In this document: positions 1 to 64,000 of the stretch, in pieces
Position numbering within the stretch: position 1 is the stretch's first letter
Layout: each line of letters opens with the position of its first letter
Source of the DNA: a virus
Taxonomy: Duplodnaviria; Caudoviricetes
Strand: one strand, 5' to 3'
Length of the DNA: 64,000 nucleotides
Virus record (IMG/VR): IMGVR_UViG_3300012016_000699
Location: 37,964 to 101,963 of that record
Made by a program: the position numbers and the translations under genes
The notes under the pieces: generated by a model
Told to the model about the DNA's origin: nothing
What the model saw: only the letters and a program-made list of their open reading frames with translations
Database searches by the model: none

Positions 1-3000
1 ATCGACATTCGCCCACTTTGCGTCTTCGGGGAAGTTGAATTCGAAACCGTCGTCGAACTGCTTCGAGAGCTGTGCGGAGAGGTCCGGGCTGTCGGCAGAG
101 CCTGCAGGCTGGAACAGTGTCATCGGAGATGCGTTGTTCAATGCCTCCAAAGCGATAGACATCGGATTCAGTGTTTCGTCACCGCTGAAACCGCTGACAC
201 CCTCCATGCCGAATATCTTGCCAGACTTTGATTTCTCGTTGTTGAGAACGAACTGTCCGCAATAGGTCAGAGAGCCTTGCTCCGATGTGCCTGCGAAGAT
301 GTCACAAGGCAGACCGTCAACAGACTGACGTACCCTTGCGTCATACTCCTGTGGAGGTGTGTTCAGACCAAGCTGATTCATGACGTTGTGGAACAGATGG
401 GCACCACCTGTATTACCAGCAAGTGAAGAGTCAACGAAGTCCGTCTTAGCACAGAGCACGGCCTGGTCGATTGAGTTGGCATTGCCACGAAGAGCATAGC
501 CACTGGCCGTTGCCGTTACGTCCACACCACCGATCTTCAGCACGCGGGCTACGTCGCCCTGCTGTGTAGTCAGGTAGATACGGATATTCTTATATGGGTA
601 CTTCACGGATGACGTACCTTGTATGCGGATTCTCACGTTACGCGCCTCGAAGCCTTCACCGATAGGGTTTCCATTGCTGTCGAGAGGAGGCTCCCATCGA
701 ACGAGGTCGGCCTTGAAGTTCTGCTTCTTGTCGGCACATGCGAACAAGTCGGACAAGCCCATGCCGGAGTCACCGCTTCTGATGATAGTCAGAACGCCGC
801 GTCCCCTTGACAGGAGCGTGTCACGGCTGATGGCGATGTTACCGTCAGCATCGCTTGTCTTGTTGGTGTCACCGACGTTGTTGTCCTCGGATGCGCTCTG
901 TATCTCAGCAGCCGTCGGACGGTCAATGATCCAGTTTGACAGAACTTCGTCAGCACTCAGCGGATTGCGGTAGTAGCGCAAGCCACGGATGCGGATGTCT
1001 GCCTTATCTGAATCGAAAGTAAGGTCAGCGGGTGTGTTCTGTCTCAGAGAGCCAGTATATCTGTTAGCTGCCGACAGAACGCCATTGATGAACATCATGG
1101 CCAGTCCGTAGCCGCTTGTAACAGGCTGAATCACGAATGCCACATGCTCCCAACGGTCAATAGCGATATTCTTTGCCACACCGTGAGGGCGTGAGATCTT
1201 CAACTTAACGGGCTCTTCCACGGGATTGCCCTCGTAGTCGATATAGTTGCCGTTCTCGTCAACGAGATCCTCGGCAGTGGTGATTTCCTCCACGCCTCCG
1301 AAATACAAGCCTGCTTCCTCAGTCGTAATCTTGATACCCATTGGGTATCCAGAGTTATTGTTATCACAGAGACAGCTCATGATAGTTGCGCCACGCTCCA
1401 TGACCTGCGATATCATGATCTCCATCTCCAGCGTCATACCGCGACCCTGGATGGAGTAGTCGCCATCCTCAACGTCCTGCACGAACGGGCGCAGGCCGAC
1501 GATGGCACGCGAGCCGTTGGTGAGCAGCAGCGTATCGACGCCCTGTGAGTCCTTGCCCCAGCCGTTTGTGCGCCAGTCCACGCCGTAGAACTTCGTGATG
1601 CCTCCCCAGTCGGCGGGGTTGGCCTCGCTGTTCGAGCGGCCTGTGGCAGTCAGCTTCTTACGGTAGCCTACGGTCTCCGTCTCGGAGATGCCGGAGGCAG
1701 TGACGGCCACTGCGAAAGTACGAACGCTCTCGCCGCAGGTAATCGTCATGGCATGGTTGCCGGAGGTGTCGAAGCGCTGGATGATCGACTGCATCGTGCG
1801 GCCTACGGCCAGTGTCTGGGTAGTAACGCCATCGACGGCCACTACTATTTCGCTCGTCAGTGCATCGGCATTCCATGCTGCGATATCCATCACAAGCTCA
1901 CTGAACTGGGCAACCGTGGCAGGCAGTCCGGTATTGCCATAGGCGAACGGCAGCGGCATATCGCTCAGCTGTGCGACGGGAGCCGACATGCGCAGACCGA
2001 CGTATTCCGCCTCGGAGCCTGCCTTCAGCAGGTCGACGATGACTGCGTTGGAGAGCAGGCCTCCGCTTTCCGCCAGCAGCTGAATGTTATGGCGTCCTGC
2101 CGCGAGGTTCGATGCCTGCAGATAGATATAGTTTCTTCCTGTACCGCCGATGGTGGTCGTCGAGTCGAGGACTCCGTCCACCCAAACACGGAGCGTCGTG
2201 CCTGTAGGAACGGTATAGGTATAAGGGATGCTGACGGTCTGTCCGTTCACGTAGCCATTGCTCAGCGCAAGCTGAGAGGCAGGGTCGAACGTAGTAGCCA
2301 GGTCCATGGTGATGACCGTCACGGTCTTTGAGCTGCGACTGGTCTTCACTTCCTCGTCGATAGGCGTAGTAGCCATAACCTGGATGTTCACCGTGCCTGC
2401 TGACGTGATCTTCGATGCGTCGAGGGTCAGCATGCGGACGGTGTCGCTCGGAGCCACCAGTGAGTGCATCTCGCTGTGGACCGTCGTAGTACCTACCTTC
2501 ACGGTTATCTCCACTGTCTGGGCTGGGTAGTTGGCACGCTCCGAGGTACCCTCAAAGGTTCTCAGACAGTCGTATTTCCACGTCATGATGATCGTGTCTC
2601 CCAGCTTCGTCACGGCTGGGGTCAGCAAGGCGGTTGTCACCTTCGGGGCAATAACTTCACCTATCTCCTGCGCTGCTGGAATCTGTGCAGAGAACACTTC
2701 ATCACCTTGAGCGTTACGGAAGATCAGCGGCACCATACCGCCAGACTCCTGTGTGGCGTCCACCTCAGCCTCTACCGGCAGGTTTGAGTTCAGTGCGTTG
2801 ATCTCGCTTGTGATGACGTTGTTAGCCACAGGGTTCGGGCTCACGGCACTGAGCGACTGGTCCACGACGGGAACGCTGAGGTTCACCTTGCCGTTGGGAT
2901 CCTTCTCCACTTCGGAGTTGTTCACTGTCACGCCTGCCACCTTGCCTGCGAGAGCCGTCTCTGCAGCAGCGCTGATGTGCTGCTCACGGAGGAAACGCTC

Positions 3001-3150
3001 TATCTCCCCCTTGTTGATGCCCCACTCGGCACCTGCGGGAATGGTCACGCCATGCACCGTGATGGGGGCGTTGGTGTTGTTCACGCCGCCCCAGGGGTCA
3101 TTCTTGCTTGTCAGGATGTTCGTTCCTGGAATAGTAATTTTCTTTGCCAT
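1..3150 (-). CDS. Large virion/tail-associated protein (>1050 aa, runs off the window) with LamG-like and CotH-kinase-like domains
   Basis: Missing from the ORF track. Read by eye from ATG 3150 (MAKKITIPGTN...) to base 1 (...FNFPEDAKWANVD). LamG-like WEHVAFVI..MFINGVL..IRGLRYY; CotH-like RIQGTSSVKYPYKNIRIY, CAKTDFVDSS, GQFVLNNEK. Confidence 0.85.
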   Translation of the reverse strand, partial: MAKKITIPGTNILTSKNDPWGGVNNTNAPITVHGVTIPAGAEWGINKGEIERFLREQHISAAAETALAGKVAGVTVNNSEVEKDPNGKVNLSVPVVDQSLSAVSPNPVANNVITSEINALNSNLPVEAEVDATQESGGMVPLIFRNAQGDEVFSAQIPAAQEIGEVIAPKVTTALLTPAVTKLGDTIIMTWKYDCLRTFEGTSERANYPAQTVEITVKVGTTTVHSEMHSLVAPSDTVRMLTLDASKITSAGTVNIQVMATTPIDEEVKTSRSSKTVTVITMDLATTFDPASQLALSNGYVNGQTVSIPYTYTVPTGTTLRVWVDGVLDSTTTIGGTGRNYIYLQASNLAAGRHNIQLLAESGGLLSNAVIVDLLKAGSEAEYVGLRMSAPVAQLSDMPLPFAYGNTGLPATVAQFSELVMDIAAWNADALTSEIVVAVDGVTTQTLAVGRTMQSIIQRFDTSGNHAMTITCGESVRTFAVAVTASGISETETVGYRKKLTATGRSNSEANPADWGGITKFYGVDWRTNGWGKDSQGVDTLLLTNGSRAIVGLRPFVQDVEDGDYSIQGRGMTLEMEIMISQVMERGATIMSCLCDNNNSGYPMGIKITTEEAGLYFGGVEEITTAEDLVDENGNYIDYEGNPVEEPVKLKISRPHGVAKNIAIDRWEHVAFVIQPVTSGYGLAMMFINGVLSAANRYTGSLRQNTPADLTFDSDKADIRIRGLRYYRNPLSADEVLSNWIIDRPTAAEIQSASEDNNVGDTNKTSDADGNIAISRDTLLSRGRGVLTIIRSGDSGMGLSDLFACADKKQNFKADLVRWEPPLDSNGNPIGEGFEARNVRIRIQGTSSVKYPYKNIRIYLTTQQGDVARVLKIGGVDVTATASGYALRGNANSIDQAVLCAKTDFVDSSLAGNTGGAHLFHNVMNQLGLNTPPQEYDARVRQSVDGLPCDIFAGTSEQGSLTYCGQFVLNNEKSKSGKIFGMEGVSGFSGDETLNPMSIALEALNNASPMTLFQPAGSADSPDLSAQLSKQFDDGFEFNFPEDAKWANVD

Positions 3151-3179
3151 TTCTCTTTATGCTTTTGGTTTTTAATATT

Positions 3180-3281
3180 CTACCACGCCTCCGAACGGAA
3201 GAAGCCGTCGGAGCGGAACCAGTCTGCAATGGCCGCAATCTTCACCGAGGCCATCATTATCGCTCTGCGGAATATGCTCAT
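3180..3281 (-). CDS. 33-aa small ORF MSIFRRAIMMASVKIAAIADWFRSDGFFRSEAW
   Basis: ATGA overlap with the stop of 3278..3760; fills the gap. Confidence 0.5.
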   Translation of the reverse strand: MSIFRRAIMMASVKIAAIADWFRSDGFFRSEAW

Positions 3282-3760
3282 GACTGGGCGGCCTCCCATC
3301 CCGCTGCCACGGCCATGCCGTGCAGGATGCTCACCTGGTAGGTGTAGCCGTCCTCCCACTCTGGAGCCTCGCCGCCAGCCCATCGGACATCCGAGGCGAA
3401 GTTCAGTTCGAACAGGTTACCGCTGACCGTGAACTCCATCATGTATTCACTCGCACCGCTGCCGGTAGCCGTCAGCAGCGTGATATTCAGCTCCGTCATA
3501 GGCGAAGCCCATCTGTGCAGGATATTCGGCTTGATGCCGACGGTGGCGGAAGACTGCTGCTGCTCCGGCATGCGTGGATCGGAAGTGTCCTTTTGCCACC
3601 ACTCAGTATCGGTCACGGGATGTCCCACATTGCCGGCCTTGCGGCTGATGTAGGAGCAATCCGTCTCGGCGTCATACACCCTTACCAGGGCCTTGTACTC
3701 CATGGTAGGGTCGTAGCCACCTCCTGCAGTGATACCAATAGTAAATCTCTTAGTTGCCAT
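3278..3760 (-). CDS. Tail-fibre-associated hypothetical protein
   Basis: YDPTMEY..LVRV..SYIS..GNVGHPVTDTEWWQ (carbohydrate-binding-like) and C-terminal VRWAGGEAPEWEDGYTYQVSI; position among tail-tip genes. Confidence 0.6.
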   Translation of the reverse strand: MATKRFTIGITAGGGYDPTMEYKALVRVYDAETDCSYISRKAGNVGHPVTDTEWWQKDTSDPRMPEQQQSSATVGIKPNILHRWASPMTELNITLLTATGSGASEYMMEFTVSGNLFELNFASDVRWAGGEAPEWEDGYTYQVSILHGMAVAAGWEAAQS

Positions 3761-3789
3761 AATTGTATTTTTTGAATTATCAGTGATCG

Positions 3790-4029
3790 TTAATCTGTGG
3801 TCTGTATGGTCAGGTCTCCGTTATCGAAGTCGATGTTGTCCTCTACGATGGACGTGCCCTCCTCATATTCCATGATGAGTTCACCGTCGCTGAAGGAATA
3901 CTCGAAGTTGACATACGGCAGGCCCTCCACCAGCATCTCTACCTTACGCTCGATCTTCTCCAGACGACCGTCGCACAGTACAGACAGCTTCTTCATCAAC
4001 AGCCCGAGGGCGCCCAGTTTCTTGGCCAT
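3790..4029 (-). CDS. Small tail-region protein
   Basis: ORF; N-terminus resembles 4134..4982, C-terminus resembles 6024..6785. Confidence 0.6.
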   Translation of the reverse strand: MAKKLGALGLLMKKLSVLCDGRLEKIERKVEMLVEGLPYVNFEYSFSDGELIMEYEEGTSIVEDNIDFDNGDLTIQTTD

Positions 4030-4084
4030 ATCAATTCCTTGCTTTTTTTTTACCTAAACTTTTATCGCATTATAAGCTTGTAAG

Positions 4085-4121
4085 CGTGAGGGACGGCAGG
4101 ATAACAAGACCGTCCCCCACG
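4085..4121 (-). other. Intergenic stem-loop
   Basis: cgtgagggacgg / ccgtcccccacg imperfect inverted repeat. Confidence 0.5.
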
Positions 4122-4133
4122 TCGTCAGAAAGC

Positions 4134-4982
4134 CTAAGCCTCGTCGGTGATAGAGTCATCACTTACTCCGGGCAGAGTGGTGGTAACCATCTCGCTGTCG
4201 GCTGCATAGCCGTACCAGCTGCCGATCTCAGCGTCTGAGATCAGTGAGAGGTCCATGTCCTCAACGAGATTGTCGAGGTTCTCCTTGTCCTGTGCGGACA
4301 TGGCACCGTTCGAGCCGCCCGCTCCGTTGGTAGAAGGAGTGGCGAGGGCAAGCTTCAGGCCTTCGGCGGTGATTGACAGACCGTTGGCATTGCTGCTGTC
4401 GATCTTGATGGCCAATCCGTCGGAAGACACCTCCAGACCGCTGGCATCAGCGTTGTCCACCTTCTTCAGCTTGATGCTGAATACCTTGTTGTCAAGGCTG
4501 AGGCCGTCACCGTTGGTGTAGATGTCCATCAGCTCGGTGACGTTGATACTCAGGTGGTCGTCGGTCTCCGATCCGTTCTCGGTGTCCTTGGTGTTGATCA
4601 CCAGGTCCATCCACTGGCCAGCACCAGTCACTGTGGAGGGAGCCTCGTAAGGCTCTGCGACGGCTGTGCTGTCTACCTTCGTCACCATCCACTTGCCTTC
4701 GTTGTCGCCTGTTCCGGCCACGACGGTCAGCAGGTGGGACTTACCCTTCTTCACGAGGAAATCCTTCGGGATGTCGATCTCGATGCGGTTAGCGTCTGCC
4801 TCGGCTGCAGCCTGTGTCTTGGCTGAGGAGAGGATGATAGTCTTCAGGTAGCCGGTGTTGGCGGTACCCTTCTCGTACCTACGAAGTTTTGATAGGTCGA
4901 TTTGCTCGTCGGTGTAGCCCTTCGAGGTCTTGGAAATCTTCTTGAGCACGAGCCCAATAGCAGAATGCTTCTTTTTAGCCAT
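4134..4982 (-). CDS. Tail/head fibre-like protein
   Basis: IDIPKDFLVK, YTNGDGLSL, GL(E/S)V/ITxxGL repeats and GAMSAQDKENLD fibre-type repeat. Confidence 0.65.
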   Translation of the reverse strand: MAKKKHSAIGLVLKKISKTSKGYTDEQIDLSKLRRYEKGTANTGYLKTIILSSAKTQAAAEADANRIEIDIPKDFLVKKGKSHLLTVVAGTGDNEGKWMVTKVDSTAVAEPYEAPSTVTGAGQWMDLVINTKDTENGSETDDHLSINVTELMDIYTNGDGLSLDNKVFSIKLKKVDNADASGLEVSSDGLAIKIDSSNANGLSITAEGLKLALATPSTNGAGGSNGAMSAQDKENLDNLVEDMDLSLISDAEIGSWYGYAADSEMVTTTLPGVSDDSITDEA

Positions 4983-5051
4983 AATGCAATAAAGATTAAA
5001 ATGTTAATAAAATGTGAACTATACTGACGGGACGAATCCCAGTTTCAGTCT

Positions 5052-5507
5052 TTACTTGAGAGTGTAGACGCTGCTCGTGCAGTCGTCTATGGTCACGCTG
5101 ACAGTCGCTGAGACGGCAGCCCTGTAAGCCGAAGAATCCTCCTCTGAGAGCGTAACCGTCTTACCTTCACCTTCCAGGCGGTGCTCCGTTCCGTCAAGGG
5201 TCAGAAGCCATTCGGCCGCATCCTCGCCGTCGATGAATCTGCCGTCAATGGTAAGTATGACGCCGCCCTCGGTATCCTCAGCCGTGATGTTGTTGTATTC
5301 AGGGTCATAGAAGAAGTTCTCGATGTCCTCTTCAGTGATCTCGCAGACCATCTCTATGACGGCATTGTTGGTAGCCTCCTTGACCTCCTCCTCGGAGTAC
5401 AGCCTCTTGCCTTCCTTCAGCTGTCTGGAAATGGCGGCCATGTCATCGAGGAGCTGGTCAACTTCCTCTACGCTTTCGCTGATACATTTCTTTTCTTCCA
5501 ATGCCAT
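5052..5507 (-). CDS. Hypothetical virion-region protein
   Basis: ORF in operon, tight spacing. Confidence 0.6.
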   Translation of the reverse strand: MALEEKKCISESVEEVDQLLDDMAAISRQLKEGKRLYSEEEVKEATNNAVIEMVCEITEEDIENFFYDPEYNNITAEDTEGGVILTIDGRFIDGEDAAEWLLTLDGTEHRLEGEGKTVTLSEEDSSAYRAAVSATVSVTIDDCTSSVYTLK

Positions 5508-5512
5508 GATAT

Positions 5513-6010
5513 CTACTGATTCCTGTATTTGTGAACAAAAATTGGATTGCCGTTTCGGTCATGGATGACCTGGCCGTTGCGGTCGAGAAGCAGCATGAGT
5601 CCGTCGTCGTTGACGCTGGTCATCCATACTCTCGTGAAGGTCACCCAGTGCTTGTGCCTGCAGTAGCCCATGGCATAGCCGGGCATCGTGCAGTAAGGCT
5701 CATAGAGGAACTGTTCGTCTGTCTCCTGCCGGTAGCCGCCAGCATAGTCTCCGTCTGGGATGCCGCAGGTGGTGGTGACGAAAGTCTTTCCGATGCGGGC
5801 GCGTACGGTGATGTAGAAGTTCCCTTCCTCGTCGACGAGGCTATCGTCCTTCGTAATGGGAAGCTTCCTGAATTCGTTGCGGAGCTGCAGCAGCCACGGA
5901 TCCGTCTTCGGGTCGAAGCCCTCAAGGCTGAAGTCCACGCGGAACTTCAGGTCCGTGTCCGGGTAGATAACGTTCATCTCCTGCTGCGTGCTTGTTTCTT
6001 GTCCTTCCAT
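5513..6010 (-). CDS. Tail-tip associated hypothetical protein (start revised to ATG 6010)
   Basis: IYPDTDLKFRV..IPDGDYAGGYRQE pattern; revised start removes the overlap. Confidence 0.6.
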   Translation of the reverse strand: MEGQETSTQQEMNVIYPDTDLKFRVDFSLEGFDPKTDPWLLQLRNEFRKLPITKDDSLVDEEGNFYITVRARIGKTFVTTTCGIPDGDYAGGYRQETDEQFLYEPYCTMPGYAMGYCRHKHWVTFTRVWMTSVNDDGLMLLLDRNGQVIHDRNGNPIFVHKYRNQ

Positions 6011-6023
6011 ACTGTTGTATTGC

Positions 6024-6785
6024 TTATATGTTGTAATCCACAATGAAATCACCGTTATCGAAGCTGAACATATCCATGGTGAGCCTGTCCCGCTCTACAT
6101 ATTCCATGATCAGCTCACCCTCCTCGTAGTTGTAGCTGAAGTCGAGACAGAGGATTCCCTTCCGTGAGGCCTCCTCTTCCTCCCACTGCTGCCAGTTGGC
6201 AAGGACGCGCGACCAGAAAGCATCCCAGTCGGGCACCACGCCATCCGTATAGAAGTCCTCCCACTGCTGCTGCGATGTGGCAACGAACCCCTCGAAACGG
6301 GTGTAGAGTGCCTCTGCGTCGTGCTGGAAGCCGTTGTTGTTCTGCCCGAGGAACCAGGCGAACATCAAGTCATGGATCTGCTGTGCCTCGGCACCCTGCT
6401 GCTCGGCAGTGTTACCCTGCTGGCTGACACGCTCGTAGAGCGTCTGGTAGCCTTCCAGTGCGTTCTCCACGCGCTCTCCCTGTGACTGGGCGTAGCCTGC
6501 GGCACGCTCTGCGCTGGAGGCGGCATTGTCGCAGCGTTCACGCACATCCTCTCCGAGACGGCTGAGGCCTTCCACGATGGAGGTAGGCGACACATTCTCG
6601 ATCCTGCGTATCCCCTGGTAGATATACGACGCCAGCAGTCCTGCGTGCCTTTCGGAGTCGAAGTTCACAATCTGGATGTCCGACGCCTCCCGCATGATCG
6701 TGGAGAAGTAGTCCAGGATATCCTGCTTGTGTCCGCGCAACCATTGCCACATGATTCCTGACATGGTGTTGTCAATCTCTGCCAT
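6024..6785 (-). CDS. Tail-region protein with coiled coil
   Basis: Ala/Gln-rich helical middle; C-terminal GELIMEY motif. Confidence 0.6.
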   Translation of the reverse strand: MAEIDNTMSGIMWQWLRGHKQDILDYFSTIMREASDIQIVNFDSERHAGLLASYIYQGIRRIENVSPTSIVEGLSRLGEDVRERCDNAASSAERAAGYAQSQGERVENALEGYQTLYERVSQQGNTAEQQGAEAQQIHDLMFAWFLGQNNNGFQHDAEALYTRFEGFVATSQQQWEDFYTDGVVPDWDAFWSRVLANWQQWEEEEASRKGILCLDFSYNYEEGELIMEYVERDRLTMDMFSFDNGDFIVDYNI

Positions 6786-6805
6786 AGCCGTTCAGGGTTT
6801 CGTTA

Positions 6806-7114
6806 TTAACTTTCAGCTACTGCCTCGTCCTCCGGCATCAGCTTCATGATGATGGAAGCCACGGTCTCAGTGATATCCTTCTTGGTGGAATTCTTCAGGC
6901 CTTCGACACGTGCGTTAAGGAAAAGGCGGCCGTCCCTGTTGTCCATCACAAAGCGTCCGAGACTATCCTCGCCCTTCTTGATAACTCCCTCGATGACGAG
7001 ACTGCCGTTCCTTACGCTCTGGCTCGACTCGATGGAAATGTTCTCACTGATCATAACAGGCGCGTAATCAACGTGCATGTTGTTGTTCTTCTCTGATAAC
7101 TGAATCTCTTTCAT
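6806..7114 (-). CDS. Hypothetical protein
   Basis: ORF in operon. Confidence 0.6.
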   Translation of the reverse strand: MKEIQLSEKNNNMHVDYAPVMISENISIESSQSVRNGSLVIEGVIKKGEDSLGRFVMDNRDGRLFLNARVEGLKNSTKKDITETVASIIMKLMPEDEAVAES

Positions 7115-7132
7115 ATCTTACTTTTTTAGGGG

Positions 7133-7435
7133 TTATACTTCTTTCAGCATCTCGTCGAGCTGCGGGTTCACGCTCAACAGGATGAAGGGAGCAAAGCCTG
7201 CGTTGATGAGATCGCGAACAGTTTTCAGTTCTTCATCCGTCAGCTCCACTTCCTCGTGGTGATAGACCTTCTGTCCCAGCTCGGAGATACGAATATCCTT
7301 CCCGCCATAGAACAGACCGTTTCCGAGTGCTTTGGCAAAGTCATAGGGCACTTTCGCCCCCGCCTTGTCTGCCACCTTATAAGGCTTGCCGTCGATGTCC
7401 TTTACGACAATCTTTGAAAAGTCAATCTTTCTCAT
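7133..7435 (-). CDS. Conserved Bacteroidota phage hypothetical protein
   Basis: MRKIDFSKI..DIDG..LGNGLF..EVELTDEE pattern commonly seen after tail-tip genes. Confidence 0.65.
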   Translation of the reverse strand: MRKIDFSKIVVKDIDGKPYKVADKAGAKVPYDFAKALGNGLFYGGKDIRISELGQKVYHHEEVELTDEELKTVRDLINAGFAPFILLSVNPQLDEMLKEV

Positions 7436-7439
7436 TCTT

Positions 7440-7796
7440 CTATGAATTTAGGGTGAATAAATATTTGGCCCAGGCATAGTGCCTGCGTACTTCGTTGTAA
7501 TAGACCTCTTCCTGATGTTCGTATGCTTCCTGTTCGAAGCTGATGCTCATATAGGCCCTATCTCTGTTGAACTTGCAGAACGGCAGCTTGATGATCCACT
7601 CCAAGACGTAAATCAGAAAAAACAGAAGGAACAGACATTCCGCTTGCTGTAATGCGTGAGTCGTCTCGTGACGTTCAACCTTTTTAGTATATTTTTCAGC
7701 ACGATCTTTACGGACAAAGACGAATGGATATATCGTCAACGCCGTGTAGCACTTAAATGGGAAACTCCCTGTTATTATCTGCCTTAACTTAACCAT
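7440..7796 (-). CDS. HExxH-motif membrane-associated phage protein
   Basis: RHETTHALQQ, a hydrophobic segment and AYMSISFEQEAY. Confidence 0.65.
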   Translation of the reverse strand: MVKLRQIITGSFPFKCYTALTIYPFVFVRKDRAEKYTKKVERHETTHALQQAECLFLLFFLIYVLEWIIKLPFCKFNRDRAYMSISFEQEAYEHQEEVYYNEVRRHYAWAKYLFTLNS

Positions 7797-10700
7797 TATG
7801 TACTCCTTCCCAATTTTTTACACAAAGATGACCATCACTATCGACAAAGACATCTCCCTTGCTATATTCTCCTGTGTTTACATCGCTGAAAGTCAACCAT
7901 GAATCAAATGGTGCAAGAATGCGTAATTTATTGTTATACATCTTTACTGTAAGAACGGCACTTGCCCCGCCATAAGAATTGCTTTCGATTTTCATTTCAC
8001 CAGGATATATATAAGTCTGGCCTCCTGAAGGATCATACAATCTTAATCTCGGTTCCATATTCGTTCCCGAAGAATATTGCCAGAATCCAAGGTCAAACAA
8101 TTCATTATAGCTGTTGTCTATTCCTCTGATTCCAGAGCGTTTGATGGATGTTCCCTCGTCAACGTAAATTTGCACCTTCCTATTACCTGTCCCAATAGTT
8201 GTATTGCCATCAATTTTTCCATGAAATGTACCTGCGATAGACAGATTTCCGTTACTGTCAAGGTGGAAAATCTCTTGTTTGGACGAATTCTTTACGCTCC
8301 AGTCGAAAGTCGTGAACTTGATGTTATCGGCATCTACTTCGAAAGTGGAGAGCTTATCGCTGACATACAACCCAACCTTGCCATTAGCAGCGACATTGCC
8401 ATTGCTGTCAAACGAAGCGGCTACTACGCTCCACTTGTTTTTGTTTTGGGAAATCCACGTTGCCGAAGCAGTTTGTTCATCGTCAACATCTTCGATATAA
8501 TCACGTAAGTTTTCAAAAGCCTTGTCTGCTGCATCCTTGTTATCCGTAACAGTGGTGGAAATATTATTTACCTGTACTTTCAGATCTGCATATCCTTTGA
8601 TAGTGCCGTCGGCATTGAACTCTGCTGCCATTAACGACAGAAGACGATCATTCTGATATACCCAGGTAGCTTTGTATGTGTCCTCAAGACTCTGACGGTC
8701 TGCTATTTCATCATTAAGATCAGATATGAGATTTTCAAAAGCCTTGTCTGCTGCATCCTTGTTATCCGTAACAGTGGTTCTGATATTATCGAACTCTATT
8801 TCTATCTCAGCGACAGCCTGATTCAGATCGGCGGTCTGCTTTGCGGCCTGCAATAGAATATGGCGAGAAGTCTGCTCGAAGAGAGTCTGATAAGTCTCTT
8901 TGCTATTAACGATGGGATCAGTACGCAAAGCAACAAATCTGATATAACACTCACCAGTATATGAAAGGATCATACGGCCCTGCTTGCCAGTATAAGCCCA
9001 AGGCATAGCCTCAGAATCTCTTGCCTGAACAAGAGTCCATTCACGCGAAGCATTGATCTGCTCACTCCAAGAAGCAATTGACTGGCCGTTTGAGTTTACG
9101 AAAGATACAGTCAGTGTACCAGCAGACAGAGCAATCATTCTGACACCCATATACAGAGTATCTTCCACGTCTTCCATGACAGTATAGTCATCACTCTGAT
9201 CATTGTCGGTTTTGTTCTCTTTGTGAGTACCATTGGCCTTGATGTCAGAGAAATCCTGATATACACCCATTCCAAGCAAGTGCAGAACTTTGATTCCGTC
9301 GTAATCCGTCACCTCTGCTGTGAGGCGGCTCATATACGCCAATACGGCACCGTTGACCATCAGTGGCGTGCCGTTGCCGGAGTCGATGACCTGCTGCGCT
9401 GGGCTATCCGGGGCTGCGCTGCCGTCGCAGGCACACTCCGACCATCCTTCCATGTCCCTTGAAAAGAAGCCGTTGGTGAGGAAGTTGTCCTCGTCCTGTA
9501 TGTTGAACGTGGTCTCCGTGTAGACGCTTCTCAGGCGCTCACGGGTTATCTCGATACTGGAGTTGAGGCTCTCGCCAGTCTGGCGGTTATACAGCTTTCC
9601 GACGGCGTAGATGTTCGGCAAGTAGGCACCGAAGCCCTCCAGCCATCCGAAGAGGTCAGTGCGGATGCCCTGCAGGTTTCCCTCACGGAGCTTCAGCGCA
9701 TCGTTCGGGTTGGTCTTCATTCCGTAGTACACATCCTGGTAAGGTGTGTTCGGTCCTACGGTGATGATCTGCATCAGGCCCTTTCGCTCCGGATCCGTCT
9801 CGTTGTCAAGGCGGACGAAGGTGTCTCCCTTCTTGATGAGCTGACCAGCGGTATAACTGTCCTCATCTGTCTGGACGGCAACCTCTTCCTGCTGCTCCTC
9901 CCCTATCTCGGCCTTCGCTGCCTCAAGCAGTGTACCATAGTCGACGGAGCCGCGTGCAACAGGTACGACGGATGCTCCGGCCAGACGGCCTATGATTGTG
10001 TCGCTGAGCCAGTGGTAGCGAGTTATCTGCCTGCCCATGGCGTACTCGTTTGCAGCCTTCAGTATCAGGTCGGCCTTGTCAGGCATCAGCTCCACGAGGA
10101 ACAGGGCACCTGCAAAGGTCGTCGAGGAATGGCCGCTCGGATAGGAATTGGCGAAGACGCTGGCGCGTGAGTCCCTGTCGAAGAGCTCCGGGTCGGTATA
10201 GCCTGTCGGCGTTCCGTCGGAATTCTCGATGTCAAGGTTCACTAGCACGCCTTCCTGCCCTGTCGGTGAGCTGCCGTCCTTGTCGCCCTGTCCTGGACGC
10301 CTGCGGCCATAGTACTTACCGTCTAGGAGAGGGCTCCTGCTGTGTGTGCCGAGCTTGCTGATCTTCTCGTATGAGGTGGCCACTCCGCCGCTGACGGATA
10401 TCTCCACGCCGATTGTCTCCTCACCGAAGACCGGGTGGAAGGTGTAGCCACCGCCGTGACGGTTCGGGCCGAAGACGTGGTCGACGGTAGCCTCCTTGTT
10501 GGCAATGGCCTGTGCCGTTTCCTGGCTGTATGTGGGGTTGTTGAGGTTATAGTAGGTCACCACCCTGTTGTGGATGTCAAGGTCTGGTTGCAGGTTGTGG
10601 TCGTCGAGGTCGTTGTCGTCATATGGCACGCCTCCGATGGACGAGCGGTCGGTATAACCCTTGAGGTACGGGCCCGGTGCTGTCGGCATGAACAGCGACA

Positions 10701-12366
10701 GGTCTACATAGAACGAGTCCTTGTAGTTGTCGAAGGAGGATCCGTAGACGTCAGCCACACTATAGTTGAAAGCTGGCGCGCTGATTTCCGAGCGCAGCTC
10801 CTGGATGTCAGGCTTCAGCCTTCCTCGCATGGCGGAGCAGATGACCGAGGCTACCATACGTCCCACGTTCGGGTCACTCTCGAAGGTGTACTTGTAGATG
10901 TAGGCATCTTTTCCGGGTCCGAGGTTATAGCCCGTCTCCATGATGATGTTCCTCTTGGCTGGGAACATCTCCGTCAGTACCGAGGCGAGCAGCCATCCTG
11001 CCACACCGTCGAACGCTTTCTTGTCGACGTCCCTTCCGTAATAGTCGATGACGTTCGGAAAGAGAGACTTCTTGAAGAGCAGTGGAAGATTGTATGCGGA
11101 CTTGCCGCTGTAGTACTGCGTGTATGTCTCGTAGAACACTTCCGACAGATACTGGAACGCCTTCGTCCATGCAGGAACGGATATACCTGCAGCCTTGACG
11201 AAATGGCTGAGGTACTCGGAGGTCTTCGTCTGTATCTCTACGGGAACGTCCTTCACGGCCACGCCTCCTTCTTCGGTGCTCATGGACGTGGTGAAGTTCT
11301 TGAAGGTTACCCAGTCCAAGCGGTCTCCGTTCTCATCCTCCATTCCTCCCGTTCCGGAGTCCGTGATGACGAGCTCGTAGCTCTTGGTGATGTAGCCGTC
11401 GCCGCCACCTACGACGTCGTTGCCTGGCTGGTACTGCTGGCACTTGATGTAGTCACCCTTGCGGAAGGAGACTGCCTTGATGCGCCCGCACTCCGTGGAA
11501 AGCCACACCTTGCCAGTGTCGGGATCGTAGTGATGCACCTCCATCATCGCCGCAAAGACGTAGTTGTCGAACTCGCCCCTCAGCTGCGAGACAATCATCT
11601 CGTAGACACGCAGCGTCTCGCGGACGGTGACGTTGTCTATCTCCAGCGTATAGTACTCCTCCTCCACGCCAACGGCATTGATGCGTGTCTTCTTCTGGAT
11701 GGCCCAGCCCTTGCCGCCGAGGAAGGCACTGATGAACTCCACCGACGAAAGGTTGCCGCCGAAGGTCGAGTCGTTCACCACAAAGAGCTCCTGCAGCTTG
11801 GCGAGGCCTCTGGTAATGAGCGTCTTGATCTCCACGTGTCCCTCCGGGGTGATGATGCCGCCCTCCACGCCCTCGGCATAGTAGCCGATGAGGATATTGC
11901 CGAGCGTCTGGAGGCCGACCTTGAAAATGGTCTGGTTCGTCACCTCGTCGATATGGGCGGTGTTGGCATAGACCTCCCTTGCCCTCATGAGGTTGCGGAC
12001 AGTGGCATAGTCGATCTCGATGTTCCATGTGTCGACGGCATTCTTCCAGATGCTGAAGCCATCGCCCGTGTTCACGTCCCTGCCCCTGGCATCCTTCACC
12101 CATTCTCCCAGATGGAAGTCTGGGGACTTGGCGAACATATCGACGATGAGCCCCGCGAGGAATGTCACAAGATGGTGCGTCTCGTCGTCATGCGCCTTGG
12201 AGATATACATGGAGTCGTACACCCTCAACAGGTAGAGCAGGTCAAGGAACGCCTTACCGATGCGGGCCGCGGTGTTCGCCCCGGCCTGCGTCTCGTCCCT
12301 GATGACCTTGTACTCGCTCTCAAGGCTCTCTATCTGCTGATTAAGTTCCTGCATCGACAATGCCAT
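7789..12366 (-). CDS. Tail-tip/host-specificity protein (1525 aa) with an inserted PAP2 phosphatase module
   Basis: IRDETQAGANTAARIG N-terminus, LEIDNVTVR..VYEMIVSQLRG tail motifs; internal SYPSGHS and R-x5-H-x3-D. Confidence 0.85.
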   Translation of the reverse strand: MALSMQELNQQIESLESEYKVIRDETQAGANTAARIGKAFLDLLYLLRVYDSMYISKAHDDETHHLVTFLAGLIVDMFAKSPDFHLGEWVKDARGRDVNTGDGFSIWKNAVDTWNIEIDYATVRNLMRAREVYANTAHIDEVTNQTIFKVGLQTLGNILIGYYAEGVEGGIITPEGHVEIKTLITRGLAKLQELFVVNDSTFGGNLSSVEFISAFLGGKGWAIQKKTRINAVGVEEEYYTLEIDNVTVRETLRVYEMIVSQLRGEFDNYVFAAMMEVHHYDPDTGKVWLSTECGRIKAVSFRKGDYIKCQQYQPGNDVVGGGDGYITKSYELVITDSGTGGMEDENGDRLDWVTFKNFTTSMSTEEGGVAVKDVPVEIQTKTSEYLSHFVKAAGISVPAWTKAFQYLSEVFYETYTQYYSGKSAYNLPLLFKKSLFPNVIDYYGRDVDKKAFDGVAGWLLASVLTEMFPAKRNIIMETGYNLGPGKDAYIYKYTFESDPNVGRMVASVICSAMRGRLKPDIQELRSEISAPAFNYSVADVYGSSFDNYKDSFYVDLSLFMPTAPGPYLKGYTDRSSIGGVPYDDNDLDDHNLQPDLDIHNRVVTYYNLNNPTYSQETAQAIANKEATVDHVFGPNRHGGGYTFHPVFGEETIGVEISVSGGVATSYEKISKLGTHSRSPLLDGKYYGRRRPGQGDKDGSSPTGQEGVLVNLDIENSDGTPTGYTDPELFDRDSRASVFANSYPSGHSSTTFAGALFLVELMPDKADLILKAANEYAMGRQITRYHWLSDTIIGRLAGASVVPVARGSVDYGTLLEAAKAEIGEEQQEEVAVQTDEDSYTAGQLIKKGDTFVRLDNETDPERKGLMQIITVGPNTPYQDVYYGMKTNPNDALKLREGNLQGIRTDLFGWLEGFGAYLPNIYAVGKLYNRQTGESLNSSIEITRERLRSVYTETTFNIQDEDNFLTNGFFSRDMEGWSECACDGSAAPDSPAQQVIDSGNGTPLMVNGAVLAYMSRLTAEVTDYDGIKVLHLLGMGVYQDFSDIKANGTHKENKTDNDQSDDYTVMEDVEDTLYMGVRMIALSAGTLTVSFVNSNGQSIASWSEQINASREWTLVQARDSEAMPWAYTGKQGRMILSYTGECYIRFVALRTDPIVNSKETYQTLFEQTSRHILLQAAKQTADLNQAVAEIEIEFDNIRTTVTDNKDAADKAFENLISDLNDEIADRQSLEDTYKATWVYQNDRLLSLMAAEFNADGTIKGYADLKVQVNNISTTVTDNKDAADKAFENLRDYIEDVDDEQTASATWISQNKNKWSVVAASFDSNGNVAANGKVGLYVSDKLSTFEVDADNIKFTTFDWSVKNSSKQEIFHLDSNGNLSIAGTFHGKIDGNTTIGTGNRKVQIYVDEGTSIKRSGIRGIDNSYNELFDLGFWQYSSGTNMEPRLRLYDPSGGQTYIYPGEMKIESNSYGGASAVLTVKMYNNKLRILAPFDSWLTFSDVNTGEYSKGDVFVDSDGHLCVKNWEGVHNG
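8510..8778. repeat. Perfect 47-bp direct repeat (8510-8556, 8732-8778)
   Basis: ttttcaaaagccttgtctgctgcatccttgttatccgtaacagtggt twice; encodes TTVTDNKDAADKAFEN. Confidence 0.9.
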
Positions 12367-12367
12367 A

Positions 12368-12907
12368 TCAACCGATCTTTCTGATGACTACTGCGTTATG
12401 CGGACTCCCGGCGCTGTTCCTTCCACGCTTGAAATACTCGGGGAAGGCATGGCGCACATAGCCCATGGTCTCCTTGAGGAACCCCTGTGCTGCCGACAGC
12501 GCGTTGTTGTAGCAGTCGCTGCGCTCCTTGGATGATACATGGGAGGAATACTCGCTGTTCTTCATGACGACACCAGCCCTTGTGAGCTGGAAGTCGCCGT
12601 CCATGACGTACTGCGCATAGACGAAATAGCTCATTGCCATGCGCAGGCCGCTGAATATATGGTACCGCCCGTCGCAGTCGGTGTACTCACCGCCGTCGAG
12701 CAGCGTCTTCATTTTCTCATCTATTTTGCCTTGCTCCCACTCGGAAGCGGCCTTGAGGACATGCGAGAAGAGCTCGTCCCCAAGTACTGGCTTGATGCTG
12801 AGCCGTTCCGTCTCGTAGATGTACGACTGTATCTTCTCGTCATCTATCTGCTTGCTGATGGGACGGCCAAGCTGCCTCAGTTCCTCGATAGTTATAAGGT
12901 GTTCCAT
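12368..12907 (-). CDS. Head-tail adaptor (DUF6712-like)
   Basis: IKPVLGDELF, LLDGGEY, GLRMAMSYFVYA; directly follows portal. Confidence 0.7.
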   Translation of the reverse strand: MEHLITIEELRQLGRPISKQIDDEKIQSYIYETERLSIKPVLGDELFSHVLKAASEWEQGKIDEKMKTLLDGGEYTDCDGRYHIFSGLRMAMSYFVYAQYVMDGDFQLTRAGVVMKNSEYSSHVSSKERSDCYNNALSAAQGFLKETMGYVRHAFPEYFKRGRNSAGSPHNAVVIRKIG

Positions 12908-12924
12908 TCCTTGCCAGTCTTTGG

Positions 12925-14124
12925 TTATTCTTTGTCAGTGTTCTCGTTGCTGATGTGCCGTACGGGCAGTATCGAGTAGTCGTCCGTCGGGCATACAGGG
13001 TTCCCTCCGTTAAGGCTCGTCGCAAAGCGTGAGAATACCTTCCGGAAGATCTTCGCTATCTCGTCACGCTCACGTGTCACGCAGCTGTTGTAGTAGGCGA
13101 AGGCATCGTCCACGACGGTGCCGGAGAATCCCAGCTTGCCAGTGCGGATGCAGTAGAACACCTCCTGGTTGAAGGCGGCATAGATACGCTCTTCAGTCGA
13201 CTTCTCCGTGGTCTCGAACTTCTTGTCGAAGTTCTGGGCCTCGAAGGACTTGAACTCCGGGAAATCCTCATCCTGGTTGATGGTGACATCCATGATGGCG
13301 CAGGCGTTCTCGTCGCCCTGGAAGATGTCGAGGCTGTCGCTGATGGCGTTGCCATCGTCCTCTTCCTTGATCTGCCTGCCTGTCTCCGGGTCGATGCCAA
13401 GCTGCATGGCTTTCTTGTGGATGAACATACCCGCAAGAAGGAAGTTGTTGCGGACGTTACGGTACTTCACGTTGTCAAGGCCGTCGTCTGTGCTCATGCA
13501 CGTCACCACGCCGTCATAGATGGGCGTGGGGTACTTGAAGCGTCCGTCCATGGAGTACCAGAGGATCTGCCCGAGGTACTTGTCCATGCCCCCGCTCTCC
13601 TCCACCTGGTCGAGTACGACGAAGGGGTTCGGGTTGAATACGTAGAACTTCTTGACGTTCTCCGCCGTGACGCTGATGCGGTTGCCGGAGCGGGTCTTCC
13701 TGCCCGTCCAGTCGGGGTGGTAGTTGATGTAGGTGACATGCCCGAGGTCGTCCTCCTCCTCCAGGCGGCATGCCTCGAACGGGATGTGCTGGACCTCCAC
13801 GATCTGCCCCATCATGTCGTAGTTCACATGAAGGGCGAAGCCGCTGAGCTCCGCGAGGTCCTTGGCGACGAGGTGCAGCAGCTCCGCCACGGTCTCCCGC
13901 GAGCGGTTGCACACGAAGTCGGCCAGCATCTTGTCGGCAAAGCCTCCGCCCTCGATGAAGTCCTTGTAGCGCTTGCAGCACGTCCCTGCCGTCGGGGAGT
14001 TCCTCAGAAGCTCTATCATACGCTGCGGATAGAGGTTATCCTTGCCGTATGACTGGATGTTCATCGTCGACAAGTAGCGTACGTCAAAGCGGCGCTGTGC
14101 TTTCTTTACGTTATGGATGTTCAT
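12925..14124 (-). CDS. Portal protein
   Basis: YGKDNLYPQ, SPTAGTC..FIEGGGF, HIPFEACRL, YPTPIY motifs of Bacteroidota phage portals. Confidence 0.85.
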   Translation of the reverse strand: MNIHNVKKAQRRFDVRYLSTMNIQSYGKDNLYPQRMIELLRNSPTAGTCCKRYKDFIEGGGFADKMLADFVCNRSRETVAELLHLVAKDLAELSGFALHVNYDMMGQIVEVQHIPFEACRLEEEDDLGHVTYINYHPDWTGRKTRSGNRISVTAENVKKFYVFNPNPFVVLDQVEESGGMDKYLGQILWYSMDGRFKYPTPIYDGVVTCMSTDDGLDNVKYRNVRNNFLLAGMFIHKKAMQLGIDPETGRQIKEEDDGNAISDSLDIFQGDENACAIMDVTINQDEDFPEFKSFEAQNFDKKFETTEKSTEERIYAAFNQEVFYCIRTGKLGFSGTVVDDAFAYYNSCVTRERDEIAKIFRKVFSRFATSLNGGNPVCPTDDYSILPVRHISNENTDKE

Positions 14125-14160
14125 AAAGGGCGGTTGCTATTGATTGGGTGAAAAACGGTC

Positions 14161-14925
14161 TTACTTCTTGGCAGCTGGCTTGCCTTCCTTCGGTGCCTCC
14201 TCAGCAGCCTTGCCATCAGCGGATGCGGCGGCTTCCTCGGCAGGTTTCTCGGCAGGCTGCGCTGCGGCCTTGGCGGCAGCCTCCTTCAGGGCGGCGATCT
14301 CTGCGTCCCTGGCGGCGATGACGGAGTTGAGGCGGGCAACCTCCTCGCCAGCTTCGGCCTTACCTTTCTCCATGGCCTCCTTCAGGGCGGCGATCTCGGC
14401 TTCCTTGGCCTCGAACGTCTTCTCGGCTCCCTCCATCTTCTCGGAGAGCTCCTTGTTGACGGCCTTCAGGCCCTCTACCTGCTTCAACAGCTCTTCCTTA
14501 CTGATCTCGTCGGCGGCAGTCTTCTGCTCAGACTTGACGGCCTTGCGTGCTGCCAATACCTCATCAAGGTTGTCGGGAACCTTCTGGAAGAGGTCTAGAC
14601 GACCGATGTTGTCGTTCAGTGCGTCCATGGCGATAACGTCTGTGAGGTTGTCATTGACGTACGACTCCCCGGCGAAGTGCAGCAGCACTCCGGCACGAAG
14701 GATGAATAACTTTTCCTTTTGCATTTTTCCTTGCTTTTTAAGTTTGTTGATAATCTCAAGGTAGGCGTCGCGGTAGCAGTCCCTGCAGGCCGTATTGCGT
14801 ACGGGCCTCCCGAGAACGGCGATGCTCGCCTCCTGTAAGAAAAGCCTGTCAGAGGAAGAGAAGCCGTCATCAAAGCGGCTCCTCATCTCTGCCAGACGGT
14901 CCATAACCCCGCTATAGGTAAGCAT
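14161..14925 (-). CDS. Head-region protein with CxxC and coiled-coil/Ala-Glu tail
   Basis: ACRDCYRDA; AEIAALKEA twice (23-bp repeat at 14279-14301 and 14375-14397). Confidence 0.7.
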   Translation of the reverse strand: MLTYSGVMDRLAEMRSRFDDGFSSSDRLFLQEASIAVLGRPVRNTACRDCYRDAYLEIINKLKKQGKMQKEKLFILRAGVLLHFAGESYVNDNLTDVIAMDALNDNIGRLDLFQKVPDNLDEVLAARKAVKSEQKTAADEISKEELLKQVEGLKAVNKELSEKMEGAEKTFEAKEAEIAALKEAMEKGKAEAGEEVARLNSVIAARDAEIAALKEAAAKAAAQPAEKPAEEAAASADGKAAEEAPKEGKPAAKK

Positions 14926-14939
14926 AGGCTACGAGAGGA

Positions 14940-15518
14940 TTATGCGTTACCAAGGGCGTTGAGAAGCGCACGTGTGGCCGTTTCAGACTCATTGAAGAGG
15001 AAAAGGCCGGAAGACGGTGCGTTCTGCTCCTGGAGCGTGACGCTCCATCCGCCGTCGGTATCGTCAGAGTTCAGGTCACGAGTGCCTGCAGTGAGCTTCA
15101 GACCCTGCTCGAAGCCGTACACCTCGAACTTGTTCTTGGAGTCTGAGCCTGCAAACACGTTCTCCAGCACGATGACGAACTTGCCGTTCGCCAGCTTGTC
15201 GATGATGTCGTGGCTCACATCAGGACCGCTGTTGAGGATGACGAACGACACGGTCTTGTTCCATTTCGTCCGGTATGTCCCAACCACTGCCTCTATCAGC
15301 GTACCGTTGAACGGTGTCCCTTCTGGTACGATGATCTTATAGCCCTTGGCACCATTGGCCAGGGCAAGGGCAGTGATGATGTTCGCTGCACGGTTGCAGG
15401 AAGCCTTCAGCACATCCTCGTAGTTCACGATGTAGCCAATCTTCTCGACACCCTTCTGTGGGAGGTTCTCACAGTCGAACTCGATGCTCTTGGCTATCTT
15501 GAAATCACAGTTTCCCAT
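14940..15518 (-). CDS. Major tail protein (probable)
   Basis: 192 aa after capsid; GKFVIVLEN..FEVYGFEQGL..GGWSVTL. Confidence 0.7.
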   Translation of the reverse strand: MGNCDFKIAKSIEFDCENLPQKGVEKIGYIVNYEDVLKASCNRAANIITALALANGAKGYKIIVPEGTPFNGTLIEAVVGTYRTKWNKTVSFVILNSGPDVSHDIIDKLANGKFVIVLENVFAGSDSKNKFEVYGFEQGLKLTAGTRDLNSDDTDGGWSVTLQEQNAPSSGLFLFNESETATRALLNALGNA

Positions 15519-15537
15519 TTACAGTAGCGTTTAACGG

Positions 15538-16635
15538 TTAATAAGCTGCCTGCAGGAGCGCATCCTCGCCGATGAGCGTACCGATGGTAGAGCTGGCGTA
15601 GATGTGGTTCTTGCGGGTGATATCGTCGAACTTGATCGACAGAGAGGCGATCTTGTCCTTGTCCTCGGTACCGACGAACAGGTTCTTCGGAGACACGACG
15701 ATGGCACGGTGCGGGTTGTTCACGCGCTCCGTGGTGACGGCGTTGTCACCCTCACCGGTGGTGGTGGTGATGGTCTCGTACTTCTTGATCATGCGGTCCC
15801 AGATGTCCAGGACGATGATGGGCGTGCCGTCGTACTCCGACAGGGCGATGCCCTTGGCGATCTGCTCCACCGTCAGGGTGCACTTCACGCGCTTGTACAC
15901 GTCGTTGCGCAGGGCCTTGAACAGCGAGTTGGTCATGATGAGACATGCCTGGTCGTCGTCGAAGATACGCGAGTCGGCATCCTGCAGCAGGTCGTCCACG
16001 ATGCCGATGGCAGTGCCCTCGACCTTGATGGCTGCCATCTGGGCTGCCAGTGTGGACTGTGCGTTGGCGGCGATGGTCGTGCGCTGACGGCTGTTAGCCG
16101 CACAGACGGCGAAGATGCGCTTCCACAGACCGTCGGCAGTGGTGAAGAGCTTGGTCTTCACGCCGTCGGTGATGACACCGCCGTCGGACACGTTCTTGGC
16201 CTGCTTGTCGCCGAACCACACCATACGCCAGAACATCTGCTTCATGACACGCTGCAGCAGCGGCATGAGGACGGTGTCCCAGTACGGGGTGTCCTGCAGG
16301 TCGGCCTTGTCGGTGCCGGCCTTGAGGCCTGCCTTGCCGATGGTGTTCTCGATGTCGGTGTAGCAGAGGTACTCGGCCACTTCCCATGTTCCGAGCTCCC
16401 ACTCCTTCTCGACACCGGTGATCTTCACTTTCTCATACTCAGGGTCGCAACCGCCACCCTTCACGCCGACGTCCTGCATGGTGTCGACATAATCGAGCTT
16501 CTGGCCGTTCTCCACCTCAGTCTTCTGTGTGGTGACCTTCTCCACGTCAGGATCCTCGAAGGTCTGCAGGAAGAGCAGGTCCTTCAGGTCGGTAATCGCA
16601 CCGTTGTCAACGGTGAACTGTTCCCAATTAATCAT
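15538..16635 (-). CDS. Major capsid protein
   Basis: 365 aa after protease; RMVWFGD, DGLWKRIF, YDGTPIIV. Confidence 0.85.
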   Translation of the reverse strand: MINWEQFTVDNGAITDLKDLLFLQTFEDPDVEKVTTQKTEVENGQKLDYVDTMQDVGVKGGGCDPEYEKVKITGVEKEWELGTWEVAEYLCYTDIENTIGKAGLKAGTDKADLQDTPYWDTVLMPLLQRVMKQMFWRMVWFGDKQAKNVSDGGVITDGVKTKLFTTADGLWKRIFAVCAANSRQRTTIAANAQSTLAAQMAAIKVEGTAIGIVDDLLQDADSRIFDDDQACLIMTNSLFKALRNDVYKRVKCTLTVEQIAKGIALSEYDGTPIIVLDIWDRMIKKYETITTTTGEGDNAVTTERVNNPHRAIVVSPKNLFVGTEDKDKIASLSIKFDDITRKNHIYASSTIGTLIGEDALLQAAY

Positions 16636-16691
16636 ATCCTTTAAAGTTTTTTTGAATTGTTACTAATGTTGATAAAACTCTCACGGAAGAC

Positions 16692-18026
16692 CTAGTCCTT
16701 CTTGCCGCTAACCTCCTTGTTCTTACGCTTGGCGTAGGCCTCCTTGGTCTCGCGGATCTTGCGCTGGGTCTTGGTCTCGTTCTCAGGGACGTCAGCGTTA
16801 CGGTCCTTGTGGGCCACGAACTGACGGTTCTTCGGGCTGAAGGTGGACTTCATGCCGCAGACCTTGTCGAGCCACTCCTTGCCGCCGGCCTTGCCGACAA
16901 CTTCGAGGATGGCCTTCTCGTCCTCAGTCTTCTGTTCGCCCTTCAGCGCCTCGATCTGGCCGTTAGCCTCGTCGAGCTTGGCCTGCATGTCGGCAATCTG
17001 GGTGTCCTTGTCGTTGACCTTGTTCTTCAGCTCGTCGAGCTGGGTCTGCAGGTCCTCAATCTGGGCCTTGAGCTGGTCCTCCTCGGTAGGTGTACCGCCC
17101 TCGCCGCCTCCGTCACCCTCGGTGCCTTCCTCAGCGGGCTTGTTGATCTCAGTGATGACCCCGTCGGCGACAACGACGACAGTGCCATCCTCCATAGTGT
17201 AGGTGCCGTCGGGATAGGCCACGTCGCCTACCTGTGGGTCACCTTCCTCACGTTCTACGGTGAAGCTCTCGCCCGAAGCGCTGGTGATGTACTGGTCGAG
17301 AACCTTCAGGTCCTTCAGCTCATCCAGCGTCTTCACACCGTACAATGCACAGATCCGCGCTGCGGTCTTAGCATCAATCGTTACATTCTCTGGCATACTC
17401 TTTGATGATTTAAAATTTGATTTATGTGACTTGGTGTCAGTCATCTCGGGAAGGATACTGCCGATGAAGCCGAGCTCCAGGGCCTTATCCATGTTGATGT
17501 AGATATCCTGCTCCATCAGCTTCTTCAGCTCCTTCAGGTCAGCCCCCGTACGCTCGACATAGAGGTTGAGGATCTTGGCCGTCTCGTTGTCAAGCTGCGT
17601 TGCAAGCGTCTTGAGCATGTCGCTCTGGTTACGGAGCTCCCCGCTGGTCAGGCGACTGCAGCAGAACAGGTCGTCCGGGTACTGAGCCAGGGCCGGGTTG
17701 TGGATACACAGGCTGGCGTTGCGGTAGGCAAAGCGACGCTCCTTTGGAGCGGCCAGCAGGATAATGGTAGCAATCGAGGAGCACTTGCCCTCGATGGTCG
17801 CGCTGATGGTCTTGCCAGCAGCCTGTCGGAGTGCGTCGTAGATGGACCACCCCTCGACGACGTTGCCGCCGTCGCAATGCAGACGGATGTCGATGACGCT
17901 GTCATCCTCCGGCATGGCAGCAAGGGCCTCGCGCACATCCTTGTACGTGATGCCGTCCAGGCCTTCCCACTGGAGCCACAGCTTGTCCTCTTCGTCTACG
18001 ATGTCATGGAATATATTCAGTATCAT
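16692..18026 (-). CDS. ClpP-type prohead protease fused to scaffold (start revised to ATG 18026)
   Basis: LHCDGGNVVEG, GKCSSIAT, CIHNP, ALELGFI; C-terminal coiled coil. Confidence 0.9.
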   Translation of the reverse strand: MILNIFHDIVDEEDKLWLQWEGLDGITYKDVREALAAMPEDDSVIDIRLHCDGGNVVEGWSIYDALRQAAGKTISATIEGKCSSIATIILLAAPKERRFAYRNASLCIHNPALAQYPDDLFCCSRLTSGELRNQSDMLKTLATQLDNETAKILNLYVERTGADLKELKKLMEQDIYINMDKALELGFIGSILPEMTDTKSHKSNFKSSKSMPENVTIDAKTAARICALYGVKTLDELKDLKVLDQYITSASGESFTVEREEGDPQVGDVAYPDGTYTMEDGTVVVVADGVITEINKPAEEGTEGDGGGEGGTPTEEDQLKAQIEDLQTQLDELKNKVNDKDTQIADMQAKLDEANGQIEALKGEQKTEDEKAILEVVGKAGGKEWLDKVCGMKSTFSPKNRQFVAHKDRNADVPENETKTQRKIRETKEAYAKRKNKEVSGKKD

Positions 18027-18044
18027 ATGCGTATGATTTTCCCG

Positions 18045-18052
18045 CAAAATTA
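18045..18052 (-). promoter_or_regulatory. Bacteroidota -7 box (TAATTTTG) for the head operon
   Basis: TAnnTTTG 18 nt upstream of the clpP ATG. Confidence 0.6.
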
Positions 18053-18141
18053 GGACAATAGGATAAGGGGTGAAAAAAACTTCCGAATATTCCGCTGAAC
18101 GATTCGCGCAGTGTTTCCTTGCACCTTTCCTTTTTTCTTCG

Positions 18142-18149
18142 TATCTTTG
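18142..18149 (+). promoter_or_regulatory. -7 box (TATCTTTG) for the EEP moron
   Basis: TAnnTTTG 31 nt upstream of ATG 18181. Confidence 0.65.
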
Positions 18150-18180
18150 CACCGTTTTTCAACTGAACTTTGCGGTTTTT

Positions 18181-18849
18181 ATGAAGATTATCTCCTACAA
18201 CATCCACCACTGCACACAGGAGAAGGTGGACAACATCATCAGACGCGGGGCGGACGTGTGCATCCTTCCCGAGATGTCAGATCCGGCAACGATGGCCATT
18301 CCAGCCGGATTCAATGCGTTCTGGACGGGCGACATCAGCTGGAAAGGGCTCGGCGTCATCGTCCGTCCCGGCATACAGGCAAGGGTTCCGGATTGGTTTA
18401 ACCCATCCAGCAAGTACTTCATCCCCCTCATCGTCAAAGGCATGCTGATAATTGCAGCCTGGCCGACGCGCAGGGAGTCCAATGAGCCGAAGGGCTACCC
18501 TCAGATAGCGCTGGAAGGCATCAGGGAGTATGCCGTGCACTTTGACGCATTTCCGACACTCATCAGCGGAGACCTCAACCTCTACATGGGGCAGCAGGAC
18601 GAGACGGAGGAATACTCCCTCCTGTCCTTCGCATCCCTCCTCAGACGCTACGGCATGGTAAGCGCCTACCATCACTTCACCCATGAGCTGTTCGGCGAGG
18701 AGTCGGTGGCAACCTATTACCACAGGTTCGACGAAAGCCAGCCGTTTTTCCTTGACTACACGTTCACGAACATTCCTGTGAAGAGGTACAGGCTCGTGAA
18801 GTGGAACGCCGGCTTCAGCGACCATGTGGCACAGTTCATAGACATCTGA
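18181..18849 (+). CDS. Endonuclease/exonuclease/phosphatase (EEP) family protein; moron
   Basis: MKIISYNI, DVCILPE, ISGDLN, FFLDY, FSDH; own promoter and terminator; opposite strand. Confidence 0.85.
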   Translation: MKIISYNIHHCTQEKVDNIIRRGADVCILPEMSDPATMAIPAGFNAFWTGDISWKGLGVIVRPGIQARVPDWFNPSSKYFIPLIVKGMLIIAAWPTRRESNEPKGYPQIALEGIREYAVHFDAFPTLISGDLNLYMGQQDETEEYSLLSFASLLRRYGMVSAYHHFTHELFGEESVATYYHRFDESQPFFLDYTFTNIPVKRYRLVKWNAGFSDHVAQFIDI

Positions 18850-18854
18850 AACTG

Positions 18855-18900
18855 AAAAAGGGAAGGCCGGCACCGTCATGGATACCAGCCTTCCCCTTTC
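18855..18900. terminator. Bidirectional terminator
   Basis: aaaaa-gggaaggccgg ... ccagccttccc-cttt between convergent genes. Confidence 0.65.
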
Positions 18901-18928
18901 CAGGATGTGCGGGAGGATTACCCCTCTC

Positions 18929-19159
18929 TTATCTTACTATCTGCGCGAGGCGTCCCATCACACGGTAATAGTGACGCTCTGTGAAGCCGTATTTTTCAGC
19001 CATCAGTGCAGCGACGAATGAAGTCTTCTCCCCTTCGTCAAGCAGCTTCCTTGCCTCGTCGTACATGCCAAGGAGCTCCACGTCTTCCGGCAATATGTGG
19101 TTCTTCGTGATTGCGCTCACCACGGCGCTGTTCTTTCTGAGAAAATCCGCGATATTCAT
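18929..19159 (-). CDS. Small HTH protein
   Basis: MAEKYGFTERHYYRVM helix-turn-helix-like C-terminus. Confidence 0.65.
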   Translation of the reverse strand: MNIADFLRKNSAVVSAITKNHILPEDVELLGMYDEARKLLDEGEKTSFVAALMAEKYGFTERHYYRVMGRLAQIVR

Positions 19160-19164
19160 AGCTT

Positions 19165-22100
19165 TTAAATTGAGTCGATGTTCTCTATTACCTCTACCCT
19201 TCTTTGTCCGTCGTTGATGTCCTCCACCGATACCACGGGTGCCGGCATGTTCTCTATGGTGTCAGCCATCTGCTCGACCATTCCGCTCTCAGCGGCGATG
19301 CCGTCACTGATCTGGCGGGAGTTCACAGGTGCACCACCGCCTATCTCTGAGAAGGAGGACGTGACAGGGGTAAAATCCAAGGGCTGCTGGACGGTGCCAG
19401 CGGCAAGTCCGAAGAGTTCCTTTTGGTCTGCCTTGGTGAAGTTCCCGCTCTTGCCAGTCAGGTCCTGGTGGAGGCGTTTCTGCTCGTCCTCATTGAGCAC
19501 CATCTCGCCCTTGTTGACCCTTATGAGCACCTTGTCGTCGTTGTTCTTCGGGTCATCGTCCTCGACGATACCTCCGTGTGCGAACTTCGCGCTGTTGACA
19601 GTGCTGACGGCCGTAGCGACGTTGGCAAGCACGGTGGCAACCGTCTGGGCGATGGCGAGGAGGTTGGACGGGTAAGGCATCTTTGCTGCCGACGCGATAC
19701 CGCTGGAGAGCGCCTTACCTGTATCAATGGCAATCTGTGCAAGGGTCACGACCTTCGACAGCTTGGCCATGGCCTCGTTGTTCTTTCCGATGGCATCCAT
19801 GAGCTTGATGAGACCGCCGGTAACCTGCGATGCGGCACTGAGCCTTGCGTTCTCTACCTCGGCCTCATATTCCTGGACGGCCTTCTCCTTCTCGGCAAGC
19901 TGCTGCTTGGCCTCGATAAGCTCCTCGTTGTACTCCTCGGTAGTCTGGTTCTCCTGCTCCCCGCGCTCCATAAGCATGTCAAGGTACTCCTGCGCCTGTT
20001 CCCTCTGGAGGTCGAGCATCTCACGCTGTTCCTCATAGGTGCGGTCGTCCTTGAGCATCAGCTCGTCGATCTGGTTCTGGTAGACGAGCTTCATCTTCTC
20101 GATCTGCTCATTGTCGAACTCATCCTGCGCCTCTGCCATCTTCATGCGCTGCTCTTCGTCAGCCTGCTCACGCTGCTGGCTGTAGGAGTCAAGGATCCCC
20201 TGCTCGGTCTCCATTCGTGCCTCGATGGCGGATATCTCCTCTTCGGAGCGTCCCTCCTCCACGGCACGGGACATCTCCTTCGAAAGCTCCAGCACGTGGT
20301 TCTGCTGCTCCTGGATCTTCTCGTCGAGGATGCTGCGGCGGTTGTCATACTCCACCGTCAGCTGCTCCTGTACGAGGGCGAGACGTTCCTCTGAGCCCTT
20401 CTTGGTAAGCTCTATCTCCTTCGAAAGCTCCTGTGAGCGTGCCTCGGCAAGTGCCCTCACGCGCCCGTCATCGAACTCCTGGAGCTTGCGCTGCTTGTCC
20501 CTCTCAAGGTTTATGATCTGCTCGTTGAGGCTCTTCTTGGCATCCTCGGTGAGCTTCGCCTCGGTGGCAAGCTTCGTCTTCAGCGCTGCTATCTGGTTAT
20601 CGTACTCGACATTGATGGCAGCCCTCTGGCGTGCGAGGTTACTGGTGATGATGGCCAGCATCTGCTTTTCACCGTCGGCGAGGATCTTCGCCATCTGCGC
20701 CTGGTGGCGCGCCTCCTCCTTCTCCTCGCGCTCACGCTCCTTGGCGGCCTTCTTCGCAGCGTCGGAGTCCTTCTTCTCGTCGGCGTCGGACTTGACTGGC
20801 GTAGGCTTGGTACCGCCGGACGGCTTGTTCACGTCCGGGATATCGGGGTTGTCGACGGTCACGGGGATGACGATGGGCGGCACGTCGGCCGACTTCACTG
20901 TGTTCTTGATGCCGTCAATGGCGGACATCACGGTGTCGGAGATGGCTCCACCGATGCCCTTGGCCACGTCTGCTACGGCCTGTGCCACGCCCTTGCCTGC
21001 CTCTATGGCACCCTCCTTGATGAGGCTCCAGTCGGCATTGAGCACGCCCTGTATGACCTTGCCCAGACCCATGAGGGTGTTGATGAGCTCCTTGAGGACG
21101 CTGAACACGGCCTTGAAGACGTTGGAGATGATGCCCCACCCTGCCTTCACTACGGTGATGATACCCTGTATCGGGGCACGGACAGCCCACGAGCGGTTAT
21201 AGAGGTCTATGAACTTGTTCGTCAGCTCCACGACCCACTTCAGCAGACTGATGAGCCCCTCGGTGATGTAGGTCTTGGCCTGCACAGTGATGGCCTCGAA
21301 GCCCTTGTCGGTGACGTCGAACATAGCGGACACGACGTTGTTCAGCTCCTTCTGCGTCTCCATCTGCTTGCGGGTTGCCTCGCCGTACTCGCCCGTGACC
21401 TTCTTCACCTCCTCGATGTCCTTGGTCATCGTGTCGAGCTGCTCAATCAACTGGAGGCCTGCGGATGCGCCCTGTCTGCCGAACACGTCCTTGAGGACGT
21501 TGCCAACCTCCTGCGAGTCCTGCGGGAGCTCACGGAGCTTCGCCGACACTTCCTGTATGACGTCGAAGGTGGACTTCGCACCGCTGGAGAGGTCTTCCTC
21601 CACCTGCTTGGCACTGATGCCGATACCGTTAAGCGCTGACTCCGTGCCAGTGGCCATCTCGCGGATCTTCTTCGAGGCCATTGCTATGAGGTCCATGCCT
21701 CCCTCAGAGAATATGCCGGATCGGGTCTGTGCCATGATGGCCATCATCTCGTCGGCTGCGATGCCTGCGTCATGGAACTGCGGGGCAAGGTCCTTTATCT
21801 TGCTGAGCATATTGCCCCCCTCGTCGGCTCCGGCCTGGAAACCGTCTTGTATGACGGTCATGGCCTGCTCTGCCGTCAGGCCGTACTGAGACATCAGGGC
21901 ATCAGTGGTCTCCAGCACCTCCTTGTAGTCCTTGCCATAGACATCGGCCGTAGCCTGTATCTCATTGCGGACGGCTTTGAGGCTGTTGCCGGAAAGCCCA
22001 AGGAACTCCTTCGTCAGCCTCGTGGCCTCAGCCAGCCCCTGGTTGTAGTCAAACCACCACTTGAAAACCGTACCCGCACCTGCTATGCCTGCGAGGGCGA

Positions 22101-22722
22101 GAAACACTGGATTGGCAAGGAAGCCTGCCAGCGTCTTCAGGAAAGCAGCCGCAGACGTCTTGGCACTGTCAAACATCCCGGACAGGCCGGAACCGCTCTT
22201 GGTCATGTTGAGCAGCGAGGAGGCAAAGCTGTTGTTCAGCCCGAAGGCGTTCTTGATGGCCTCCTCGTAGTTGCCGACGTTGCGGGAGAATACGCCTATG
22301 GCCTCCTCCGCCTGCTTGATGTCATCGTTGGTCTCCTTGATGAGTTTCTGCAGGGCCACTCCCTGCGCACTCTCACGCTCAGCCTTGCTGAGGGCGTAGT
22401 ACTCAGCCTTCTGCCTGGCCAGTGCAGCACGGAGGGCATCCACGCTGTCGACCTGCGACTTCTCGAACTTGATGTTGTCCTGGATCTCCTTGGAGAGGTT
22501 GCGCACCTCCGTCTGGTACTCCTTCGTGGCTTCACGGATGGCGGCGAGCTCCCTGTGGTACTCGGAACGGGACACCTTGCCCGCATTGAGCTCCATCTTC
22601 AGCTCCTTCTCGCGTTCCTTCAGGCCCTCGATCTTCTTCTGGTAGTCCGCGATGCCCTTGATGGCGTTGTTGTAGTCCACGCGGATGCTGAGGATCTTCT
22701 CTACTGCTTCCTTGTTGTTCAT
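19165..22722 (-). CDS. Tape measure protein
   Basis: 1185 aa, helical; RNVGNY, long coiled coils, KFAHGG. Confidence 0.92.
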   Translation of the reverse strand: MNNKEAVEKILSIRVDYNNAIKGIADYQKKIEGLKEREKELKMELNAGKVSRSEYHRELAAIREATKEYQTEVRNLSKEIQDNIKFEKSQVDSVDALRAALARQKAEYYALSKAERESAQGVALQKLIKETNDDIKQAEEAIGVFSRNVGNYEEAIKNAFGLNNSFASSLLNMTKSGSGLSGMFDSAKTSAAAFLKTLAGFLANPVFLALAGIAGAGTVFKWWFDYNQGLAEATRLTKEFLGLSGNSLKAVRNEIQATADVYGKDYKEVLETTDALMSQYGLTAEQAMTVIQDGFQAGADEGGNMLSKIKDLAPQFHDAGIAADEMMAIMAQTRSGIFSEGGMDLIAMASKKIREMATGTESALNGIGISAKQVEEDLSSGAKSTFDVIQEVSAKLRELPQDSQEVGNVLKDVFGRQGASAGLQLIEQLDTMTKDIEEVKKVTGEYGEATRKQMETQKELNNVVSAMFDVTDKGFEAITVQAKTYITEGLISLLKWVVELTNKFIDLYNRSWAVRAPIQGIITVVKAGWGIISNVFKAVFSVLKELINTLMGLGKVIQGVLNADWSLIKEGAIEAGKGVAQAVADVAKGIGGAISDTVMSAIDGIKNTVKSADVPPIVIPVTVDNPDIPDVNKPSGGTKPTPVKSDADEKKDSDAAKKAAKEREREEKEEARHQAQMAKILADGEKQMLAIITSNLARQRAAINVEYDNQIAALKTKLATEAKLTEDAKKSLNEQIINLERDKQRKLQEFDDGRVRALAEARSQELSKEIELTKKGSEERLALVQEQLTVEYDNRRSILDEKIQEQQNHVLELSKEMSRAVEEGRSEEEISAIEARMETEQGILDSYSQQREQADEEQRMKMAEAQDEFDNEQIEKMKLVYQNQIDELMLKDDRTYEEQREMLDLQREQAQEYLDMLMERGEQENQTTEEYNEELIEAKQQLAEKEKAVQEYEAEVENARLSAASQVTGGLIKLMDAIGKNNEAMAKLSKVVTLAQIAIDTGKALSSGIASAAKMPYPSNLLAIAQTVATVLANVATAVSTVNSAKFAHGGIVEDDDPKNNDDKVLIRVNKGEMVLNEDEQKRLHQDLTGKSGNFTKADQKELFGLAAGTVQQPLDFTPVTSSFSEIGGGAPVNSRQISDGIAAESGMVEQMADTIENMPAPVVSVEDINDGQRRVEVIENIDSI

Positions 22723-22726
22723 AATG

Positions 22727-25030
22727 TCAGTTGTTTAAAAGTGAGTTGGGTATTCGCACGAGCTCGACGGTACATTCGCCTTCGCTCTTGCGCTTGATTG
22801 AGATGACTCCAAAATAGCTGGAATACTGTCTGAGGAATACGGGGACGGTGAAGTTGAGGTCACGGAGCGTCACCTCGTCGATGTCCATCGTCACCTTGAT
22901 GATGTACGGCGTCTTCAGGATCTCCTCGAAGACCCTGTACCGCTGGCGGACTATGCTGTCGGGGTCTGCGAAGGACAGCCCCTCGAAGGACAGCTTGTCG
23001 AGATTCTTGGTGAACAGGTTCTCCGTGGTCAGCGGCATCGACCAGTAGCTGCTCTTCACCCTGCGCCCTATATGGGGCTTGGCTTCCTTGAACACGAATC
23101 CCGCCACGTCCTCCACACAGTTCCTGTAGATGTTGAGAATCTGAAACCGTATCAGCATCCAGCCTGTCGGCAGGGAGTACGATGTCTGAACCGTGCCGTT
23201 CTCGAAGACCGGAACCAGTGCCCTGCCGTCATCCATCTGGCCATGGGAGGCGAAAGGCAGCGTGAAGAGATCGTCCTCATCGTTAAGGCTCTCGTCGGCC
23301 ACGTCGAAGTAGCCGGAATATTTCGGGTTGTCCTCATCATCGTCCTTGTAGCGCATCCAGTTGCGCCTGTTGAAGTTAGACACTGAAAGCGATATCGACT
23401 TCGGCAGCACGGGGTTTCCGGTAACGAAGTCCGACCAGTCAGGGGCATATGGCATGTTGTCTATGAGCTTCCCGTACCTTGCGAAGCACAGCTCGCCGTC
23501 CTTCATGTAGGGGAACATGCCTGTCAGTCTCAGCACGCCCTTGATGAAATCCATCGGCTTCATGTCCGGCATGTTCGGCTCCAAGTATAATTCGTGGCCG
23601 ACAAGCTTCTCGTTACTGTAGGGCTCGATGTACGACCCTTCCGTGAACACAGGCGTCACCGTCGCGTAGTTGTCGTAGGCCTGCGGATAAGTCCCTGTCC
23701 TCATGGAGGTCAGCGTGGCCTTCTCGATGTCGAAGGCAGGCTTGTAGTAGAAGAACGCCCGTGACACGCCCTTTAGCATGAAGCGGCGGATCCTGCGCAG
23801 TGACTTGAGTGCATCGACGCTTTTGATGCCCGTGATATCCCCAATCTCCAGACCGTCATTGCTCTCAGACTCCTCTTCATCGTTCTCGAAGCGTACCTCG
23901 AAGTACGTCACGGAATGGGTGGCGTCGACAGGTCTGCGCCACTCCCCAGAGACGAAGGTTGGCTTCAGCGAGAGCACGGAGGTGACGTCTTCGGTGCCTG
24001 TGCCGTTCATCAGCTCCAGCGTCAGGTTCTGCAGCAGGAATGCCTCCATCCACTCGGTTGTCCTCACCCTCGTGTTGAGCTCTACGTCTTCCTCGCAAAC
24101 GAACAGGCGGATGTGTGGCTTGACCTTGTATTTCATCAGCTCATGCTTTCCTATCCAGCCGCAGAAGTACTGCGAGTAGTCACCGTCGTAGGCTCCCGTA
24201 ACCCTTGGATTGAAGAACGGGGATGAGTAGACGGGTGAGAAGGAGTTCAGGGTCCTCATGCCAGAGCCGAGGATCCTCACATGCCCGTCATCGGCACAGG
24301 TGGCGCCGAAGTCCTCACGGAATACCGAGTAGTACTGTCCTTTCTCGGTGTCATTCAGCGTCGTCATCGGACAGTAGAGGCTGTTGAGAAGGTCATCATC
24401 ATCCTCCGTGGCGATCATCGTGTTGAGGCTGTGCGGAATTCCATAGTGGTCGAGCAGCCTGGCGATGATCCACGTCACCTTGAACGACGGCAGCGTTCCG
24501 ATGTATCGGACGGGCGGTACGCCGTTGTAGTAGTCCAGCGCGAGGACGTTGTCATGCAGGTTGGGGTCGATAATGGAGTTGTAGTAATCCTCATAGGGCA
24601 CGGTGTGCATGACCTCGTTGCCATTCAGGTCGGTACTGAGGACCTCCGGTATCTTCCGCTCCTCCTCGCTCATCTCCTTGAAGCCGGTGACCGCGTTCCA
24701 TGTCAGCGTTATCTTGTAGTTCTCGCCGTCAGTTCCCATGAGATAGGCGTTGGCGTCACCAAGCAGGTCCACGCCGTTGCAGTAGTAGCGGGCACTCATG
24801 CGCTTGCCGACGACGGCCCTGGTGTCCTCCGCCTCAGCCTTCTCCATCGTCTCCATGCTTGCGAAGATACGTCTGTTGTGCTGCGTCATCGGCAGCTTCA
24901 CTGTATAGCTGTGGGAGGCGACATACTTGCTGATGTCGCTGAAGATGACACTCTTCCATTCCAGCGTGATGTTCGTATCTCCGATATTCACGCGGCTCCC
25001 GTTGATGAATAACTCCTCGTACTGTTTCAT
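22727..25030 (-). CDS. Tail/baseplate hub protein (start revised to ATG 25030)
   Basis: ELFING..SHSYTVKLPMTQHNRRIF, NMPDMKPMDFIKG, PVFLRQYSSYF. Confidence 0.75.
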   Translation of the reverse strand: MKQYEELFINGSRVNIGDTNITLEWKSVIFSDISKYVASHSYTVKLPMTQHNRRIFASMETMEKAEAEDTRAVVGKRMSARYYCNGVDLLGDANAYLMGTDGENYKITLTWNAVTGFKEMSEEERKIPEVLSTDLNGNEVMHTVPYEDYYNSIIDPNLHDNVLALDYYNGVPPVRYIGTLPSFKVTWIIARLLDHYGIPHSLNTMIATEDDDDLLNSLYCPMTTLNDTEKGQYYSVFREDFGATCADDGHVRILGSGMRTLNSFSPVYSSPFFNPRVTGAYDGDYSQYFCGWIGKHELMKYKVKPHIRLFVCEEDVELNTRVRTTEWMEAFLLQNLTLELMNGTGTEDVTSVLSLKPTFVSGEWRRPVDATHSVTYFEVRFENDEEESESNDGLEIGDITGIKSVDALKSLRRIRRFMLKGVSRAFFYYKPAFDIEKATLTSMRTGTYPQAYDNYATVTPVFTEGSYIEPYSNEKLVGHELYLEPNMPDMKPMDFIKGVLRLTGMFPYMKDGELCFARYGKLIDNMPYAPDWSDFVTGNPVLPKSISLSVSNFNRRNWMRYKDDDEDNPKYSGYFDVADESLNDEDDLFTLPFASHGQMDDGRALVPVFENGTVQTSYSLPTGWMLIRFQILNIYRNCVEDVAGFVFKEAKPHIGRRVKSSYWSMPLTTENLFTKNLDKLSFEGLSFADPDSIVRQRYRVFEEILKTPYIIKVTMDIDEVTLRDLNFTVPVFLRQYSSYFGVISIKRKSEGECTVELVRIPNSLLNN

Positions 25031-25032
25031 GA

Positions 25033-25215
25033 CTATTGTATTTTTATGACGTGGGAAATGATGATGCAGGCTACGATGCCGACAAGACACACCCCGCTGA
25101 CAATCAGCATGAGGATGTAGTCGTACTCCATTGCCTCATCTGCCGTGGCTTTGCCGCTGTTCACCTTCCTTGCCAGCATCATGAGCCGGCAGAACGATTT
25201 CCTGAAATCTGTCAT
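25033..25215 (-). CDS. Small single-TM protein
   Basis: Hydrophobic ILMLIVSGVCLVGIVACIII; ATGA overlap. Confidence 0.5.
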   Translation of the reverse strand: MTDFRKSFCRLMMLARKVNSGKATADEAMEYDYILMLIVSGVCLVGIVACIIISHVIKIQ

Positions 25216-26147
25216 AGCGACTGTGCGTTTACGTTAGGCAGCTCTATCTCGAACTTGAAGTCCTGCAGCACGTCCATGGACCGCTTGATGGTACCCTTGG
25301 CGATACGCACGGGCTCCCAGCCCACGATGGTGCTCGGGTGGTAGAGGTCAATGACAGGCGATGTGAGGATACCCTCGAGCATCGTGTACTCCTCCTCCGT
25401 CACGTTCGGTGCGCACAGCTCCTGTGACACTTCCCCGAAGAAATACTGCTGGCGCTTGATGTTGCGGAAGCTGTTTCCCTGCCTGTCGGCATAGTTCATC
25501 GTCATCTCAGCTCCTCCCTTATTGTTGCGGACTTCACGGACGCCCTTGTCAAACAGCCAGTACTGCAGCAGTCCGTGGCGGTCTATCCAGCGGAGGAAGA
25601 GGCCGTCCCTGCTCTCGTCGTGTATGAAGGAGATATTGGCGATGGCACCTGCGCGGAAGGTGAAGTCGAAGGTATAGTCGAAGGGAGAGACGGTCATGTA
25701 CTGGTCGTTGCGGATATCCAGATCCTGTATCATGCCGCCTGTGAAGACGCTGACGCGCTGCGGCCAGTTGTCGAACCAGCGCACCGTCCTCTTGCCGTTG
25801 AAGGTCTCCCCTGGGGCGATGTTGCCCCAGATGGCCACCGTCTGGAATCCGAAGACGACACTGCCGTCGACGATGAGCTGGGCGTTCACGTCCACGCTAC
25901 GCTTCTCGGTGATGCTGTAGGAGTCGAAGAAGAGCTGGAGGATCCTTGCGATGTTCGCTGTCACCATCCCGCCATAGGCGGCATACGTCAAGGTGTACGA
26001 GGTGACGTCCATATCCACTGCAGCGGAGATCCTTATATCCACGCTGCTCTTGTTGAACCCTGTGATTTTCACATAGGTCGGGTTGAAGGCAAAGCATATC
26101 TCGTCTGGATATGTGATGTTGCCGAAACTGAAGATGGCTGTTCTCAT
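25212..26147 (-). CDS. Minor (distal) tail protein
   Basis: YPDEICFAFNP, FLRWIDRHG..YWLF, ILTSPVIDLY. Confidence 0.7.
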   Translation of the reverse strand: MRTAIFSFGNITYPDEICFAFNPTYVKITGFNKSSVDIRISAAVDMDVTSYTLTYAAYGGMVTANIARILQLFFDSYSITEKRSVDVNAQLIVDGSVVFGFQTVAIWGNIAPGETFNGKRTVRWFDNWPQRVSVFTGGMIQDLDIRNDQYMTVSPFDYTFDFTFRAGAIANISFIHDESRDGLFLRWIDRHGLLQYWLFDKGVREVRNNKGGAEMTMNYADRQGNSFRNIKRQQYFFGEVSQELCAPNVTEEEYTMLEGILTSPVIDLYHPSTIVGWEPVRIAKGTIKRSMDVLQDFKFEIELPNVNAQSL

Positions 26148-26644
26148 TCTTTACTGTATTTGTCGTTGATAGTATGTATCTGGTCTGCGAAGTAGATGCC
26201 GACGTCCGCCGAAAGCCTTTCCAGCGACTCGTTCAGCGCCTCCGTATAGATATCACGCGGCGTTCCGCTGCGGTAGAGCACAGTCCCCCGTGTCATGATG
26301 GTGTATGCGATGGCACCCGATAGGGACCGGACCTTCTGGTCTGAGGTCATCTTGGAGGCGTCCCTGCCCTTCGGCGAGTAGCCGTCGGCGCTGATGCCCT
26401 TGTCACGTACCCATTGCTCGATGATGCCGAAGAAGCCCGCAGGGACCTTACCTGGGCCGCGCCCGTGCTCCAGCTGCTGGAGGTGCTTCGATCCCCACAG
26501 CGTACCCTCGTTGCCGCTGACGGTGACCTTCAGCGACCTGGCCGTTGCACCGGACGCCTTCACGCCGGAGGAGGCAATCTTTTCCTCGATGGCAGTCTTG
26601 AGCCGGTTGAGCTCATCTGTGAGCATGGTCTTTACGTCAGCCAT
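26144..26644 (-). CDS. Neck/tail-completion protein (HK97 gp10-like)
   Basis: ASGATARSL, LEHGRGPGKVP, IEQWV..KGI, IAYTI..GT. Confidence 0.7.
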   Translation of the reverse strand: MADVKTMLTDELNRLKTAIEEKIASSGVKASGATARSLKVTVSGNEGTLWGSKHLQQLEHGRGPGKVPAGFFGIIEQWVRDKGISADGYSPKGRDASKMTSDQKVRSLSGAIAYTIMTRGTVLYRSGTPRDIYTEALNESLERLSADVGIYFADQIHTINDKYSKE

Positions 26645-27158
26645 TTCTCGGTATGTTTATGTCACACAACCTTACTCCCTTCTGCTCCTTGATGCGTGGC
26701 GAGATGATAATCCCGCTCACTCCCTGGTCAAGGCGGTCGATGACACTCTGGTAAGGGATGTCCTCCGGCAGTGCATCGAAGAGGCGGGATTCGTTGAAAG
26801 CCTTGATGAAACGGTAGCAGAGACGCTTCATGCGTTCGATGACACAGTCCTCGCTGACGGCATTGTCGTCGTGGGCCGTCTTGTCAAGGAATGCGAACTG
26901 GCAGTCCGGCTGGTCCTTGATCTGGTCGTTCTTGACGCGCAGGTTGCCCGACACGGGCTGTATGAACACGATGGCCGGATAGCTGAGGTGGTCGAAGTCC
27001 ATGTTCACCCTCGTCCAGTCATTGTAAGCATAGTTCACACCGAGCGGAAGGACTATGGAGCGTACCTTGCCCTCCACTGTCCCCAGCTGATCTACAGAGT
27101 CTGCTGCCACAGATGAGGCGACAGACCTCTTCCTTGGGTCGTTGTTGTCTAATTTCAT
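26637..27158 (-). CDS. Tail terminator-like protein
   Basis: Size, position and beta-rich pattern. Confidence 0.55.
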   Translation of the reverse strand: MKLDNNDPRKRSVASSVAADSVDQLGTVEGKVRSIVLPLGVNYAYNDWTRVNMDFDHLSYPAIVFIQPVSGNLRVKNDQIKDQPDCQFAFLDKTAHDDNAVSEDCVIERMKRLCYRFIKAFNESRLFDALPEDIPYQSVIDRLDQGVSGIIISPRIKEQKGVRLCDINIPRNG

Positions 27159-27754
27159 CTCTTCCTGTTCTGGTTCTTACGTTTATACACTTCGCGCAGG
27201 CGCTTCTCATACTTGCCCTGCTCATTGTCGTTCTTCATACACTGCCATATGCGCACCCATGGCACTGATCGCACCTCGTTCTGGTCTGCTATGCCCATGC
27301 GCCTGGCGTACCAGTCGAGCACTCCGAAGGAGCCGAACTTCAGTTTCTCTATACCCGCCATCTTCTCTTCTGCATCGAATTCAGGACGGATGGAGGAAAA
27401 GTAGCCGTTGATGCGCTCCACCTCCCTGTTGCAGAAGGACACGAATCCGAGTATGCGGTCTGCACGCTCCCTCATGATGTCCTTGTCTTCCACGCCGAGT
27501 ATGACCTTGCAGCAGTTGATGATGGCACCAAGCCCTTCAGGATTGTCGTGCAGGTCGTCCAGCTGCCCGTAGGTGACGAGATTAAGGTTCTCCGGCGTTT
27601 CGACACCGCAGACGAACGCCGGGCGCGGCAAATCACTGATGACCCCGTACTGCTCCCGCTTCACCTCCTCCGCCACCGTGGCGAAAATGGTGATGTATTC
27701 TCTGAAGGAGAGGAACTTCCTCCCTGTCAGGTGTTTCCTGTTTCTGAGCTTCAT
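27155..27754 (-). CDS. Tail assembly chaperone-like/conserved protein
   Basis: EEKMAGIEKLKFG.FGVLDWYARRMGI..V..VPW. Confidence 0.55.
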   Translation of the reverse strand: MKLRNRKHLTGRKFLSFREYITIFATVAEEVKREQYGVISDLPRPAFVCGVETPENLNLVTYGQLDDLHDNPEGLGAIINCCKVILGVEDKDIMRERADRILGFVSFCNREVERINGYFSSIRPEFDAEEKMAGIEKLKFGSFGVLDWYARRMGIADQNEVRSVPWVRIWQCMKNDNEQGKYEKRLREVYKRKNQNRKR

Positions 27755-27759
27755 CTTTC

Positions 27760-29130
27760 TTATTCCGTTGGTACATTTACTTTCGTCTTGACGACCATTC
27801 CCGTATTCGTCACCCTCTGCAGTCGGAAGAGCATTGACATGATCAGCATGTCGAGGTAGTCCGGTGAGTGTCCGAGGATGACCTTCATCGTCTCCTTCTT
27901 GATGATGTCGAACTTCACCGTGTCCTTGTCGATGTAGGCCTGCTTCAGCGCTCCCAGCTCGTCGGTGATGCGCTCTCTCTGCTCAGGGGTACATACTATC
28001 TTGATGGCCCTGCGGTTGATGAGGTCTGCGAGCTTGAAGGCGCACTCCGCCTTGAGGTTTGCATATCTGGGGTCCGTCGGCCTGGCGTTGGCGTGGAACT
28101 CCTTGATGCCGTTGAGGTACGACTCCAGGAACGAGCCGATACCATCGGCGTCCACCACCATGAGGCTGCGTGGTATGGCATCCCGTATCATGAGCTGCTT
28201 GAGCTGCTTCTCCACCTCAGCACCAGGCGAGTAGAGCATGTCGATGGCGATGTGGCAGACATTGCCTACCCATGAGCCTGCTATGAAGCGGTCATGGCCC
28301 TTGCCTGCGATATCGGCTGCTCCGCTCCGTGCACCAACCGCCTCCACATGGTCGTTGGTGAAGAGGTCGTTGATGGCATCGTAGTCACACAGCGTAGACG
28401 GGTCGTCATCATACTCGAAGTTACCGAAGTACAGACGCTGGACGGTGATCTTGTCAGCCCTCAGCAGGTTCTCGATGTAGGCCGGGTCGAGGTGCGGGTT
28501 GTCGGTAGGCAGCGACTTGACGAACTTGCGCGTCGGTGGCAGCGTGCCATCCTTGGCAGGCTTGACGAAGTCGTTGTATATCCAGTTGCGCCTCGGGTTA
28601 CAGGTGTACAGGGCCTTCGGGATGGTGCGCCACGGCCTGCCGTTCTCATGGAAGCCCGTCAGCACGGAGAAACGTCCCTTGAGGACGCTCACGGCCTTCT
28701 CGCTCACCTGCTGGGCCTCGTCGATGAACAGGTCGGTGATGCCGAGTGAGCCCAGACGGTCATACTCCGGGTCTGAGGGGCGGTACTGCAGGTCGACGAA
28801 GAATATCTTGGAGCCGTTCTTGAACTCCGCGATCATCGTCGTGGCGTTGTACTGCACCAGGTCGGTGAGCCCCAGCTTAGACAGAATTTCAAAGAACGTG
28901 ATGAGCGTGGTCTTCTTCATCGTGACCGACTGCTCACGGCATATCAGCCCTACGCTGCCAGGCAGCTGGATCCGTCGAAGTATCATCCACAGGCACCCGA
29001 ACCACGTCTTGCCTCCACGGGCACCGCCGCCATAGAGAACCTCGTTGACGGTGGTGTCGCTGGCCGACAGGTATTTCCATGCCAGTGCCTGCTTCTTGAA
29101 CAGTTTTATCTTTACCTCTCCAGCTGCCAT
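27760..29130 (-). CDS. terL: Terminase large subunit
   Basis: Walker A YGGGARGGKT, FIDEAQ, TCNP, DNPHL, HSPDYLD. Confidence 0.95.
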   Translation of the reverse strand: MAAGEVKIKLFKKQALAWKYLSASDTTVNEVLYGGGARGGKTWFGCLWMILRRIQLPGSVGLICREQSVTMKKTTLITFFEILSKLGLTDLVQYNATTMIAEFKNGSKIFFVDLQYRPSDPEYDRLGSLGITDLFIDEAQQVSEKAVSVLKGRFSVLTGFHENGRPWRTIPKALYTCNPRRNWIYNDFVKPAKDGTLPPTRKFVKSLPTDNPHLDPAYIENLLRADKITVQRLYFGNFEYDDDPSTLCDYDAINDLFTNDHVEAVGARSGAADIAGKGHDRFIAGSWVGNVCHIAIDMLYSPGAEVEKQLKQLMIRDAIPRSLMVVDADGIGSFLESYLNGIKEFHANARPTDPRYANLKAECAFKLADLINRRAIKIVCTPEQRERITDELGALKQAYIDKDTVKFDIIKKETMKVILGHSPDYLDMLIMSMLFRLQRVTNTGMVVKTKVNVPTE

Positions 29131-29247
29131 TTCATTAGTTGTTTAACGTCGGGGCTGGCGACGCGCACGTGTGCGCAGGAGGCTCAGATTGCACCTCAGC
29201 AGGCCCCAGTATTTGGTGGACTGTCAAAAACGTCCACTTTCCAGGGC

Positions 29248-29760
29248 CTACAGCCCGCCACCCTCCACGCCGGGACTCTTCGCCCCGCCGAAGGTGAAGC
29301 CTTCCTTGTCGACCAGTGCGAGGTCGAGGACTGCGAACAGCGCCTCGATGTGCCTGATGTTGAGCCCCCGCTTGCCCCCGAGGAACGAGGACAGGCTGTT
29401 GGCGTTGATGTCTGCGGAGGCGGCCACCTTGTTCATGGGCAGGTTGAGCTCCCCGATGCGCAGCTTGATCTTCTGGCGGATGAGGGCGTGCTGACTGCTC
29501 CTGATGGCATTGACGTCCACTGGCGGCTGCTCCACGGTGACGGGATTGGGCTTGTAGTCCTTCGGCTTCACGGTGAGGCCGAGGTACATCAGCACCATTT
29601 CGAGGTCGTCGATGGGGAAGCAGCGTTTGCCCGTGAGGAATGACGAGAAGTTCTGGAGGGTGAGCCCCAGGTCCTCGCAAACTGCTTTCTTCGTGATGCC
29701 GAGCTGCTTGATGCGCAGGGCGATCTTCTCCCGGATGGGAGTCATTTCATTCTGTGTCAT
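29248..29760 (-). CDS. Tandem double XRE-HTH regulator
   Basis: Two related units (..NFSSFLTGKR.. and ..NSLSSFLGGKR..). Confidence 0.85.
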   Translation of the reverse strand: MTQNEMTPIREKIALRIKQLGITKKAVCEDLGLTLQNFSSFLTGKRCFPIDDLEMVLMYLGLTVKPKDYKPNPVTVEQPPVDVNAIRSSQHALIRQKIKLRIGELNLPMNKVAASADINANSLSSFLGGKRGLNIRHIEALFAVLDLALVDKEGFTFGGAKSPGVEGGGL

Positions 29761-31420
29761 AGTCTTCTATTTTTAGGATTTCCATTGCTCTTTCAATGTC
29801 TGAATCTTTTTTCGCGTCGTCCCGGGCACCGATGACGTTCTTCGCCACCAGTCTCTCCTGCTCGATGACTTCGTTGATCCTCTCGTCGATGGTGTTCTTG
29901 CCAAGGAGGTAGTAGCAGTTCACGGCATTCTTCTGGCCGTTGCGGTGTGCCCTTGCCTCTGATTGCTCACAGTCGGCGCACGTCCACGGCAGCTCTACGA
30001 ACAGCTGGCGTGAGGCGGCGGTGAGGGTCACGCCACAGCCCCCGCTACGGTAGTTCACGACGATAAGGCGGCAGGACGGGTCTTTCTGGAAGGTGTCGAT
30101 GGCCCTCTGCTTCTCCGCTGCGGTGTCAGCCCCGGTGATGGTGACAATATCTGGGAAGTGCTTCCTTATCTCCTCCGTCACGCTCTTGTGGAACACGAAC
30201 ACGATGAGCTTCTGCCCGCCGTCGATGACATCATGGATGAAGGGGATGGCAACGTGCATCTTACCCTTGGCGGTAATCTGGCGCAGATGGCTGATGCGAA
30301 CCATGACCTCGCCACGCATGGACTTGCGGATGCGCTTGTTCGACATGCGGGCGTACTTCTTGAGGTAGGTGACGAGATCCTGCTCTGCCAGTGCGTACTC
30401 GTGGCGGTTCGATATCTCAACGCTGAAGTGCTGGCGGGTCTTCTCCGGGAGGTCTTTCAGCACGAGCGACTTGTCACGGCGGAAGAAGCAGGTCTGCCAC
30501 AGGCGCATGTTCAGCTCCGCCATGTTGCTGGCCCCGTCACGGCAGTAGCGCTGCTTGAACCTGCGGACGCCGCCGAAGTCGTCCATGCGGCGCATGATCT
30601 TCAGCTGCTGGATGAGGTCTGCGTTGCCCAGCACGACAGGAGTGCCGGAAAGCATGAAGATATACTCGGTGTCCTGGCACAGCCTCTCGAGGAACTTGCT
30701 GCTCTGCGAGGAACGCTCCTTGACATGGTGGCACTCGTCGATGATGACGGTTCGGAACATGGTTGCGTGCTCCTTGGGGATGATGTTCTTCACGGCATAG
30801 TTGTTGCCGCGCACCCTCTCGATGAAGTACTTGCGGATGGACTCGTAGTTTACGATGACGACGGAGTAGCTGCCTGCCTGCACGAACTTCCACCAGTCGT
30901 AGCGGTGGTCGTCGTCGATGACGAGACAGCGCTTCTGCGTCCATTTCTCGAACTCACGCTTCCATGTCTCCTTCATGGCTAGCGGCGACACCACGAGGAC
31001 GGGATAGGACTTCGCCAGCCAGCAGGTACCCACGGCCTGCAGTGTCTTTCCAAGGCCCATGTCGTCGGCGAAGAACGTGCGCTTATGCTCCAGTGCATAG
31101 CGCATCCCCCTCACCTGGTAGTCGTAGGGCTTGAATGGGATGTTCTCAGGCAGCTCCATGGAAGGCATGCGGTCGGCGAAGAGCTGATGTACGTCCACCT
31201 TCCCGTCGATGTCGATGATGTCCGATGCCAGCGAACGCTTCACGGCAAAGCGGCAGAAGTCCATGACGAAGGACCTCTGCTCCTTTGGTACCGTCCACAG
31301 GCTGCTGTCCTGCGAGAACTCCATGCCCGGAATCATACGGGCATAGTGTGCCAGCAGGGGCGAGGCCTCCATGCAGACGGCGATGGCGTCGGGTTTCTCT
31401 ATGAGGTAGATGGGTGTCAC
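29747..31420 (-). CDS. SNF2-family helicase/ATPase
   Basis: ADDMGLGKT, IIDECH, LSGTP, GVTLTAA, QSEARAHRNGQ. Confidence 0.92.
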   Translation of the reverse strand: MTPIYLIEKPDAIAVCMEASPLLAHYARMIPGMEFSQDSSLWTVPKEQRSFVMDFCRFAVKRSLASDIIDIDGKVDVHQLFADRMPSMELPENIPFKPYDYQVRGMRYALEHKRTFFADDMGLGKTLQAVGTCWLAKSYPVLVVSPLAMKETWKREFEKWTQKRCLVIDDDHRYDWWKFVQAGSYSVVIVNYESIRKYFIERVRGNNYAVKNIIPKEHATMFRTVIIDECHHVKERSSQSSKFLERLCQDTEYIFMLSGTPVVLGNADLIQQLKIMRRMDDFGGVRRFKQRYCRDGASNMAELNMRLWQTCFFRRDKSLVLKDLPEKTRQHFSVEISNRHEYALAEQDLVTYLKKYARMSNKRIRKSMRGEVMVRISHLRQITAKGKMHVAIPFIHDVIDGGQKLIVFVFHKSVTEEIRKHFPDIVTITGADTAAEKQRAIDTFQKDPSCRLIVVNYRSGGCGVTLTAASRQLFVELPWTCADCEQSEARAHRNGQKNAVNCYYLLGKNTIDERINEVIEQERLVAKNVIGARDDAKKDSDIERAMEILKIEDYDTE

Positions 31421-31434
31421 GGCTGCTCTCCTCC

Positions 31435-31866
31435 CTATTCCGTTTCAATCTTGACCTTCGTCTCTTTCTCCTCCAGGTCGTCACCTTCCAGCGAGAGGCT
31501 GATGACTTTCGGAAACAGCGACTCACCGTTGGAGGTGATATCGTGACGCTCTGTGAAGCCCTCGTTCTTGCCGAGGGTTGATAGGATATAACGGACTGTC
31601 TGGGGGTCCGGGCGCTCTATCCAGCCGATGAGCTTCCCTGCCTTGTCGAGCTTTGGGATACCGACGCAGAGGGCGCGGGCGGCTGTAAGGGCCTCATCAA
31701 AGAGGCGCATCTTATAGTCGTCCACGACCTCCCGGAACTCCTTGTCCTCAGCCATCCAGTTATAGACGGACTGACGGGAGCATCCCAGCGCCTGTGCTAT
31801 CCTCGTGAGGTTTCCCTGGCAGGCATCCGCAATTTCCTTGAATGTATTGAAGTCGGGTTTCGTCAT
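31435..31866 (-). CDS. terS: Terminase small subunit (probable)
   Basis: N-terminal HTH (IAQALGCSRQSVYNW), YILSTLGKNEGFTERHDITSNGE. Confidence 0.75.
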   Translation of the reverse strand: MTKPDFNTFKEIADACQGNLTRIAQALGCSRQSVYNWMAEDKEFREVVDDYKMRLFDEALTAARALCVGIPKLDKAGKLIGWIERPDPQTVRYILSTLGKNEGFTERHDITSNGESLFPKVISLSLEGDDLEEKETKVKIETE

Positions 31867-31870
31867 ATTC

Positions 31871-32329
31871 TCAGAACAAGCTTCCCTGCTGAGGAAGGTG
31901 GCGCACGCCCGGATTGCGGGCGATCATGTTTGCGAACCACCAGTTACGGCAGGTGTTGAAGAACTTGTTCCGGGACTGGGGAAGTGACCAATCGATAAAC
32001 CTGTTGCTGATTTCGAGCCTGCGGGCATTCAGGATCCTGCAGCGGATGAACGCGTCGTCAACCTCGATGACGCTACCGCAGCTGTAGGTGAAGGCCAGGT
32101 GCAGGTTCTTCTCCCACACGAAATTGGCATCCACGCCACAGAGATAATAATAGGGCGACTCCTCAAGCTGGAGGTTGGCTGGCAGCTGGCGCATGAACCC
32201 GCGTACGCGACGGTCGTTATGACCGAGGAGCGATTTCATGCAGTGGTTACTCAGGTCAACCCCGTTCACATAACGGAGCCACAGAATCTTGTAGAAGCCC
32301 TTCAGCTCAGCATATTCTATTGTAATCAT
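31871..32329 (-). CDS. Hypothetical protein next to the ParB-methyltransferase module
   Basis: HCMKSLLG, YYYLCGV, NLHLAF; ends QGSLF. Confidence 0.7.
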   Translation of the reverse strand: MITIEYAELKGFYKILWLRYVNGVDLSNHCMKSLLGHNDRRVRGFMRQLPANLQLEESPYYYLCGVDANFVWEKNLHLAFTYSCGSVIEVDDAFIRCRILNARRLEISNRFIDWSLPQSRNKFFNTCRNWWFANMIARNPGVRHLPQQGSLF

Positions 32330-32355
32330 ACGTTAATTCCTTGTTGTTCTACGGT

Positions 32356-32418
32356 TTTGATTAAAATCTTATTTGCATAGACAAAGATACAAAGAAATTA
32401 TCAAATATGCAAGTTTTT
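32356..32418 (-). promoter_or_regulatory. Repeated promoter/leader, copy 1
   Basis: Minus strand TTGCATATTTGATAA..TATCTTTG (32382-32389)..GCAAATAAGAT. Confidence 0.85.
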
Positions 32419-32468
32419 CAGCAACTCTTTTTTAATCTAATCGGCAACTTTCCAAGACCTCGGAACGT

Positions 32469-33869
32469 TTACTTTCTCTTGGATATCTCCTGCACCTCCT
32501 CGTCGGTGGCCTCGGGGAACCCGAACACCTTGAGGGCGTCCTGGTGACGGCCGTAGCGTACCTTGTTGGGGAGCTGCATATTGAACTCATAGATAAGCGC
32601 CTCGCGGTACTGCTGCTCGGTCAGCTCACGGACCTTCGTGCAGCCGAAGCCGAAGTAGCCGGACTTCTCGTAGGTGACGAAAGGCTCCAGGCCGAACTTC
32701 GCAGGCAGCGCGTCGTACTGCTCCTTGCGCAGGAACTTCTGGAAGAACCACTGTCCCTGCAGGATATACGCCGTGAGGCCGTTGTCATCAAGGAAACGGA
32801 CGGACAGGCCGCCGTCGGTGGTGCAGCGCTTGGCATCGATCAGCTTCTCCACATTGGCCCTCATGCGGCCGGAGAAGAACACCTTGCCGCCCATCTTGCA
32901 GAACAGGTTGAGGCACGTCAGCACACTGTCCTCCGCGAACTGGCTGACCACGGAGTTGATGACGGCATCACAGATGACGTAGTCGAAACGGCCGTGCTTC
33001 TGGTAGTGGGAGAAGAACTTGTCGATCATCTGGTGTCCCTTCTCTACGGAGATACCAACGCGGTTGTGGTTGAAGAACTCCAGTCCGATGGCGTTCCTGT
33101 AGTTGTGCTGCATGCGCACCTTGTCGATGCACATCGCCTTGCCGCATCCGAAGTCAAGGATGTTGATGTCCTTCGGCTCTTCCAGCAGCCACTTCACCAC
33201 CTGGCGGTAGAGAATCGACCAGTCGATGGCGGCATGGCGGGGAGGCTGTGCAAGTCCCTGCTGGAACTCCGGGCAGTCGAGCGCGTCATAGCAGAACACG
33301 CCATAGTCCTGCTTGAAGTAGTAGTCGAAGACAGAACGCTTCTCGGCCTCCAGAACGTAGGCATGGACGGGGATATCGAGCCGCTGGCAGGCATACACGT
33401 AGTTGTTGCCGAACACAACCTCGCCGTCGCAGATGATGGCGCAGAGGGCATCCTTGTAGCGCATGATAAGGCCGCACATGTCCTTCACCAAGGTCGGCTG
33501 GCACTGGGGCAGGTCGAAGTCGGTGTTTGGAATCTCCGTGTAGAACTGTGCCGGTGCAAGGTCGCCCTTGAACCTGCCAAGCGTCTCAGGCTCATGCTCC
33601 ACGCCGTTGTGGATGAGGTTGAACAGCATCTCGTCCTGCAGCTCTACACCATGGACGTAGAAGCAGGGTACCTCCTCGATGCCTACCTTCGTAGCGGCCT
33701 TCGTGCGCTGGTGGCCGGCGATGATTGTCATGTTGTCTTTGTTGATGATGATCGGCAGGATAAAGCCGAGGGTCTTCAGGCTGCCTTGCAGCTCGACGAA
33801 GGCAGCCTCACTGAGCTTGCGGGGGTTGTACTCCGCAGGGTGGATTTCACTGATTTTTACGTACTCCAT
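32469..33869 (-). CDS. ParB/Srx-domain + SAM-dependent methyltransferase
   Basis: PAEYNPRKLS, IIAGHQRTKA, degenerate second ParB (VVFGNNY), ILDFGCGK, DAVINSV. Confidence 0.85.
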   Translation of the reverse strand: MEYVKISEIHPAEYNPRKLSEAAFVELQGSLKTLGFILPIIINKDNMTIIAGHQRTKAATKVGIEEVPCFYVHGVELQDEMLFNLIHNGVEHEPETLGRFKGDLAPAQFYTEIPNTDFDLPQCQPTLVKDMCGLIMRYKDALCAIICDGEVVFGNNYVYACQRLDIPVHAYVLEAEKRSVFDYYFKQDYGVFCYDALDCPEFQQGLAQPPRHAAIDWSILYRQVVKWLLEEPKDINILDFGCGKAMCIDKVRMQHNYRNAIGLEFFNHNRVGISVEKGHQMIDKFFSHYQKHGRFDYVICDAVINSVVSQFAEDSVLTCLNLFCKMGGKVFFSGRMRANVEKLIDAKRCTTDGGLSVRFLDDNGLTAYILQGQWFFQKFLRKEQYDALPAKFGLEPFVTYEKSGYFGFGCTKVRELTEQQYREALIYEFNMQLPNKVRYGRHQDALKVFGFPEATDEEVQEISKRK

Positions 33870-33871
33870 AG

Positions 33872-34561
33872 TTATCTAGCGTTAAGTTTGCTTACAATAT
33901 CCTTCACAAAGCCGAAGTCCACACAGGCGGTATCGACATACTCCTCGTACTTCTCGCGCAACAGGTCGTACTCCTCACGGGTGACAGGCACCGAATACTT
34001 GCCGAAGCTGAGCATGTCTATCTTCTTCACGCGGCTGCCCTTGATGGAGGTGACGACGGTGGGATCCTTATCGGGGTCGTAGAACACGCCCTCGTCCACG
34101 CCGAAGCTCACCAGCGTCACCTCGTCGAAGAGGATCTCGGCCTTGTCGTAATCGAACTCGGCGAACTCCCTGTTTCCCTTGATGATGACCTCCTTCTTCC
34201 GCTCCTCGGTAAGACCTTCGTGGCGGTCAACGATGACCACAGGGTTCTCCTTCCACTTCTCCCAATAGCCGATGACGGCTTCCTTCTCGTTCTCACTCAT
34301 GGCCTGGTAGCGGTCGTTGTCCTGCAGGACCACCTTCCATGCGAAAGGCTCCTTGGCCAGTATCTCCTCCTGCAGCACCTTCACGCGCTGGTTGCCCTCA
34401 AGGACAACGTTGTCCTCGTCGATGACGATGAGCTTCGCCTCGTTGAGCATCTTGGGAAAGAGCATGACGCTCTGCTGGAGCCTCTTCAGCCGTGCCGCCG
34501 TTATCTTACGCGGATTGATGGGGTTCTGCTTTAACTCGTTGACATTTATTTGCTGTATCAT
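33872..34561 (-). CDS. ParB/Srx N-terminal domain protein
   Basis: NPINPRKI, VLEGNQR. Confidence 0.8.
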   Translation of the reverse strand: MIQQINVNELKQNPINPRKITAARLKRLQQSVMLFPKMLNEAKLIVIDEDNVVLEGNQRVKVLQEEILAKEPFAWKVVLQDNDRYQAMSENEKEAVIGYWEKWKENPVVIVDRHEGLTEERKKEVIIKGNREFAEFDYDKAEILFDEVTLVSFGVDEGVFYDPDKDPTVVTSIKGSRVKKIDMLSFGKYSVPVTREEYDLLREKYEEYVDTACVDFGFVKDIVSKLNAR

Positions 34562-34564
34562 GGC

Positions 34565-35338
34565 TTAGTCCTCCTGTTCGTTTTCGGGTTCAACTTCCTG
34601 TTCGCTCTCTTCCTCCGCCTCGGTGTCCTCGTCCTTCTCTCCGTAGAGTATGGCCTCCTGGAGCTCCGTGTCACCCAGCAGCCATGCGAGGAATCCGTCG
34701 GTCTTGTCGCCGTGCCTGCTCTTGTACTCCTCCACCAGCTGCTCCAGACTCTCGTACTCGGCATCGGTGAGGAAGAACTCGACATAGCCGCACTTGAAGG
34801 TCTTCATGGTAATCTTATTCTTGCCGGCCTCAACGTCGTTGATCTTGTCGGCGTAGTCGTAGAGGTCCCAGCTGACACTTCCGAAGAAGTCGCAGATGAG
34901 GTCGCGGCTAAAGAACTTACGCAGCATTTCGGGATCGTCCTCTCCGGAGTGCAGGTTCTCCTTCATCAGCAACTCACGCTTCTCCTCCTCGCTGAATGTC
35001 TCTATGGTACGGCAGGGCACTTCCGGGTTGGACTGCCACTGTAGCCAGTACTGGATGAGGTTACGCTGCTGCTCCTCTGCCATTTCACGGTAGATAGTCT
35101 GCTGGACCAGCATGTCCTCTATTGTGTCTTCGTCCATTTCAAGGATAGCACGAAGGGACTTACAGCGGTGGTTGCCGCTCCAGATTACGCTCTCGTTGTC
35201 GATCTTGATGGGGTTGATGGCCATCATCCAGGGAGAGAGCAGGAGGCTCTGGGTCAGTTTCTCCTGCATGAACTCCGTGATGGTCCTCGGGTTCAGCGGG
35301 TTAATGACTAACTCCCTTACGTTTACTAACTTATCCAT
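34565..35338 (-). CDS. ParB/Srx N-terminal domain protein (paralog of 33872..34561)
   Basis: NPLNPRTI, IWSGNHR. Confidence 0.8.
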   Translation of the reverse strand: MDKLVNVRELVINPLNPRTITEFMQEKLTQSLLLSPWMMAINPIKIDNESVIWSGNHRCKSLRAILEMDEDTIEDMLVQQTIYREMAEEQQRNLIQYWLQWQSNPEVPCRTIETFSEEEKRELLMKENLHSGEDDPEMLRKFFSRDLICDFFGSVSWDLYDYADKINDVEAGKNKITMKTFKCGYVEFFLTDAEYESLEQLVEEYKSRHGDKTDGFLAWLLGDTELQEAILYGEKDEDTEAEEESEQEVEPENEQED

Positions 35339-35378
35339 TTTTTGCTGTAATGTTGAGATTTGATTATGAAAAACGGTG

Positions 35379-35433
35379 CAAATATAATCATTTATCGTAA
35401 CTTTTACGACTTTTTACGATATAAAATGATTAT
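35379..35433 (-). promoter_or_regulatory. Promoter of the ParB cluster with overlapping inverted repeat
   Basis: TATATTTG at 35379-35386; ataatcatttatcgtaa / ttacgatataaaatgattat imperfect palindrome. Confidence 0.6.
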
Positions 35434-35457
35434 TTTTGTGAATTTTTAGGTCTAAAG

Positions 35458-35489
35458 TTTGGATAATCGGGCAAAAGTGCCTAATTTTG
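35458..35489 (+). promoter_or_regulatory. Consensus Bacteroidota sigma-A promoter facing against phage transcription
   Basis: TTTG (35458-35461), 20-nt spacer, TAATTTTG (35482-35489). Confidence 0.75.
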
Positions 35490-35492
35490 CAT

Positions 35493-35619
35493 ATGAGATT
35501 AATACAATTCCAAACTGTTCTGCCTCGATGCCGTTTGGCGGGAGGTCACTTTTTGCGATTTGATATTATCTTATTTGCTTAAAAAAGGACTGGCTGTGAA
35601 GCTCGTCCTTTCTTTTTTT
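35493..35619 (+). ncRNA. Putative multi-target antisense sRNA (~125 nt)
   Basis: Bounded by a promoter and an intrinsic terminator; segments complementary to several phage mRNA leaders. Confidence 0.6.
35581..35619 (+). terminator. Intrinsic terminator (possibly bidirectional)
   Basis: aaaggac-tggc / gctc-gtccttt hairpin followed by a T7 run. Confidence 0.75.
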
Positions 35620-35636
35620 ACGTCCACTTCATAGAC

Positions 35637-35671
35637 AAAGAAAGGCAGACCGTCGGTAGTGACAGCCTGCC
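35637..35671 (-). terminator. Intrinsic terminator of the early cassette
   Basis: Minus strand ggcaggctgtc-actacc-gacggtctgcc-tttcttt. Confidence 0.75.
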
Positions 35672-35673
35672 CG

Positions 35674-35729
35674 TGGCGGGGTAACAGAACATTCCAGTTG
35701 CAAATAGATAATAATCCCGGCCCCCGCCA
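35674..35729 (-). other. 3'-UTR stem-loop whose loop is antisense to the repeated leaders
   Basis: tggcgggg/ccccgcca stem enclosing aacagaaca and ttgcaaatagataataatc (plus-strand text). Confidence 0.65.
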
Positions 35730-35734
35730 GTGGT

Positions 35735-36151
35735 TTAGCCGAAGGTGTGCATCAGGCCATGCTTCTCGTCGTAGTCCCATAGGAAGTCGTGCTTGCCCTT
35801 GCAGCTGCAGGAGGAGCATTTGTACGGCGGGCACCTGTGGCAGAAGCCGTTCCTGTTGTCCCTGCACCTGGCGACGAAGCCCTTCAGGGCCTCCGAGCGC
35901 AGCCTCTGCTGCTCCTCACCCTTGATGTAGAGGTCTATCCTGCTCCTTGCCACGCGCTCCAGGGTGGCGATATCGGCATAGCCGCTGGTGTAGACCTGCT
36001 GCACGTCCCTGTCCGTACGCTTGACGTACACCGTGACGCCCTTGAACTTCCGGAAACGGAAGCAGTAGGCGTGCCCCCTGTACGATCCCTTGCGGAAGGA
36101 GCCCTGCTCGGTGAGCGGGTACTCGTTATCCTCGAACTTCTCCAGTGCCAT
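35735..36151 (-). CDS. Hypothetical protein with Cys-rich C-terminus
   Basis: ORF; C..C..C...C..C cluster. Confidence 0.6.
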   Translation of the reverse strand: MALEKFEDNEYPLTEQGSFRKGSYRGHAYCFRFRKFKGVTVYVKRTDRDVQQVYTSGYADIATLERVARSRIDLYIKGEEQQRLRSEALKGFVARCRDNRNGFCHRCPPYKCSSCSCKGKHDFLWDYDEKHGLMHTFG

Positions 36152-36575
36152 GGCCGTCCTTATGTCTCATGATGATACGATCCAGCTGAACCTTGACGCT
36201 CGTTGCAAGGTCGATGCCGTTCCTGCCCCAGGCCTGCGCCTCCTTGAACTCGCCCGTGTCCCTGTCATAGGACAGGCTGCAGAAGTTACTCTCCCTGTCG
36301 ACGACGCAGATGCGCGGGTTGCCGAAGTGGCCGTCGATCTCCACCCTTGGGATGCTCCAGTAGTAGAGCTCCTCCCTGTCCTCCTCGAAGACGGGTGCCA
36401 CGTAGCTGACGCGCACCACCTGCGGCTTGTCGGGATGGAGCCTTCTGTCGTACTCGTTGCCCCAGAAGTCGTCCGGCTTCAGCCAGCCCTCCAGGTACCA
36501 GTTCATACGGGCGTACTCCGCAGCGAAGCAGAGCATGGCCTTGTTTGCGATACTTGTATTTTCTATCTTATCCAT
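36126..36575 (-). CDS. Hypothetical protein
   Basis: ORF in early cassette. Confidence 0.65.
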   Translation of the reverse strand: MDKIENTSIANKAMLCFAAEYARMNWYLEGWLKPDDFWGNEYDRRLHPDKPQVVRVSYVAPVFEEDREELYYWSIPRVEIDGHFGNPRICVVDRESNFCSLSYDRDTGEFKEAQAWGRNGIDLATSVKVQLDRIIMRHKDGHGTGEVRG

Positions 36576-36597
36576 ATTGTTTTTTTCTTTGTTTACG

Positions 36598-36963
36598 TCA
36601 TACCGTCATTCCTATCCTTGCGATATCCAGTTTACCAGCCACTCTGTCGTAGTTCCTCTTTTCAAAGGGAACGTCCTCCGGATAGTACTTAGCGTATTTG
36701 TGCCAGCTCTCGAAACAATCCTTACACATCACCTGGTTAAGAACCGCCACATAATAGCAGGTGTCTGCAGGAAGTATTCCAGTATTGCAATTATCACAAC
36801 ACATCATGCCTCCAGGCTCTACATTGATTACGCTGAATCCGTCAAAGACCCCTCCGTTCACCACTCCGAGGTCTTGAACCTGGCCACAACCGAAGCCGAT
36901 ACTCATGAACTCTTCTCCTGTTGCCTCGATAACGAGGAACTTGCTTTCTATTTTCTTTGCCAT
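36598..36963 (-). CDS. Zn-finger-like hypothetical protein
   Basis: CCDNC ... YYVAVLNQVMCKDC. Confidence 0.7.
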   Translation of the reverse strand: MAKKIESKFLVIEATGEEFMSIGFGCGQVQDLGVVNGGVFDGFSVINVEPGGMMCCDNCNTGILPADTCYYVAVLNQVMCKDCFESWHKYAKYYPEDVPFEKRNYDRVAGKLDIARIGMTV

Positions 36964-36968
36964 AATTA

Positions 36969-37166
36969 CTATATAAAAACTCGTTTGTTATTCTTATCCA
37001 TTACCAGTACCACGCCCTTCTTGTTCTTCAGGCTGGGGCATTGTTCGTAGGCGAACTTCACTACATCAGAGAGGTCGAGCTTGAAAAGGGGATTGTATCT
37101 GTATTCAAGCTGGCAGTAGAACTTACCCCCCCCAGACAACATCACGTCGATAATCAGCTTCTTCAT
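36969..37166 (-). CDS. Hypothetical protein
   Basis: ORF with ATGA coupling. Confidence 0.6.
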   Translation of the reverse strand: MKKLIIDVMLSGGGKFYCQLEYRYNPLFKLDLSDVVKFAYEQCPSLKNKKGVVLVMDKNNKRVFI

Positions 37167-37984
37167 ACTCCGTCATTTCCTTTGAGGTATCTTTCTTTCA
37201 TCGAACTTGTGCTGATGTTATATGGAAGCACCTGCAGCAACTTAGTTCTTACCTCCGGCCAAGAACCTTCTTTCTCAATCGTCCAGCAGTTATCATTTTT
37301 ATTGAAACGGAGCAATCTGAAAGTTCCTTGTTCGTTGGTTGTCAGCCGGTAGAGGCGCTTTCCAATACCTTCGAGGGCTATGTCGTGAGGCTTGGCATCA
37401 TAGTCTTTTTCCACACGGCTGTACCAATATTCTGTGCAGATATGCCAAAGTCGCAGTTTCATCCAGAGGGAGCAGATGGCCGGAGCAATCTCGTTGAAGC
37501 CGAATGACCAGCTCTTTCGGCAAACTCGGCACTCGACAGTGATCTCCATTTCCTTCTTTTCATTGCCTATATAGGCAAGATACAGAGGGTTTGATTTGCC
37601 ATTCCAGTGGGCCCACATTCCCTCTGCAGATTTCGGCAGTGATAACCCGTGATAGCATCTGAGGTTCACCAGCAAGCCGTCTTTTTGGTCCCACAACTGG
37701 CGGTTTCCATGATGCTCCGTCAGGAATTTTACATCCTTGTCAGATAGGTATTGCTCTTTTATCTGTAAGTCCCAAGGAATGTGGTCCTTGCGGACTATCG
37801 GATATTCAAAGTCCCCTGGCTTGATACCATCCTCCTCGGGCATGGGGATGCGCCAGAGGAGGCCGTCAGTGCGGTACTCATATTCAATTTCATTCAGCTG
37901 CTCATACCTGCAAGCGAACATTTCCTCACAGGTTCCAATCTTGACTTTCTGGCCGTCAGAGATTCTTCTTGCATATTCTCCCAT
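37163..37984 (-). CDS. Hypothetical protein
   Basis: MGEYARRISDG..KIGTCE N-terminus; CxxC. Confidence 0.7.
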   Translation of the reverse strand: MGEYARRISDGQKVKIGTCEEMFACRYEQLNEIEYEYRTDGLLWRIPMPEEDGIKPGDFEYPIVRKDHIPWDLQIKEQYLSDKDVKFLTEHHGNRQLWDQKDGLLVNLRCYHGLSLPKSAEGMWAHWNGKSNPLYLAYIGNEKKEMEITVECRVCRKSWSFGFNEIAPAICSLWMKLRLWHICTEYWYSRVEKDYDAKPHDIALEGIGKRLYRLTTNEQGTFRLLRFNKNDNCWTIEKEGSWPEVRTKLLQVLPYNISTSSMKERYLKGNDGV

Positions 37985-38004
37985 AGTTGTATTGCTTTTT
38001 AGGG

Positions 38005-38424
38005 TTATTCTTCAACATCCTCCAGGTATTCATCGATTACCTCAAAGGCCCGGTCAAACGTCTTCTCATTCACTTCCTTGTATTTCTCTTGCAGAATGGA
38101 GCGGGTGTCACGTTCCTCAAAGTTGATACCCTTAAACCATTTGGAAGGAGTCGAAGGGTTCTTCAGCTGTTCCATCAGTTCCTTGGCAAAGAACTTCTTC
38201 TGCATCTTTGCACCACGGAAGAGTCCATCAATGGCATGGAACGTTTCATACATCAGATCCACGTTGTTCGGGGTGTTCTTGACAATGGCGTAGATTTCCG
38301 TCTTCTTGCCGTCAGTGGTTATCGTGTCACCCTCGGCCCAGTCGAAGTGATGTTCACGGTGTCCTATCTCCTGGCCCTCAATGAACCAGATGCAGATGTC
38401 GTTCTGATAGTCGATTGTTGTCAT
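38005..38424 (-). CDS. Hypothetical protein
   Basis: ORF. Confidence 0.65.
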   Translation of the reverse strand: MTTIDYQNDICIWFIEGQEIGHREHHFDWAEGDTITTDGKKTEIYAIVKNTPNNVDLMYETFHAIDGLFRGAKMQKKFFAKELMEQLKNPSTPSKWFKGINFEERDTRSILQEKYKEVNEKTFDRAFEVIDEYLEDVEE

Positions 38425-38442
38425 GATTGAATCCTCCTTCGG

Positions 38443-38628
38443 TTAAGAACATGTTTCATACTCCTTGGTACGCTTGGCGAGTTCCTCCTCACTCATAAGC
38501 TCCATGAGCTGGTCGTGGACGACCTTTGCAAGCTCCCGCTCAGAGGGGTCGGGACTCTGGTTGTAGTACTGGAAATCGCAAACGAGGATTTCGATCTTGT
38601 CGGGGTTGTAATTCGAGCTGTAATTCAT
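38443..38628 (-). CDS. Hypothetical protein (start revised to ATG 38628)
   Basis: First gene behind promoter copy 2. Confidence 0.65.
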   Translation of the reverse strand: MNYSSNYNPDKIEILVCDFQYYNQSPDPSERELAKVVHDQLMELMSEEELAKRTKEYETCS

Positions 38629-38752
38629 AATGTTGTTCTGTTTAAATTGTTTGATTATCATCTTATTTGCAATACAAAGATACGAAAATGTAATCAAATA
38701 TGCAAGTTTTTACGGAATTATTTTCGTTAAACAAAGTTAATCAAATTTGCAA
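38629..38752 (-). promoter_or_regulatory. Repeated promoter/leader, copy 2
   Basis: TATCTTTG at 38675-38682; leader GCAAATAAGATGATAATCAAACAATTTAAACAGAACAACATTATG. Confidence 0.9.
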
Positions 38753-38777
38753 TCCAGCAGGCCTGCGGAGGCACGCG

Positions 38778-38814
38778 AAAAGGCGGACGCATCCACGAAG
38801 GAGTGCATCCGCCT
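38778..38814 (-). terminator. Intrinsic terminator
   Basis: aggcggatgca...tgcgtccgcct-ttt on the minus strand. Confidence 0.7.
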
Positions 38815-38843
38815 GTCAACAGAACTTATATGGTGAAACTTTA

Positions 38844-39299
38844 CTACCACTTGCGGATCGGCTTGCGCCCGTCCTTGGATCCTCCCAGCTGGAAGGACTT
38901 GACGGCCCATGCGAGGCTCACGCCATCGTAGAACTGCCAGAGCTCGCCGTCACCCTCCACGGGGTTGTTCTCCCCGTCGTACTGGCCGGAGGGGCTGACA
39001 CCTATCTCGAAATGCTCGTAGCGCTGTCTGCCCGTCCTCTCGTCGTACCAGGTCTGGATGGCACCGAGGTAGAACCTCGTGGCGGTGTCGTAGAACTCCG
39101 CGATGTAGTTGGGATGGCCTCCGTCCCTGTCCGTCCAGTTGGAGAAGTCGACGGTGACCTTCGGGTTGGGTACTCTCACGGTAGCCTCGCTGGTCCTGGC
39201 CTGGCGCGCGTCGTCCTTCATCGGTACGAGGTCGAGGTCCATCAGCTGGGCTACCCTCTGGCAGAAGCCTGTAAATGTCTGGGTATTCATATCGGTCAT
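38844..39299 (-). CDS. Hypothetical protein
   Basis: ORF. Confidence 0.65.
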   Translation of the reverse strand: MTDMNTQTFTGFCQRVAQLMDLDLVPMKDDARQARTSEATVRVPNPKVTVDFSNWTDRDGGHPNYIAEFYDTATRFYLGAIQTWYDERTGRQRYEHFEIGVSPSGQYDGENNPVEGDGELWQFYDGVSLAWAVKSFQLGGSKDGRKPIRKW

Positions 39300-39302
39300 T
39301 GG

Positions 39303-39518
39303 TTAGAATTTGTCACTGTCGTCGCACTCCATCCGCCCGAGCATGAGCTTCTGGTAGATGTTCGTGTATCTCTCCCGCTCGGCTCCCTCGCAGCACATCA
39401 TTGCCTCGAAGTAGAAGGCGAGGGCCTCACGCCTCACCTTCTGCTCGGTCTTGTTGTAGCAGGTGATCGTCACGACGTCGTCGAGGCTCGCCTGCCGGTT
39501 CTTCATTACCTGTTCCAT
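39303..39518 (-). CDS. Small conserved phage protein
   Basis: VTITCY..REALAFYFEAMMCCEGAERERYTNIY. Confidence 0.7.
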   Translation of the reverse strand: MEQVMKNRQASLDDVVTITCYNKTEQKVRREALAFYFEAMMCCEGAERERYTNIYQKLMLGRMECDDSDKF

Positions 39519-39531
39519 GTCCCTGGGGTGT

Positions 39532-39906
39532 TTAGCAGCACTTCACGAAGTTGGCGCAGATGAATGAGCGGATGCCGTTGCAGTTCACGTCATAGTAAGG
39601 GAACGTTACCTCGTTGGCCTTCCAGTAGGGGTTCTCCTTGCGCATCGGATCGGTCAGCGTGGCTGTGGCCTTGCGGTAGCTGCCGTCCTTCTTGATGTAG
39701 ATGAACGATACGCTGGTCTCGGTCAGCAGGCGGCGGTAGAACTTCACTATCTCCCAGGCCTTCTTGAAAGCCTCGCTGCGGGTCATGTGGTTGTTACGCA
39801 TCATAGCCGTGGCGCGGGCGATGAAAAGACGCTTGCTGTAGAAGCTGGTCTTGGAGTTGTTCACGCGGTTCTGATTCTCGCTGTTGTTGATGTTCTGAGT
39901 GTTCAT
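39532..39906 (-). CDS. SH3-like beta-barrel (WYL_2/DUF2693-like) protein
   Basis: SEAFKKAW, VSFIYIKKDGSYRKATATL, YYDV...RSF. Confidence 0.75.
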   Translation of the reverse strand: MNTQNINNSENQNRVNNSKTSFYSKRLFIARATAMMRNNHMTRSEAFKKAWEIVKFYRRLLTETSVSFIYIKKDGSYRKATATLTDPMRKENPYWKANEVTFPYYDVNCNGIRSFICANFVKCC

Positions 39907-40028
39907 AACTGTTCTGTTTTTAAAGTTTGATTATTATCTTATTTGCAATACAAAGATACAAAAAAATAATCAAATATGCAAGCTTTTACGAAAAAACTTC
40001 CGTTAAATAGAGTTAATCAAATATGCAA
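39907..40028 (-). promoter_or_regulatory. Repeated promoter/leader, copy 3
   Basis: TATCTTTG at 39951-39958; two TTGCATATTTGATTA boxes. Confidence 0.9.
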
Positions 40029-40041
40029 TGCAGAGCAAAGG

Positions 40042-40074
40042 AAAAAAGTCGCCTGGCCTCTCGGCTGGACGACT
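40042..40074 (-). terminator. Intrinsic terminator
   Basis: agtcg..cgact hairpin followed by T6 on the minus strand. Confidence 0.65.
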
Positions 40075-40146
40075 CTCCATGTAAAAATGCGTGTGACTGC
40101 GGACCTCGCGGCAGGCGTTCACTGGTTACTTATATAACAATAACGC

Positions 40147-40581
40147 TTATTTCGGTTTCCATCTGATGGACGGTTGCTGAATGAAGTCCCTGTCCTTCTC
40201 CACTTGTCTGATAGCCTCGATGACCGTCTTGTACTTGCTGGCCTCCGGCAGCTCGATTCCTGCTTCGATGGCGGCGTAGTTCTGGAACCGGCTGATGACG
40301 GTCTGCATCTCCGTGCTTGTCAGATCGGCAGTGGAGCGGAGCCTGGTGCCCCTGATGAAGATGTCGGGACAGATGACGACCTTTATCAGCTCTTTCACCA
40401 TCTTCGGGTGGATGCCGGACTTGCTGGCGAAGTAGGTGACGAGCACCTGGAAGAAGCTGTTCTGCTCCAGCGTCCTCGGCTGCTCGTCGGTGAGCCGTAC
40501 CACACTGCCTTTCTTCAGGAACCGCTCGACATACTCACGGAACTGCTGGCGCTGTGCGTCATTCGTCAGGTCGAAGAACAT
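40147..40581 (-). CDS. NinB-like protein
   Basis: RTLEQN..., RSTADLTSTEM...IELP. Confidence 0.7.
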   Translation of the reverse strand: MFFDLTNDAQRQQFREYVERFLKKGSVVRLTDEQPRTLEQNSFFQVLVTYFASKSGIHPKMVKELIKVVICPDIFIRGTRLRSTADLTSTEMQTVISRFQNYAAIEAGIELPEASKYKTVIEAIRQVEKDRDFIQQPSIRWKPK

Positions 40582-40584
40582 GGC

Positions 40585-40722
40585 TCAGAAGAATAGCAGG
40601 CTGGCCAGTAAGAATGTGCAGCCAACGAGGTTTACAACATCGTTTCCGATGAAACTGCCGACGGACATCAAGAAGAGGCCAAGGATAAAGCACGCTGCCT
40701 TTTTTTTGCTATTTCTTTTCAT
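40585..40722 (-). CDS. 45-aa membrane peptide
   Basis: Read by eye: MKRNSKKKAACFILGLFLMSVGSFIGNDVVNLVGCTFLLASLLFF. Confidence 0.5.
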   Translation of the reverse strand: MKRNSKKKAACFILGLFLMSVGSFIGNDVVNLVGCTFLLASLLFF

Positions 40723-41164
40723 AGCCCTCCTCCTTCTTGTTCCCGTAGTATCTCTTGTTGTATTCCTTGCGCTTGCTGTAGGGCATATTGACCTCCAGCT
40801 CCTGGTGGGTATAGTGGAGGTAGAGATGCTGCAGCTCGTGCATGAAGGCGATAAAGTGCGTGTTGGTGATGCCCGTCTCCTGCATCGTCACGGTCAGCCT
40901 GCCGTCCGGCAGCTCGTAGGTGAAGCTGGCCACGCCACGCACGGTCTTGCAGAACACGTTCTTCTTCTTCAGCCAGAACGAGGTGCAAAGGATGGTGTCC
41001 TGTGTCAGCACGATGGGACAGAAGTGGCCAATCTTCTGCTCAAAGTGACCACCGCCACCGCACTCACCCATAAGGCAGTCCGGATAGATGGTTCTTACCT
41101 TGCAGTAAATGGGTACCTTGACGAGTCGCACCCAGTCATTCTGCATCAATTCTTCCGTTCTCAT
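40709..41164 (-). CDS. Hypothetical protein
   Basis: MRTEELMQNDWV..PIVLT..IL..MHELQHL phage pattern. Confidence 0.65.
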   Translation of the reverse strand: MRTEELMQNDWVRLVKVPIYCKVRTIYPDCLMGECGGGGHFEQKIGHFCPIVLTQDTILCTSFWLKKKNVFCKTVRGVASFTYELPDGRLTVTMQETGITNTHFIAFMHELQHLYLHYTHQELEVNMPYSKRKEYNKRYYGNKKEEGYEKK

Positions 41165-41436
41165 AACTTCCTTCCTTCATCAATGATTTCCAATAGACGC
41201 TCGTAGAGGATATAGTCCTCAGTTTCCTTGTCGATGATCTCCAGCAGATTGCATATCCTGTATGACTCCGCACTGAAGAATGTACTGTTCTCCACACCAC
41301 CCTCTCCGCTCTCCTGCAGGAAAATCTCCTCGTCAAGATCATCGAAGAAGTCGATGGTGTACTGGTGGATATTCTGGCTGTGGAGCTTTTTGTAGAGCTC
41401 CTGTACTTTTTCTCTTAGTTCCTTGATTGTATCCAT
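41161..41436 (-). CDS. Hypothetical protein
   Basis: ORF with ATGA coupling. Confidence 0.6.
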   Translation of the reverse strand: MDTIKELREKVQELYKKLHSQNIHQYTIDFFDDLDEEIFLQESGEGGVENSTFFSAESYRICNLLEIIDKETEDYILYERLLEIIDEGRKL

Positions 41437-41506
41437 ATGTTTCTATCTTGAATGATGAGCTGGTTTTTCCTGCCGGACTACTTCCTGCAGGTGTTCCAGC
41501 AATTAC

Positions 41507-41806
41507 CTATACCCATATTATCTTGTTGCGACGGATGAAGTAGTGTGACCTGCATTGGAACTGGAAGTTGCCGATGGACGGCGACAACGTGACCGTGCCG
41601 TCCTCATGCTCGGTGAAATCCCAGCCTCCCGTCTTATTGTGCCAGTATGGCCAGTTGCCGTTGAGAGGCGTCACTACCTGCTCACCACACCCGCAAGCGC
41701 AAAGGTGGATGGCCAGCCCGTGCGTCTTGGAGATATACAGGATGCCTTCCTCCTTCGTCTCAGGCATGGTATCAACGTACTTGACTGTCAGTTCTGTCCT
41801 TCTCAT
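41507..41806 (-). CDS. DUF6527-like metal-binding protein
   Basis: GILYIS..AIHLCACGCGEQVVTPL..W..TLSPSIGN..CRSHYFI. Confidence 0.8.
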   Translation of the reverse strand: MRRTELTVKYVDTMPETKEEGILYISKTHGLAIHLCACGCGEQVVTPLNGNWPYWHNKTGGWDFTEHEDGTVTLSPSIGNFQFQCRSHYFIRRNKIIWV

Positions 41807-41807
41807 A

Positions 41808-42671
41808 TCAATAGGGTTTCTTAAACATTAACACGTTCTGATGCACCTTGACGAGCTTGCCGTGTCTCATAGTGCTGGAGGCACGTCTCGATGCGTTAAC
41901 AAAAGGAGTTTCAAGAACTGCTTCATTGTAATACTGCATCCCGCAACTCGTGAAGGCGTTGACGGTAGCTGGTACAAGTCCGTACAAGGCACCATTCCTT
42001 GCTCTCACCTCACCTACCACAATAACAGCCATAGCGTCCTTCTTCAGCAGGTTGCATCCCTTACGGATGATGCTGCGGTAAGTGCCGATGAACGACGGCC
42101 AGTCCATATTAGACAGGTCGCCCTCGATATCCGAGTATACCTCCAGGTTGAAGTAAGGAGGACAGGTAAAGAGCATGTCAAAGCTCCGATTGGCCATTAT
42201 CATTTCGGAAAGAACCACGTTGCTGCTGCCAGCAATATATTCCGGCTGCTTGCTTTCCGGCAGGATGCGTGAAGCCTGGTCGATGTCGCAGGCCACCTGC
42301 TCAGGACGAATGTCTATACCAGTATAGTGCCGACCGAGGTAATTTGCCACGATGCCACGGACAGCGCCACCAGCAAAGGGGTCGATGATGGATCCATCCT
42401 CCGGACAGTACCAGCGATACATCAGCTCACACAATACAGGGTCAAACACTGACGCACCTTTGATGAGCCTCTCGTCGGCTATGTTGGCCTGGCTCTTGGA
42501 CTGCATGGGCTCCAGCGGAGGCAGGATGCCCTTGTTGTTCCACCACTGCTTCCTTTCGCGCCACGACTGCTCCTTCGTGTCGAACACCGTAAAAGGGTTC
42601 GCACCAAACTGTTCGCGCAGGGAGTCCTTCTTGCTTGTCTCATTACCAAATATGTCCGTATTCGTCTTCAT
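41808..42671 (-). CDS. Amino (m6A/m4C) DNA methyltransferase (start revised to ATG 42671)
   Basis: SVFDPVLCE, DPFAGGAVRG, FTCPPY. Confidence 0.85.
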   Translation of the reverse strand: MKTNTDIFGNETSKKDSLREQFGANPFTVFDTKEQSWRERKQWWNNKGILPPLEPMQSKSQANIADERLIKGASVFDPVLCELMYRWYCPEDGSIIDPFAGGAVRGIVANYLGRHYTGIDIRPEQVACDIDQASRILPESKQPEYIAGSSNVVLSEMIMANRSFDMLFTCPPYFNLEVYSDIEGDLSNMDWPSFIGTYRSIIRKGCNLLKKDAMAVIVVGEVRARNGALYGLVPATVNAFTSCGMQYYNEAVLETPFVNASRRASSTMRHGKLVKVHQNVLMFKKPY

Positions 42672-42897
42672 ACCCTCTATATAGAATGTTATTATTTCCT
42701 TTTGTTGGCTGTGGTCCAATCGGTGGAAAAGATTCCGTGTAGCTCTTCATCAGATATCTACAAACTCTGGCATAGAGTTTCCACGTCCATTTGTTTAAGC
42801 CAAAGCCTTTTCTTGTGCCAAATTGCATTTGCATCATTCCGACCTTGCGGAGCTTCGGCATTTCCTTTTTCAGCTTTCTTGGCAATCGTTCCTTCAT
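42643..42897 (-). CDS. Hypothetical protein
   Basis: RLPRKLKK basic N-terminus. Confidence 0.55.
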   Translation of the reverse strand: MKERLPRKLKKEMPKLRKVGMMQMQFGTRKGFGLNKWTWKLYARVCRYLMKSYTESFPPIGPQPTKGNNNILYRGYEDEYGHIW

Positions 42898-42966
42898 TGT
42901 CTCCTAATTTTTTGACAAAGTGCTTCACAGAGAACACGGCTCATATTGACTTCAATTGCTTCCATA

Positions 42967-43227
42967 TTACTTTCCTTTCCTTTCTTTAAATCGTTTCAAC
43001 ACTTCTTTACAAATTTGCTCCGCCTCGCTGTCTTCTGAAACACGGCACACAGCCTCTCCAACAATCCAATCTATGTCCTCCCATGTCAGCGCAAGGTCTT
43101 CCTCTGCTTGGCGGTAGCCTTCGATAAAATCTGATGACCCTTGCATATCAATACCAGAGGTCTCTTGTGTATCATCGCCTCTAACGATATTATATCTTTC
43201 TTTTGCCCTTTCTTCTGCTTTGCTCAT
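42967..43227 (-). CDS. Hypothetical protein
   Basis: FIEGYRQAEEDLALTWEDI pattern; AT-rich. Confidence 0.65.
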   Translation of the reverse strand: MSKAEERAKERYNIVRGDDTQETSGIDMQGSSDFIEGYRQAEEDLALTWEDIDWIVGEAVCRVSEDSEAEQICKEVLKRFKERKGK

Positions 43228-43228
43228 A

Positions 43229-43540
43229 TTATTCTCTTTTCTGTGCTTTACATTGTTCTTCTTTTACTGTAAGCATTAAGTTGCGACAACTTTCTATTTC
43301 ATCCTGACTAAGATTAGTATTCATTGCAAGCCAATCGCAACATTCTGCTATAATTGTATGTGTCATCAAGTCCACCTCTTTCACTTCAAGGTGGTCAAGG
43401 AAAGAAATTGTATCCTTGAGTGCATCTACTTTACCTTGGTAGTAGTCGAGATTTCTCAAGCCAAGCATACATTCTTTATTTATTTTTATTCTCTTTTTTA
43501 TCTCCGCTACTACAGCGGCTTTTGGTATGTACTGTTCCAT
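43229..43540 (-). CDS. Hypothetical protein
   Basis: QYIPKAAVVAEI..LEVKEVDL; AT-rich. Confidence 0.65.
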   Translation of the reverse strand: MEQYIPKAAVVAEIKKRIKINKECMLGLRNLDYYQGKVDALKDTISFLDHLEVKEVDLMTHTIIAECCDWLAMNTNLSQDEIESCRNLMLTVKEEQCKAQKRE

Positions 43541-43698
43541 AACTTTTATTTTAATGGGAACAGACGAGGCTCCTTGTCCTTGCTGTCGAAGGCACTGCAG
43601 TAAGTCAGGCCATAAAGGCTGTCTTCGTCCTGTCTTTCTGGCACTCCTTCAGCTTTGTGCATTTCTTGCAGAGGATGGAGATCCCGTCTGTCTTCGCC

Positions 43699-44268
43699 TT
43701 AGTATTTCCCGCAGACCTTGTCATAGATTGCCTGGCACAGTTCGATGTCGTATGAAGCATCGTGCAGCTTGGAGGGATCGATGGAGATACCAAGCGCAGC
43801 TGCTACGGTGGACTGCTTGAAGTCCTGCATCGAGGCCCGTCGCTCGCAGAGGAACGGGGTGGCCAGTACCATACAGTCGAAGCTGTTGCTCCAGAAGTAG
43901 GAACCGAAGTACTTGAAGCCGTTGTCGGTGAACCACTGCCGGAACATGTGGTTGTCGAAATGGGCATTGTTGAAGCCCAGGAGGAAGAACTTGTCGGACT
44001 TGTTATACTTGTTGATGTACTGGTCGAGCATCATCATGACCTGCCCGAACACTTCGTGCATGGGAGGGTAGGCCTCCAGCTGCTCGCGTGTCACCTTACC
44101 GACCTCCAGGGCCTTCGGGTCGTACTCGGCACCGTCTTTGGGACGTACCTTGAAGTCAAAACACTGGCGGACGACACCATCGATGATGATCTTGCCGCTA
44201 ATCTGGTGGACGCCGTTCTTGATGGCGTCCGTTCCTGTTGTCTCTAAGTCGAATAAAAACAGTTTCAT
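43699..44268 (-). CDS. DEDDh 3'-5' exonuclease (start revised to ATG 44268)
   Basis: FDLETTG, FNNAHFD, LHDASYD. Confidence 0.88.
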   Translation of the reverse strand: MKLFLFDLETTGTDAIKNGVHQISGKIIIDGVVRQCFDFKVRPKDGAEYDPKALEVGKVTREQLEAYPPMHEVFGQVMMMLDQYINKYNKSDKFFLLGFNNAHFDNHMFRQWFTDNGFKYFGSYFWSNSFDCMVLATPFLCERRASMQDFKQSTVAAALGISIDPSKLHDASYDIELCQAIYDKVCGKY

Positions 44269-44279
44269 AATCTTACTTT

Positions 44280-44744
44280 TCAGTTTTTCGGGGTTGTTAT
44301 TACTCGTGAAAACATGGTCGAGGCGGCACATGGCTTCACGTCTTTCAGGATGGCATCGTCAAACTCCCAGAATCCGAGCTTACCCTTCACATTGAGGATG
44401 GGCCTGTCGAACAGCTGTACGTCTGCCAGCACCCAGTTCCACACTCCCTTCTCAGCCCATACGGACGGGTGGTTCTGGACGCAGTCCACAAGCCGTGCCT
44501 TGCCGATGATGGCAGACACGGGCAGCAGCTTGACATCATTGACTGTGCCGAAGGGTTGGATGAGCCTCTCTGCAGCTTTCCTCTGCTCGTCTGTCAGCGC
44601 GTTCCACCCCTCTTTCAGGTGCTTCGCGGAAGCATGGAGAAGGAACTCACCACGAAAGCCGGTCCTCCATGTACGGTTCTCGATGTCCTTGATGCCGACG
44701 GCGATAAGGCTCGTCCACGGCTGTATGATACTCAGTGCTTTCAT
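44280..44744 (-). CDS. ASCH domain protein
   Basis: KALSIIQPW..GIKDIENRTW..LLHAS..KGKLGFW. Confidence 0.9.
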   Translation of the reverse strand: MKALSIIQPWTSLIAVGIKDIENRTWRTGFRGEFLLHASAKHLKEGWNALTDEQRKAAERLIQPFGTVNDVKLLPVSAIIGKARLVDCVQNHPSVWAEKGVWNWVLADVQLFDRPILNVKGKLGFWEFDDAILKDVKPCAASTMFSRVITTPKN

Positions 44745-44920
44745 CTTTTCTTCTTGCTTTTACGGTTAAGCCGTTCTTGCTCTTCAAACTCCTTCTCCCT
44801 CTTGTACCTGCGCTCCAGTCTGGTAGTCACCATCTGGATGATGCTTGGAGGAACGACCGTGGCCTGCAGGAGTGCCAGCAGTCCGGCTAATACTCTTGTT
44901 ACTAAACTCACTTTCTTCAT
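44741..44920 (-). CDS. 59-aa hypothetical protein
   Basis: Read by eye (MKKVSLVTRVLAGLLALL...); ATGA overlaps at both ends. Confidence 0.5.
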   Translation of the reverse strand: MKKVSLVTRVLAGLLALLQATVVPPSIIQMVTTRLERRYKREKEFEEQERLNRKSKKKR

Positions 44921-45033
44921 TGTTCCTGTGCCTTCTTGTTAGCAGCCTTGCGGCCATAGAAATACACGGCGATGAACTCTGCAATGACGGTGAAGAATAC
45001 TCCACCTGCAAATATTAGAATGTATGACATCAT
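44917..45033 (-). CDS. 38-aa single-TM peptide
   Basis: MMSYILIFAGGVFFTVIAEFIAVYFYGRKAANKKAQEQ. Confidence 0.5.
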   Translation of the reverse strand: MMSYILIFAGGVFFTVIAEFIAVYFYGRKAANKKAQEQ

Positions 45034-45034
45034 A

Positions 45035-45916
45035 TTATCTGTTGAATAGGTTATACGTTGCACTGACTGATATCGGTGCGCTTAGATACTTGGCGGCGAA
45101 GGATTTGTTACGGATGCTTTCCTTCCAGTAAACCTTCTTCTTCGCGTCGAGGATGATGTTTGAGGCCTTGGCCATGAACTGCTCCAGACTGATGAAGTCG
45201 TCCTTGTCAGTCACCTTCTTGTCGTAGTAGTCCTTGGCGACTCCGGAACGCAGCCCGATCTTGAAGAGGTCGCAGAACGGTGCGGCTGTCTCGATCACCT
45301 TCAGGGATGCCTTCGTGTCGATGACTGGTTCCACCGAGGCGAAGGTGCGGATATTGTGGTCCTTGAGGAACGCCATAGCACCGATACGCGAATCATTGGG
45401 CGATGCCCCGGGCTCCATTTCATCGTGGCCTGTCAGCGTGAAGCCGACGGCCAGCAGTCCTTTGTGTACTGCAGGGTCGAACATATCCCGCTCGTCCTCC
45501 TCCCCAAACAGCTCGTCCTCATAGGTACTGCCGGTACGCTCTGAGAGGAAACTTGCCCGCTTGGTGAGGATAGTGACGGGAATACTGCAGTCGAGACACA
45601 GCAGCGCTGCCCTGCGGGTCAGCATGAACGTCTCCCGCAGGCAGGGATCGGTGCTGAAGGAGAAGAATACGCCACCTTCCGCACGTACACGGAGGCGGTT
45701 GTCGAGCAGCTCCTTCTTGAACACTTCCAGCGCGTCGCGCTCGTTCTTGAAGCACTTCTTCAGATGTGGCTTGGTGTCCCAGACGCGGGCGAGACTGCCA
45801 CGCTTTAGGTAGCAGTAGTCGCAGTTATGGGAGCAGCCGGTGAAGAAGTTCGCTGCCCAGCGGTTGTATTCAGCAGCCTTTCCTTCTGGTTGGTAGAGTG
45901 CTTTACCTTTTGCCAT
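45035..45916 (-). CDS. Radical SAM protein
   Basis: GCSHNCDYCY (CX3CX2C), FSTDP, ILTK, SVEPVI. Confidence 0.88.
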   Translation of the reverse strand: MAKGKALYQPEGKAAEYNRWAANFFTGCSHNCDYCYLKRGSLARVWDTKPHLKKCFKNERDALEVFKKELLDNRLRVRAEGGVFFSFSTDPCLRETFMLTRRAALLCLDCSIPVTILTKRASFLSERTGSTYEDELFGEEDERDMFDPAVHKGLLAVGFTLTGHDEMEPGASPNDSRIGAMAFLKDHNIRTFASVEPVIDTKASLKVIETAAPFCDLFKIGLRSGVAKDYYDKKVTDKDDFISLEQFMAKASNIILDAKKKVYWKESIRNKSFAAKYLSAPISVSATYNLFNR

Positions 45917-45918
45917 AG

Positions 45919-46218
45919 CTAAAAGAGTTTGGTTTGTCTGTCATCATGTGTCTTCTTCCTGGCTTTCTCCTCAGCCTTATCCCTGCGGATGACGGCCATC
46001 GCGCCAGAGGCTGTCTTATAGCCGGAGCGTATGAGGAACTTCGTTCTCTCAATGCCTGCGGCTTTTACAACACCTACCCAGTCATGTCGGACAAGGTAGT
46101 TGGAGGCTCCGTCGATGAAGTACTCCTCTCCACCGATACGGATGCCTCCGTAATGCCTGGCGATGCTCAGCTGGTTATACTGCCAGTTGTCAGGACCTAT
46201 GAGGATTACCTTGGTCAT
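45919..46218 (-). CDS. Hypothetical protein ending QTKLF
   Basis: QLSIARHYGGI motif. Confidence 0.65.
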   Translation of the reverse strand: MTKVILIGPDNWQYNQLSIARHYGGIRIGGEEYFIDGASNYLVRHDWVGVVKAAGIERTKFLIRSGYKTASGAMAVIRRDKAEEKARKKTHDDRQTKLF

Positions 46219-46221
46219 TCT

Positions 46222-46719
46222 CTACTCCTTTGGGAAGGTTACACGGACAACTGTGGACGATGTCTTGGACGGACGTCTGACCTCACAGGTCTCTCCTGTT
46301 CTGGTGTCGGTGATGACGGCACCCTCTTCGGGCAGGCCCATGAGGAACTTCTGACGCTCCTTGATCTTCTCGTCCAGCTTCTCCTTCTCCTCGGCAAGGT
46401 CGTTGAACACCGGGTCGCCACATCCATCGAAGTCGTATTTCACGCCTCCCTCGCTGATGGCCACGATAGCACCATGGAACACGGGGGTCTCCTTGCCCCA
46501 CTTCATGCGCTCCGTGAGAACCTGGTCCACAAGGTTCGGATCCTTGATGGCTGCAGTCAGTGCATCAGCGACACCCTTCAGCTGCACGTAGGCGTTGATG
46601 GGCGACACGTTACCGTCGAGGACTTTCTTGACAAGAGCCTCAGCTACTTCCTTCTGCTTTACCTTGGTGATAATCACCTCATTGCCGAATATCGGCTGTA
46701 ACACATTCTGATTTTCCAT
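46222..46719 (-). CDS. Conserved Bacteroidota phage protein
   Basis: EGGVKYDFDGCGDP, RQKFL, TGE..P.KTS. Confidence 0.7.
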   Translation of the reverse strand: MENQNVLQPIFGNEVIITKVKQKEVAEALVKKVLDGNVSPINAYVQLKGVADALTAAIKDPNLVDQVLTERMKWGKETPVFHGAIVAISEGGVKYDFDGCGDPVFNDLAEEKEKLDEKIKERQKFLMGLPEEGAVITDTRTGETCEVRRPSKTSSTVVRVTFPKE

Positions 46720-46729
46720 AATTCTGCGT

Positions 46730-47854
46730 TTATTTATCGTTTAACAACATTGGCATGATAAGCATGACTACCTCGATGTCCTCCTTCTGCTCTGAAGGGA
46801 CGACGAGTGCGGCACGCGTCGGATCTTTGAGCTGGATGACAACTTCGGCACATGTGTAGTTGCTGAGGATTTCCACAAAGGTGGAACCCTTGAATCCGAT
46901 GCTCATCTTCTGTCCGTCATACTCGCACTTCACGGTCTCGGTGGCCGTCTTTGAGAAGTCGTAGTCCTCGGCATCCAGCTGGATCTTGCCACCATCGAAG
47001 GTGAAGCGGATGAGATAGCTGGAGATGTTTGAGAAGTTTATGACACGTTTCAATGCTGACAGCAGTGCCATGCGCTCCACCCGTGCCTGGTTGTGGTTGC
47101 CCTCCGGAATGACGGAGTTGTAGTTGGGATAGCGGCCATCGATAAGACGGAACGTGATGACCGTTGTGTCGTAGGTCATACAGCAGTTACGATCGTCGAA
47201 GTGCATCTGCACCTCCCCTGATTCCTTGTTTGATGTGACTCGAAGCAAGGAGACAACCTTCTTCGGCATGATGAACGCGCCGATGGTCTCGCTCTTGACC
47301 TGTGTGAGTCTGTTGCGTATTAGCTTGTGACCGTCACTGGCTACGATATCCATATGCTCTGGCGTGAAGTTAAGATACTCACCGTTCATAACTGGCCGCA
47401 GCTCGTCCTGGGCAACACCGAAGAAGGCCCGGTTGATACACTCGTTGAAGATACCCTTGTCGAGAGATTTATGGACGTCGCCGGATATCGCTACAGGCTT
47501 CGGGAAGTCGAGGGCATTCTCGATGGGAAGGGAGAACTGGCCGTTGAGGTAGTTGATCTTGACGACGTTCTTCACAGTGTCGACGTCAAAGGTAAGCGGC
47601 TGCTCTGCCAGACCCTTGACGGCTTCGATGATGTCGTGCGCTCCGATGGCGAAGGCACCGTCACCGTCCGCCTCCGTCAGTTCGATACCTGTCTGCATCC
47701 ATATCTCGCTGTCCGAGGCCATGAGGTGCAGCTCGCTGGAGCTGATTTCAAACATGATGTCTCCCAGTATCGGAAGGGAGTTCTTGCTGTTGATCACTTT
47801 GCCGAGGGCGATAAGCTTTGCGCCGAGGGCAGAACTTGATGCTGTAAATTTCAT
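46730..47854 (-). CDS. dnaN: DNA polymerase III beta sliding clamp (start revised to ATG 47854)
   Basis: KNSLPIL, DELRPVMNG, VASDGHKL, LIDGRYPNYNSVIP, LIMPM. Confidence 0.95.
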   Translation of the reverse strand: MKFTASSSALGAKLIALGKVINSKNSLPILGDIMFEISSSELHLMASDSEIWMQTGIELTEADGDGAFAIGAHDIIEAVKGLAEQPLTFDVDTVKNVVKINYLNGQFSLPIENALDFPKPVAISGDVHKSLDKGIFNECINRAFFGVAQDELRPVMNGEYLNFTPEHMDIVASDGHKLIRNRLTQVKSETIGAFIMPKKVVSLLRVTSNKESGEVQMHFDDRNCCMTYDTTVITFRLIDGRYPNYNSVIPEGNHNQARVERMALLSALKRVINFSNISSYLIRFTFDGGKIQLDAEDYDFSKTATETVKCEYDGQKMSIGFKGSTFVEILSNYTCAEVVIQLKDPTRAALVVPSEQKEDIEVVMLIMPMLLNDK

Positions 47855-47894
47855 ATTCTGTATGCTTTTAGATGAATGAATAATCTTAAAATGT

Positions 47895-47924
47895 CCGTCC
47901 ACGAACCTCACGGCCGGCAGACGG
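47895..47924 (-). other. Intergenic stem-loop upstream of dnaN
   Basis: ccgtc...ccgtgagg (GNRA loop)...gacgg. Confidence 0.5.
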
Positions 47925-47938
47925 CTCCGAACAAATTG

Positions 47939-48190
47939 TTATTTATGAATTTCACTCTTGTGCCTGTTGGCGTAAATCTTCAAGGCTGTCTTGTGGTTGC
48001 GTGCCATGATAGACTCACCGTGGATAATGAACTCATGCTCCTGGCAGTCCACATGGTAGAGCTTCTTTGCCCTCGTATTGTCACGGGGCTTGACCTCTGC
48101 AGGATGACGGAGGTCGAAATGATTATTGCTGGCTGCCATCATTGCAGCTGCCATCATCATTATGGTACCTCCTCTTAGCGACTTCTTCAT
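47939..48190 (-). CDS. Hypothetical protein
   Basis: EHEFIIHGESIMARNHKTALKIY. Confidence 0.65.
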   Translation of the reverse strand: MKKSLRGGTIMMMAAAMMAASNNHFDLRHPAEVKPRDNTRAKKLYHVDCQEHEFIIHGESIMARNHKTALKIYANRHKSEIHK

Positions 48191-48882
48191 GACTGGCCTC
48201 CTTTCTTATCAATTGTTGGGGCTGAATCATCTTCTCCGCGCTCGAAATCGACAACCTGTTTGACTTTCTCTTTAAGCGCTTTATGGATATATTGGATGTT
48301 CCAAATCATCTGGTCCACGTCACCCATAGGATCATGAAAGATGAGGGTGTTTTTCGGCTTTGGTATCACCGAATATGGGTCTTCGACCTCGCCGTACAAA
48401 AGACGAACACTTTCAAGGATATAGGTGCGGGAATCACGCAATGCGTCATGCTTCCAAGGCACTGCCTTGCGTCCCAATTCCGGGAACTCCTTACGCAATG
48501 CATAGCGTAGGACGGAGCCATCGAAGTCGGTGCCTTGCATCCAGACGTGAACCTCGTCAGACTTACTTTCTTCCAGTGTTTCCAGTACCCAATTCCGGAA
48601 CATCTGCAGCGCATCTTTAATATTCTTTAGGTCGCCGTTAAGTACTGCATCCTTTGCACTATCGGAGCGTTCCGACCACCACTGACATGTTTCCGTCTCA
48701 ATATGATAGTTATTGAGAGCGCATGACGTAGCGTTGATGTTTACCTTGAACTGTTTGACGAAATAGTTATCGTCGGTTTCATCCAGAGAAAACTCCTTAG
48801 CCGCGATGGAGACAATGGCGGCAGTGGGAAGAGTCGAGAGGGTTTCTATATCCACTCCGATGTTAATGATTTTTTCCTTCAT
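48187..48882 (-). CDS. DEDD 3'-5' exo(ribo)nuclease
   Basis: VDIETL, WMQGTDFD, RDSRT, HDPMGD. Confidence 0.85.
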   Translation of the reverse strand: MKEKIINIGVDIETLSTLPTAAIVSIAAKEFSLDETDDNYFVKQFKVNINATSCALNNYHIETETCQWWSERSDSAKDAVLNGDLKNIKDALQMFRNWVLETLEESKSDEVHVWMQGTDFDGSVLRYALRKEFPELGRKAVPWKHDALRDSRTYILESVRLLYGEVEDPYSVIPKPKNTLIFHDPMGDVDQMIWNIQYIHKALKEKVKQVVDFERGEDDSAPTIDKKGGQS

Positions 48883-48884
48883 AA

Positions 48885-49184
48885 TTATAATTCATATGAT
48901 TCTTTGATAATATTTGCAAGCTTCAGCATCCTGTCCGGCCTTCCCTTGGCTCCTTCGAGAACGATACGGGCGAACAGGTCGTAGATCATGTCGAAGTCTC
49001 CCTTGCCGTTCCCTGTGCTGATAGAGGCTCCGATGGCCTTGGCCAGCCCCTCAAAGTCTCCTCCAGGAGCTTCGACCATGGCGATGGCGTTCTTTCCTTT
49101 CGGGTCGAAAACCATCTGGAGGCCGACAAATCCGGCGTTCTTGACCTCGCTGCTGAACAGGATTGACATTAATGATAAGTCCAT
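48885..49184 (-). CDS. Hypothetical protein
   Basis: ORF. Confidence 0.6.
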   Translation of the reverse strand: MDLSLMSILFSSEVKNAGFVGLQMVFDPKGKNAIAMVEAPGGDFEGLAKAIGASISTGNGKGDFDMIYDLFARIVLEGAKGRPDRMLKLANIIKESYEL

Positions 49185-49197
49185 TGTAGTAGTATCT

Positions 49198-49620
49198 TTA
49201 TTCCCAGCGTATCTTGTTCACCCACTCGCGTACGGTCTTCATAAAGTCCTCCAGTGAACGGCAGACGACATATTGGAAGCCGAGCTCCGTTACCTTCTGC
49301 TCGAAGATCTTCTGGTTCTGGTTCTGCTTTCCTGTCTGGGTCTTCATCTCCACGAAGAGGATTTTCCCTCTGTCTCCGCAGATGGTGAGGTCGGCAGCTC
49401 CAGGGAGGATTCCTTCACGGAGCATCCAAATCATTTCCTTCTTGTCTCTGGTACCACCGTTTGGGACGGCGAAGATGACATACCTCGGGTACTGGAGCTT
49501 GAACCACTTCACGCAGGAAATCTGGATATCGCTTTCCTGGTGACCCTGCACCTTCTTGTGCTTCGTGGCTTTCTCACGCATGAGAAGTTCGTCAAATGAC
49601 ACTGGCTTTCTCTGGCTCAT
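49198..49620 (-). CDS. VRR-NUC domain nuclease
   Basis: ESDIQ, FAVPNGG, GAADL, FVEMKT..GKQ..Q. Confidence 0.88.
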   Translation of the reverse strand: MSQRKPVSFDELLMREKATKHKKVQGHQESDIQISCVKWFKLQYPRYVIFAVPNGGTRDKKEMIWMLREGILPGAADLTICGDRGKILFVEMKTQTGKQNQNQKIFEQKVTELGFQYVVCRSLEDFMKTVREWVNKIRWE

Positions 49621-50222
49621 TTCTTCTCACTTTCTGATTCTGGCCAAATGAAGTCAGCCCAAATATCGAGGAACTGCTTGCCAGCATATTCGGCCAACTC
49701 TCTCTTGACAAAGCAGAGACGCGCGCCGTAGTTCGTGAGCGAGTACGGCGAAGCGTAATTCGTGTTCGAGTAAGCCACACACGCGTGCGCATACGCGTAG
49801 TTGTACGAACGGCCCAACACATGGCCTCTCTCATCCTTACTCATCTTGTCGATCTCCTCCTGTGTGAAGAGCTCAAACCAGGGATAGTAGCGATACTCAT
49901 CTACGGTGAACTGAGGCTCCCAACCTTCATTGAGGGCGGCACAGATGATTCGGAGTTTGAGGAAAGCCCAAATGTCCTTATCATCTTTCACATCAGTGTC
50001 TTTGACGGCATAGCCATAATTGTCAAAGGCTCTGCAATAGGGATGATTTTCCCCAAGCGCTTGATAAGCATCGTCAAATGTCTTGATGCGCTCGGTGATG
50101 TCCTTTTTTACAAATAGATCCTTGCCGAAGAGGTTCTCCAGCAATTCTTTCCCTTCGTCTGAAGCATTGTCGTGTGCTTTCAGAGCATCCTCTTGCGAGA
50201 TTTCAATTTTCTTGGTTTCCAT
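49617..50222 (-). CDS. Early protein with a DGR-variable-region-like segment
   Basis: ITERIKTFDDA, ALNEGWEP, YYPWF; GRSYNYAYAHACVAYSNTNYASPYSLTNYGARLCF. Confidence 0.75.
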   Translation of the reverse strand: METKKIEISQEDALKAHDNASDEGKELLENLFGKDLFVKKDITERIKTFDDAYQALGENHPYCRAFDNYGYAVKDTDVKDDKDIWAFLKLRIICAALNEGWEPQFTVDEYRYYPWFELFTQEEIDKMSKDERGHVLGRSYNYAYAHACVAYSNTNYASPYSLTNYGARLCFVKRELAEYAGKQFLDIWADFIWPESESEKK

Positions 50223-50232
50223 AAGCTAAAAG

Positions 50233-50562
50233 TTATTTCTTGAACTTTGTTATTTTTGTTGCTAAGACATTCAAAGCCTCCTTTTCGTGGAACTGGCAAT
50301 AGCGGTCGTGGATAATCTCGTCGCCTTTGTAGATGCGTATGGCCGTGAGAATCTTATGGCCGTCGAGCTTCGTTCCCTTGTTTAAGGTGTTGAAGTCGAG
50401 GGTGGCCAAGCTCTCACGAAACTGCTGTACCTCTCCCGGGTTCTTCGGCCATGAGCGCTCGACAACCTTCTTGCGCTCGAAGAAGTCAAAATATTCCCAT
50501 TCTGCCATGTATTCAGGATGCCCGACCTTGCCGAGCAACTTGATATTAGATCCGCCTTCCAT
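50233..50562 (-). CDS. Hypothetical protein
   Basis: TAATG coupling. Confidence 0.6.
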   Translation of the reverse strand: MEGGSNIKLLGKVGHPEYMAEWEYFDFFERKKVVERSWPKNPGEVQQFRESLATLDFNTLNKGTKLDGHKILTAIRIYKGDEIIHDRYCQFHEKEALNVLATKITKFKK

Positions 50563-50795
50563 TATTTGTCCTCCTCATATTTGACGGCACGATAGATTGC
50601 GTAGAACATACCGGCGAACATGACATTGTGCCATGTGCCAGACCATACTCCTGCTACCAGGGCTGTGATGCCGAGGACGATGCAGATAACTTTGACGATG
50701 ACGTCACCGGGACTGCCGGTGAATACGCCTTTTGTCGAAGACTTAGGCTGTGCTTCAGTGCTCTGTGAGAGCGTTTGTTTGCTTGATTTTTCCAT
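50562..50795 (-). CDS. Small membrane protein (start revised to ATG 50795)
   Basis: Hydrophobic VICIVLGITALVAGVW; first gene behind promoter copy 4. Confidence 0.65.
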   Translation of the reverse strand: MEKSSKQTLSQSTEAQPKSSTKGVFTGSPGDVIVKVICIVLGITALVAGVWSGTWHNVMFAGMFYAIYRAVKYEEDK

Positions 50796-50927
50796 TTGTT
50801 CGGACTTTTTTAGAGTGATTATCATCTTATTTGCAATACAAAGATACAAAGAAATTATCAAATATGCAAGAAATTACGATATTATTTTATAATCCAATAC
50901 GTTAAAATGAGTTAATCATATTTACAA
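50796..50927 (-). promoter_or_regulatory. Repeated promoter/leader, copy 4
   Basis: TATCTTTG at 50839-50846; leader ends TCCGAACAAATG. Confidence 0.88.
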
Positions 50928-50933
50928 GCGGGT

Positions 50934-50973
50934 AAAAAGAAGGACTGCACGGCCCTTCACGGGAGGTGCAGCC
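50934..50973 (-). terminator. Terminator of the PRTRC operon
   Basis: ggctgcac..gtgcagtcc hairpin then ttcttttt on the minus strand. Confidence 0.7.
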
Positions 50974-51010
50974 ACAGCAGAAAAGTCCACTTCAACAAAG
51001 AAGTAAACCG

Positions 51011-51820
51011 TTACTTTCTTTCGGTAATCTTGATTGGATTCATCTGCATGGTTGTAAGGTTGAGGAACGCTCCCTGCACATCGAGATAACCGATGGAGAA
51101 CATCTTCCAGAGGATGGCCATGCCGGCATTGGCAATGGTCGAGTTGATAAACAGATCCTGTTTGGAGAGCGCCTCGGCCAGCGAGCAGCTGGGGCCTTGG
51201 TCTTTCTCCTTGACAGCCTTGAGGTCGAACAGCTCAGTCACATCTGGCAGCTTGGCCACACAGTCCTTGCGACCCTTCGGCTGGCCTATGCTGCGCTTTG
51301 GCGTGGTACCGAGCACTACCTGTCCCCTGTCGGCGAGGTTTCCCAAGTCGAGCCAGTAGTAAGTAGTCTGCTCGTCGAGTGAGTTTGAGGGGTGCTCGAG
51401 GCTGTCGCGTATCTCAAGCCTTGCAGCCACCGTGTCGACGCAAGATATCGTGATGTTGGCCAGCTGGCTTCCCTCCTTGTAGTACTCGCCGATGCTCTCC
51501 CACTTCGTGCCGAAGAAGAAGTTGAGCTTGGTGATGAGTGCCTCGGCCTTGTTCAGACCTATCTCCTGCTCGGAGAAGAGCTGGCGGCCGCAGTTGGCCA
51601 CTGTCACGATGTCCGCATCGAAGGCCGTTACGTGGAGGCCTGGATGTCCCAGCTTCTTCAGCGCATAGCTCATACGCCCGAGGGCAGTCAGGACCTGCGA
51701 TCCCGTTCCTCCGCAGCCGATGACGTTGACGGTCAGCTGATGGTACGGGTCAAGTATGTAGTTATGGACGTAGTGCCTCATGAAGCGCGGTGCGTCCTTT
51801 GTATCTTTCTTTTTCATCAT
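51011..51820 (-). CDS. PRTRC system ThiF/E1-like protein (start revised to ATG 51820)
   Basis: IGCGGTGS, ANCGRQLF, SCVD, WLDLGN, GQVVLG, PSCSLAEALSKQDLFIN; ATGA overlap. Confidence 0.92.
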   Translation of the reverse strand: MMKKKDTKDAPRFMRHYVHNYILDPYHQLTVNVIGCGGTGSQVLTALGRMSYALKKLGHPGLHVTAFDADIVTVANCGRQLFSEQEIGLNKAEALITKLNFFFGTKWESIGEYYKEGSQLANITISCVDTVAARLEIRDSLEHPSNSLDEQTTYYWLDLGNLADRGQVVLGTTPKRSIGQPKGRKDCVAKLPDVTELFDLKAVKEKDQGPSCSLAEALSKQDLFINSTIANAGMAILWKMFSIGYLDVQGAFLNLTTMQMNPIKITERK

Positions 51821-52539
51821 ATCGGGCTTTTCAGTAAACTGGAGAGTGTCGTCTTGCTGCGTTTCAGCACCTCGGTGGGGAACGGACACCCTTCCTTGAT
51901 ACATTTCTTGGTGATGACGGCGAGGTTGCAGTTGACGGGATTGTCGCCGTAGATGTGAGAGAACTCCGACTTCCAGAACATCTCCTCCCAGTAGGCGATC
52001 CACGCCTCGTAGGTGTCCTGTCTCGGTTTGCGTATCTTCGCCGAGCCGAGGCATACGGAGCCTTTGTTGACATTGAAGAACGGGGCCTCATAGAGGATGT
52101 TCCTCGGCTTGTGCCCCTTGAAGGCGAAGACATGCAGTGCGCCGCCGGAGGCGAAGTACACCATTCCTGGTACCCACATTTCCCCGTCTGGGATGCCTGC
52201 ATTCTTCGTGAAGTACAGTTTGCGCTTCTCTGGCGGTCGGTACCATACGAGGCGCTTGTTCGTGAGGTCGCTGGAGGCATAGAGCAGGTTCTTCGGGATG
52301 ATGCCGTGCAGGGCTGTCCTGCCTGCATCCTCCTTGGCGTACTTGCTGACGGTGGCCACCAGCTTGGAGAAGTCCTCGACGGTCAGCGGGTGCGCCGCCT
52401 CCATTTTCCCGTTTCGTATCTTACGGTGCTCCACATAGCATCCGTCGCCGTGGAGCTCGACGTCCGGCTTGTAGAATATCAGGGCGTCGGTGGGCTTGAT
52501 GTTAGCCCTCATTAGGTCTCTCAGTGTTGTCATACTCAT
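51817..52539 (-). CDS. PRTRC system protein B (prokaryotic E2 family D)
   Basis: HGIIPKNLLY, LVWY, APFFNV..GSVCLG, WEEMFWKSEFSH. Confidence 0.88.
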   Translation of the reverse strand: MSMTTLRDLMRANIKPTDALIFYKPDVELHGDGCYVEHRKIRNGKMEAAHPLTVEDFSKLVATVSKYAKEDAGRTALHGIIPKNLLYASSDLTNKRLVWYRPPEKRKLYFTKNAGIPDGEMWVPGMVYFASGGALHVFAFKGHKPRNILYEAPFFNVNKGSVCLGSAKIRKPRQDTYEAWIAYWEEMFWKSEFSHIYGDNPVNCNLAVITKKCIKEGCPFPTEVLKRSKTTLSSLLKSPI

Positions 52540-53719
52540 TAGTGTCAAACTTTTCTGCTGTCTGATAGAAATCCCTCAGCCAGTCACGGAACTTCGGTAC
52601 GTAACCGATACATGACTCGAAGTACTCCTGGCGGTCATGGAAATTCTTGTCACGTGTGATTGTCATCATGCTGCACCAGCCGAGCATCTCGTCGCAGCCG
52701 TTGTTGACTGCATCGAGGACGGACTCCCCGAAGGTGTCGTACTCGCTGTAGAAGATGAAGTTGAGCAGGCTCGTGGCCGTATAGTAGTTGTCGTCATCGT
52801 CGCTGACGCCGTCACTCTCCGGGTTCCACGTCCAGTCGTAGATGTTTATGTGATAGGCGATGTCAATTCCCTCATAGAGGACTTTCATCAGCTGCCACAC
52901 GTCGGACTTCTCCGGTACATCCCTGTACTTCTCGATGTAGTGGAGAAGATCGCTGGCCAGCACTTCGCCGTCGACCTGCAGGCTGTCTATCTCGTCGAAC
53001 AGCTGCTTGTACCTGCCTGTCCTGTAGTCCGTGATGACCTGCTTTCTGAAGAGAGCGTCCTTCTTCTCGTCCTCGTCGAGCTCGTCGAAGTTGGCATAAT
53101 CCCCGTACTCGTCGAAGAAATAGTCGGCCTGCGCCTCCAGGAAGAAGCTGTCGCCGTTCAGTCCGAGGCCGATGTTCGTCTGGCTGGAGAAGAACGACAT
53201 GAACCGCTTGAAGAGCATCGACTCCGTTTCTGGCAGTGTATCTGCAGGCCTCACGTACAGCTCGCCGATGGTGTAGTCCATGGCATCGCTGCAGGCATAG
53301 ACGGCGCAGTCCAGGATAGGCTCGTACTCGTCCTTGTGGAGCATGCAGCCGAAACCCATCGGGTCCAGCAGTGCCTCGAAGTTCTCCATGAGGTATTCGA
53401 GGCGCTTCACGCTGTCCTCACTCCTCTTGGGCCTGTAGGTTATCTTGAGGTCATGGGGAGCCAGGAAGCGGTTCATGGCCTTGCGGATCACCTTGTAGCT
53501 GCCTGCGAAGTCGATGTCATACTTGTCGAGGTGGCCGGATATGGGGATATCCTTCAGACCCTCGTTCAGAAAAGCAAAGGCGTGGCCTCCCTTGGAAGAA
53601 GGACGGGGTGATTGTTTTCTTCGCCCTCGTCCTCCATCCTGCGCAGGAAGTCCTTCCCTATCTCGCCGACGGCTCTGCACAGCGAGCAGTGGAAGTCGTT
53701 TAGTTGCTGCGGTTCGCAT
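52502..53719 (-). CDS. PRTRC protein F-like acidic helical protein
   Basis: Position between C and B; basic N-terminal extension; assigned mainly by synteny. Confidence 0.55.
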   Translation of the reverse strand: MRTAATKRLPLLAVQSRRRDREGLPAQDGGRGRRKQSPRPSSKGGHAFAFLNEGLKDIPISGHLDKYDIDFAGSYKVIRKAMNRFLAPHDLKITYRPKRSEDSVKRLEYLMENFEALLDPMGFGCMLHKDEYEPILDCAVYACSDAMDYTIGELYVRPADTLPETESMLFKRFMSFFSSQTNIGLGLNGDSFFLEAQADYFFDEYGDYANFDELDEDEKKDALFRKQVITDYRTGRYKQLFDEIDSLQVDGEVLASDLLHYIEKYRDVPEKSDVWQLMKVLYEGIDIAYHINIYDWTWNPESDGVSDDDDNYYTATSLLNFIFYSEYDTFGESVLDAVNNGCDEMLGWCSMMTITRDKNFHDRQEYFESCIGYVPKFRDWLRDFYQTAEKFDTNEYDNTERPNEG

Positions 53720-53726
53720 TTCTTCT

Positions 53727-53939
53727 TCATCCCTTTGTTCCTACTGTCGTCTTGAACTCATAGACGGCCTTGTCGCCCTCGATCTTCGGACCGTGGACGT
53801 TGCTGGTCGTCAGTTCCGGATAGGTGCCTGCATAGAACTGCATCACCTCGTCAGGGGACATGGACTTGTCTGGATCCTTGAGTGTCTTGGAGCCGTGCTT
53901 GAACACGCGCTGCAGACCTGTAACGTTTAGTGCTGCCAT
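53727..53939 (-). CDS. PRTRC system protein C (prokaryotic ubiquitin-like)
   Basis: RVFK..LKDPD..MSPDEV..FYAGTYPELT..GP..YEF..VGTKG ending in Gly. Confidence 0.92.
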   Translation of the reverse strand: MAALNVTGLQRVFKHGSKTLKDPDKSMSPDEVMQFYAGTYPELTTSNVHGPKIEGDKAVYEFKTTVGTKG

Positions 53940-53941
53940 AG

Positions 53942-54550
53942 TTATTCCTCCTCACCGTTTGAATCGTCTTCCTGTTCATCCTCGCTCTTCTCGGCAGGTG
54001 CCTTGCCCTTGCCTGGACTCAGCTTCTTGCCGTCGCTCTTGTCCTCGGTGCCTCCGAAGATGCCGCCTGCGCCGCTCTTCTCGTCAACCTCCTTCTTGAG
54101 CTTCTCACATGCGCCTTTGTCGGCACCAGGCAGGGCCTCCGCCTTGGCGATGACCGTGCGGGCATCCTTGAACTTGTTCTCATTGAGCAGTTCCTTGGCC
54201 AGTGCCAGGTGGTCGATGAACACCTGCTTCTGGTCGGATTCCTCCTTCTTCTTCTTGGTCTCCATCTCCGTCTTCTTGCGTGTCTCCTCGAGACTCTTCT
54301 CGAAAGCTCCCACCTCCTCCAGGAGGGTGAAGGCCTTCTCGACGGGAGCGAGGGCCTGCTCAAACTGCTCATCGAACTCCTGCGGGGTTCCGTTCATCAC
54401 TAACGGCTCCAGGGAGGAGACCGCCTTGTCCTTGACTCCAGACGTGTCGGGAATCATACTAAGAACGAGCTTTTCGCCGTTCTTACGGATGGTCATGTTC
54501 AGCTGCTGACCGTCCTGCATCTTCGATGCGATTAAATTAAAAAATTCCAT
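53942..54550 (-). CDS. PRTRC system protein E
   Basis: MEFFNLI..LVLSMIP..PLVMNGTPQEFDEQF. Confidence 0.88.
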   Translation of the reverse strand: MEFFNLIASKMQDGQQLNMTIRKNGEKLVLSMIPDTSGVKDKAVSSLEPLVMNGTPQEFDEQFEQALAPVEKAFTLLEEVGAFEKSLEETRKKTEMETKKKKEESDQKQVFIDHLALAKELLNENKFKDARTVIAKAEALPGADKGACEKLKKEVDEKSGAGGIFGGTEDKSDGKKLSPGKGKAPAEKSEDEQEDDSNGEEE

Positions 54551-54575
54551 AATAAATAATTATTTAAAAGGGTTA

Positions 54576-54995
54576 TTAACCTTGGTTCTTCTCAGGATTG
54601 TAGTTGATAATCATGGCTAGCTCGGTTCTGAACTTTTTCTCACCTTTGCTGAACCAGTTGATGCGGTTGACGGGAATTTCCTCCAGCCCCTTGACTTTCC
54701 AGCCACGCTTCTGAAACTCGCCCAGCATATCCATGAGGGCTGTACTCTTGTTGGTGACGGCAAACTCGGTGAAGCCGAACTTTCTGAAAGCATCGAGTGT
54801 CGGATCAATTTCATCGTCCCGCAGGTGACAGGCGATAGTCAGGTAGTCGCTTCCGCACTCCTTGGCATTCCGGTAAGCATCTGCTACAAGACCGACATAC
54901 TCGGGGTTTCCATACTCTGCCAGATACTCGTCGAGGTCTATGTCGTTTCTTTCAGCACTGGCGATAATGTCTTCGATTAACTTTACTTCTTTCAT
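54576..54995 (-). CDS. Hypothetical phage protein heading the PRTRC operon (start revised to ATG 54995)
   Basis: FRKFGFTEFAVTNKST..GWKVKGL. Confidence 0.7.
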   Translation of the reverse strand: MKEVKLIEDIIASAERNDIDLDEYLAEYGNPEYVGLVADAYRNAKECGSDYLTIACHLRDDEIDPTLDAFRKFGFTEFAVTNKSTALMDMLGEFQKRGWKVKGLEEIPVNRINWFSKGEKKFRTELAMIINYNPEKNQG

Positions 54996-55034
54996 GACTT
55001 TCCTGCTTTTGATTGTTATTACTGGTGTCCTTTG

Positions 55035-55065
55035 AAAGTCCCCGCCCCCGAAGGGGCTGAGGGAC
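55035..55065 (-). terminator. Hairpin/weak terminator
   Basis: gtccc..gcccc-ttcg-ggggc..gggac then ttt (UUCG loop). Confidence 0.6.
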
Positions 55066-55076
55066 AACAGAACAAT

Positions 55077-55337
55077 TTAGCTTGCAATTTGTTTGCGTAG
55101 GGATTTGAGAATACCCTCGACAGTCTCTATATCAACATTAATACCGAAAAACAAGTCGCATGGGTATTCAAGATATACATCGCCACTCTCGACATTGAAA
55201 GAGACAACTTCTTCTTTTCCTCCGTTGAGAGCTACCGGCTCTGTGAGGTCTACAACTCCAAACTCGTTGGCGAGGTTGTTTTCTTTGACCAGCTTCTCGA
55301 TTTCATTCACGAGGTTTTGATAATTCTGAGTGTTCAT
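55077..55337 (-). CDS. Hypothetical protein (start revised to ATG 55337)
   Basis: First gene behind promoter copy 5; starts MNTQN like 39532..39906. Confidence 0.65.
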   Translation of the reverse strand: MNTQNYQNLVNEIEKLVKENNLANEFGVVDLTEPVALNGGKEEVVSFNVESGDVYLEYPCDLFFGINVDIETVEGILKSLRKQIAS

Positions 55338-55470
55338 AATGTTGTTCTGTTTAAATTGTTTGATTATTATCTTATTTGCACTACAAAGATACAAATAAAT
55401 AATCAAATATGCAAGTTTTTACGGGTTTAATTTTATCTTATCTGCTAAAAATAGTTAATCAAATATACAA
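55338..55470 (-). promoter_or_regulatory. Repeated promoter/leader, copy 5
   Basis: TATCTTTG at 55384-55391; leader nearly identical to copy 2. Confidence 0.9.
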
Positions 55471-56070
55471 TCCAGCCCGACGTTTGGCCATTAGGACAAA
55501 GAACTGCTGCTGACACTCCATTGGTAAGCTGCTAAGGGCTATACGGGCATTAACACCCTTGCCAGTACAGCGGTCGTCATGCCAGCCGGCCATGATGCAA
55601 TGCTTGTCATCTTCGGGGAACTGAAGCTCAATGACCTCCCTCCAGTTCCCGTTATAGTAGAAACGCGGTGCCTCGCTCTCGGTGAACTTGTATTTCTCAC
55701 CACGCCTACCCATATTCATTATGGCACTGCGCATGAGCTTGCCCATTTCGTGGATGCGAAAGGCGAAGTCGCCGAACCTGCGCTGGCAGTGTTCCTGCTT
55801 CACGGCTTCGTGGATTTTCAACTGTTCCTTCACGGTGAACTCACACCAGACAGGCTTGCGGGCGGTGTCCGCAGGACTCAGATCCTCGGCAAAGCATCGG
55901 CATGTGACCACTCCTTCCCTGGCCACTACCTCACGGATGGGGAAGAATACATTCTCCTTCTCACGGACGATGTCGCATCTGCCGTGGAGGATGATGCGTG
56001 ACTCGTCATAGTTGTAGAGCATGACGCTGAGGTCGTGCTCTATCTCGATTGATGTTTCAAGTCTTTTCAT
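55459..56070 (-). CDS. Hypothetical protein
   Basis: ATGA coupling. Confidence 0.65.
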   Translation of the reverse strand: MKRLETSIEIEHDLSVMLYNYDESRIILHGRCDIVREKENVFFPIREVVAREGVVTCRCFAEDLSPADTARKPVWCEFTVKEQLKIHEAVKQEHCQRRFGDFAFRIHEMGKLMRSAIMNMGRRGEKYKFTESEAPRFYYNGNWREVIELQFPEDDKHCIMAGWHDDRCTGKGVNARIALSSLPMECQQQFFVLMAKRRAGLYI

Positions 56071-57095
56071 TTTTTCTTTGATTCTGCTATCTTTGTTAGT
56101 AAACTGATAATCTTGATTAGATCCGTCTCTTCAAGGTCGTCGATACGGATATCCTGGTACTCAGGTTCAGCATACCCGACAAGTGAGTGTGTCCTTGCAT
56201 TCACTTCAGGCATACGGCTTTCCACCTTCCCGTCCTTTCCGAGAAACGACCCGATGCTGATGATATCAACGGAGCTGTCGTCATAGCGGACAGTCAAAGG
56301 CTGGAAACCATATCTATCCAGCTCCACGCATCGCTGGCCTATCTCCTCAATCTTGGATATGACAGCAAGCACCTTGCTCATATTATTCCTGCGCCTTACG
56401 GGCTTCACCTTCTTCGTCAGACCATCCAGCCCCTTGCCTTTGCTGAAAAGCTTTTCGACGAACGGGTATTGCCCAGGGTGGTCCTTTATCAGATTCTCCA
56501 CACTGATACCAGGCTTGCTCAGCTCATCCTGCCTGCGTTTTTCGTGTTCTTCCTCCTCCCTGCGGATTGTGTCACGGGTACGGTCTGCCATGAAAGCATC
56601 GAGGCTTACAAGGATTTTCTGCCCGTCCACTGCTCCGTACCATTTCTCGTACTTCCCCCTGCGGAGCCTGCCGCAGAAAAGGGAGAACTCCAGGAGGTTG
56701 AGGTTCGGGTAGAGTCCGTAGATCTGCTCGCCTATGGCTATCAGCTGCTCGGTACTGAGACGCTGCTGTACGTTGGAGAAGCTGTTGACGACCTCCAGCT
56801 GTGCCTTTATCCAGTCCACGGCCACACACTGGTTGCCGTATGCGCTGGCCACCTCGCTGAGCGTCGGCACGTCAGGCCTGTCGGAGATTAGCGTGATGTC
56901 GCGCACCCTGCCGTCGAGGAATCCCTGCAGGTCCGGGCTGTATTGCTTATAGAGCTGGGAGGGAGGAGTGCTACTGGCCAGAGCCGCCGCCAATGCCGTG
57001 TTCCCGTTCCCATTGCTCGTCGTAGCCAGCGATGTTAGAAGCGATCTCAGCCCTTCTGGCGATAGTGGCTGAATCAGTTGATTTCTGTCGTCCAT
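56067..57095 (-). CDS. Replication-module protein (DUF6633-like)
   Basis: PTLSEVASAYG..WIKAQL, YPNLNLLEFSLFCGRLRRGKY..YGAVD. Confidence 0.7.
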   Translation of the reverse strand: MDDRNQLIQPLSPEGLRSLLTSLATTSNGNGNTALAAALASSTPPSQLYKQYSPDLQGFLDGRVRDITLISDRPDVPTLSEVASAYGNQCVAVDWIKAQLEVVNSFSNVQQRLSTEQLIAIGEQIYGLYPNLNLLEFSLFCGRLRRGKYEKWYGAVDGQKILVSLDAFMADRTRDTIRREEEEHEKRRQDELSKPGISVENLIKDHPGQYPFVEKLFSKGKGLDGLTKKVKPVRRRNNMSKVLAVISKIEEIGQRCVELDRYGFQPLTVRYDDSSVDIISIGSFLGKDGKVESRMPEVNARTHSLVGYAEPEYQDIRIDDLEETDLIKIISLLTKIAESKKK

Positions 57096-57954
57096 TTTTT
57101 CTTGTGTTACGTAGTTCAGAAATTATCTCGTTATAGTGCGATGCAATCATAGACACTGAGAAGTTGTTGCTTATCCAGTCCTTGTTGATGGAGGTGAGGA
57201 ACTGCTGCAGGGCTGATATGAGGCTGTTGTCATCCGTCGGCAGTGGTGTCGCCCTCTTCTCACGCGAGAAACGGATCTTGTTCAGCAGTTGCGTCATCTG
57301 TCCCGCATCCTTGGCCGACCAGTAGTATTCGGCATTATACAGTCTCCTATAGACCTCCTCGAAGCAAAGACGTGCCCTTTGGTTCAACGGCGGCGGGCCG
57401 ACAGGCCCTGGCGCCAACCGTCCGTTAGGACATTCTGTTTCTTTGTTATTTTCTATATAGGGGGTATGGGGGGAATTTTCTTTTATTGTTTCTTTATCTT
57501 TCTGTTTGGCGGAAGTTTGGTGAGACTTTGGTGAGACAGTACTATTGTCATGCTCTGAACCATCTGATAATCCGTCAGTTACACCACCTTCTACTTTGGC
57601 GGAACTTTGGTGAGACTTTGGTGATGTAGTACGCTTCTTAGAGGGTACTTTGGCGTAACTTTGGTGAGTATCGTCCGTCAGACATACGTAATCTCCTGTA
57701 AATCCGACAGTTGTACCTACTCCACGTTTGGCGGAACTTTGGTGGAGAATATTCTTCTTTTTGAGCATGTCAAAAGCGGTTCTGATTGACCACTCACTTT
57801 CTCCGAGGTCATTGGCCACGGTCTTGCGGTCGAACTCCACTGTAGCCTTGCCGAGGATCCTCGCCTTGTCGACGAGGTACAGCAGGAGCTTCATGGCACA
57901 GCCTTTGTACCACCACGTCCCGTCAAGGATGGAAATGTTCAGCTCGATCTTCAT
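56971..57954 (-). CDS. Replication initiator/replisome organiser
   Basis: N-terminal wHTH, internal HQSSAK repeats (iterons), YYWSAKDAGQM..LLNKI. Confidence 0.75.
   Translation of the reverse strand: MKIELNISILDGTWWYKGCAMKLLLYLVDKARILGKATVEFDRKTVANDLGESEWSIRTAFDMLKKKNILHQSSAKRGVGTTVGFTGDYVCLTDDTHQSYAKVPSKKRTTSPKSHQSSAKVEGGVTDGLSDGSEHDNSTVSPKSHQTSAKQKDKETIKENSPHTPYIENNKETECPNGRLAPGPVGPPPLNQRARLCFEEVYRRLYNAEYYWSAKDAGQMTQLLNKIRFSREKRATPLPTDDNSLISALQQFLTSINKDWISNNFSVSMIASHYNEIISELRNTRKNGRQKSTDSATIARRAEIASNIAGYDEQWEREHGIGGGSGQ
57476..57747. repeat. Iteron array plus AT-rich tract (probable origin)
   Basis: tttggcg(g/t)aa(c/g)tttggtg at 57505, 57595, 57649 and 57727, next to a T-rich tract. Confidence 0.8.
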
Positions 57955-58406
57955 CGCAGGTAGGTGTTTATCTCTTTGATGAAGTCATCTACAGATCGGC
58001 ATACGACGTACTTCTGGCCAACGGCCTGCACTGCCTTCATCCACGCTTTCTGCGCCGGACGCTGCACACCGATGGGGGTCTTCAATTCCACGCACAGGCA
58101 ACCGTAGCCGTGTCTTGGAACAAGCAGGATAAGGTCAGCTACGCCGTTACACACGCCGTTAGCCTTCATCTGGGGCTTAGAGTAAGACACCCCGGCAGTC
58201 TCGTTAGGCACATGAAAAAGCAGCCCCTGGTTCGCCAGCTCTGGATAGAGCCTTCGGAACTCAGCGACACATACCATCTGCAGCTGCTTTTCGCTAATTG
58301 GGAGGTGCTTCAGGTCTTTGACACGCATGGTGTCACTGCTCAGCATCCTGTGTATTTCTCTTGGGCACGGTTTCCTTTCCGGCCTCTTAGGTTCTTTCTT
58401 ATCCAT
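57951..58406 (-). CDS. VRR-NUC domain nuclease (start revised to ATG 58406)
   Basis: EKQLQ, FHVPNE, GVADL, VELKT..Q..Q; TGATG overlap. Confidence 0.85.
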   Translation of the reverse strand: MDKKEPKRPERKPCPREIHRMLSSDTMRVKDLKHLPISEKQLQMVCVAEFRRLYPELANQGLLFHVPNETAGVSYSKPQMKANGVCNGVADLILLVPRHGYGCLCVELKTPIGVQRPAQKAWMKAVQAVGQKYVVCRSVDDFIKEINTYLR

Positions 58407-59635
58407 CAGAAGAAGATATTTGTTAGTTGCGTCCATATTCCGTCGATGTAACCCTTCACCTGCCATTCTCCGGCAGACGGGCAGGTCAGCCATAGGTGTT
58501 CCACATGACCAAAGCGCCGCACGTTGCCGCACAGGTCGATGAACCACGGCTCCTTACCCTGGTACGGACGGAGCAGACGGCCTACAATCTGGTAGTACAT
58601 AGCCAGCGACATCGTCGGTCTTGCCATCACGACGGTGTCGAGTGCCGGGAAGTCGAAACCTGTTGTCAGTACACCGACGTTGGCCACGACGCGGATGGTG
58701 CCTGCCTTGAACTCCTGCAGGATCCTGTCACGCTCGTTCTGGTTTGTCTCGCCGGACACATAGGCACAGTTCTGGAAACAGCCAGTCAGGCCTTCAGCCT
58801 CCGACAAGGTATGGCAGAACACGAGGACGTGCTTACGCCCTGCGTTGAGCAGCCGCCGCACGATGCTGACAAGGTATGAGTACATGCCGACATAACGGAA
58901 GCTGCGTTGTACGCTATCCACGTCATAGTCCATACCTGTCGTGTTACGCTGTAGCTTCGACCTCGCATCAAGGAACGACTGAGGTGTGACATCGTAGTAC
59001 TTCACCTCAGCGAGGTAGCCCTGCTGAAGCAAGTCCCACACCTGGCAGTAGTAAAGCAGCTCCTTGAATACCTTGGGCTTCATGCGCGTCAGGAAGCGCA
59101 AGATGGCCCCACGCTGCATTTCAGGCTCATCAAACACGTTCTTGATAACCTTTCCGTCAGGACCTTTTACCGGGACTCTGGTGGAGCCGAGGATATACGG
59201 TGTTGCGGTCAGTCCCAGCACCTTGCGCTTTGTCTTCTTGATAAAGTCCACATACTGCCCCTCCTTGGGGTTCACTCTGTGCGCCTCGTCAATGATGATG
59301 TTCCGGAAGTGGTCGAAGGAGTCGATATCGTTCATAACACTCTGGATGGTGGCAAAGGTAATCTTGCTGATGTCCTTGTGCTTCATCGAGGCAGAGTAGA
59401 TGCTGCACTCCTTTCCGTAGGAGCACATCTTTTCGTAGTTCTGTGCCAGGATCTCCTTGTTAGGCTGCAGGACGAGCGTGTCGCCATTGAGCCTGTTAGC
59501 GATATCGGCCACGACAAGGGACTTTCCGCTGCCCGTCGGCAATACCTCCAGGCCGTGCCAGTCCCCCTTCGTCTGGAAGAAGTTCACGCCTGCATCCGAG
59601 GCCTGCTGTTGATAGGGTCGAAGTGAATATGCCAT
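58406..59635 (-). CDS. Superfamily 2 DEAH helicase
   Basis: LRPYQ, PTGSGKS, DEAH, GLTATP, GFDFP, QIVGR. Confidence 0.92.
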   Translation of the reverse strand: MAYSLRPYQQQASDAGVNFFQTKGDWHGLEVLPTGSGKSLVVADIANRLNGDTLVLQPNKEILAQNYEKMCSYGKECSIYSASMKHKDISKITFATIQSVMNDIDSFDHFRNIIIDEAHRVNPKEGQYVDFIKKTKRKVLGLTATPYILGSTRVPVKGPDGKVIKNVFDEPEMQRGAILRFLTRMKPKVFKELLYYCQVWDLLQQGYLAEVKYYDVTPQSFLDARSKLQRNTTGMDYDVDSVQRSFRYVGMYSYLVSIVRRLLNAGRKHVLVFCHTLSEAEGLTGCFQNCAYVSGETNQNERDRILQEFKAGTIRVVANVGVLTTGFDFPALDTVVMARPTMSLAMYYQIVGRLLRPYQGKEPWFIDLCGNVRRFGHVEHLWLTCPSAGEWQVKGYIDGIWTQLTNIFF

Positions 59636-59661
59636 ATGATTCTATTTGAAATGGGGAAATA

Positions 59662-59688
59662 GGCGGAGCCGCAGGGGACAGCTCCGCC
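59662..59688 (-). terminator. Hairpin/weak terminator
   Basis: ggcggagc / gctccgcc. Confidence 0.5.
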
Positions 59689-59711
59689 GATAATTAGTAT
59701 GTTTAAGCTGG

Positions 59712-60620
59712 CTATTCGCCGCCAGTCTCCTCTCCACCAGCGTCTTGAGCCTCCCCCTCGGAATCCTGCGCTGTCTCTTCTTCCTCCGGCTGAGGACGCT
59801 CCACACCAGGCTCATAGACCTCGGTAATCTCGCTGTCCTCAACGAAGATTGTGTAGCCTGTAGGCAGCTCGTGTTCACCGTCACCGTCGAACTTGTCGCC
59901 GACCTTCGGCTCGTACTTCGTCGATGCGCGGCGGTCAACGGAGATAATCTTGCGGTTCTCCACGGTGACAACCGATTCCTCGTCCATGGTGTAGGTACCG
60001 TCCTCGTTGCTGGTCTCGTCACCTTCCTCCGGGAAGCCGCCGTGACGTGAGACGATAAGCTCAACCTTGCTGCCCTCATCGTCGATCACATTGTAAACAG
60101 TTTCAAAGGGGAACGACTGCTCCAGATCATCGCCCGTGACATTGCGCTGGAACACGCAGTGGCCGTCGCTCTGGGCGAAGAAGTACACCTTGTGGTTCTT
60201 GAGGTCGAGCACTTTCACGCAGGGCTCGTAAACCTCCTTGGTGCCCTTGCGGATATTGCTCGTCACGTCGTTCATCTGCGTCTGCAGGGACTTGATCTGG
60301 TCACCGAGGCTCTTGACAACAGCCGCCTTCTCCTCCGTCTTGGCCATGAGGTCGAGGTTCAGCTCATAGAGGTCGTTCTTCATTGCGTTCTCCTCCTTCT
60401 CCGTCAGCGCACGGTCGAAGTAGCGGTTCATCACGCCCTTGCCGTATTCCTCGAAGAAGTTGGAACGCTCCTCCTCATTCATGCCGTCCAGCATGTCCGG
60501 GGAGAACTCGATTTCAGCCTGCTCTTCCTTGTTCTCTACCTGCTGCTCCTCAGCAGCCTCCTTGTTCTCGTTCTCATTGAACAGCTCCTGCGTCTGCTCC
60601 TGGTTCTTGTTCTCTTCCAT
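59712..60620 (-). CDS. Acidic early protein with two scaffold-like beta repeats
   Basis: Coiled-coil N-half; C-half EGD..DGTYTM..VVTV..I and VGD..DGEHEL..IFVE..ITEV. Confidence 0.75.
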   Translation of the reverse strand: MEENKNQEQTQELFNENENKEAAEEQQVENKEEQAEIEFSPDMLDGMNEEERSNFFEEYGKGVMNRYFDRALTEKEENAMKNDLYELNLDLMAKTEEKAAVVKSLGDQIKSLQTQMNDVTSNIRKGTKEVYEPCVKVLDLKNHKVYFFAQSDGHCVFQRNVTGDDLEQSFPFETVYNVIDDEGSKVELIVSRHGGFPEEGDETSNEDGTYTMDEESVVTVENRKIISVDRRASTKYEPKVGDKFDGDGEHELPTGYTIFVEDSEITEVYEPGVERPQPEEEETAQDSEGEAQDAGGEETGGE

Positions 60621-60939
60621 TTTCTTCCAGTTGTTTCTTGTTTCTATAATGGGTTAAAAGCATTTCTCTCACGGTGTCGTTCTTGTCAAGCAAGTTGACG
60701 AGGCCTTTGAGAATATCCTCTTCTTTTCCGGCCACGCCGAAGGACAAGTCCTTGCCGTTGCTGGCAATGAAGAGGAAAGAATTAGGGGATTTCTCCGTCA
60801 CGCGGGGACGGACTTCACGAACTGCACGGGCCACACAGTTAAGGAACGGCTCGTTACCATTGACTTTCGGTCTGTCGAAAATCGGGATTCCTTCTACGAA
60901 TTTTACCATATTTCTGTTGAATTTAGGGCTGGAGGTCAT
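60574..60939 (-). CDS. Hypothetical protein
   Basis: ATGA coupling. Confidence 0.6.
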   Translation of the reverse strand: MTSSPKFNRNMVKFVEGIPIFDRPKVNGNEPFLNCVARAVREVRPRVTEKSPNSFLFIASNGKDLSFGVAGKEEDILKGLVNLLDKNDTVREMLLTHYRNKKQLEENGREQEPGADAGAVQ

Positions 60940-61913
60940 ACGGCCTCCAGCTGGTTAAAGATCTTCTTGTCTGTAATCTGGTCCCTGTGTCCCTTTATCC
61001 ACTCCACGAAGCTCTCGACCATGTATGTCAGCTTCTCCACACACTCGTCATGGTCGTAGGCATAGAACTCGGGATAGTAGTCGAATCCGTACACGTCAAA
61101 ACTGGTGAACTGTGGTATTTGCTCGATGTAGTTCTCCTTCTTGCCGCCGGACGCCAGTATCTTATCTATATCCACCTGTCGCTTGGTGGCAGGGTCGAAG
61201 TACGACGGCTTGATTTCGCACCAGTTCCACAGGTCGCTGTCCTGCATGATAGCCGGAGACTTGCGCTTCGTCCACTTCAGCACGGAATACTCGAAGGCGA
61301 GGATGTCCTTCATCTGGCCAGACTCGATCAGGCAGTACGGATAGACGAACCGTTGCCAGTGGTCCTCGAACTTGCCGAAGGTGTAGTAGCCTCCCGTCGT
61401 CTTGAGGTCATATACCACGTCGCGCTTCAGCTCGTCGATGTAGCCGTACAGCTCCACGTTGCCGTAGGCAGTAGGCAGAATCCCCTTGACGAAGAGCTGA
61501 CAGCAGCTGCCCTTGAAGAAGTCGGCGATGTTCCTCGCACTTGTGAGGTCGTAGTGGAAGAACTCCACGGACCCGTCTGGCTGCTGAAAACGGGCTGCTA
61601 TAAGCCCGTGCTCACGGAACGTCTTGAAGGTGATGTCGTCACGGAACGACTTACGGCCACGGTGCAGACAGTCCACAAGCTCGTTGAACACAGTGCCGTT
61701 GTCGGCGGCCAGCGAATGGAACGGCACACGGTTGATGGAGTTGAGGAGACTCTGGGTTGCCTCGTCCTCTATTTGCGCAAGTGTCTTCTTGTAGTCGCCG
61801 GTCTCGCGGTCGATGTTCCACGGAGCCTCCAGATCCTTCTCCGCATTGAGAAGCGTCTGATACTTGTCGAGCAGGGAAGGGTATATCCTGTATGCTATTC
61901 CTTCCCTGTTCAT
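60936..61913 (-). CDS. PD-(D/E)XK nuclease-like partner of Sak4
   Basis: YPSLLD, YGYIDEL..VYDLKTT, WQRFVY. Confidence 0.75.
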   Translation of the reverse strand: MNREGIAYRIYPSLLDKYQTLLNAEKDLEAPWNIDRETGDYKKTLAQIEDEATQSLLNSINRVPFHSLAADNGTVFNELVDCLHRGRKSFRDDITFKTFREHGLIAARFQQPDGSVEFFHYDLTSARNIADFFKGSCCQLFVKGILPTAYGNVELYGYIDELKRDVVYDLKTTGGYYTFGKFEDHWQRFVYPYCLIESGQMKDILAFEYSVLKWTKRKSPAIMQDSDLWNWCEIKPSYFDPATKRQVDIDKILASGGKKENYIEQIPQFTSFDVYGFDYYPEFYAYDHDECVEKLTYMVESFVEWIKGHRDQITDKKIFNQLEAV

Positions 61914-62875
61914 GCCGCAGACGTGTACTTGGAACTCAGTTTGTCATACTTCAGTCCGAGCGAGGTACACTTCTCATGGAGCACCTGCTTCCAGTAGAGC
62001 TCACTGTCGAATATGACCTCAAGGCCGGACAGCTCCGTGAACATGGCGTTTGCCGAGTCCGCATCCTTGACGGTGGCCACCTTCTCGTCGATGACCTCCT
62101 TCAACGTGTCGTACTGCGCCAGCTGGTTGTTGCGCTCCGACTGCGACATCGTGTACATGCGGATAATGTCGGTGAGGAACGTGTTGCGGATGACGTGCCC
62201 CTTGGCATCCTTGGCCATGTCGCCCTTCTCGTCGAGGATGACGGGAACCTTCAGCTTCGGCGGGAGGTTGCACGCGTTCTTTGCGTAGTAGCGCTCGTTG
62301 GGGGTGAAGCTTATGACACGGTCGTTGCCGATGATCTCCAGGTAGCCGACGAGGTCGAGCTCCTTGATGAGGTCTCCGGCGGATGAGCCACCGATCTCAG
62401 GGCGTATCTTCTTGATCTCGCCGTCCTTCTCCTCACGGTCGTGGGCGATGAAGACAAGGTTCTTGCCCATCGTCAGCACCTGCTGGATGAAGTTGTTGAA
62501 CATCACCTTGCGGACGCCGTACTCATTCAGGGTCAGTGAACGGGTCGGGTTACGGTCACGGCTGCCTGCGATGATGAACTTGTCCATGAAGGACAGCATC
62601 TTGCCTGCAGTGTCGATGACGATGGTCTTGAAATCCTTCACCTCATCACTCTGGAGCGCCTGCCCCACTTCAGACCAGTCCGTCACCTGGAGGATCTCGA
62701 CTTCCGAGAGGTGTGCGGCATTCACACGCTGGATTCCGCCGTCGAAGTCAAACACTGCCACAGGCCCAGGGGCGCTTACTGCAAGACTTGACTTGCCTGC
62801 ACCAGGCTGTCCGTACACGAGGATGCTGATAGTTTTCTTCTCCGTCAGCTCAGAGGCTTTCTTAAATAATCCCAT
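61910..62875 (-). CDS. Sak4-like AAA recombinase
   Basis: YGQPGAGKS, TIVIDT, FIAH, ELDLVGY, YAKN. Confidence 0.88.
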   Translation of the reverse strand: MGLFKKASELTEKKTISILVYGQPGAGKSSLAVSAPGPVAVFDFDGGIQRVNAAHLSEVEILQVTDWSEVGQALQSDEVKDFKTIVIDTAGKMLSFMDKFIIAGSRDRNPTRSLTLNEYGVRKVMFNNFIQQVLTMGKNLVFIAHDREEKDGEIKKIRPEIGGSSAGDLIKELDLVGYLEIIGNDRVISFTPNERYYAKNACNLPPKLKVPVILDEKGDMAKDAKGHVIRNTFLTDIIRMYTMSQSERNNQLAQYDTLKEVIDEKVATVKDADSANAMFTELSGLEVIFDSELYWKQVLHEKCTSLGLKYDKLSSKYTSAA

Positions 62876-62960
62876 AATTAAAAAAATTGATTAAGAGTAA
62901 TACAATTCCTATTTGCTTTGCAAAGATAGTCATATATTCTGATATACGATTGCAGAAACT
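62876..62960 (-). promoter_or_regulatory. Divergent promoter/leader (copy 6) of the recombination operon
   Basis: TATCTTTG at 62921-62928; leader AAGCAAATAGGAATTGTATTA. Confidence 0.65.
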
Positions 62961-62968
62961 TGGATATT

Positions 62969-63172
62969 TTACGATTTTATATCGTAATTATTACGACCTT
63001 GTTTCCGATAGAGTCTGTGCCACAAATTCTTGATTTTGTCATTTTTGAGGTAGCAAAACGTCCCGACTGCGATAGCTGCGACCGGAAAAATCCAGCTTCC
63101 CGTGACAGATGCGCATGCAACCGCAAAGGCTGCAGCTTCCTCTTTCCATGACGGCACCTGAAAATCATCCAT
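62969..63172 (-). CDS. Small membrane protein (start revised to ATG 63172)
   Basis: TAATG coupling; hydrophobic core. Confidence 0.5.
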   Translation of the reverse strand: MDDFQVPSWKEEAAAFAVACASVTGSWIFPVAAIAVGTFCYLKNDKIKNLWHRLYRKQGRNNYDIKS

Positions 63173-63420
63173 TATAGAAATCTTTTGTCTGGTTTGACGT
63201 AGGCTACGACCTCCACGGCATTGAAGCGCCACATCGTATTGGCTGCACCCTCGCGCTTGGTGGCGTGGATTTTGCCTTTCGTGAGCAAGTCCTTCAATCT
63301 CTTCTCGCCGCCGAGCAGCTTGACCGAGAGGTTCCAGGAGAACTCGACACCCTGCAGCCTGCCGAGCAGGCTCTTGAAACGGATCTCACTCTCGGAACGT
63401 CCGAAGCGGTCTAAAGCCAC
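63172..63420 (-). CDS. Small DNA-binding/excisionase-like protein (GTG start 63420)
   Basis: LLGGEKRLKDLL..GKI...WRFNAVEVV. Confidence 0.55.
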   Translation of the reverse strand: MALDRFGRSESEIRFKSLLGRLQGVEFSWNLSVKLLGGEKRLKDLLTKGKIHATKREGAANTMWRFNAVEVVAYVKPDKRFL

Positions 63421-63794
63421 TCCCTCGTCCTGCTTCTCTGGCCGCTTCCTCCACCTCGTGCCCTCACCGAGGTATTGGTCCTCCTTGCAGAGCGCATCTG
63501 TCGCTCCGGGGAGTTGCCCATCACCGCCGTAAACAGCAGCAGGAAGGCGAGAAACGCACTTAGCCCCCGCAGGCGTAGCTCCCGCAGGTTCCACTCTTTC
63601 CCGAGATACCTGCATACCATGTACAGCACCAGTTCGTGGGTACTGGATATGCCGAGTTTCTGGTAGATGTGCCGCTTGTGGTTTCTGACCGTCCATATTG
63701 GCTTGTTTACTTGCTCAGAGATTTCCTTGTCTATCAACCCGTGACAGTATAGCTCCGCTATCCGGAGCTCCGTCGGGCTGAGTGACGCCTTCAT
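63411..63794 (-). CDS. LuxR-type HTH regulator
   Basis: LSPTELRIA..GLIDKEIS..TVRNHKRHIYQKLGI..EL. Confidence 0.88.
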   Translation of the reverse strand: MKASLSPTELRIAELYCHGLIDKEISEQVNKPIWTVRNHKRHIYQKLGISSTHELVLYMVCRYLGKEWNLRELRLRGLSAFLAFLLLFTAVMGNSPERQMRSARRTNTSVRARGGGSGQRSRTREWL

Positions 63795-64000
63795 TTTAGC
63801 CTTGTCACCAGTACCGTGAAGGCCTCGGTATCAGTCTCTAACTTGGCATCCCACCCGATGCGCATGTTGTCCGTCCGCATCCTGTTCAGCAGGACGTTAA
63901 CGCTGGAGCGCTGTTCGATGGGGAACTCGCACTTCTCACCGACCTCCAGCTTACGAAGCGTGGACATGATCGGCAGCTTCTTGACTTCTAATGTCTCCAT
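63791..64000 (-). CDS. Small conserved phage protein
   Basis: TLRKLEVGE...FP; ATG at the window edge. Confidence 0.6.
   Translation of the reverse strand: METLEVKKLPIMSTLRKLEVGEKCEFPIEQRSSVNVLLNRMRTDNMRIGWDAKLETDTEAFTVLVTRLK

Follow-up and report, generated by a model that had tools for sequence, protein, structure and literature searches.

The CI RNA of P4 is an immunity factor that acts on the early lytic leader through bipartite pairing. It is cut from the transcript that it controls, replaces a protein repressor, and controls one operon. In P1, icd is a short ORF that follows the c4 target site. Regulation through dispersed DNA sites for repressor proteins is represented by the C1 operators of P1 and the stoperators of L5. 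To our knowledge, the phylum to which Bacteroidales belong has no Shine-Dalgarno sequences. The c4 RNA of the temperate phages P1/P7 pairs with a leader near the translation start through separated segments, while Sar (P22) and OOP (lambda) have their own promoters, are cis-encoded with one target, and tune the lysis-lysogeny circuit beside a protein repressor (PMC12197685). Within the literature searched, including the accessible part of that review, c4, Sar, and OOP control one operon each. Among host RNAs, the GibS-type sRNAs of Bacteroides are metabolic regulators that act in trans through long AT-rich pairing regions, in a phylum that has no Hfq or ProQ homologues (PMC7366714).

The locus described here lies in a 64,000-nt stretch of DNA (the window), which is the last 64 kb of a 102-kb viral record classed as a provirus. 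Judged from its sequence, it holds a member of a real, conserved, and apparently undescribed RNA gene family carried by prophages of gut and rumen Bacteroidales. The RNA probably silences a set of tagged lytic operons together, as a second lock beside a repressor protein. It resembles c4 and P4 CI in action and is a member of neither. With c4 it shares separated segments, here predicted to pair with a leader near the translation start, as well as a site in a cro-like leader that precedes a predicted short ORF ahead of the regulated gene (9/9 leaders), and its phage-specific pairing could likewise set immunity groups. In contrast to c4, which is processed from its target operon and exposes its recognition segments in loops, the RNA has its own promoter and terminator and is predicted to form a long hairpin with a toehold. 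Moreover, about a dozen operon targets are predicted, none recognised as an antirepressor, and the C4 Rfam model has no match here even at E-values up to 5. Like P4 CI, the RNA would act on the leader of an early lytic transcript through bipartite pairing, but it is encoded ~28 kb from the switch, in a phage that also has a gene for a CI-like protein. It shares an own promoter and a place beside a protein repressor with Sar and OOP, yet it is trans-encoded, imperfectly complementary, and multi-target. GibS-type sRNAs offer the same long AT-rich pairing regions and action in trans, whereas this RNA is phage-borne. The C1 operators and L5 stoperators also combine one regulator with a repeated, oriented tag across the genome; here, however, the evidence favours RNA–RNA pairing, and a separate repeat is the likely operator.

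Bacteroides goes unmentioned in the 2025 review of phage small RNAs, whose accessible part describes no RNA of such scope (PMC12197685). The literature searched, in which subscription journals are poorly covered, holds no description of this RNA and nothing on such RNAs in Bacteroidales prophages. Matched to a tag on about a dozen operons whose roles range from replication to packaging, a single RNA could have the effect of a global repressor. Such a system would show multi-target RNA control in a phylum without Hfq, ProQ, or Shine-Dalgarno sequences.

Anatomy and Conservation of the RNA Gene

The gene and its immediate surroundings comprise the following features.

35379..35412, minus strand: promoter of the divergent ParB-like operon (context; not a predicted target)
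35458..35489, plus strand: promoter of the Bacteroidota housekeeping type, -33 TTTG and -7 TAATTTTG (consensus from PMC7366714)
35494..35619, plus strand: predicted small RNA of ~125 nt with predicted ends (fold z -4.8; 27 distinct homologues)
35494..35511, plus strand: segment a, the 5′ arm, predicted to pair with the Sak4-operon leader in trans and, while the RNA is free, with its own 3′ arm
35513..35522, plus strand: segment b, complementary to 10 nt directly ahead of the AUG in several cassette genes, in this clade only
35522..35546, plus strand: inner GC-rich hairpin, kept as a hairpin with variable sequence
35544..35556, plus strand: segment first assigned to ParB, which fits the cro-like leader better (11/12 nt)
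35559..35580, plus strand: segment c, the 3′ arm, complementary to the first ~20 nt of leaders and containing the invariant core TCTTATTTGC, whose last bases are the predicted toehold
35584..35619, plus strand: intrinsic terminator, with double-sided changes in its stem among homologues

A preliminary description, made from the sequence of the window, had proposed a master antisense RNA at this locus. The promoter that it reported, TTTG-N20-TAATTTTG, is present, and the ~125-nt unit from promoter to terminator, with its inner hairpin, is real and faces against phage transcription (123/125 called ORFs of the window are on the minus strand). From this promoter the RNA would be transcribed as an independent unit. 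The same description placed the leader matches in single-stranded parts of the RNA, and here the predicted fold disagrees: segment a is paired with segment c, such that 35494-35573 form one long hairpin (z -4.8), followed by ~10 open bases (~35574-35583) as the only open stretch, a short 3′ toehold, and then the terminator. No Rfam family is matched by the window at the gathering score, and a relaxed E-value gives chance-level matches only; the Bacteroides sRNA BTnc231 (RF04180) reaches 17.9 bits versus a gathering threshold of 80.4.

Twenty-seven distinct homologous sequences from Bacteroidales phages and prophages adjoin the same ParB-like gene (ParB 43-89% identical). Loci with a ParB-like protein 43-64% identical have the same anatomy, with the RNA gene upstream of and divergent from the ParB gene. 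The long hairpin is predicted in 27/27 homologues (z -2.4 to -6.0), the distance from the -7 box to the hairpin is constant in all 27, and the strand to which the promoter points folds better than its complement in 26/27. TCTTATTTGC ends the hairpin at the foot of the stem in 27/27; this motif belonged to the search pattern, yet nearly every locus reaching that position matched. The three closest relatives keep the sequence from the predicted start through the terminator, and their promoter spacer has diverged. Double-sided changes are present in the terminator and the inner helix and are few in the basal stem, which is expected if targets also constrain that stem. Part of the toehold is also predicted to be paired in several homologues, and segment b is not seen in distant clades.

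An imperfect inverted repeat at 35376-35436, kept in close relatives, lies between the divergent ParB and RNA promoters and may be a binding site that co-regulates both. The ParB side of the locus (32469-35338, minus strand) holds three tandem genes for ParB N-domain proteins, the last with a weak methyltransferase match, and these are family-wide neighbours of the RNA gene.

Leader Complementarity and Predicted Targets

A tag, GCAAATA(A/G)G, occurs 4-5 nt after the -7 box at ten near-identical promoter cassettes and at the Sak4 promoter. Eleven promoter-proximal leaders of the phage start with the complement of the invariant core of the RNA. With the published promoter consensus (PMC7366714), the tag would lie at about +1 of the lytic transcripts. 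Three more copies of the tag precede genes without an adjacent -7 box. Outside the window, at ~7200-7230 and 23830 of the genome, tag copies (one tandem) lie before genes without an adjacent -7 box and are possible internal target sites. The targets predicted within the window are listed below, together with a second unit that carries anti-leader segments.

62876..62916, minus strand: leader of the Sak4/replication operon (rank 10/124, -10 kcal/mol)
55338..55379, minus strand: cassette leader (rank 8/124)
50796..50834, minus strand: cassette leader (predicted)
39907..39946, minus strand: cassette leader (rank 1, -20 to -23 kcal/mol; pairing from +1 through the AUG)
38629..38670, minus strand: cassette leader (-17 kcal/mol)
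32330..32376, minus strand: operon leader into terminase and virion genes (rank 3; position conserved in many relatives)
35638..35732, minus strand: weaker second unit with anti-leader segments, in the 3′ end of a lytic operon and convergent to the RNA gene (closest clade only)

The individual matches of the preliminary description are all present. RNA positions 35500-35511 equal 62898-62909 and 35572-35580 equal 62910-62918 in the Sak4-operon leader, and 35513-35522 equal 39907-39916, a sequence that also precedes two genes outside the window. Segment c matches five cassette leaders exactly over 15-16 nt and five more over 11-14 nt. The two pieces assigned to the ParB leader are literally present; the start region of ParB, however, ranks only 102/124 in co-folding, and this leader is rejected as a target, its segment fitting the cro-like leader better. 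On the same strand, 14 exact matches of at least 11 nt are found versus 1.6 expected from dinucleotide shuffles (maximum of 9 in 2000 shuffles, p 5e-4); the opposite strand has only two such matches to the unit. The estimate of six or seven target operons was too low, since ten cassette leaders and the Sak4 leader are found genome-wide.

The preliminary description expected its leaders to rank top among possible targets. When the full-length RNA is co-folded with 124 start regions, ranks 1-11 all go to windows that contain a leader, with energies of -20 to -10 kcal/mol, the median of start regions being -4.6. Two further leader windows rank 16 and 20 because the start call shortened them; the corrected window of one gives -17 kcal/mol. 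A duplex scan of the whole genome that ignored accessibility returned mostly GC-rich noise and is excluded as evidence. In the complex predicted for the leader at 39946, segment c covers +1 to +21, the inner hairpin is looped out, and segment b extends up to the AUG. For the Sak4 leader, the predicted pairing is limited to the toehold and segment a, and the match to segment a is kept in two relatives that have different Sak4 leaders. Most first genes behind the leaders have no recognised function, with Sak4-like and cro-like genes among them.

The second unit consists of a GC stem that encloses anti-leader segments, followed by a terminator, with compensating stem changes in the closest clade only. 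It co-folds weakly with leaders (-7 kcal/mol at best). In this phage, an inverted repeat is seen between each cassette promoter and its own leader; by eye, this repeat looked absent in two distant clades.

Co-Variation of RNA and Leaders

The relatives hold up to 10 tagged promoters each, and in one host genome 6/8 pattern matches are on the prophage contig. Every RNA pairs better with leaders from the phage that carries it (18 groups, p 1e-5). When groups are collapsed to eight clades, the preference for own leaders persists with an exact p of 7e-5 and an advantage of -4.5 kcal/mol, and shuffling the variable part of the RNA reduces this advantage to -0.1 +/- 0.5 kcal/mol. The own RNA is the best partner in 5/8 clades, and clade L043, represented by a single atypical leader, shows no preference for it.

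In a DNA-symmetric alignment, transitions giving G-U outnumber those giving A-C by 8:0 in cro leaders and 56:13 in cassettes, counts in which the same RNA positions are reused across leaders (and are thus non-independent) and which are uncorrected for base composition. This lean toward G-U favours RNA pairing over similarity at the DNA level. With its own promoter and terminator, no conserved ORF, and imperfect complementarity that co-varies with distant targets, the RNA would group with the trans-encoded base-pairing sRNAs. The central proposal of the preliminary description, that a single antisense RNA acts in trans on many lytic leaders, is well supported computationally by promoter-to-terminator conservation, loss of the ORF, the top ranks of leaders, and the between-clade co-variation of RNA and leaders.

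The CI-Like/Cro-Like Switch

Two contigs identical to the window over 61910-64000 reach beyond the record into a switch region. Just outside the record, a divergent 194-aa gene with weak matches to HTH regulators faces a small cro-like gene, with promoters face-to-face, and the same layout is found in the relatives examined. The names CI-like and cro-like reflect position and weak profile matches, and the CI-like gene would encode the repressor. A separate sequence, TTGC-N5-TGAT(T/A)A, has 15 genome-wide copies, all at cassette promoters and on the lytic strand, and similar copies occur at the CI/cro switch. From this placement it is likely an operator.

39967..40028, minus strand: example of the operator-like repeat TTGC-N5-TGATTA, which lies over cassette promoters and upstream of them

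The repeat TTGC-N5-TGATTA usually occurs twice per cassette, 47 or 57 bp apart. The presence of a CI-like HTH gene and of this repeat at nearly every cassette promoter means that global control does not rest with the RNA alone. The word “master” in the preliminary description is thus abandoned, and sole regulation by the RNA is rejected for a phage with its own CI-like repressor gene.

In the leader of the cro-like early operon, the tag is internal, and this leader has the longest site matching its own RNA. The cro-like leaders of six relatives have 28-43 identical complementary positions to their own RNAs (exact p 0.0014, with the pairing of RNA and switch assumed for WM24, where they are on different contigs). 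In three or four relatives, the match extends into the 5′ strand of the RNA’s terminator, and the tag site lies ~100 nt before the cro-like AUG in relatives. The site of this phage has 28 matching positions, among them the segment once assigned to ParB, but its co-folding in short windows is weak, at -6 kcal/mol. In 9/9 cro-like leaders, a start codon (ATG in seven, TTG in two) is 31-35 nt away from the site. The short ORF that it opens is predicted and non-conserved, with the same spacing geometry as the cassette leaders.

Transcripts from the face-to-face promoters of the CI-like and cro-like genes would overlap by ~15 nt in L158 (1198-2248), L101 (413-1470), and L100 (860-1363), and in the cro-like leaders of these three relatives a small hairpin immediately precedes the tag. 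In the window, the cro-like gene is followed directly, at 63411-63794 (minus strand), by a gene for a LuxR-family HTH protein, which has an unannotated neighbour of its own before the Sak4 promoter. The Muribaculaceae-type relative G003 has no LuxR-family HTH gene at that position.

Proposed Mechanism and Alternative Explanations

The most likely reading, in which we have fairly good confidence on the strength of sequence comparison, is that the RNA is a toehold-gated, trans-acting antisense repressor of lytic transcripts that backs up a protein repressor. About 11 lytic transcripts would start with the same tag at +1, and the cro-like early operon has a further copy of the tag within its leader. 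Unbound, the RNA would be a long hairpin in which most of the antisense arm is hidden and a short toehold is open. The unstructured 5′ end of a lytic mRNA would pair with the toehold and displace the 5′ arm, forming ~20 bp. In this clade, the freed 5′ part would add a second helix, by segment b near the AUG or by segment a on the Sak4 leader. The duplex is proposed to keep ribosomes from loading, both on the leaders of 30-55 nt and on the short ORF that precedes the cro-like gene; it may also provoke decay or premature termination. The RNA would most likely damp leaky lytic transcription in the lysogen and upon superinfection, as a second layer beside the CI-like protein. The provirus classification of the record and an integrase in a relative count for a temperate-phage antisense RNA. 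Weighing against this mechanism are the predicted pairing of most of the antisense arm, the weak co-folding of the cro site in this phage, the failure of L043, and the few double-sided changes in the basal stem.

A tentative and less likely extension is a two-layer lysogeny switch in which every lytic promoter marks its transcript with the tag, a single toehold-gated RNA silences all of these transcripts, and the cro-like leader is the dedicated counter-partner of the RNA. Made first on induction, this leader would pair with the RNA over up to 40 nt, open its terminator, and remove it, freeing the other operons at once. If so, phage-specific pairing would define immunity groups.

The main rival, itself rather unlikely, is that the RNA pairs with leaders without maintaining lysogeny, serving instead in the timing or shutdown of early genes in the course of lytic growth, in protection of mRNA 5′ ends, or as the regulated partner of a cro-like leader that acts as a sponge and opens the RNA’s terminator on induction. 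The promoters in question already have operator-like repeats and a protein repressor to control them, and a second anti-leader unit is carried on a lytic transcript. Three or four relatives have a cro-leader match that continues into the terminator on its 5′ strand, at a site ~100 nt before the AUG, which points the same way, and AsxR is a phage precedent for pairing with a terminator (PMC12197685). Against this reading, the duplexes predicted on unstructured leaders overlie or come close to the region where translation starts, and the promoter of the RNA is of the host type without the doubled operator-like repeat, such that the RNA should be active in the lysogen. A duplex at the translation start of a leader usually represses.

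An improbable alternative places the function in DNA, the tag being an asymmetric repressor operator or the unit a relic of a rearranged promoter cassette that recombination keeps similar. Across clades the 10-bp core does not vary, and it overlaps both the lytic +1 and the -33 box of the cI-like promoter, and a common operator specificity would also yield similarity within a phage. However, the matches span 20-40 nt with bulges of variable size, their mismatches lean to G-U over A-C, one copy is at the foot of a conserved hairpin between promoter and terminator, and another repeat has the placement expected of an operator. Still less probable is that the RNA is a protein decoy mimicking the tagged leader duplex, or a guide that brings a factor to the open promoter: the 5′ arm does resemble a leader, and the hairpin thereby a leader duplex, but the co-variation is with mRNA leaders, the internal cro-leader site included, and a shallow look beside the RNA revealed no conserved candidate partner gene. 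That the unit encodes a 29-aa peptide has next to no probability. An ATG-started frame of 29 codons does begin at 35493, but indels shorten it in the closest relatives and 18/27 homologues have no ATG in the first 15 nt, and the peptide is rejected.

Distribution

Contigs with an identical Sak4 protein come from gut metagenomes. Relatives are found in assemblies titled Bacteroidaceae, Muribaculaceae, Porphyromonadaceae, and Barnesiella sp. WM24. GenBank phages give zero DNA matches and distant protein matches only. An integrase gene terminates one relative; the record and its closest relative have no integrase match, and the integrase of the record may lie beyond the called boundary. An exact 18-nt search returned three true homologues and six chance matches. 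When 401 genomes of the order were scanned with a pattern, 16 matches were obtained versus three with a reversed control, and among the 16 only the known WM24 prophage has the hairpin-terminator shape, indicating that the element is rare among species representatives. Barnesiella sp. WM24 is a cultured carrier, and the eight clades provide natural cognate and non-cognate RNA-leader pairs.

One of the two plus-strand ORFs of the window (18181-18849) has its own promoter and no PHROG match and is possibly an accessory gene expressed in the lysogen. In L017, a contig of G009, the RNA gene is ~1.9 kb upstream of ParB, with a tagged cassette between the two.

Follow-up and report, generated by a model that had tools for sequence, protein, structure and literature searches.

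Early cassettes of a Bacteroidota phage carry co-varying complements of their own first start sites beside their 3' hairpins

INTRODUCTION

Kilobase-range or end-to-end RNA pairing masks a start site until translation or 3' processing frees it in the Min Jou interaction between the coat and replicase genes of MS2 and in the fold-back (fbi) of hok; both are single instances, one in the genome of an RNA phage and one in a toxin mRNA of a plasmid, in hosts that use Shine-Dalgarno sequences. In T4-type phages, the direct repeats of PeSL modules are thought to promote DNA shuffling, and to our knowledge the description of these modules includes no leader-to-3' complementarity. Pairing between the 5'-UTR and the 3'-UTR of the icaR mRNA of Staphylococcus aureus was shown to prevent initiation and to change decay (PMC3868564), and the same effect was proposed for the 5'/3'-UTR interaction of the hbs mRNA of Bacillus subtilis (PMC5737220). 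The FopS/GibS sRNAs of Bacteroides thetaiotaomicron constitute family RF04319 (PMC11697453, PMC7366714). Here we describe early cassettes of a phage of Bacteroidota in which, as in icaR and hbs, a 3' motif complements the start or ribosome-binding region of its own mRNA.

RESULTS

Early cassettes share one plan and carry private pairs

The genes analysed lie on the minus strand, and all pairs are given as mRNA-strand sequences. We call X the 9-14 nt abutting or overlapping the first start codon of a cassette, and X' the complement of X at the cassette 3' end. Cassettes U5, PRTRC (PR), U4, U3 and U2 were examined in the window (the whole 64,000-nt stretch analysed), together with c3, c2 and c4, the last of which lies outside it. 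The early transcription unit is ordered as promoter, conserved leader, X, ATG, genes, stop, X' and stable hairpin, with the transcription start putatively placed by the promoter consensus. The promoter-plus-leader repeat belongs to direct-repeat family D1/D2, with 10 copies in the whole record, including:

55338-55466, minus strand: promoter-plus-leader repeat copy 5 (CTTG-N20-TATCTTTG, then leader GCAAATAAGATAATAATCA...), from direct repeats
50796-50921, minus strand: promoter-plus-leader repeat copy 4, from direct repeats

The elements of the U5 and PR units are as follows.

55342-55351, minus strand: X(U5), AACAGAACAA, at -14 to -5 from ATG 55337 (complementarity and MFE)
55077-55337, minus strand: U5 gene, 86 aa, no family
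55066-55075, minus strand: X'(U5), TTGTTCTGTT, 1 nt past the stop codon and 0 nt ahead of the hairpin (complementarity)
55038-55065, minus strand: U5 3' hairpin with a UUCG loop and no U-tract; the PRTRC leader is next, with no promoter between
54996-55007, minus strand: X(PR), AGCAGGAAAGTC, directly against ATG 54995 (complementarity)
51011-54995, minus strand: PRTRC operon encoding DUF7698, PRTRC_E, Prok_Ub, a 405-aa protein, Prok-E2_D and ThiF (Pfam hits)
50976-50987, minus strand: X'(PR), GACTTTTCTGCT, 2 nt ahead of the terminator hairpin (complementarity)
50934-50973, minus strand: PR terminator hairpin with a GNRA loop and U-tract (hairpin variants G:U-type only)

The U5 leader matches its 3' element at 10/10 positions, and the PR pair has 12 bp with one G:U; X'(PR) can also adopt a weak local hairpin. 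The U4, U3 and U2 units contain:

50794-50804, minus strand: X(U4), TCCGAACAAAT, its last two bases being the AT of ATG 50795 (complementarity)
47939-50795, minus strand: U4 cassette of seven genes, including a VRR-NUC-like nuclease and an exonuclease (Pfam families of homologues)
47926-47936, minus strand: X'(U4), ATTTGTTCGGA, 2 nt past the stop codon and 1 nt ahead of the hairpin (complementarity)
47895-47924, minus strand: U4 3' hairpin with a GNRA loop and weak U-tract; no promoter ahead of the next gene (dnaN)
39905-39918, minus strand: X(U3), AACAGAAC-AG-TTAT, overlapping ATG 39906 (complementarity)
38818-38829, minus strand: X'(U3), ATAAGTTCTGTT, 2 nt ahead of hairpin 38782-38815 (complementarity, p = 0.0015)
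38634-38642, minus strand: X(U2), AACAGAACA; ATG set at 38628 by homology with U5 (complementarity)
35674-35729, minus strand: U2 3' stem-loop whose loop includes TGTTCTGTT (35683-35691), with the terminator hairpin then at 35643-35672

All 11 positions pair in U4 (11/11), and X'(U4) is the sole 11-mer complement of the U4 leader in the 102-kb record. The U3 pair (39905-39918 with 38818-38829) consists of 8 bp, a 2-nt bulge and 4 bp, the U2 pair (38634-38642 with 35683-35691) of 9 bp, and that of c4, outside the window, of 12/12 pairs plus a second helix of 9 bp. The U2 loop at 35698-35716 additionally complements the 5' end of the shared leader over 19 nt, a match that includes one bulge and one G:U.

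The complementarity of X and X' is real. An earlier note on this DNA had proposed pairs in U4, PRTRC, U5, U3 and U2, and all five are present at the coordinates it gave, those of U3 and U2 being weaker. Its broader statement, that early cassettes carry a complement of their own leader, holds for U5, PR, U4, U3, U2 and c4 but not for the cassette at record ATG 8891, where no complement was found, or for c3, where no X' was detected; the c2 and U3 pairs are weak, that of c2 being non-significant when taken alone. In the six cassettes with the pair, X falls between -1 and -14 relative to the first ATG, a gap of 0-2 nt separates X' from the hairpin that follows it, and the X-X' spans cover 0.26-6.4 kb of polycistronic RNA. 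The pairing is private, at least six cassettes of one phage each having a separate sequence. Because leader motif ACAGAACA is common to U5, U3, U2 and c4, these four form one class rather than independent cases, giving three independent leader classes (ACAGAACA, U4 and PR). Since X' complements the leader of its own cassette and not that of the next (PR/U4, c4/c3), it belongs to the cassette flank and not to an intergenic module.

With 4,000 random 22-nt windows drawn from the same strand as background, the chance p was 0.0003 for U5 and for U4, <0.0003 for PR with G:U, 0.0015 for U3 and 0.0005 for U2, and per-pair values against random genome windows ranged from about 0.0003 to 0.005. By duplex energy, the cognate sites of c4 and PR top ~12,700 genome-wide windows.

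X' adjoins a stable hairpin

A hairpin follows X' in all units. These hairpins are GC-rich with a GNRA or UUCG loop, and U-tracts occur only after PR, U3, U2 and c4. The X:X' helix on its hairpin might be read as a processing or stability signal, for example an RNase III-type site that cuts the polycistronic RNA into cassette-sized pieces, as do the stems flanking rRNAs and the intercistronic sites of T7. The U5 hairpin without a U-tract, the weak or missing one of U4 and the promoterless genes that come next suggest that these hairpins lie inside longer transcripts, and the 0-2 nt gap between helix and hairpin would give a stack of about 22-26 bp. However, the helices themselves have only 9-14 bp, and cleavage in X would kill translation too, so that this explanation, which we consider rather improbable, overlaps with start-site masking.

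No Rfam match at E <= 1 was found across 34000-57000. The FopS/GibS model RF04319 scored below gathering (13.4 bits versus a cut-off of 56) on the plus strand at 35555-35620, which is a different element. The X' elements gave no covariance-model match, and membership of the FopS/GibS family was rejected. By eye, no TAnnTTTG box was seen upstream of X' in the examined regions. Separately, a candidate sRNA is present on the plus strand at 35490-35620.

The two partners change together in related phages

We compared 14 related contigs. The pairs persist across them, with at least five two-sided compensatory changes (U4, PR, U5 and c2). The U4 pair occurs in four types, TCCGAACAAAT/ATTTGTTCGGA, ACGAACAAATG/CATTTGTTCGT, GGCCAAACA/TGTTTGGTC and GAACAAATG/CATTTGTTC; the PR pair varies between ..GTC/GAC.. 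and ..GTT/AAC.., and the U5 pair between AACAGAACAA/TTGTTCTGTT and AACGGAACAAT/ATTGTTCCGTT, while in c2 both partners differ between the two whole genomes. Some elements are strongly conserved: ACTTTTCTGCTGTGGCTG of X'(PR) is invariant in 11 loci, and the U5 3' hairpin is conserved in nine. X' and hairpin come and go together, both being absent after U5 in L014, L019 and L034. Where the stop codon of L034 is ~60 nt off, X' still adjoins the hairpin. Helices are not always perfect: six relatives (L009, L011, L012, L020, L030 and L033) have an uncompensated A.C in the middle of the U5 helix, the commonest U5 state among relatives, and the PR helix contains a 1-nt bulge in L014, L019 and L030.

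These comparisons bear out the earlier claim that leader and 3' element change together, between paralogous as well as orthologous cassettes. The expectation that cognate duplexes would beat non-cognate ones was also confirmed, in 20,000/20,000 permutation trials: the cognate energy sum was -367.5 versus a permuted mean of -233.9 (sd 19; 0/20,000 permutations as low), and within units across loci -356.6 versus -321.1 (sd 9; 0/20,000 as low), with p values inflated because related sequences are not independent. Two-sided changes and permutation tests indicate selection on the pairing, as in icaR-type self-pairing, relatedness again inflating p. A further argument, that G:U substitutions on the mRNA strand favour RNA pairing, did not survive: it rests on a single G:U in the window, and about six independent G:U versus three A.C across all loci are not decisive, making the count statistically empty as a means of singling out the mRNA strand.

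Covariation is open to explanations at the DNA level. The pairs are literally inverted repeats bracketing a coding block between promoter and terminator, as those flanking an inverton segment do, and could serve in phase variation, as crossover sites at which whole cassettes flip while promoter and terminator stay in place, or could be the ends of mobile cassettes. Recombination cores that must match would covary too, the A.C mismatches of U5 are G:T on the other strand, and the cassettes are mosaic between relatives. Yet all 14 contigs are collinear, with identical cassette order and orientation, and invertible segments were rejected as both orientations were not found among them. The 9-14 bp with bulges are short compared with the sites of known invertases, and a single recombinase or transposase could not recognize repeats that differ from cassette to cassette. 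Moreover, the hairpins have RNA-type GNRA/UUCG loops with only G:U-type variants. X lies 36 to ~200 nt from the preceding hairpin (36 nt in PR, ~180 nt in U4 with the promoter between) rather than abutting it, unlike an integron attC junction, where excision restores a single palindrome, and attC cassettes were rejected on this junction. We consider a DNA-level function of the inverted repeats unlikely.

X and X' might also be oppositely oriented dsDNA sites for a protein that marks cassette ends by looping or as a roadblock, either a phage regulator or a small first-gene product. Most leaders share ACAGAACA, those of the second whole genome have mostly switched together to ACGGAACA, as if following a trans factor, and the first genes encode small proteins without known family. 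However, the private variants of PR and U4 covary pairwise, which one protein cannot explain, and one protein per cassette would be unparsimonious. The PR pair barely changes while identity between PR1 alleles runs from 36% to 91%, and protein sites do not explain why X' so strictly adjoins an RNA hairpin and X a start codon, so we assign protein sites a low probability.

Finally, X' could be a non-functional relic, an inverted partial leader copy duplicated with the terminator module and kept by linkage. The 3' elements of c4 and U2 do resemble inverted, internally deleted leader copies, and the element is missing or decayed in some cassettes. Nevertheless, few non-coding stretches are as well conserved as X' across loci whose proteins share only 58-80% identity, and two-sided compensatory changes recur in three units, making a relic very unlikely.

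The closing helix dominates predicted whole-transcript folds

In silico, the closing helix is thermodynamically dominant: it was part of the MFE structure of whole-transcript folds (0.35-4.4 kb) in 10/11 cases, a long-range prediction that takes no account of ribosomes or co-transcriptional folding. The U5 helix was found in the MFE of 345-nt transcripts (WIN, L018, L011 and L012), the U4 helix in that of the 2,945-nt transcript and of its counterparts in L014, L009, L012 and L018, and both the U5 and PR helices (55066-55075; 50976-50987) in that of the 4,444-nt transcript. In the 2,945-nt ensemble, U4 pair probabilities were 0.71-0.98, reaching up to ~0.98, and scrambling X'(U4) in the ensemble calculation abolished the pairing and left the leader unpaired. 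Sequence and predicted folds thus agree on a 3'-UTR element complementary to its own start region, as in icaR.

Start sites lack Shine-Dalgarno enrichment

Shine-Dalgarno sequences were found in 15% of genes versus 17% of random windows, and A content reaches 64-67% at -13/-14 upstream of starts, within an A-rich region from -12 to -15. Start sites are thus A-rich upstream and without Shine-Dalgarno sequences, as claimed earlier, and both features agree with the initiation rules in PMC6847099.

DISCUSSION

Taken together, the cassette-specific covarying pairs, the predicted folds and the context without Shine-Dalgarno sequences make masking of the first start the best reading, and we consider it probable that X:X' pairing in RNA occludes this site, either in cis or by way of a fragment of the 3' UTR. 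We infer action at the RNA level and translational repression, with cis versus trans as the choice of route; the earlier note had offered a transcription-length timer or 3'-UTR feedback sRNAs as possible mechanisms. X and X' would pair as RNA. Bacteroidota ribosomes skip Shine-Dalgarno sequences and need an unstructured A-rich region upstream of the start codon, so such a duplex would prevent initiation at the first cistron; with many downstream genes abutting or overlapping the next one, output of the whole cassette would probably drop as well. In cis, a 'panhandle' would close on top of the 3' hairpin, and only after the 3' end has been transcribed. In trans, a nuclease-resistant 3' fragment would combine a single-stranded seed with a hairpin, the architecture of Bacteroides sRNAs that target start sites. 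Either route could produce a self-limiting shut-off particular to each cassette.

We tentatively extend this proposal to a family of large phages infecting Bacteroidota, in which every early operon may have a private 'address', a start-site sequence with a co-evolving anti-start element fused to the 3' hairpin, so that the finished mRNA folds back on itself, or releases an sRNA from its 3' UTR, and ends its own translation. If true, this would be a modular, sequence-programmable and self-timed early shut-off suited to a host without Shine-Dalgarno recognition, working beside generic anti-leader RNAs, namely the U2 3' loop and the plus-strand candidate at 35490-35620, against the 5' leader that the cassettes share.

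Among known systems, MS2 and hok are similar in that the predicted cassette helix would also be a long-range or end-to-end pairing over a start site. PeSL modules are likewise repeated terminator-hairpin and early-promoter modules between small early cassettes, with mosaic relatives. Unlike the phage cassettes, icaR and hbs are single host genes in which a Shine-Dalgarno sequence is the target; the phage feature recurs in at least six cassettes at non-Shine-Dalgarno starts, with private covarying sequences always beside a 3' hairpin, and is known from sequence and predicted folds. The FopS/GibS sRNAs come from the same host phylum, have a single-stranded seed followed by a hairpin and target the region around the start codon of a polycistron's first gene, as the phage elements would. 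However, each FopS sRNA has a stand-alone gene and a promoter of its own, and the seed that these sRNAs share is directed at other loci, whereas the phage seed lies within the 3' UTR of the same operon that it matches.

Genomic setting and translation starts

The window spans bases 37964-101963 of a 101,963-bp IMG/VR provirus record, and its - strand carries almost all genes. Early-type functions mark the region of the paired elements: a PRTRC ubiquitin-like conjugation operon, a VRR-NUC-like nuclease and an exonuclease, and dnaN and helicase genes whose identity was judged from syntenic homologues. A conserved promoter-plus-leader repeat, CTTG-N20-TATCTTTG followed by GCAAATAAGATAATAATCA..., occurs four times in this region and at least 10 times in the whole record. 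Upstream of 94 genes, Shine-Dalgarno enrichment was absent (15% of genes versus 17% of random windows) and A reached 64-67% at -13/-14, the pattern described for Bacteroidia (PMC6847099). From this initiation pattern and the promoter consensus we infer that the host probably belongs to the Bacteroidota; a search of genome contigs returned no match.

Two further elements of the window were recorded. At 35490-35620 on the + strand, opposite to phage transcription, lies a stand-alone antisense sRNA candidate (fold z-score -3.9). It contains CTGTTCTG and GATATTATCTTATTTGC, which complement the two conserved parts of the leader, and behind them a terminator with a GNRA loop and then a U-tract. It is this candidate, not the paired elements, that matched RF04319, the FopS model, weakly and at full length (13.4 bits, E = 1.1, cut-off 56). 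At 57505-57744, direct repeats resembling TTTGGCGGAACTTTGGTGAGACTTTGGTGA (families D5 and D9) form a cluster within a 671-bp stretch without an ORF; this may be a replication origin or a set of iterons.

Early cassettes carry a complement of their own start region

All of the leader/3'-end pairs reported in the earlier note were recovered at the same positions. One partner, X, is a 9-14 nt segment at the first ATG of a cassette; the other, X', precedes the 3' hairpin of the same cassette. The pairs in the window (all on the - strand; U2 to U5 and PR, the PRTRC operon, are early gene cassettes) are as follows.

U4: X TCCGAACAAAT at 50794-50804; X' ATTTGTTCGGA at 47926-47936; 11/11 paired
PR: X AGCAGGAAAGTC at 54996-55007; X' GACTTTTCTGCT at 50976-50987; 12 bp including one G:U
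U5: X AACAGAACAA at 55342-55351; X' TTGTTCTGTT at 55066-55075; 10/10 paired
U3: 8 bp, a 2-nt bulge and 4 bp
U2: 9 bp, plus a 19-nt loop segment that complements the leader's shared 5' end

In every pair X falls between -1 and -14 relative to the first ATG, which it sometimes includes, and X' is separated by 0-2 nt from a GC-rich hairpin on its 3' side, the loop of which is GNRA or UUCG. With 4,000 random 22-nt windows from that strand as the reference, the longest runs of the window pairs had p = 0.0003-0.0015. Cognate pairs were expected to outscore non-cognate ones, and did so clearly in U4 and PR, each a distinct class; U5, U3 and U2 count as one class because the leader motif ACAGAACA is common to all three.

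Local pairing is also possible at two of the 3' elements. In U5, X' (GUUCU) has an alternative partner, AAAGGAC, right after the hairpin, which lengthens the local stem (window 55038-55076, downstream 55025-55037); this partner is leader-like and reads AGAGAAC or AAAGAAC in relatives, and on transcripts that read through the hairpin it would be a competitor of the long-range helix. The PR 3' element (window 50976-51005; columns 30-45 of alignment A3) can form a weak hairpin, AGUGGA-CUUU-UCUGCU in the window and GCAGA-CUUU-UCUGC in the related locus L014, whose 5' arm mimics the PR leader and could act as a decoy or switch.

Outside the window, the c4 cassette (ATG at record position 25024) has the leader ACAGAACAGTTA and its exact 12-nt complement at 18599-18610, 6.4 kb downstream. 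This site lies 5 nt past the last stop codon; next come TTGATTATT, which is complementary to the leader segment AATAATCAA, and then a terminator. By duplex energy against the c4 leader, this site ranked first among ~12,700 windows genome-wide, as did the PR site for the PR leader; for U4, U5 and U2 the same ranking tests little, because their AT-rich true sites score below GC-rich coding sequence. No complement was detected for the cassette at ATG 8891 or for c3. An internal gene of the c4 cassette (whole-record position 23808) has a variant leader, GCAAATAGGAAATAATCA, that matches a small AT hairpin of the c4 3' UTR over 10-12 nt.

The pairs are kept and change together in relatives

Homologues of the 405-aa PRTRC protein, together with contig look-ups and profile scans, led to 14 syntenic contigs (58-99% identity); among them is G001, a second complete record, which was taken whole. 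Among viral contigs, a scan with a single protein gave no match and a profile scan gave one record. All 14 are collinear, with no inverted cassette among them. Covariation across related phages, proposed in the earlier note as a check, was borne out: the pairs are kept, and the partners change together (see table). Because a MAFFT alignment of U5 transcripts mis-registers the leaders of the window, L017 and L033, where X lies 3 nt farther from the ATG, duplexes were listed locus by locus instead of being counted as structure pairs from that alignment.

Table. Variants of the X/X' pairs (L numbers denote loci on related contigs)
U4 type 1: TCCGAACAAAT/ATTTGTTCGGA; window, L017; 1 bp shorter at the outer end in L011, L030, L033
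U4 type 2: ACGAACAAATG/CATTTGTTCGT; L014, L019
U4 type 3: GGCCAAACA/TGTTTGGTC; L009; one G:U
U4 type 4: GAACAAATG/CATTTGTTC; L012, L018, L034
U4 weak extra type: AATCAA/TTGATT; L020
PR terminal C:G: U:A in L009; U:G in L020; broken in L018
PR helix with a 1-nt bulge: L014, L019, L030
U5: AACAGAACAA/TTGTTCTGTT in the window; AACGGAACAAT/ATTGTTCCGTT in L018, 11/11

In six other loci, U5 combines the old X with the new X', leaving a central A.C mismatch. Both partners of c2, a pair that is not significant taken alone, differ between the two genomes, and each fits its own. When 28 distinct pairs were permuted, the cognate energy sum was -367.5 versus -233.9 (sd 19.2), and within units across loci it was -356.6 versus -321.1 (sd 9.1), with 0/20,000 permutations as low in either case; relatedness inflates these figures, and the explicit two-sided changes are therefore the real evidence. 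X' is among the best-conserved non-coding stretches and is gained or lost jointly with its hairpin, both being missing after U5 in L014, L019 and L034. Coupling of X' to the footprint of a terminating ribosome was rejected as a general rule, since the stop-to-X' distance runs from 0 to ~60 nt and the gap between X' and the hairpin stays constant. A 9-mer resembling X' at G001 31983 was dropped, as it sits within a coding region.

The relatives also differ in other respects. Most of nine G001 leaders (L024-L028) read ACGGAACA where the record around the window has ACAGAACA, a genome-wide, concerted switch suggestive of gene conversion between copies of the leader or of co-evolution with a partner that acts in trans. 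The PRTRC-U4 region is strongly mosaic (L009-L035 versus window 47800-56100): L019 shares 99% identity with the window in the 405-aa protein, 95% in ThiF, 70% in the first U4 protein and only 36% in DUF7698, so breakpoints are not limited to cassette borders. The dnaN homologue is split into two called ORFs in L030 (12858-13912, 155/178 aa) and L032 (8028-9156, 178/178 aa), which could reflect a frameshift, an insertion or an assembly error.

Probable action as RNA rather than DNA

The repeats could instead serve a recombinase, transposase or DNA-binding protein. A single such protein is argued against by the repeat differing from cassette to cassette, and no inverted arrangement was seen in the related contigs. 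X' fits the leader of its own cassette and not that of the next one downstream (c4 versus c3; PR versus U4), and the repeats thus bracket the transcript body, not a terminator-promoter module. An inverton of the latter kind was considered since GGACTTTT and AAAAGTCC bracket promoter 4, and was rejected because L009, L012 and L014 have lost this 8-mer pair, whereas the cassette-flanking pairs are kept. The arrangement failed integron junction geometry, and no inverton behaviour was seen. Both elements always fall within the inferred transcript, X on the start site and X' against an RNA-type hairpin. Judged from sequence, this placement, the private repeat of each cassette and the absence of inverted arrangements favour action as RNA. 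The substitutions themselves are no guide: about six independent G:U changes (mRNA sense) stand against three A.C, which is not significant, whereas a bona fide terminator hairpin, unlike the X:X' helices, has G:U-type variants only.

Minimum-energy folding of whole inferred transcripts, which ignores ribosomes and kinetics, gave a consistent result for the predicted X:X' helix. It appeared in the 345-nt U5 RNA of the window, L018, L011 and L012, and was absent in L009; in the 2,945-nt U4 RNA; and, for U5 and PR together, in the 4,444-nt promoter-5 transcript. The U4 RNAs of L014, L009, L012 and L018 (2.0-3.4 kb) each formed it with their own sequence. Ensemble pair probabilities for U4 were 0.71-0.98, and scrambling X' left X unpaired.

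Proposed mechanism and relation to known systems

We consider it somewhat probable that X and X' pair at the RNA level. The earlier interpretation of RNA pairing at the start site is partly supported, by position, covariation and folds; its G:U wobble argument fails. The duplex would cover the region in which translation of the first cistron starts. If the host does not recognise Shine-Dalgarno sites, such masking should block initiation (PMC6847099) and should lower expression of the tightly packed downstream genes too. Once the 3' end has been made, pairing could occur in cis; alternatively, a stable 3' fragment could act in trans. A related alternative is that the stacked helix serves as an RNase III-type processing signal, which is especially relevant for U5 and U4, whose hairpins are without U-tracts and lie inside longer transcripts.

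If translational masking by X:X' pairing is true, this would be the first DNA phage to use 5'-3' mRNA self-complementarity systematically, operon by operon, and would give a concrete view of expression timing in bacteria that ignore Shine-Dalgarno sites, with start-site accessibility as the main control. The natural covariation set (four U4, two PR and two U5 types) supplies ready compensatory mutants for reporters, and for engineering Bacteroides or Prevotella the short, portable X ... X'-hairpin design could become an off-switch of translation that can be tuned.

The feature belongs to no Rfam family in an Rfam search. Its proposed action resembles the interaction between 5' and 3' UTRs in icaR (PMC3868564) and hbs (PMC5737220), as well as FopS/GibS. 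An X'-hairpin 3' fragment would have the seed-plus-terminator architecture of the FopS sRNAs, which act at the start codon to repress the leading gene of polycistrons in Bacteroides (PMC11697453). The new point is that the X/X' pairing is private to each cassette and covaries.

Follow-up and report, generated by a model that had tools for sequence, protein, structure and literature searches.

The window analysed here, a stretch of 64,000 nucleotides, corresponds to bases 37964–101963 of a 101,963-bp IMG/VR record classed as a provirus, the full record being referred to as G000. Nearly all of its genes lie on the minus strand and encode, among others, ParB-like proteins, helicases and other phage-type proteins. 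According to the list of open reading frames, all genes neighbouring the element under study, the stem-loop SL1, are on the minus strand, and SL1 itself lies in an intergenic gap of 396 bp (35339–35734). This gap is bordered by the gene of a 138-aa protein (35735–36151, minus strand, stop codon TAA at 35737–35735), the last of its operon, and on the far side by the first of three ParB-like genes (34565–35338, minus strand). The 138-aa protein gave no match in Pfam or PHROG and retrieved no relatives when used as a search anchor in IMG/VR, and a Pfam search with ten further proteins, including candidate plus-strand reading frames, found neither an integrase nor a repressor. The regions upstream of the genes contain 45% A, and Shine-Dalgarno-like (SD-like) motifs precede only 17% of the genes. 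The housekeeping promoter consensus of the Bacteroidota is TTTG/TAnnTTTG, and the presence of such promoters, together with the A-rich upstream regions and the low proportion of SD-like motifs, was found to be compatible with a Bacteroidota host. The phage would be an uncultured one of Bacteroidota type, with translation probably starting on unstructured, A-rich leaders devoid of an SD sequence.

SL1 (35674–35729, minus strand) is formed by two arms, 35722–35729 and 35674–35681, that close a loop of 40 nt. On the plus strand, T35674 to G35681 face C35722 to A35729, giving 8 bp with 7 G-C pairs, and the GC stem described in the first-pass annotation was confirmed to the exact base. The plus strand of the loop reads AACAGAACA at 35683–35691 and TTGCAAATAGATAATAATC at 35698–35716; on the minus strand, GATTATTATCTATTTGCAA (termed anti-A) comes first and is followed by TGTTCTGTT (termed anti-B). 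In the minus-strand direction, the stop codon (35737–35735) is followed by SL1 (35729–35674), a second hairpin, SL2 (35672–35643), and a U-rich tract (35633–35642), with SL1 beginning 5 nt past the stop codon and abutting SL2. The latter is an intrinsic terminator hairpin with 12 pairs and a folding energy of −20.7 kcal/mol. Two of its minus-strand G·U pairs would be A·C on the plus strand and, in relatives, a UA-to-CG compensation (G002) and a GU-to-GC change (L032) were observed, which assigns this terminator to the minus-strand RNA. SL1 was also considered as an intrinsic terminator and this was ruled out, since its loop measures 40 nt and the sequence next to it is ACGGGCAGG rather than a U tract.

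From the cassette at 38682 as far as the ParB promoter at 35386, the minus strand contains no TAnnTTTG box, which makes SL1 part of the 3'UTR of the operon led by the leader at 38653–38672; the promoter-leader of this minus-strand operon lies at about 38690 and its terminator at 35643. Additionally, there was no strong terminator or promoter motif between anti-B and its own leader target, and the gene upstream of SL1 differs in the related contig G001, so that no internal promoter is conserved before SL1. The position 5 nt after the stop codon, directly before a terminator and with no preceding promoter motif, identified SL1 as a 3'UTR structure, and its earlier placement in a 3'UTR on the minus strand, which is the transcribed one, was upheld. 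The further idea of a separate, lytically expressed RNA found no upstream promoter motif to account for it; SL1 would act instead within the mRNA, whose predicted 5' end lies in the leader and whose predicted 3' end lies at SL2, or as part of a putative processed 3' fragment.

The same gap holds an anti-leader small RNA (sRNA) gene on the plus strand (35459–35620), in which a TTTG-N20-TAATTTTG promoter is followed by an anti-B segment, a hairpin and an anti-A segment, and which closes with a terminator (35584–35620). Its fold is markedly stable (z = −4.68), with the anti-A segment largely buried in a long hairpin, and the apical part of the hairpin covaries, GCC/GGC being replaced by GTC/GAC in G001. 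The anti-B segment of this sRNA tracks the leaders, reading AACTGTTCTG in the window and AATTGTTCTG in G001, where the leaders read CGGAACAATT and one G·U pair results. The convergent anti-leader RNA that had been proposed about 100 bp away is borne out by this promoter, terminator, hairpin covariation and fold, whereas the two-RNA switch that it was proposed to form with SL1 is hypothetical. The sRNA promoter (plus strand) and the promoter of the ParB operon, TATATTTG (minus strand), diverge from each other with about 100 bp between them (35379–35489). The ParB leader has neither A box nor B box, so the ParB operon would escape both anti-leader RNAs. SL1 was also tried as an anti-start element of the next gene downstream, as in T4-type sequestration, and this was rejected because the leader of the ParB-like gene is unrelated.

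Leader cassettes and the complementary loop segments

Ten promoter-leader cassettes were found in the 101,963-bp record, all ten on the minus strand. They consist of GCATATTTGATTA direct repeats, a promoter of the form cTTG-N20-TATCTTTG, an A box (GCAAATAAGATAATAATC), a spacer of 10–25 nt and a B box (AAACAGAACA) located 2–5 nt from the ATG. The cassette of the SL1 operon (38626–38689, minus strand) includes the −7 box, the A box (38653–38672), the B box (38634–38642) and a probable start codon at 38626–38628, assigned by alignment with the other cassettes. Given the usual promoter spacing, transcription would start at or beside the G of GCAAAT; with such a start, the mRNA would begin with the A box, and the ribosome-loading region would contain the B box.

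Three G000 cassettes have an A box of the sequence GATGATAATC, with an internal ATG. The one at 38661 (region 38653–38661, minus strand) is in frame with the downstream gene, so that open reading frame callers place the start inside the leader, as opposed to the predicted 38628–38626. Of the two GCATATTTGATTA repeats of a cassette, one overlaps the −33 region and the other lies about 50 nt further upstream (repeat regions 38690–38760, 39960–40030, 50850–50920 and 55390–55458, minus strand); these repeats are likely candidate sites for a phage transcription factor. A gene start in G000 outside the window (L043:7170–7248) follows two tandem A-like boxes, both reading ATGCAAATAAGTTATCA, as well as AAGAACAGTTTATG, and has no standard cassette promoter.

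Both leader boxes have their complement in the loop of SL1. The anti-A module (35698–35716, minus strand) forms the complement of the A box of the leader, GCAAAUA(A)GAUAAUAAUC, leaving one A bulged, its sequence carrying a 1-nt deletion relative to the leader (AAATAGAT versus AAATAAGAT). The anti-B module (35683–35691, minus strand) is the complement of AACAGAACA, which occupies positions −13 to −5 relative to the first start codon of the module's own operon. The swapped order reported initially, anti-A before anti-B on the minus strand, was also found to be correct. In shuffled sequences, the expected number of matches to the 20-mer with up to three mismatches was 0.00, and the AACAGAACA 9-mer was found five times against 0.74 expected, with three of the five in leaders. 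Each genome has a single sense-strand copy of the anti-A sequence, at the orthologous site every time, and these figures together indicate that the match is not due to chance. The window gave no match in Rfam 15 at the gathering threshold, and a permissive scan of 35300–35800 returned only sub-threshold plus-strand matches, none of them on SL1; the best Bacteroides family was BTnc231, on the plus strand, with 17.9 bits against a gathering threshold of 80.4.

Conservation, covariation and folding

Searches of GenBank phages by distant-mode blastn, and of GTDB genomes with the ParB-like protein and a DNA pattern specific to SL1 and SL2, gave no match. Two IMG/VR contigs, G001 (97.8 kb) and G002 (58.6 kb), carry the same cassettes and the same intergenic block at 79–82% identity, and further distinct versions were obtained from the metagenome contigs L032 and L034/L031. 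Four distinct relatives (G001/L030, G002, L032 and L034/L031) were thus compared, their intergenic regions being 76–85% identical. An exact A-box pattern search in IMG/VR also returned singleton contigs (5 of 12 stretches), which were rejected as AT-rich chance matches without cassette context.

G001, L030 and L032 have a different gene upstream of SL1, with the region of homology stopping at 35734, right at the stop codon, which makes SL1 part of the regulatory block and not of the adjoining gene. The exchange of the last gene of the operon for an unrelated one in these three contigs, with its recombination boundary precisely at the stop codon and with SL1 and SL2 kept, resembles a moron slot with fixed regulatory ends.

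The stem reads GGCGGGG/CCCCGCC in the window, L034 and L032, and GACGGGG/CCCCGUC in G001 and G002. It shows one double change from G-C to A-U and is maintained at 7–8 bp by differing extra pairs, the pairs having been taken from explicit extraction because the MAFFT alignment staggered the short arms. The linker after the 5' arm is variable (GCCGG, CAGG, CUG or UGA), and the loop spacer varies in both sequence and length (6–13 nt). All four distinct relatives retain the anti-A core, TTATTATCTRTTTGC, together with the 1-nt deletion relative to the leader. Only two substitutions were found inside the anti-A pairing zone, both of them A-to-G on the minus strand and giving G·U pairs with the leader, and the conservation of anti-A ends exactly where the cassettes diverge, 5' of GCAAAT. 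Since the A box is invariant in all the genomes, covariation cannot probe the pairing of anti-A.

The anti-B core is likewise kept in the four distinct relatives, and it covaries with the leaders. The leaders read CAGAACA in the window, mostly CGGAACA in G001 and CAGAAC in G002, and CAGAACA faces TGTTCTG in the window and CGGAACA faces TGTTCCG in G001. The full pairs are TGTTCTGTT with AACAGAACA in the window, TGTTCCGT with ACGGAACA in G001 and GTTCTGTT with AACAGAAC in G002. Pairing partners also changed together in three further orthologous operons, few independent events being represented. The element of L032 reads CTGTTCCAAAG, which predicts a start region with TGGAACAG in the leader of the L032 phage. 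In G002, the anti-B (L021:1960–1985) shows a tandem GTTCT/GTTCC duplication, TGTTCTGTTCCG, complementary to both CAGAAC-type and CGGAAC-type sequences. With four relatives at 76–85% identity, conservation alone carries little weight and the stem covariation may reflect a single event. The conservation of the stem in related phages, which the first-pass annotation had named as a check, was observed in all four distinct relatives, with a compensatory change, and was accompanied by the covariation of anti-B with the leaders.

When folded alone, SL1 presented a modest z-score of −1.95; the case for the stem rests on conservation and covariation and not on energy. Minimum free energy (MFE) folds of the window and its orthologues keep SL1. 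Folded on its own, the RNA forms both SL1 and SL2; most of the anti-A core is left unpaired, and part of anti-B is covered by a weak inner helix. In a 261-nt read-through RNA (z = −5.5), all modules stay local, which speaks against long-range pairing with a downstream partner. The anti-A/leader duplex was calculated at about −20 kcal/mol versus −11 ± 3 kcal/mol for shuffles, and the loop-leader duplexes at about −16 to −26 kcal/mol versus −10 to −15 kcal/mol for shuffled loops. The net gain on cofolding SL1 with the leaders was −4.7 to −7.6 kcal/mol with the stem opened; RNAcofold cannot represent pairing of a loop with a linear strand while the stem is closed, and its energies presume an open stem. 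The anti-A duplex is AU-rich and bulged, and 18 bp within a closed loop would require threading of the mRNA 5' end or opening of the stem.

Start-region complements at other terminators

In at least six operons, that of SL1 included, a complement of the start region of the operon's own first gene was found directly 5' of the terminator. The leader at 55362, AACAGAACAA, has its complement, TTGTTCTGTT, at 55075–55066 (10/10), and the start of the PRTRC operon, AGCAGGAAAGTC(ATG), is matched by GACTTTTCTGCT at 50987–50976 (12 bp, one G·U). Similarly, the leader at 50817, TCCGAACAAAT(G), with a start region specific to its operon, is complementary to ATTTGTTCGGA at 47936–47926 (11/11), the leader at 39929 is complementary to 38822–38815 (8/8), and a leader outside the window, at G000 position 25079, is complementary to TAACTGTTCTGT at about 18594–18605 of G000 (L043; 12/12). 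The tail complements are 8–12 nt long, two of them are unique to their operon, and some include start codons. In the two operons with unique start regions, the tail matches the operon's own start and not that of the next gene. For 5 of the 10 G000 cassettes, the complement was significant against shuffled start regions (P ≤ 0.015), the sense, reversed and complement controls reaching 4–8 nt only, and four or five G000 cassettes displayed no clear 3' complement. In orthologous operons of G001, both partners have changed together, for example AACGGAACAAT with ATTGTTCCGTT.

Judged by sequence, the anti-B of SL1 is a local case of a general anti-start module adjoining terminators, and what is peculiar to SL1, the most elaborate of the tail elements in this genome, is the anti-A module and the closing stem. 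As the anti-start adjoins terminators generally, an anti-A added upstream of it yields the permuted order automatically. The first-pass annotation had read this order as a mirror of the plus-strand RNA topology, and a generic anti-start with an upstream anti-A module offers the simpler account.

Proposed action, alternatives and known systems

The explanation that is considered somewhat probable is that SL1 takes part in 5'–3' UTR pairing of the icaR type, or gives rise to a 3'UTR-derived RNA, and represses leader-driven translation, so that it probably damps the translation of early genes. Once the operon has been transcribed, the 8-bp GC stem would present a largely open 40-nt loop just upstream of the terminator hairpin. 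Anti-B, in the 3' part of the loop, would pair with the A-rich region before the operon's own first start codon, and anti-A, in the 5' part, with the first 18 nt or so of the mRNA, the A box common to the ten cassettes. Such pairing between tail and head would most likely stop ribosome loading, giving negative feedback on early-gene translation, and would probably expose the mRNA to decay. The action could take place in cis, with the tail folded onto the head, or in trans, through a stable fragment protected by SL1 and the terminator; through its anti-A module, a trans-acting fragment could reach every A-box leader and thus bring about an early shut-off.

A wider proposal, which is tentative, is that the early programme of this phage group is run largely by RNA–RNA pairing, with private anti-starts, the pan-leader anti-A of SL1 (operon F) and the convergent sRNA as its three levels. 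The private 3' anti-start of each early operon would limit the translation of that operon, the anti-A seed of SL1 would silence all cassette-driven operons once early transcripts build up, and the convergent sRNA would serve as a master antisense RNA covering the same leaders from the opposite strand. If true, this would amount to a temporal or lysis-lysogeny circuit built on RNA and operating in a host lineage without Shine-Dalgarno-dependent initiation.

Several other explanations were weighed. It is conceivable, though unlikely, that only anti-B works, as the anti-start of its own operon, and that anti-A and the stem serve the neighbouring sRNA locus, SL1 pairing in a read-through RNA with A'/B' segments 100–200 nt downstream or setting termination efficiency, and in this way governing both interference at the sRNA promoter and passage into the ParB-like operon. 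The minus strand at 35590–35515 does carry an A'-hairpin-B' arrangement to which the SL1 loop is complementary, the intergenic block has been passed on as a single unit bounded exactly by the outer edge of SL1, and the divergent sRNA and ParB promoters resemble a switch region. However, when the read-through RNA is folded (MFE and centroid), the long hairpin, the bidirectional terminator, SL1 and SL2 all stay local modules and SL1 does not pair with A', the A-A-B-B order would require a pseudoknot, and two terminators stand between SL1 and A'/B'. A role as a DNA site was given a similarly low probability. The A box would then be an operator, and 35698–35716 and its inverted copy at 35562–35580 would be two more, flanking ones; the A box does cover +1 to +20 in all cassette promoters, where operators are commonly found, and this one intergenic region contains two inverted A-like boxes separated by about 135 bp. 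This would leave unexplained the closing stem and its compensatory change, the way anti-B covaries with the start region, the complements particular to single operons that adjoin other terminators, start codons included, and the bias of the minus-strand substitutions towards G·U, and the GCATATTTGATTA repeats, at about −25 and −75, are better candidates for a protein site in the cassettes.

It is improbable that the element acts from the plus strand as a leader mimic, where an RNA reading through the sRNA terminator would show the B and A boxes in sense and would sponge the sRNA or allow its self-inhibition. On the plus strand SL1 indeed reads as leader sense and lies only 55 nt beyond the sRNA terminator, but that terminator is strong (a stem followed by U7), the intervening SL2 has A·C mismatches on the plus strand, the change in G002 gives C·A against the sRNA but G·U against the leaders, and SL1 matches the minus-strand terminator pattern of the other operons. 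The view of SL1 as a functionless relic, in which recombination left cassette fragments beside a GC-rich inverted repeat, seems very improbable. The many near-identical cassettes could recombine, and operon contents are exchanged between relatives; nevertheless, a simple inversion or deletion of a cassette cannot place the modules in swapped order on the opposite strand, the modules have been retained as the linkers decayed, and covariation is found both with the leaders and within the stem.

For the preferred reading, 5'–3' UTR pairing or a 3'UTR-derived repressor, the kind of regulation is already known. DicF, a processed sRNA of the Qin prophage, is a phage-borne example of the 3'UTR-derived type. 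The antisense immunity RNAs c4 (P1/P7) and CI RNA (P4) are cut from the 5' part of an immunity operon, act in the prophage state and shut down phage genes; like SL1, they have two short segments complementary to two separate phage leader sites. Unlike them, SL1 is at the 3' end and is probably made in lytic-type transcription, and it shares no sequence or structure similarity with them and has no Rfam match. Pairing between the 5' and 3' ends of the hbs mRNA of B. subtilis reportedly stabilises that mRNA. The 5'/3'-UTR interaction of hbs is reported together with ribonuclease control of stability (PMC5737220), and the likeness to SL1 lies in the pairing of the two ends of a single mRNA with each other; since the pairing of SL1 would cover the start region, repression is more likely here than stabilisation of the hbs type.

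In the icaR mRNA of Staphylococcus aureus, pairing of the 5'UTR and 3'UTR governs translation (Ruiz de los Mozos et al. 2013, PMC3868564). A segment of the icaR 3'UTR is complementary to the ribosome-loading region of its own mRNA, and SL1 similarly carries a complement of its own transcript's start region (35691–35683), with the two partners changing together between genomes. Unlike in icaR, the predicted target comprises an SD-less, A-rich start and the extreme 5' end, which would be reached by two modules displayed in a stem-closed loop beside the terminator; SL1 also belongs to a multi-gene phage operon, and six operons or more of this genome share the design, with a different sequence in each. 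Small RNAs derived from 3'UTRs share the terminator of the parent mRNA (reviewed in PMC7821165), and SL1 resembles them in this shared terminator, in having no promoter of its own, in its conserved single-stranded seed and in the start regions as targets. It differs from them in that its predicted main targets are the parent and sister operons and not host genes, the processed species being putative. The sRNAs FopS and GibS of Bacteroides thetaiotaomicron repress initiation by pairing at the mRNA 5' end and start region (PMC11697453). A Bacteroidota-type host and pairing at the mRNA 5' end and start region are thus common to FopS and SL1, whereas FopS, unlike SL1, is encoded by free-standing host genes with promoters of their own.

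SL1 is new in being bipartite, presented in a stem-closed loop, phage-borne and part of a genome-wide set of operon-specific tails. End-to-end pairing of mRNAs is known from a few single bacterial genes, and here it is predicted for at least six operons in one phage genome; pairing across multiple operons with co-changing partners would mean a designed layer of phage control. SL1 extends this pattern with a second seed against the common early leader, beside an sRNA gene that is directed against this leader too. The arrangement, if confirmed, would provide a simple, portable limiter of translation for Bacteroidota, in which starts are unstructured and SD-less, as well as a testable model of early-gene shut-off for uncultured rumen and gut phages.

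Follow-up and report, generated by a model that had tools for sequence, protein, structure and literature searches.

The window, a 64,000-nucleotide stretch of a viral record, carries five genes that probably constitute an intact PRTRC-type cassette of type 6d within an early/replication operon, lacking a JAB gene and acting by conjugation of a ubiquitin-like protein (Ubl). By the sequences of its products, the cassette is a PRTRC system (ParB-Related, ThiF-Related Cassette; NCBIfam TIGR03734–03742) in its JAB-less Bacteroidota form. Proteins E and C and ThiF pass the curated cut-offs of their families, and the E2 passes that of Pfam. The gene order E-C-(F position)-B-ThiF, the matches of the E1, E2, Ubl and protein E to family models, and the carriage by a mobile element are shared with known PRTRC and type 6d systems. 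The original prediction of a coupled, phage-encoded PRTRC-type Ubl/E2/E1 operon is borne out by the profile matches, the packed and overlapping genes, and the phage genes in the record. The profile searches proposed with it recovered Prok_Ub, Prok-E2_D and the TIGRFAM models for E, C and ThiF; protein B fell under the TIGR03737 cut-off, and the models for F, A and ParB were not reached.

The record is a 102-kb provirus (101,963 bp) with genes for a portal, a maturation protease, a tape measure protein and a terminase. These genes share one strand with helicase genes, which identifies the element as a phage. The host of the ~102-kb prophage is a Prevotella-like (Prevotella-type) gut or rumen bacterium. 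The phage has no tyrosine integrase but encodes a ParB of 667 residues. The cassette occupies the window's minus strand, in the early/replication region of the phage.

A promoter (55414–55381) and a terminator hairpin (50958–50939) bracket one tightly packed minus-strand operon. The promoter, recognized by pattern search and sequence reading, is of the Bacteroidota type (TTG...TATCTTTG; 55381–55414, minus strand) and comprises a TTGCATATTTGATTA box resembling an operator; the box recurs as TTGTATATTTGATTA at 55456–55470. The repeated promoter TTGCATATTTGAT[T/A]A...TATCTTTG has six matches on both strands, versus 0.24 expected by chance, in agreement with the predicted position of the cassette in the replication/early region under a recurrent promoter. 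Five of the copies are on the minus strand, including that at 55381–55414 just upstream of the cassette and that at 50836–50869 just downstream, which opens the next operon. The first gene of the transcription unit (55077–55337, minus strand) encodes 86 residues of no known family, and its conservation does not extend beyond the nearest relative (L005). Behind it lies a GC-rich hairpin (~55038–55065) lacking a clear U-tract, which could cause a partial transcription stop ahead of the cassette and would speak against an intact operon. The next gene (54576–54995, minus strand) encodes a DUF7698 protein of 139 residues from the ATG at 54995 (PF24753 at 44 bits; phrog_21141). It is co-transcribed, yet lies outside the conserved cassette: out of 160 related loci, it is present only in L005. 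Within the cassette, the genes are separated by 2–25 nucleotides or overlap, the stop codon of B and the start codon of ThiF sharing the sequence ATGA according to the ORF coordinates. The operon ends with a terminator-like hairpin and T-run (50939–50958, minus strand), near which a second hairpin was found at 50984–51009.

Protein E (53942–54550, minus strand; 202 residues) matches PF19556 with 103.6 bits and TIGR03741 with 61.6 bits (cut-off 37.95). Its AF2 model (mean pLDDT 82.7) consists of a small N-terminal α/β domain, a helix of about 55 residues, a helical hairpin of TPR type and an acidic, disordered tail. A structure search returned TPR-like matches only, over 58 residues. Protein C (53727–53939, minus strand) is a Prok_Ub Ubl of 70 residues (PF14454, 98.2 bits; TIGR03738, 72.5 bits versus a cut-off of 45.95). 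Its C-terminus is G-T-K-G followed by the stop codon; conservation of G67, K69 and G70 is 95% or higher, the terminal Gly-stop is found in 69 of 71 copies from viral loci, and the dN/dS is 0.018.

The E2-like protein B (51817–52548, minus strand), with a predicted catalytic Cys166 in the motif GSVCLG, belongs to the Prok-E2_D family (PF14460, 112.5 bits versus 25). Its full-length score on TIGR03737 is 99.5 bits, below the curated cut-off of 131.45. Alignment with protein B of Ralstonia phage Dina (28% identity, E = 1e-12) nevertheless makes homology to PRTRC B clear at the sequence level. The motif P-[FY]-x-N...C-x-G (P156, N159, C166, G168) is present in all 77 sequences compared, and H198, downstream of the cysteine, in 73 of them. 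No solved relative was found by sequence. In operon type 6d, as defined by Iyer, Burroughs and Aravind in 2006, the Ubl is a stand-alone protein with a C-terminal Gly, and the E2, which has no HPN His, conserves a Cys and, downstream of it, a His (PMC1779556). The GTKG terminus, C166 and H198 correspond to this description, and the position of the HPN His is occupied by F or M, the E2 being like those of PRTRC and type 6d systems in lacking the classical His while keeping the one downstream of the Cys.

The E1-like adenylating enzyme (51011–51820, minus strand; 269 residues) belongs to the PRTRC ThiF family, scoring 255.3 bits on TIGR03736 versus a cut-off of 144.75 (256.3 bits in the genome search). 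It contains the motifs GCGGTG and GPSCSL, so that the predicted GxGGTG and PSCS Cys of the E1, like the GTKG end of the Ubl and the GSVCLG of the E2, were all read on the minus strand. GCGGTG, D68, D70, N76, R79, Q80, K91, D129 and C212 are invariant among relatives, Cys212 being in a putative crossover loop. The nucleotide-binding motifs align with those of MccB, UBA5 and ThiF, and the likeness to solved E1s is limited to this region (E ~0.3). With its minimal, ThiF/MoeB-like size, and characterized matches confined to the nucleotide-binding region of ThiF, MccB, TcdA and UBA5, the enzyme might form with the Ubl a thiocarboxylate sulfur-carrier pair of the ThiS/MoaD kind, or adenylate or modify a non-protein substrate, and no protein would then be conjugated. 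This is unlikely, since the E1 is always accompanied by, and translationally coupled to, an E2-fold protein whose Asn and Cys are invariant. All ThiF/MoeB equivalog models score far under their cut-offs (36.7 versus 159, 25.9 versus 275 and 24.5 versus 152 bits), and the conserved neighbourhood comprises no rhodanese, desulfurase or cofactor-synthesis gene.

Protein conjugation is the preferred reading, the chemistry most likely proceeding through E1 and E2 thioesters. The free C-terminal Gly70 of the 70-residue Ubl would be adenylated by the ThiF-type E1. A cysteine would then take over the Ubl in thioester linkage, possibly Cys212 of the E1 and after it Cys166 of the E2, and lysines in one target protein or a few would finally receive it through isopeptide bonds. 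Protein E and the fast-evolving F-position protein would probably scaffold the reaction, confer specificity or be substrates themselves.

The F-position protein (52502–53719, minus strand; 405 residues) has no match in Pfam, NCBIfam, PHROG or PADLOC. Its original labelling as PRTRC F was dropped, since neither this protein nor any of 69 relatives matches TIGR03742 (PRTRC_F) at E ≤ 0.01, and hhalign against F of phage Dina gave a probability of 0.1, homology to proteobacterial F being undetectable. The equivalence is positional only. The family is found in 133 of the 160 loci. The AF2 model (pLDDT 85.3, pTM 0.81) is largely helical, and searches of solved structures with it retrieved no known fold (best Foldseek E 0.09; best VIA Z 4.6). 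The family diverges fast, with Y232 as the sole invariant residue and G235, G284 and D328 nearly so. The F-position protein may act as a scaffold or confer specificity.

No JAB gene accompanies the cassette, as had been noted: profile searches of the whole 101,963-bp record with Prok-JAB (PF14464, E ≤ 1) and PRTRC_A (TIGR03735) returned no match. PF14464 is the stronger test, as it matched 11 control genomes whereas TIGR03735 matched none. Moreover, B abuts ThiF, which leaves no room for protein A. The Ubl is translated mature, ending at GTKG-stop, so no trimming peptidase should be needed, as originally proposed. For removal of the Ubl, the element would provide no peptidase. The further suggestion of irreversible conjugation agrees with the lack of a JAB in the record but leaves aside possible host peptidases. 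In proteobacterial phages with a JAB-bearing protein A, the Ubl has 129 residues with a C-terminal tail, which fits the rule that a JAB accompanies a Ubl needing trimming. Likewise, no PRTRC-grade ParB is found beside the cassette. The best TIGR03734 match is the 667-residue ParB, encoded beyond the window at a distance of about 82 kb, with 127.5–129 bits versus a cut-off of 278.6, and this protein matches generic ParB models equally well.

The proposed survey was extended to 160 related Bacteroidota loci from phages and CTnDOT-like ICEs. The order E-C-X-B-ThiF without protein A is found in 160 of 160, and none contains a homologue of protein A of phage Dina. The JAB-less five-gene layout is the standard Bacteroidota architecture, in phages and ICEs alike, so the absence of a JAB is no peculiarity of this phage. 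The loci lie either in phage replication modules or in CTnDOT-like ICEs, never in both. In at least ~30 phage loci, the cassette lies within replication/recombination modules with genes for SNF2 helicase, VRR-NUC, DnaD-like, DUF6633, clamp and DnaB proteins; exonuclease genes are likewise among the constant neighbours. The related viral records have CheckV completeness of 91–100%, and the phrog_2 large terminase was found in 5 of the 10 tested. The ICE loci (e.g. in Bacteroides, Parabacteroides and Alistipes; L104–L162) have the identical five genes, with the stop of B abutting the start of ThiF, and a ThiF ~51% identical to that of the phage. They differ in adjoining genes for a topoisomerase, DUF3945/DUF4099 proteins and an RteA/RteB-like two-component pair, in a longer E (~330–360 residues) and in a Ubl of 73 residues.

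Compared with the canonical seven-gene PRTRC, the cassette is without protein A, an adjacent PRTRC ParB and a recognizable F (no TIGR03742 match), and its Ubl is a mature, 70-residue Gly-stop form instead of one with a C-terminal tail. These absences could suggest a captured fragment of an ICE cassette carried as a decaying or silent passenger, an outcome the original prediction had allowed for. This reading is largely refuted and highly improbable: all ORFs are intact, the five genes have dN/dS values of 0.02–0.13 versus the nearest relative, indicating purifying selection, the catalytic residues are invariant, and 160 loci share the five-gene layout. Furthermore, the ThiF tree places the window in a well-supported, otherwise entirely phage-context clade (51 of 55 rows, SH-aLRT 96), the ICE sequences forming a separate, nested clade.

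The replication genes that constantly adjoin the cassette in phages, and the topoisomerase and DUF3945 genes in ICEs, suggest that the process it acts on is DNA replication or the establishment of the element after entry into a new cell. It is possible that the Ubl is attached to proteins of the element itself, such as E, the replisome or a ParB-type protein, timing or stabilizing replication, partition or establishment. Besides the gene neighbourhoods in phages and ICEs, this is consistent with the Lys-rich helix and disordered tail of protein E, and with the link of the canonical cassette to ParB (TIGR03734), to which PRTRC owes its name, the phage having its own ParB and no tyrosine integrase. 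However, neither E nor F has an invariant lysine, 82 kb separate ParB from the cassette, and linkage to replication genes may reflect only a shared early timing. Slightly less likely is the originally proposed, purely conjectural role in counter-defence or host takeover, by which host defence or housekeeping proteins would be tagged early and inactivated. The cassette has its promoter in common with other non-structural operons and occurs in phages as well as ICEs, both of which are invading elements; the F-position family, with a mean column identity of 23%, shows the very rapid divergence expected in an arms race, and known bacterial E1/E2/Ubl systems (CBASS Cap2, Bil) work in phage-host conflict (PMC10097602). 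Yet the dN/dS of F versus the nearest relative, 0.061, indicates purifying and not diversifying selection, the constant neighbours are replication genes and not anti-defence islands, and there is no likeness to known anti-defence proteins, nor to PADLOC families beyond the E1 nucleotide loop.

CBASS Cap2 (PMC10097602), Bil and Bub (PMC11601596) also combine an E1 adenylation domain, an E2 Cys and a Ubl-type C-terminal Gly, and the same chemistry is therefore predicted. They differ in being defences of the host, in which E1 and E2 are fused or the E2 belongs to other families, and which include a JAB or other peptidase, whereas the present cassette is carried by a phage. Membership of the Cap2/Bil type was considered and rejected: the PADLOC E1-E2 models match only residues 27–107 of the E1, at ≤23.5 bits, stopping at the nucleotide-binding loop, the E2 and Ubl are unmatched, and there is no JAB partner.

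The function of PRTRC is stated as unknown in PMC3318190, PMC13366799 and bioRxiv 10.1101/2024.12.10.627669, and the searchable literature yielded no experimental work on any PRTRC system. The original description of PRTRC as mainly a plasmid and ICE system has to be qualified, phage-borne cassettes being already annotated or published, and the present case is a useful lead, not the first. In Ralstonia phage Dina (NC_055026), Burkholderia phage BgVeeders33 and prophage AB2 (PMC13366799), the order is E-C-F-B-...-ThiF and ThiF is 39–42% identical. In these, unlike the window, a JAB protein A is encoded between B and ThiF, C has 129 residues with a C-terminal extension, and F is annotated as PRTRC_F, whereas the F-position protein here is unmatched. 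A prophage of Phocaeicola vulgatus CL09T03C04 carries both PRTRC and a DGR; besides a tail-protein target, this DGR has another hot spot within the PRTRC region, reported to lie inside protein B (bioRxiv 10.64898/2026.10.01.756045). Compared by description only, both are Bacteroidales-type prophages with PRTRC and a DGR, and the present phage likewise has a remote DGR variable region, 0.8 kb downstream of ThiF; it is located not in B but in a separate gene encoding 201 residues.

The operon lies on the minus strand, as do essentially all genes of the window. An 86-residue protein without family (55337-55077) and a DUF7698 protein (54995-54576; PF24753) are encoded ahead of PRTRC protein E (54550-53942; PF19556 at 103.6 bits, TIGR03741 above its cut-off). 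Next come the 70-residue ubiquitin-like protein (Ubl; PRTRC C, Prok_Ub; 53939-53727; TIGR03738 above its cut-off), whose GTKG end is followed directly by the stop codon, and a 405-residue protein of no family at the position of PRTRC F (53719-52502). The E2-like protein B (52548-51817; PF14460 at 112.5 bits) contains the GSVCLG motif, and the 269-residue E1 (51820-51011) matches the PRTRC ThiF model TIGR03736 with 255.3 bits against a cut-off of 144.75 and contains GCGGTG and GPSCSL. The cassette genes are compact, overlapping or separated by spacers of 2-25 nt, with an ATGA common to the stop of B and the start of ThiF. None of the five cassette proteins has a family in PHROGs v4. The cassette is PRTRC, which corresponds to operon type 6d of Iyer et al. 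(PMC1779556), a type for which ubiquitin-like conjugation in bacteria was predicted in 2006. It does not belong to the CBASS Cap2 or Bil systems, to which the match is limited to the nucleotide-binding loop.

The window makes up the final 64 kb of an IMG/VR provirus record of 101,963 bp, to which CheckV assigns 100% completeness. The element encodes several helicases; since it also encodes a portal, a head maturation protease, a tape measure and a large terminase, it is a tailed phage. The original prediction of a Ubl/E2/E1 operon on a phage is thereby confirmed. A tyrosine integrase (PF00589) was not found in the 102-kb record, though it is labelled a provirus; the prophage might persist in the manner of a plasmid, or rely on a different recombinase. 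A 667-residue ParB with N-terminal and HTH domains is encoded outside the window, at record positions 5166-7169, 82 kb from the cassette. It scores 127.5-129 bits with TIGR03734, against a cut-off of 278.6, and the match is limited to the generic N-terminal half. A 466-residue ParB-like protein in the window (32469-33869, minus strand; phrog_5475) was rejected as the PRTRC ParB, being a fusion of a ParB N-terminal domain (PF02195) to a methyltransferase (PF13489).

The protein A peptidase was searched for in the whole 101,963-bp record, where neither Prok-JAB (PF14464, E ≤ 1) nor PRTRC_A (TIGR03735) gave a match. The PF14464 search was positive in 11 of 14 control genomes and the TIGR03735 search in none, so the latter is the weaker test. 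The earlier observation that neither a JAB peptidase nor a PRTRC ParB is visible thus holds for the record. A JAB domain hidden between B and ThiF was rejected, as the gaps in 10 loci hold just small unrelated ORFs of 45-143 aa, and so was one hidden in the F-position protein, since the conserved residues of its model include no HxH/JAMM motif.

A Bacteroidota-type promoter (TTGCATATTTGATTA...TATCTTTG) is located upstream of the operon at 55414-55381. The same element recurs on the minus strand at 50869-50836, 39981-39948, 38705-38672 and 32412-32379, giving five copies on that strand, and a scan of both strands found 6 matches to the pattern where 0.24 were expected. The repeated promoter noticed at the outset is therefore real. 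An operator-like box, TTGCATATTTGAT[T/A]A, overlaps the -33 region of each of the five copies, which suggests that one repressor controls many non-structural operons. A second, more diverged copy of the box is present upstream at both promoters read, 56 nt upstream in the case of the 55414 promoter. The operon is closed by a hairpin followed by a T-run (50958-50939, minus strand). With its recurring promoter and closing hairpin, the cassette is predicted to be transcribed from a regulated phage-wide promoter, as one of several co-regulated units. A GC-rich hairpin (GTCCCTCAGCCCC-TTCG-GGGGCGGGGAC, about 55038-55065, minus strand) lacking a clear U-tract separates the 86-residue protein gene from that of the DUF7698 protein and may act inside the operon as an attenuator of read-through or as an RNA-stability element.

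A profile scan yielded relatives of ThiF in 154 IMG/VR contigs and 312 species genomes, and 80 loci of each set were fetched. Nearly all of the 80 genome loci are labelled Bacteroidota, the three others being two MAG contigs labelled Clostridium and one Proteobacteria; the nearest relatives among them are from Prevotella (63-65% identity). The gene order E-C-X-B-ThiF, X being the F-position gene, is found in every locus not truncated by a contig end. B adjoins ThiF, or a small unrelated ORF lies between them; no protein A homologue was found in any of the 160 loci. Of 71 Ubl copies from viral loci, 69 end in Gly-stop, one of the two exceptions being that of Ralstonia phage Dina. Protein A is kept in the proteobacterial phages Dina and BgVeeders33, where protein C has 129 residues and a C-terminal tail, whereas the Ubl of the window is mature at 70 residues. 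The shared order without protein A and the Gly-stop end, set against these two phages, indicate that Bacteroidota normally have the form without JAB and with a mature Ubl. The original interpretation is partly supported: it stands as to a PRTRC-type, JAB-less phage cassette with a mature Ubl; the absence of JAB is no oddity of this phage.

Clustering and Pfam annotation of the flanking genes revealed two mutually exclusive neighbourhoods. In CTnDOT-like ICEs, the cassette is accompanied by a topoisomerase, DUF3945/DUF4099 proteins and a hybrid histidine kinase with a sigma-54 response regulator, a pair presumably RteA/RteB-like. In phage replication modules, the neighbours are a beta clamp, a SNF2-type helicase, VRR-NUC, DnaB, DUF6633 and DnaD-like proteins. 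The window has in common with about 30 loci a helicase, VRR-NUC, DnaD-like and DUF6633-like genes upstream and a clamp gene downstream. Its cassette region lies between two distinct VRR-NUC nuclease genes (49198-49620 and 57951-58547, minus strand). Among 10 related viral records tested, five encode a large terminase (phrog_2); one has terminal repeats, and completeness is 91-100% for most. Seven IMG/VR contigs (L048, L049, L057, L059, L063, L070 and L074) are probably ICEs wrongly classed as viruses: the cassette has topoisomerase, DUF3945 and RteA/RteB-like neighbours there, and phage replication genes are missing. The INPHARED collection contained no cultured phage of Bacteroidota with the cassette.

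In the ThiF tree, the window belongs to a clade of 55 rows (SH-aLRT 96), 51 of which are phage-context and none ICE, and the ICE sequences form a single clade (support 95). When rooted with two proteobacterial phages, the tree has the ICE clade nested within groups in which the branches that split off earlier are phage-context or unassigned (support 85-90). Under this rooting, which has only moderate support, the ICE cassette could have originated in phages. Phage replication modules carry the JAB-less form at least as often as ICEs do, and in at least as great a diversity.

Selection on the cassette was gauged against the locus of the nearest relative (L005), whose ThiF is 80% identical (tblastn). 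The dN/dS values rise from 0.02 (C) through 0.06 (F), 0.10 (ThiF) and 0.12 (E) to 0.13 (B). The GxGGxG loop and residues D68, D70, N76, R79, Q80, K91, D129 and C212 of E1 are invariant among relatives, and its N-terminal motifs align with their counterparts in MccB, UBA5 and ThiF. In the PDB, the ThiF profile found no match at E ≤ 0.001, the best matches of the single sequence (E about 0.3) cover the nucleotide loop only, and a sequence search with E2 gave no meaningful match. In E2, P156, N159, C166 and G168 are present in 77 of 77 sequences and H198 in 73; the latter is the His downstream of the Cys described for type 6d operons by Iyer et al. (PMC1779556). Residues G67, K69 and G70 of Ubl are at least 95% conserved.

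The best-supported reading is that E1 would adenylate Gly70 of Ubl, that Ubl would be transferred as a thioester through one or more cysteines, Cys166 of E2 among them, and that it would be attached to target lysines by an isopeptide bond. A trimming or removal step is not encoded by the element itself. Alternatively, E1 and Ubl could form a sulfur carrier system; this is unlikely because E1 is in every case coupled to an E2 whose Asn and Cys are invariant, and because E1 scores far below the cut-offs of the ThiF/MoeB equivalog models.

The F-position family, found in 133 of 160 loci, diverges fast, with a mean column identity of 23%. The 405-residue protein gave no match with the Pfam, NCBIfam, PHROG and PADLOC models, PRTRC_F matched none of 69 family members, and hhalign against F of phage Dina was negative. 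Its AlphaFold2 model is confident (pLDDT 85.3, pTM 0.81) and consists of a small α/β unit and a helical bundle. No match was found in the PDB (best Foldseek E 0.09; best Z 4.6 in a wide VIA search), the ESM Atlas returned unnamed viral clusters only, at 0.91 or below, and a search of 5.8 billion proteins returned 25 relatives, all without names or Pfam domains. Since none of these searches gave one, any fold or enzyme assignment was rejected; the modelled protein may represent a new fold or family. The model of protein E comprises a small α/β domain at the N-terminus, one helix of 55 residues, a hairpin resembling TPRs and an acidic, disordered tail. Its structural matches were set aside as uninformative, being generic TPR-like only (58 residues, Z of 8.7 or below). 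Both proteins might serve as scaffold, specificity factor or substrate.

As far as the sequence shows, the targets could be host proteins, in counter-defence, or proteins of the element itself that serve its replication or partition. A role of the cassette in DNA replication or establishment is slightly favoured, because the replication-module context is constant. A broader scenario, considered improbable as a whole, would make phages rather than conjugative elements the main, possibly original, home of the JAB-less Bacteroidota cassette. Expressed early, it would attach tags that the element cannot remove, the fast-evolving F acting as an E3-like specificity subunit that steers Ubl to host replication or defence proteins and secures the establishment of the incoming element; CTnDOT-type ICEs would have borrowed the cassette later for the same purpose.

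PRTRC is annotated in thousands of genomes. Phage-borne PRTRC is already annotated in the RefSeq entry of phage Dina and published for the B. gladioli prophage AB2/BgVeeders33 (PMC13366799), and an inducible P. vulgatus prophage with a PRTRC cassette was recently described (bioRxiv 10.64898/2026.10.01.756045). The function of PRTRC was stated to be unknown in three reports (PMC3318190; bioRxiv 10.1101/2024.12.10.627669; PMC13366799), and literature searches found no experimental work on PRTRC or Prok-E2_D. The present cassette is thus an added member of a known but functionally unsolved family. In Bacteroidota, the cassette is streamlined to five genes without a protease, its Ubl is ready-made, and it is widespread and conserved in phage replication modules. 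Together with the phage-wide promoter, this makes a 20-year-old question tractable in gut Bacteroidales prophages. If conjugation were shown, a mobile element, not the host, would be using ubiquitin-like tagging, in a mirror image of the Bil and CBASS defences.

A DGR variable region (VR2, 49712-49828, minus strand) is located 0.8 kb downstream of ThiF, in an early gene of no family encoding 201 residues (49617-50222). The template (TR, record 34287-34403) and the first target (VR1, record 34564-34680), at the C-terminus of a giant tail protein, are outside the window, the template about 53 kb from VR2. VR2 differs from TR at 14 of 117 positions, 10 of them TR adenines, and VR1 at 15, 14 of them adenines. 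Just 5 of the 160 loci encode a homologue of the 201-residue protein close to the cassette. DGR targeting of E2 was rejected for this phage, as the only matches of the template repeat are the tail-protein VR and the gene of the 201-residue protein. A notable parallel is the second DGR hot spot reported for the P. vulgatus prophage, which is in 'PRTRC protein B' there (bioRxiv 10.64898/2026.10.01.756045) and in a separate gene here.
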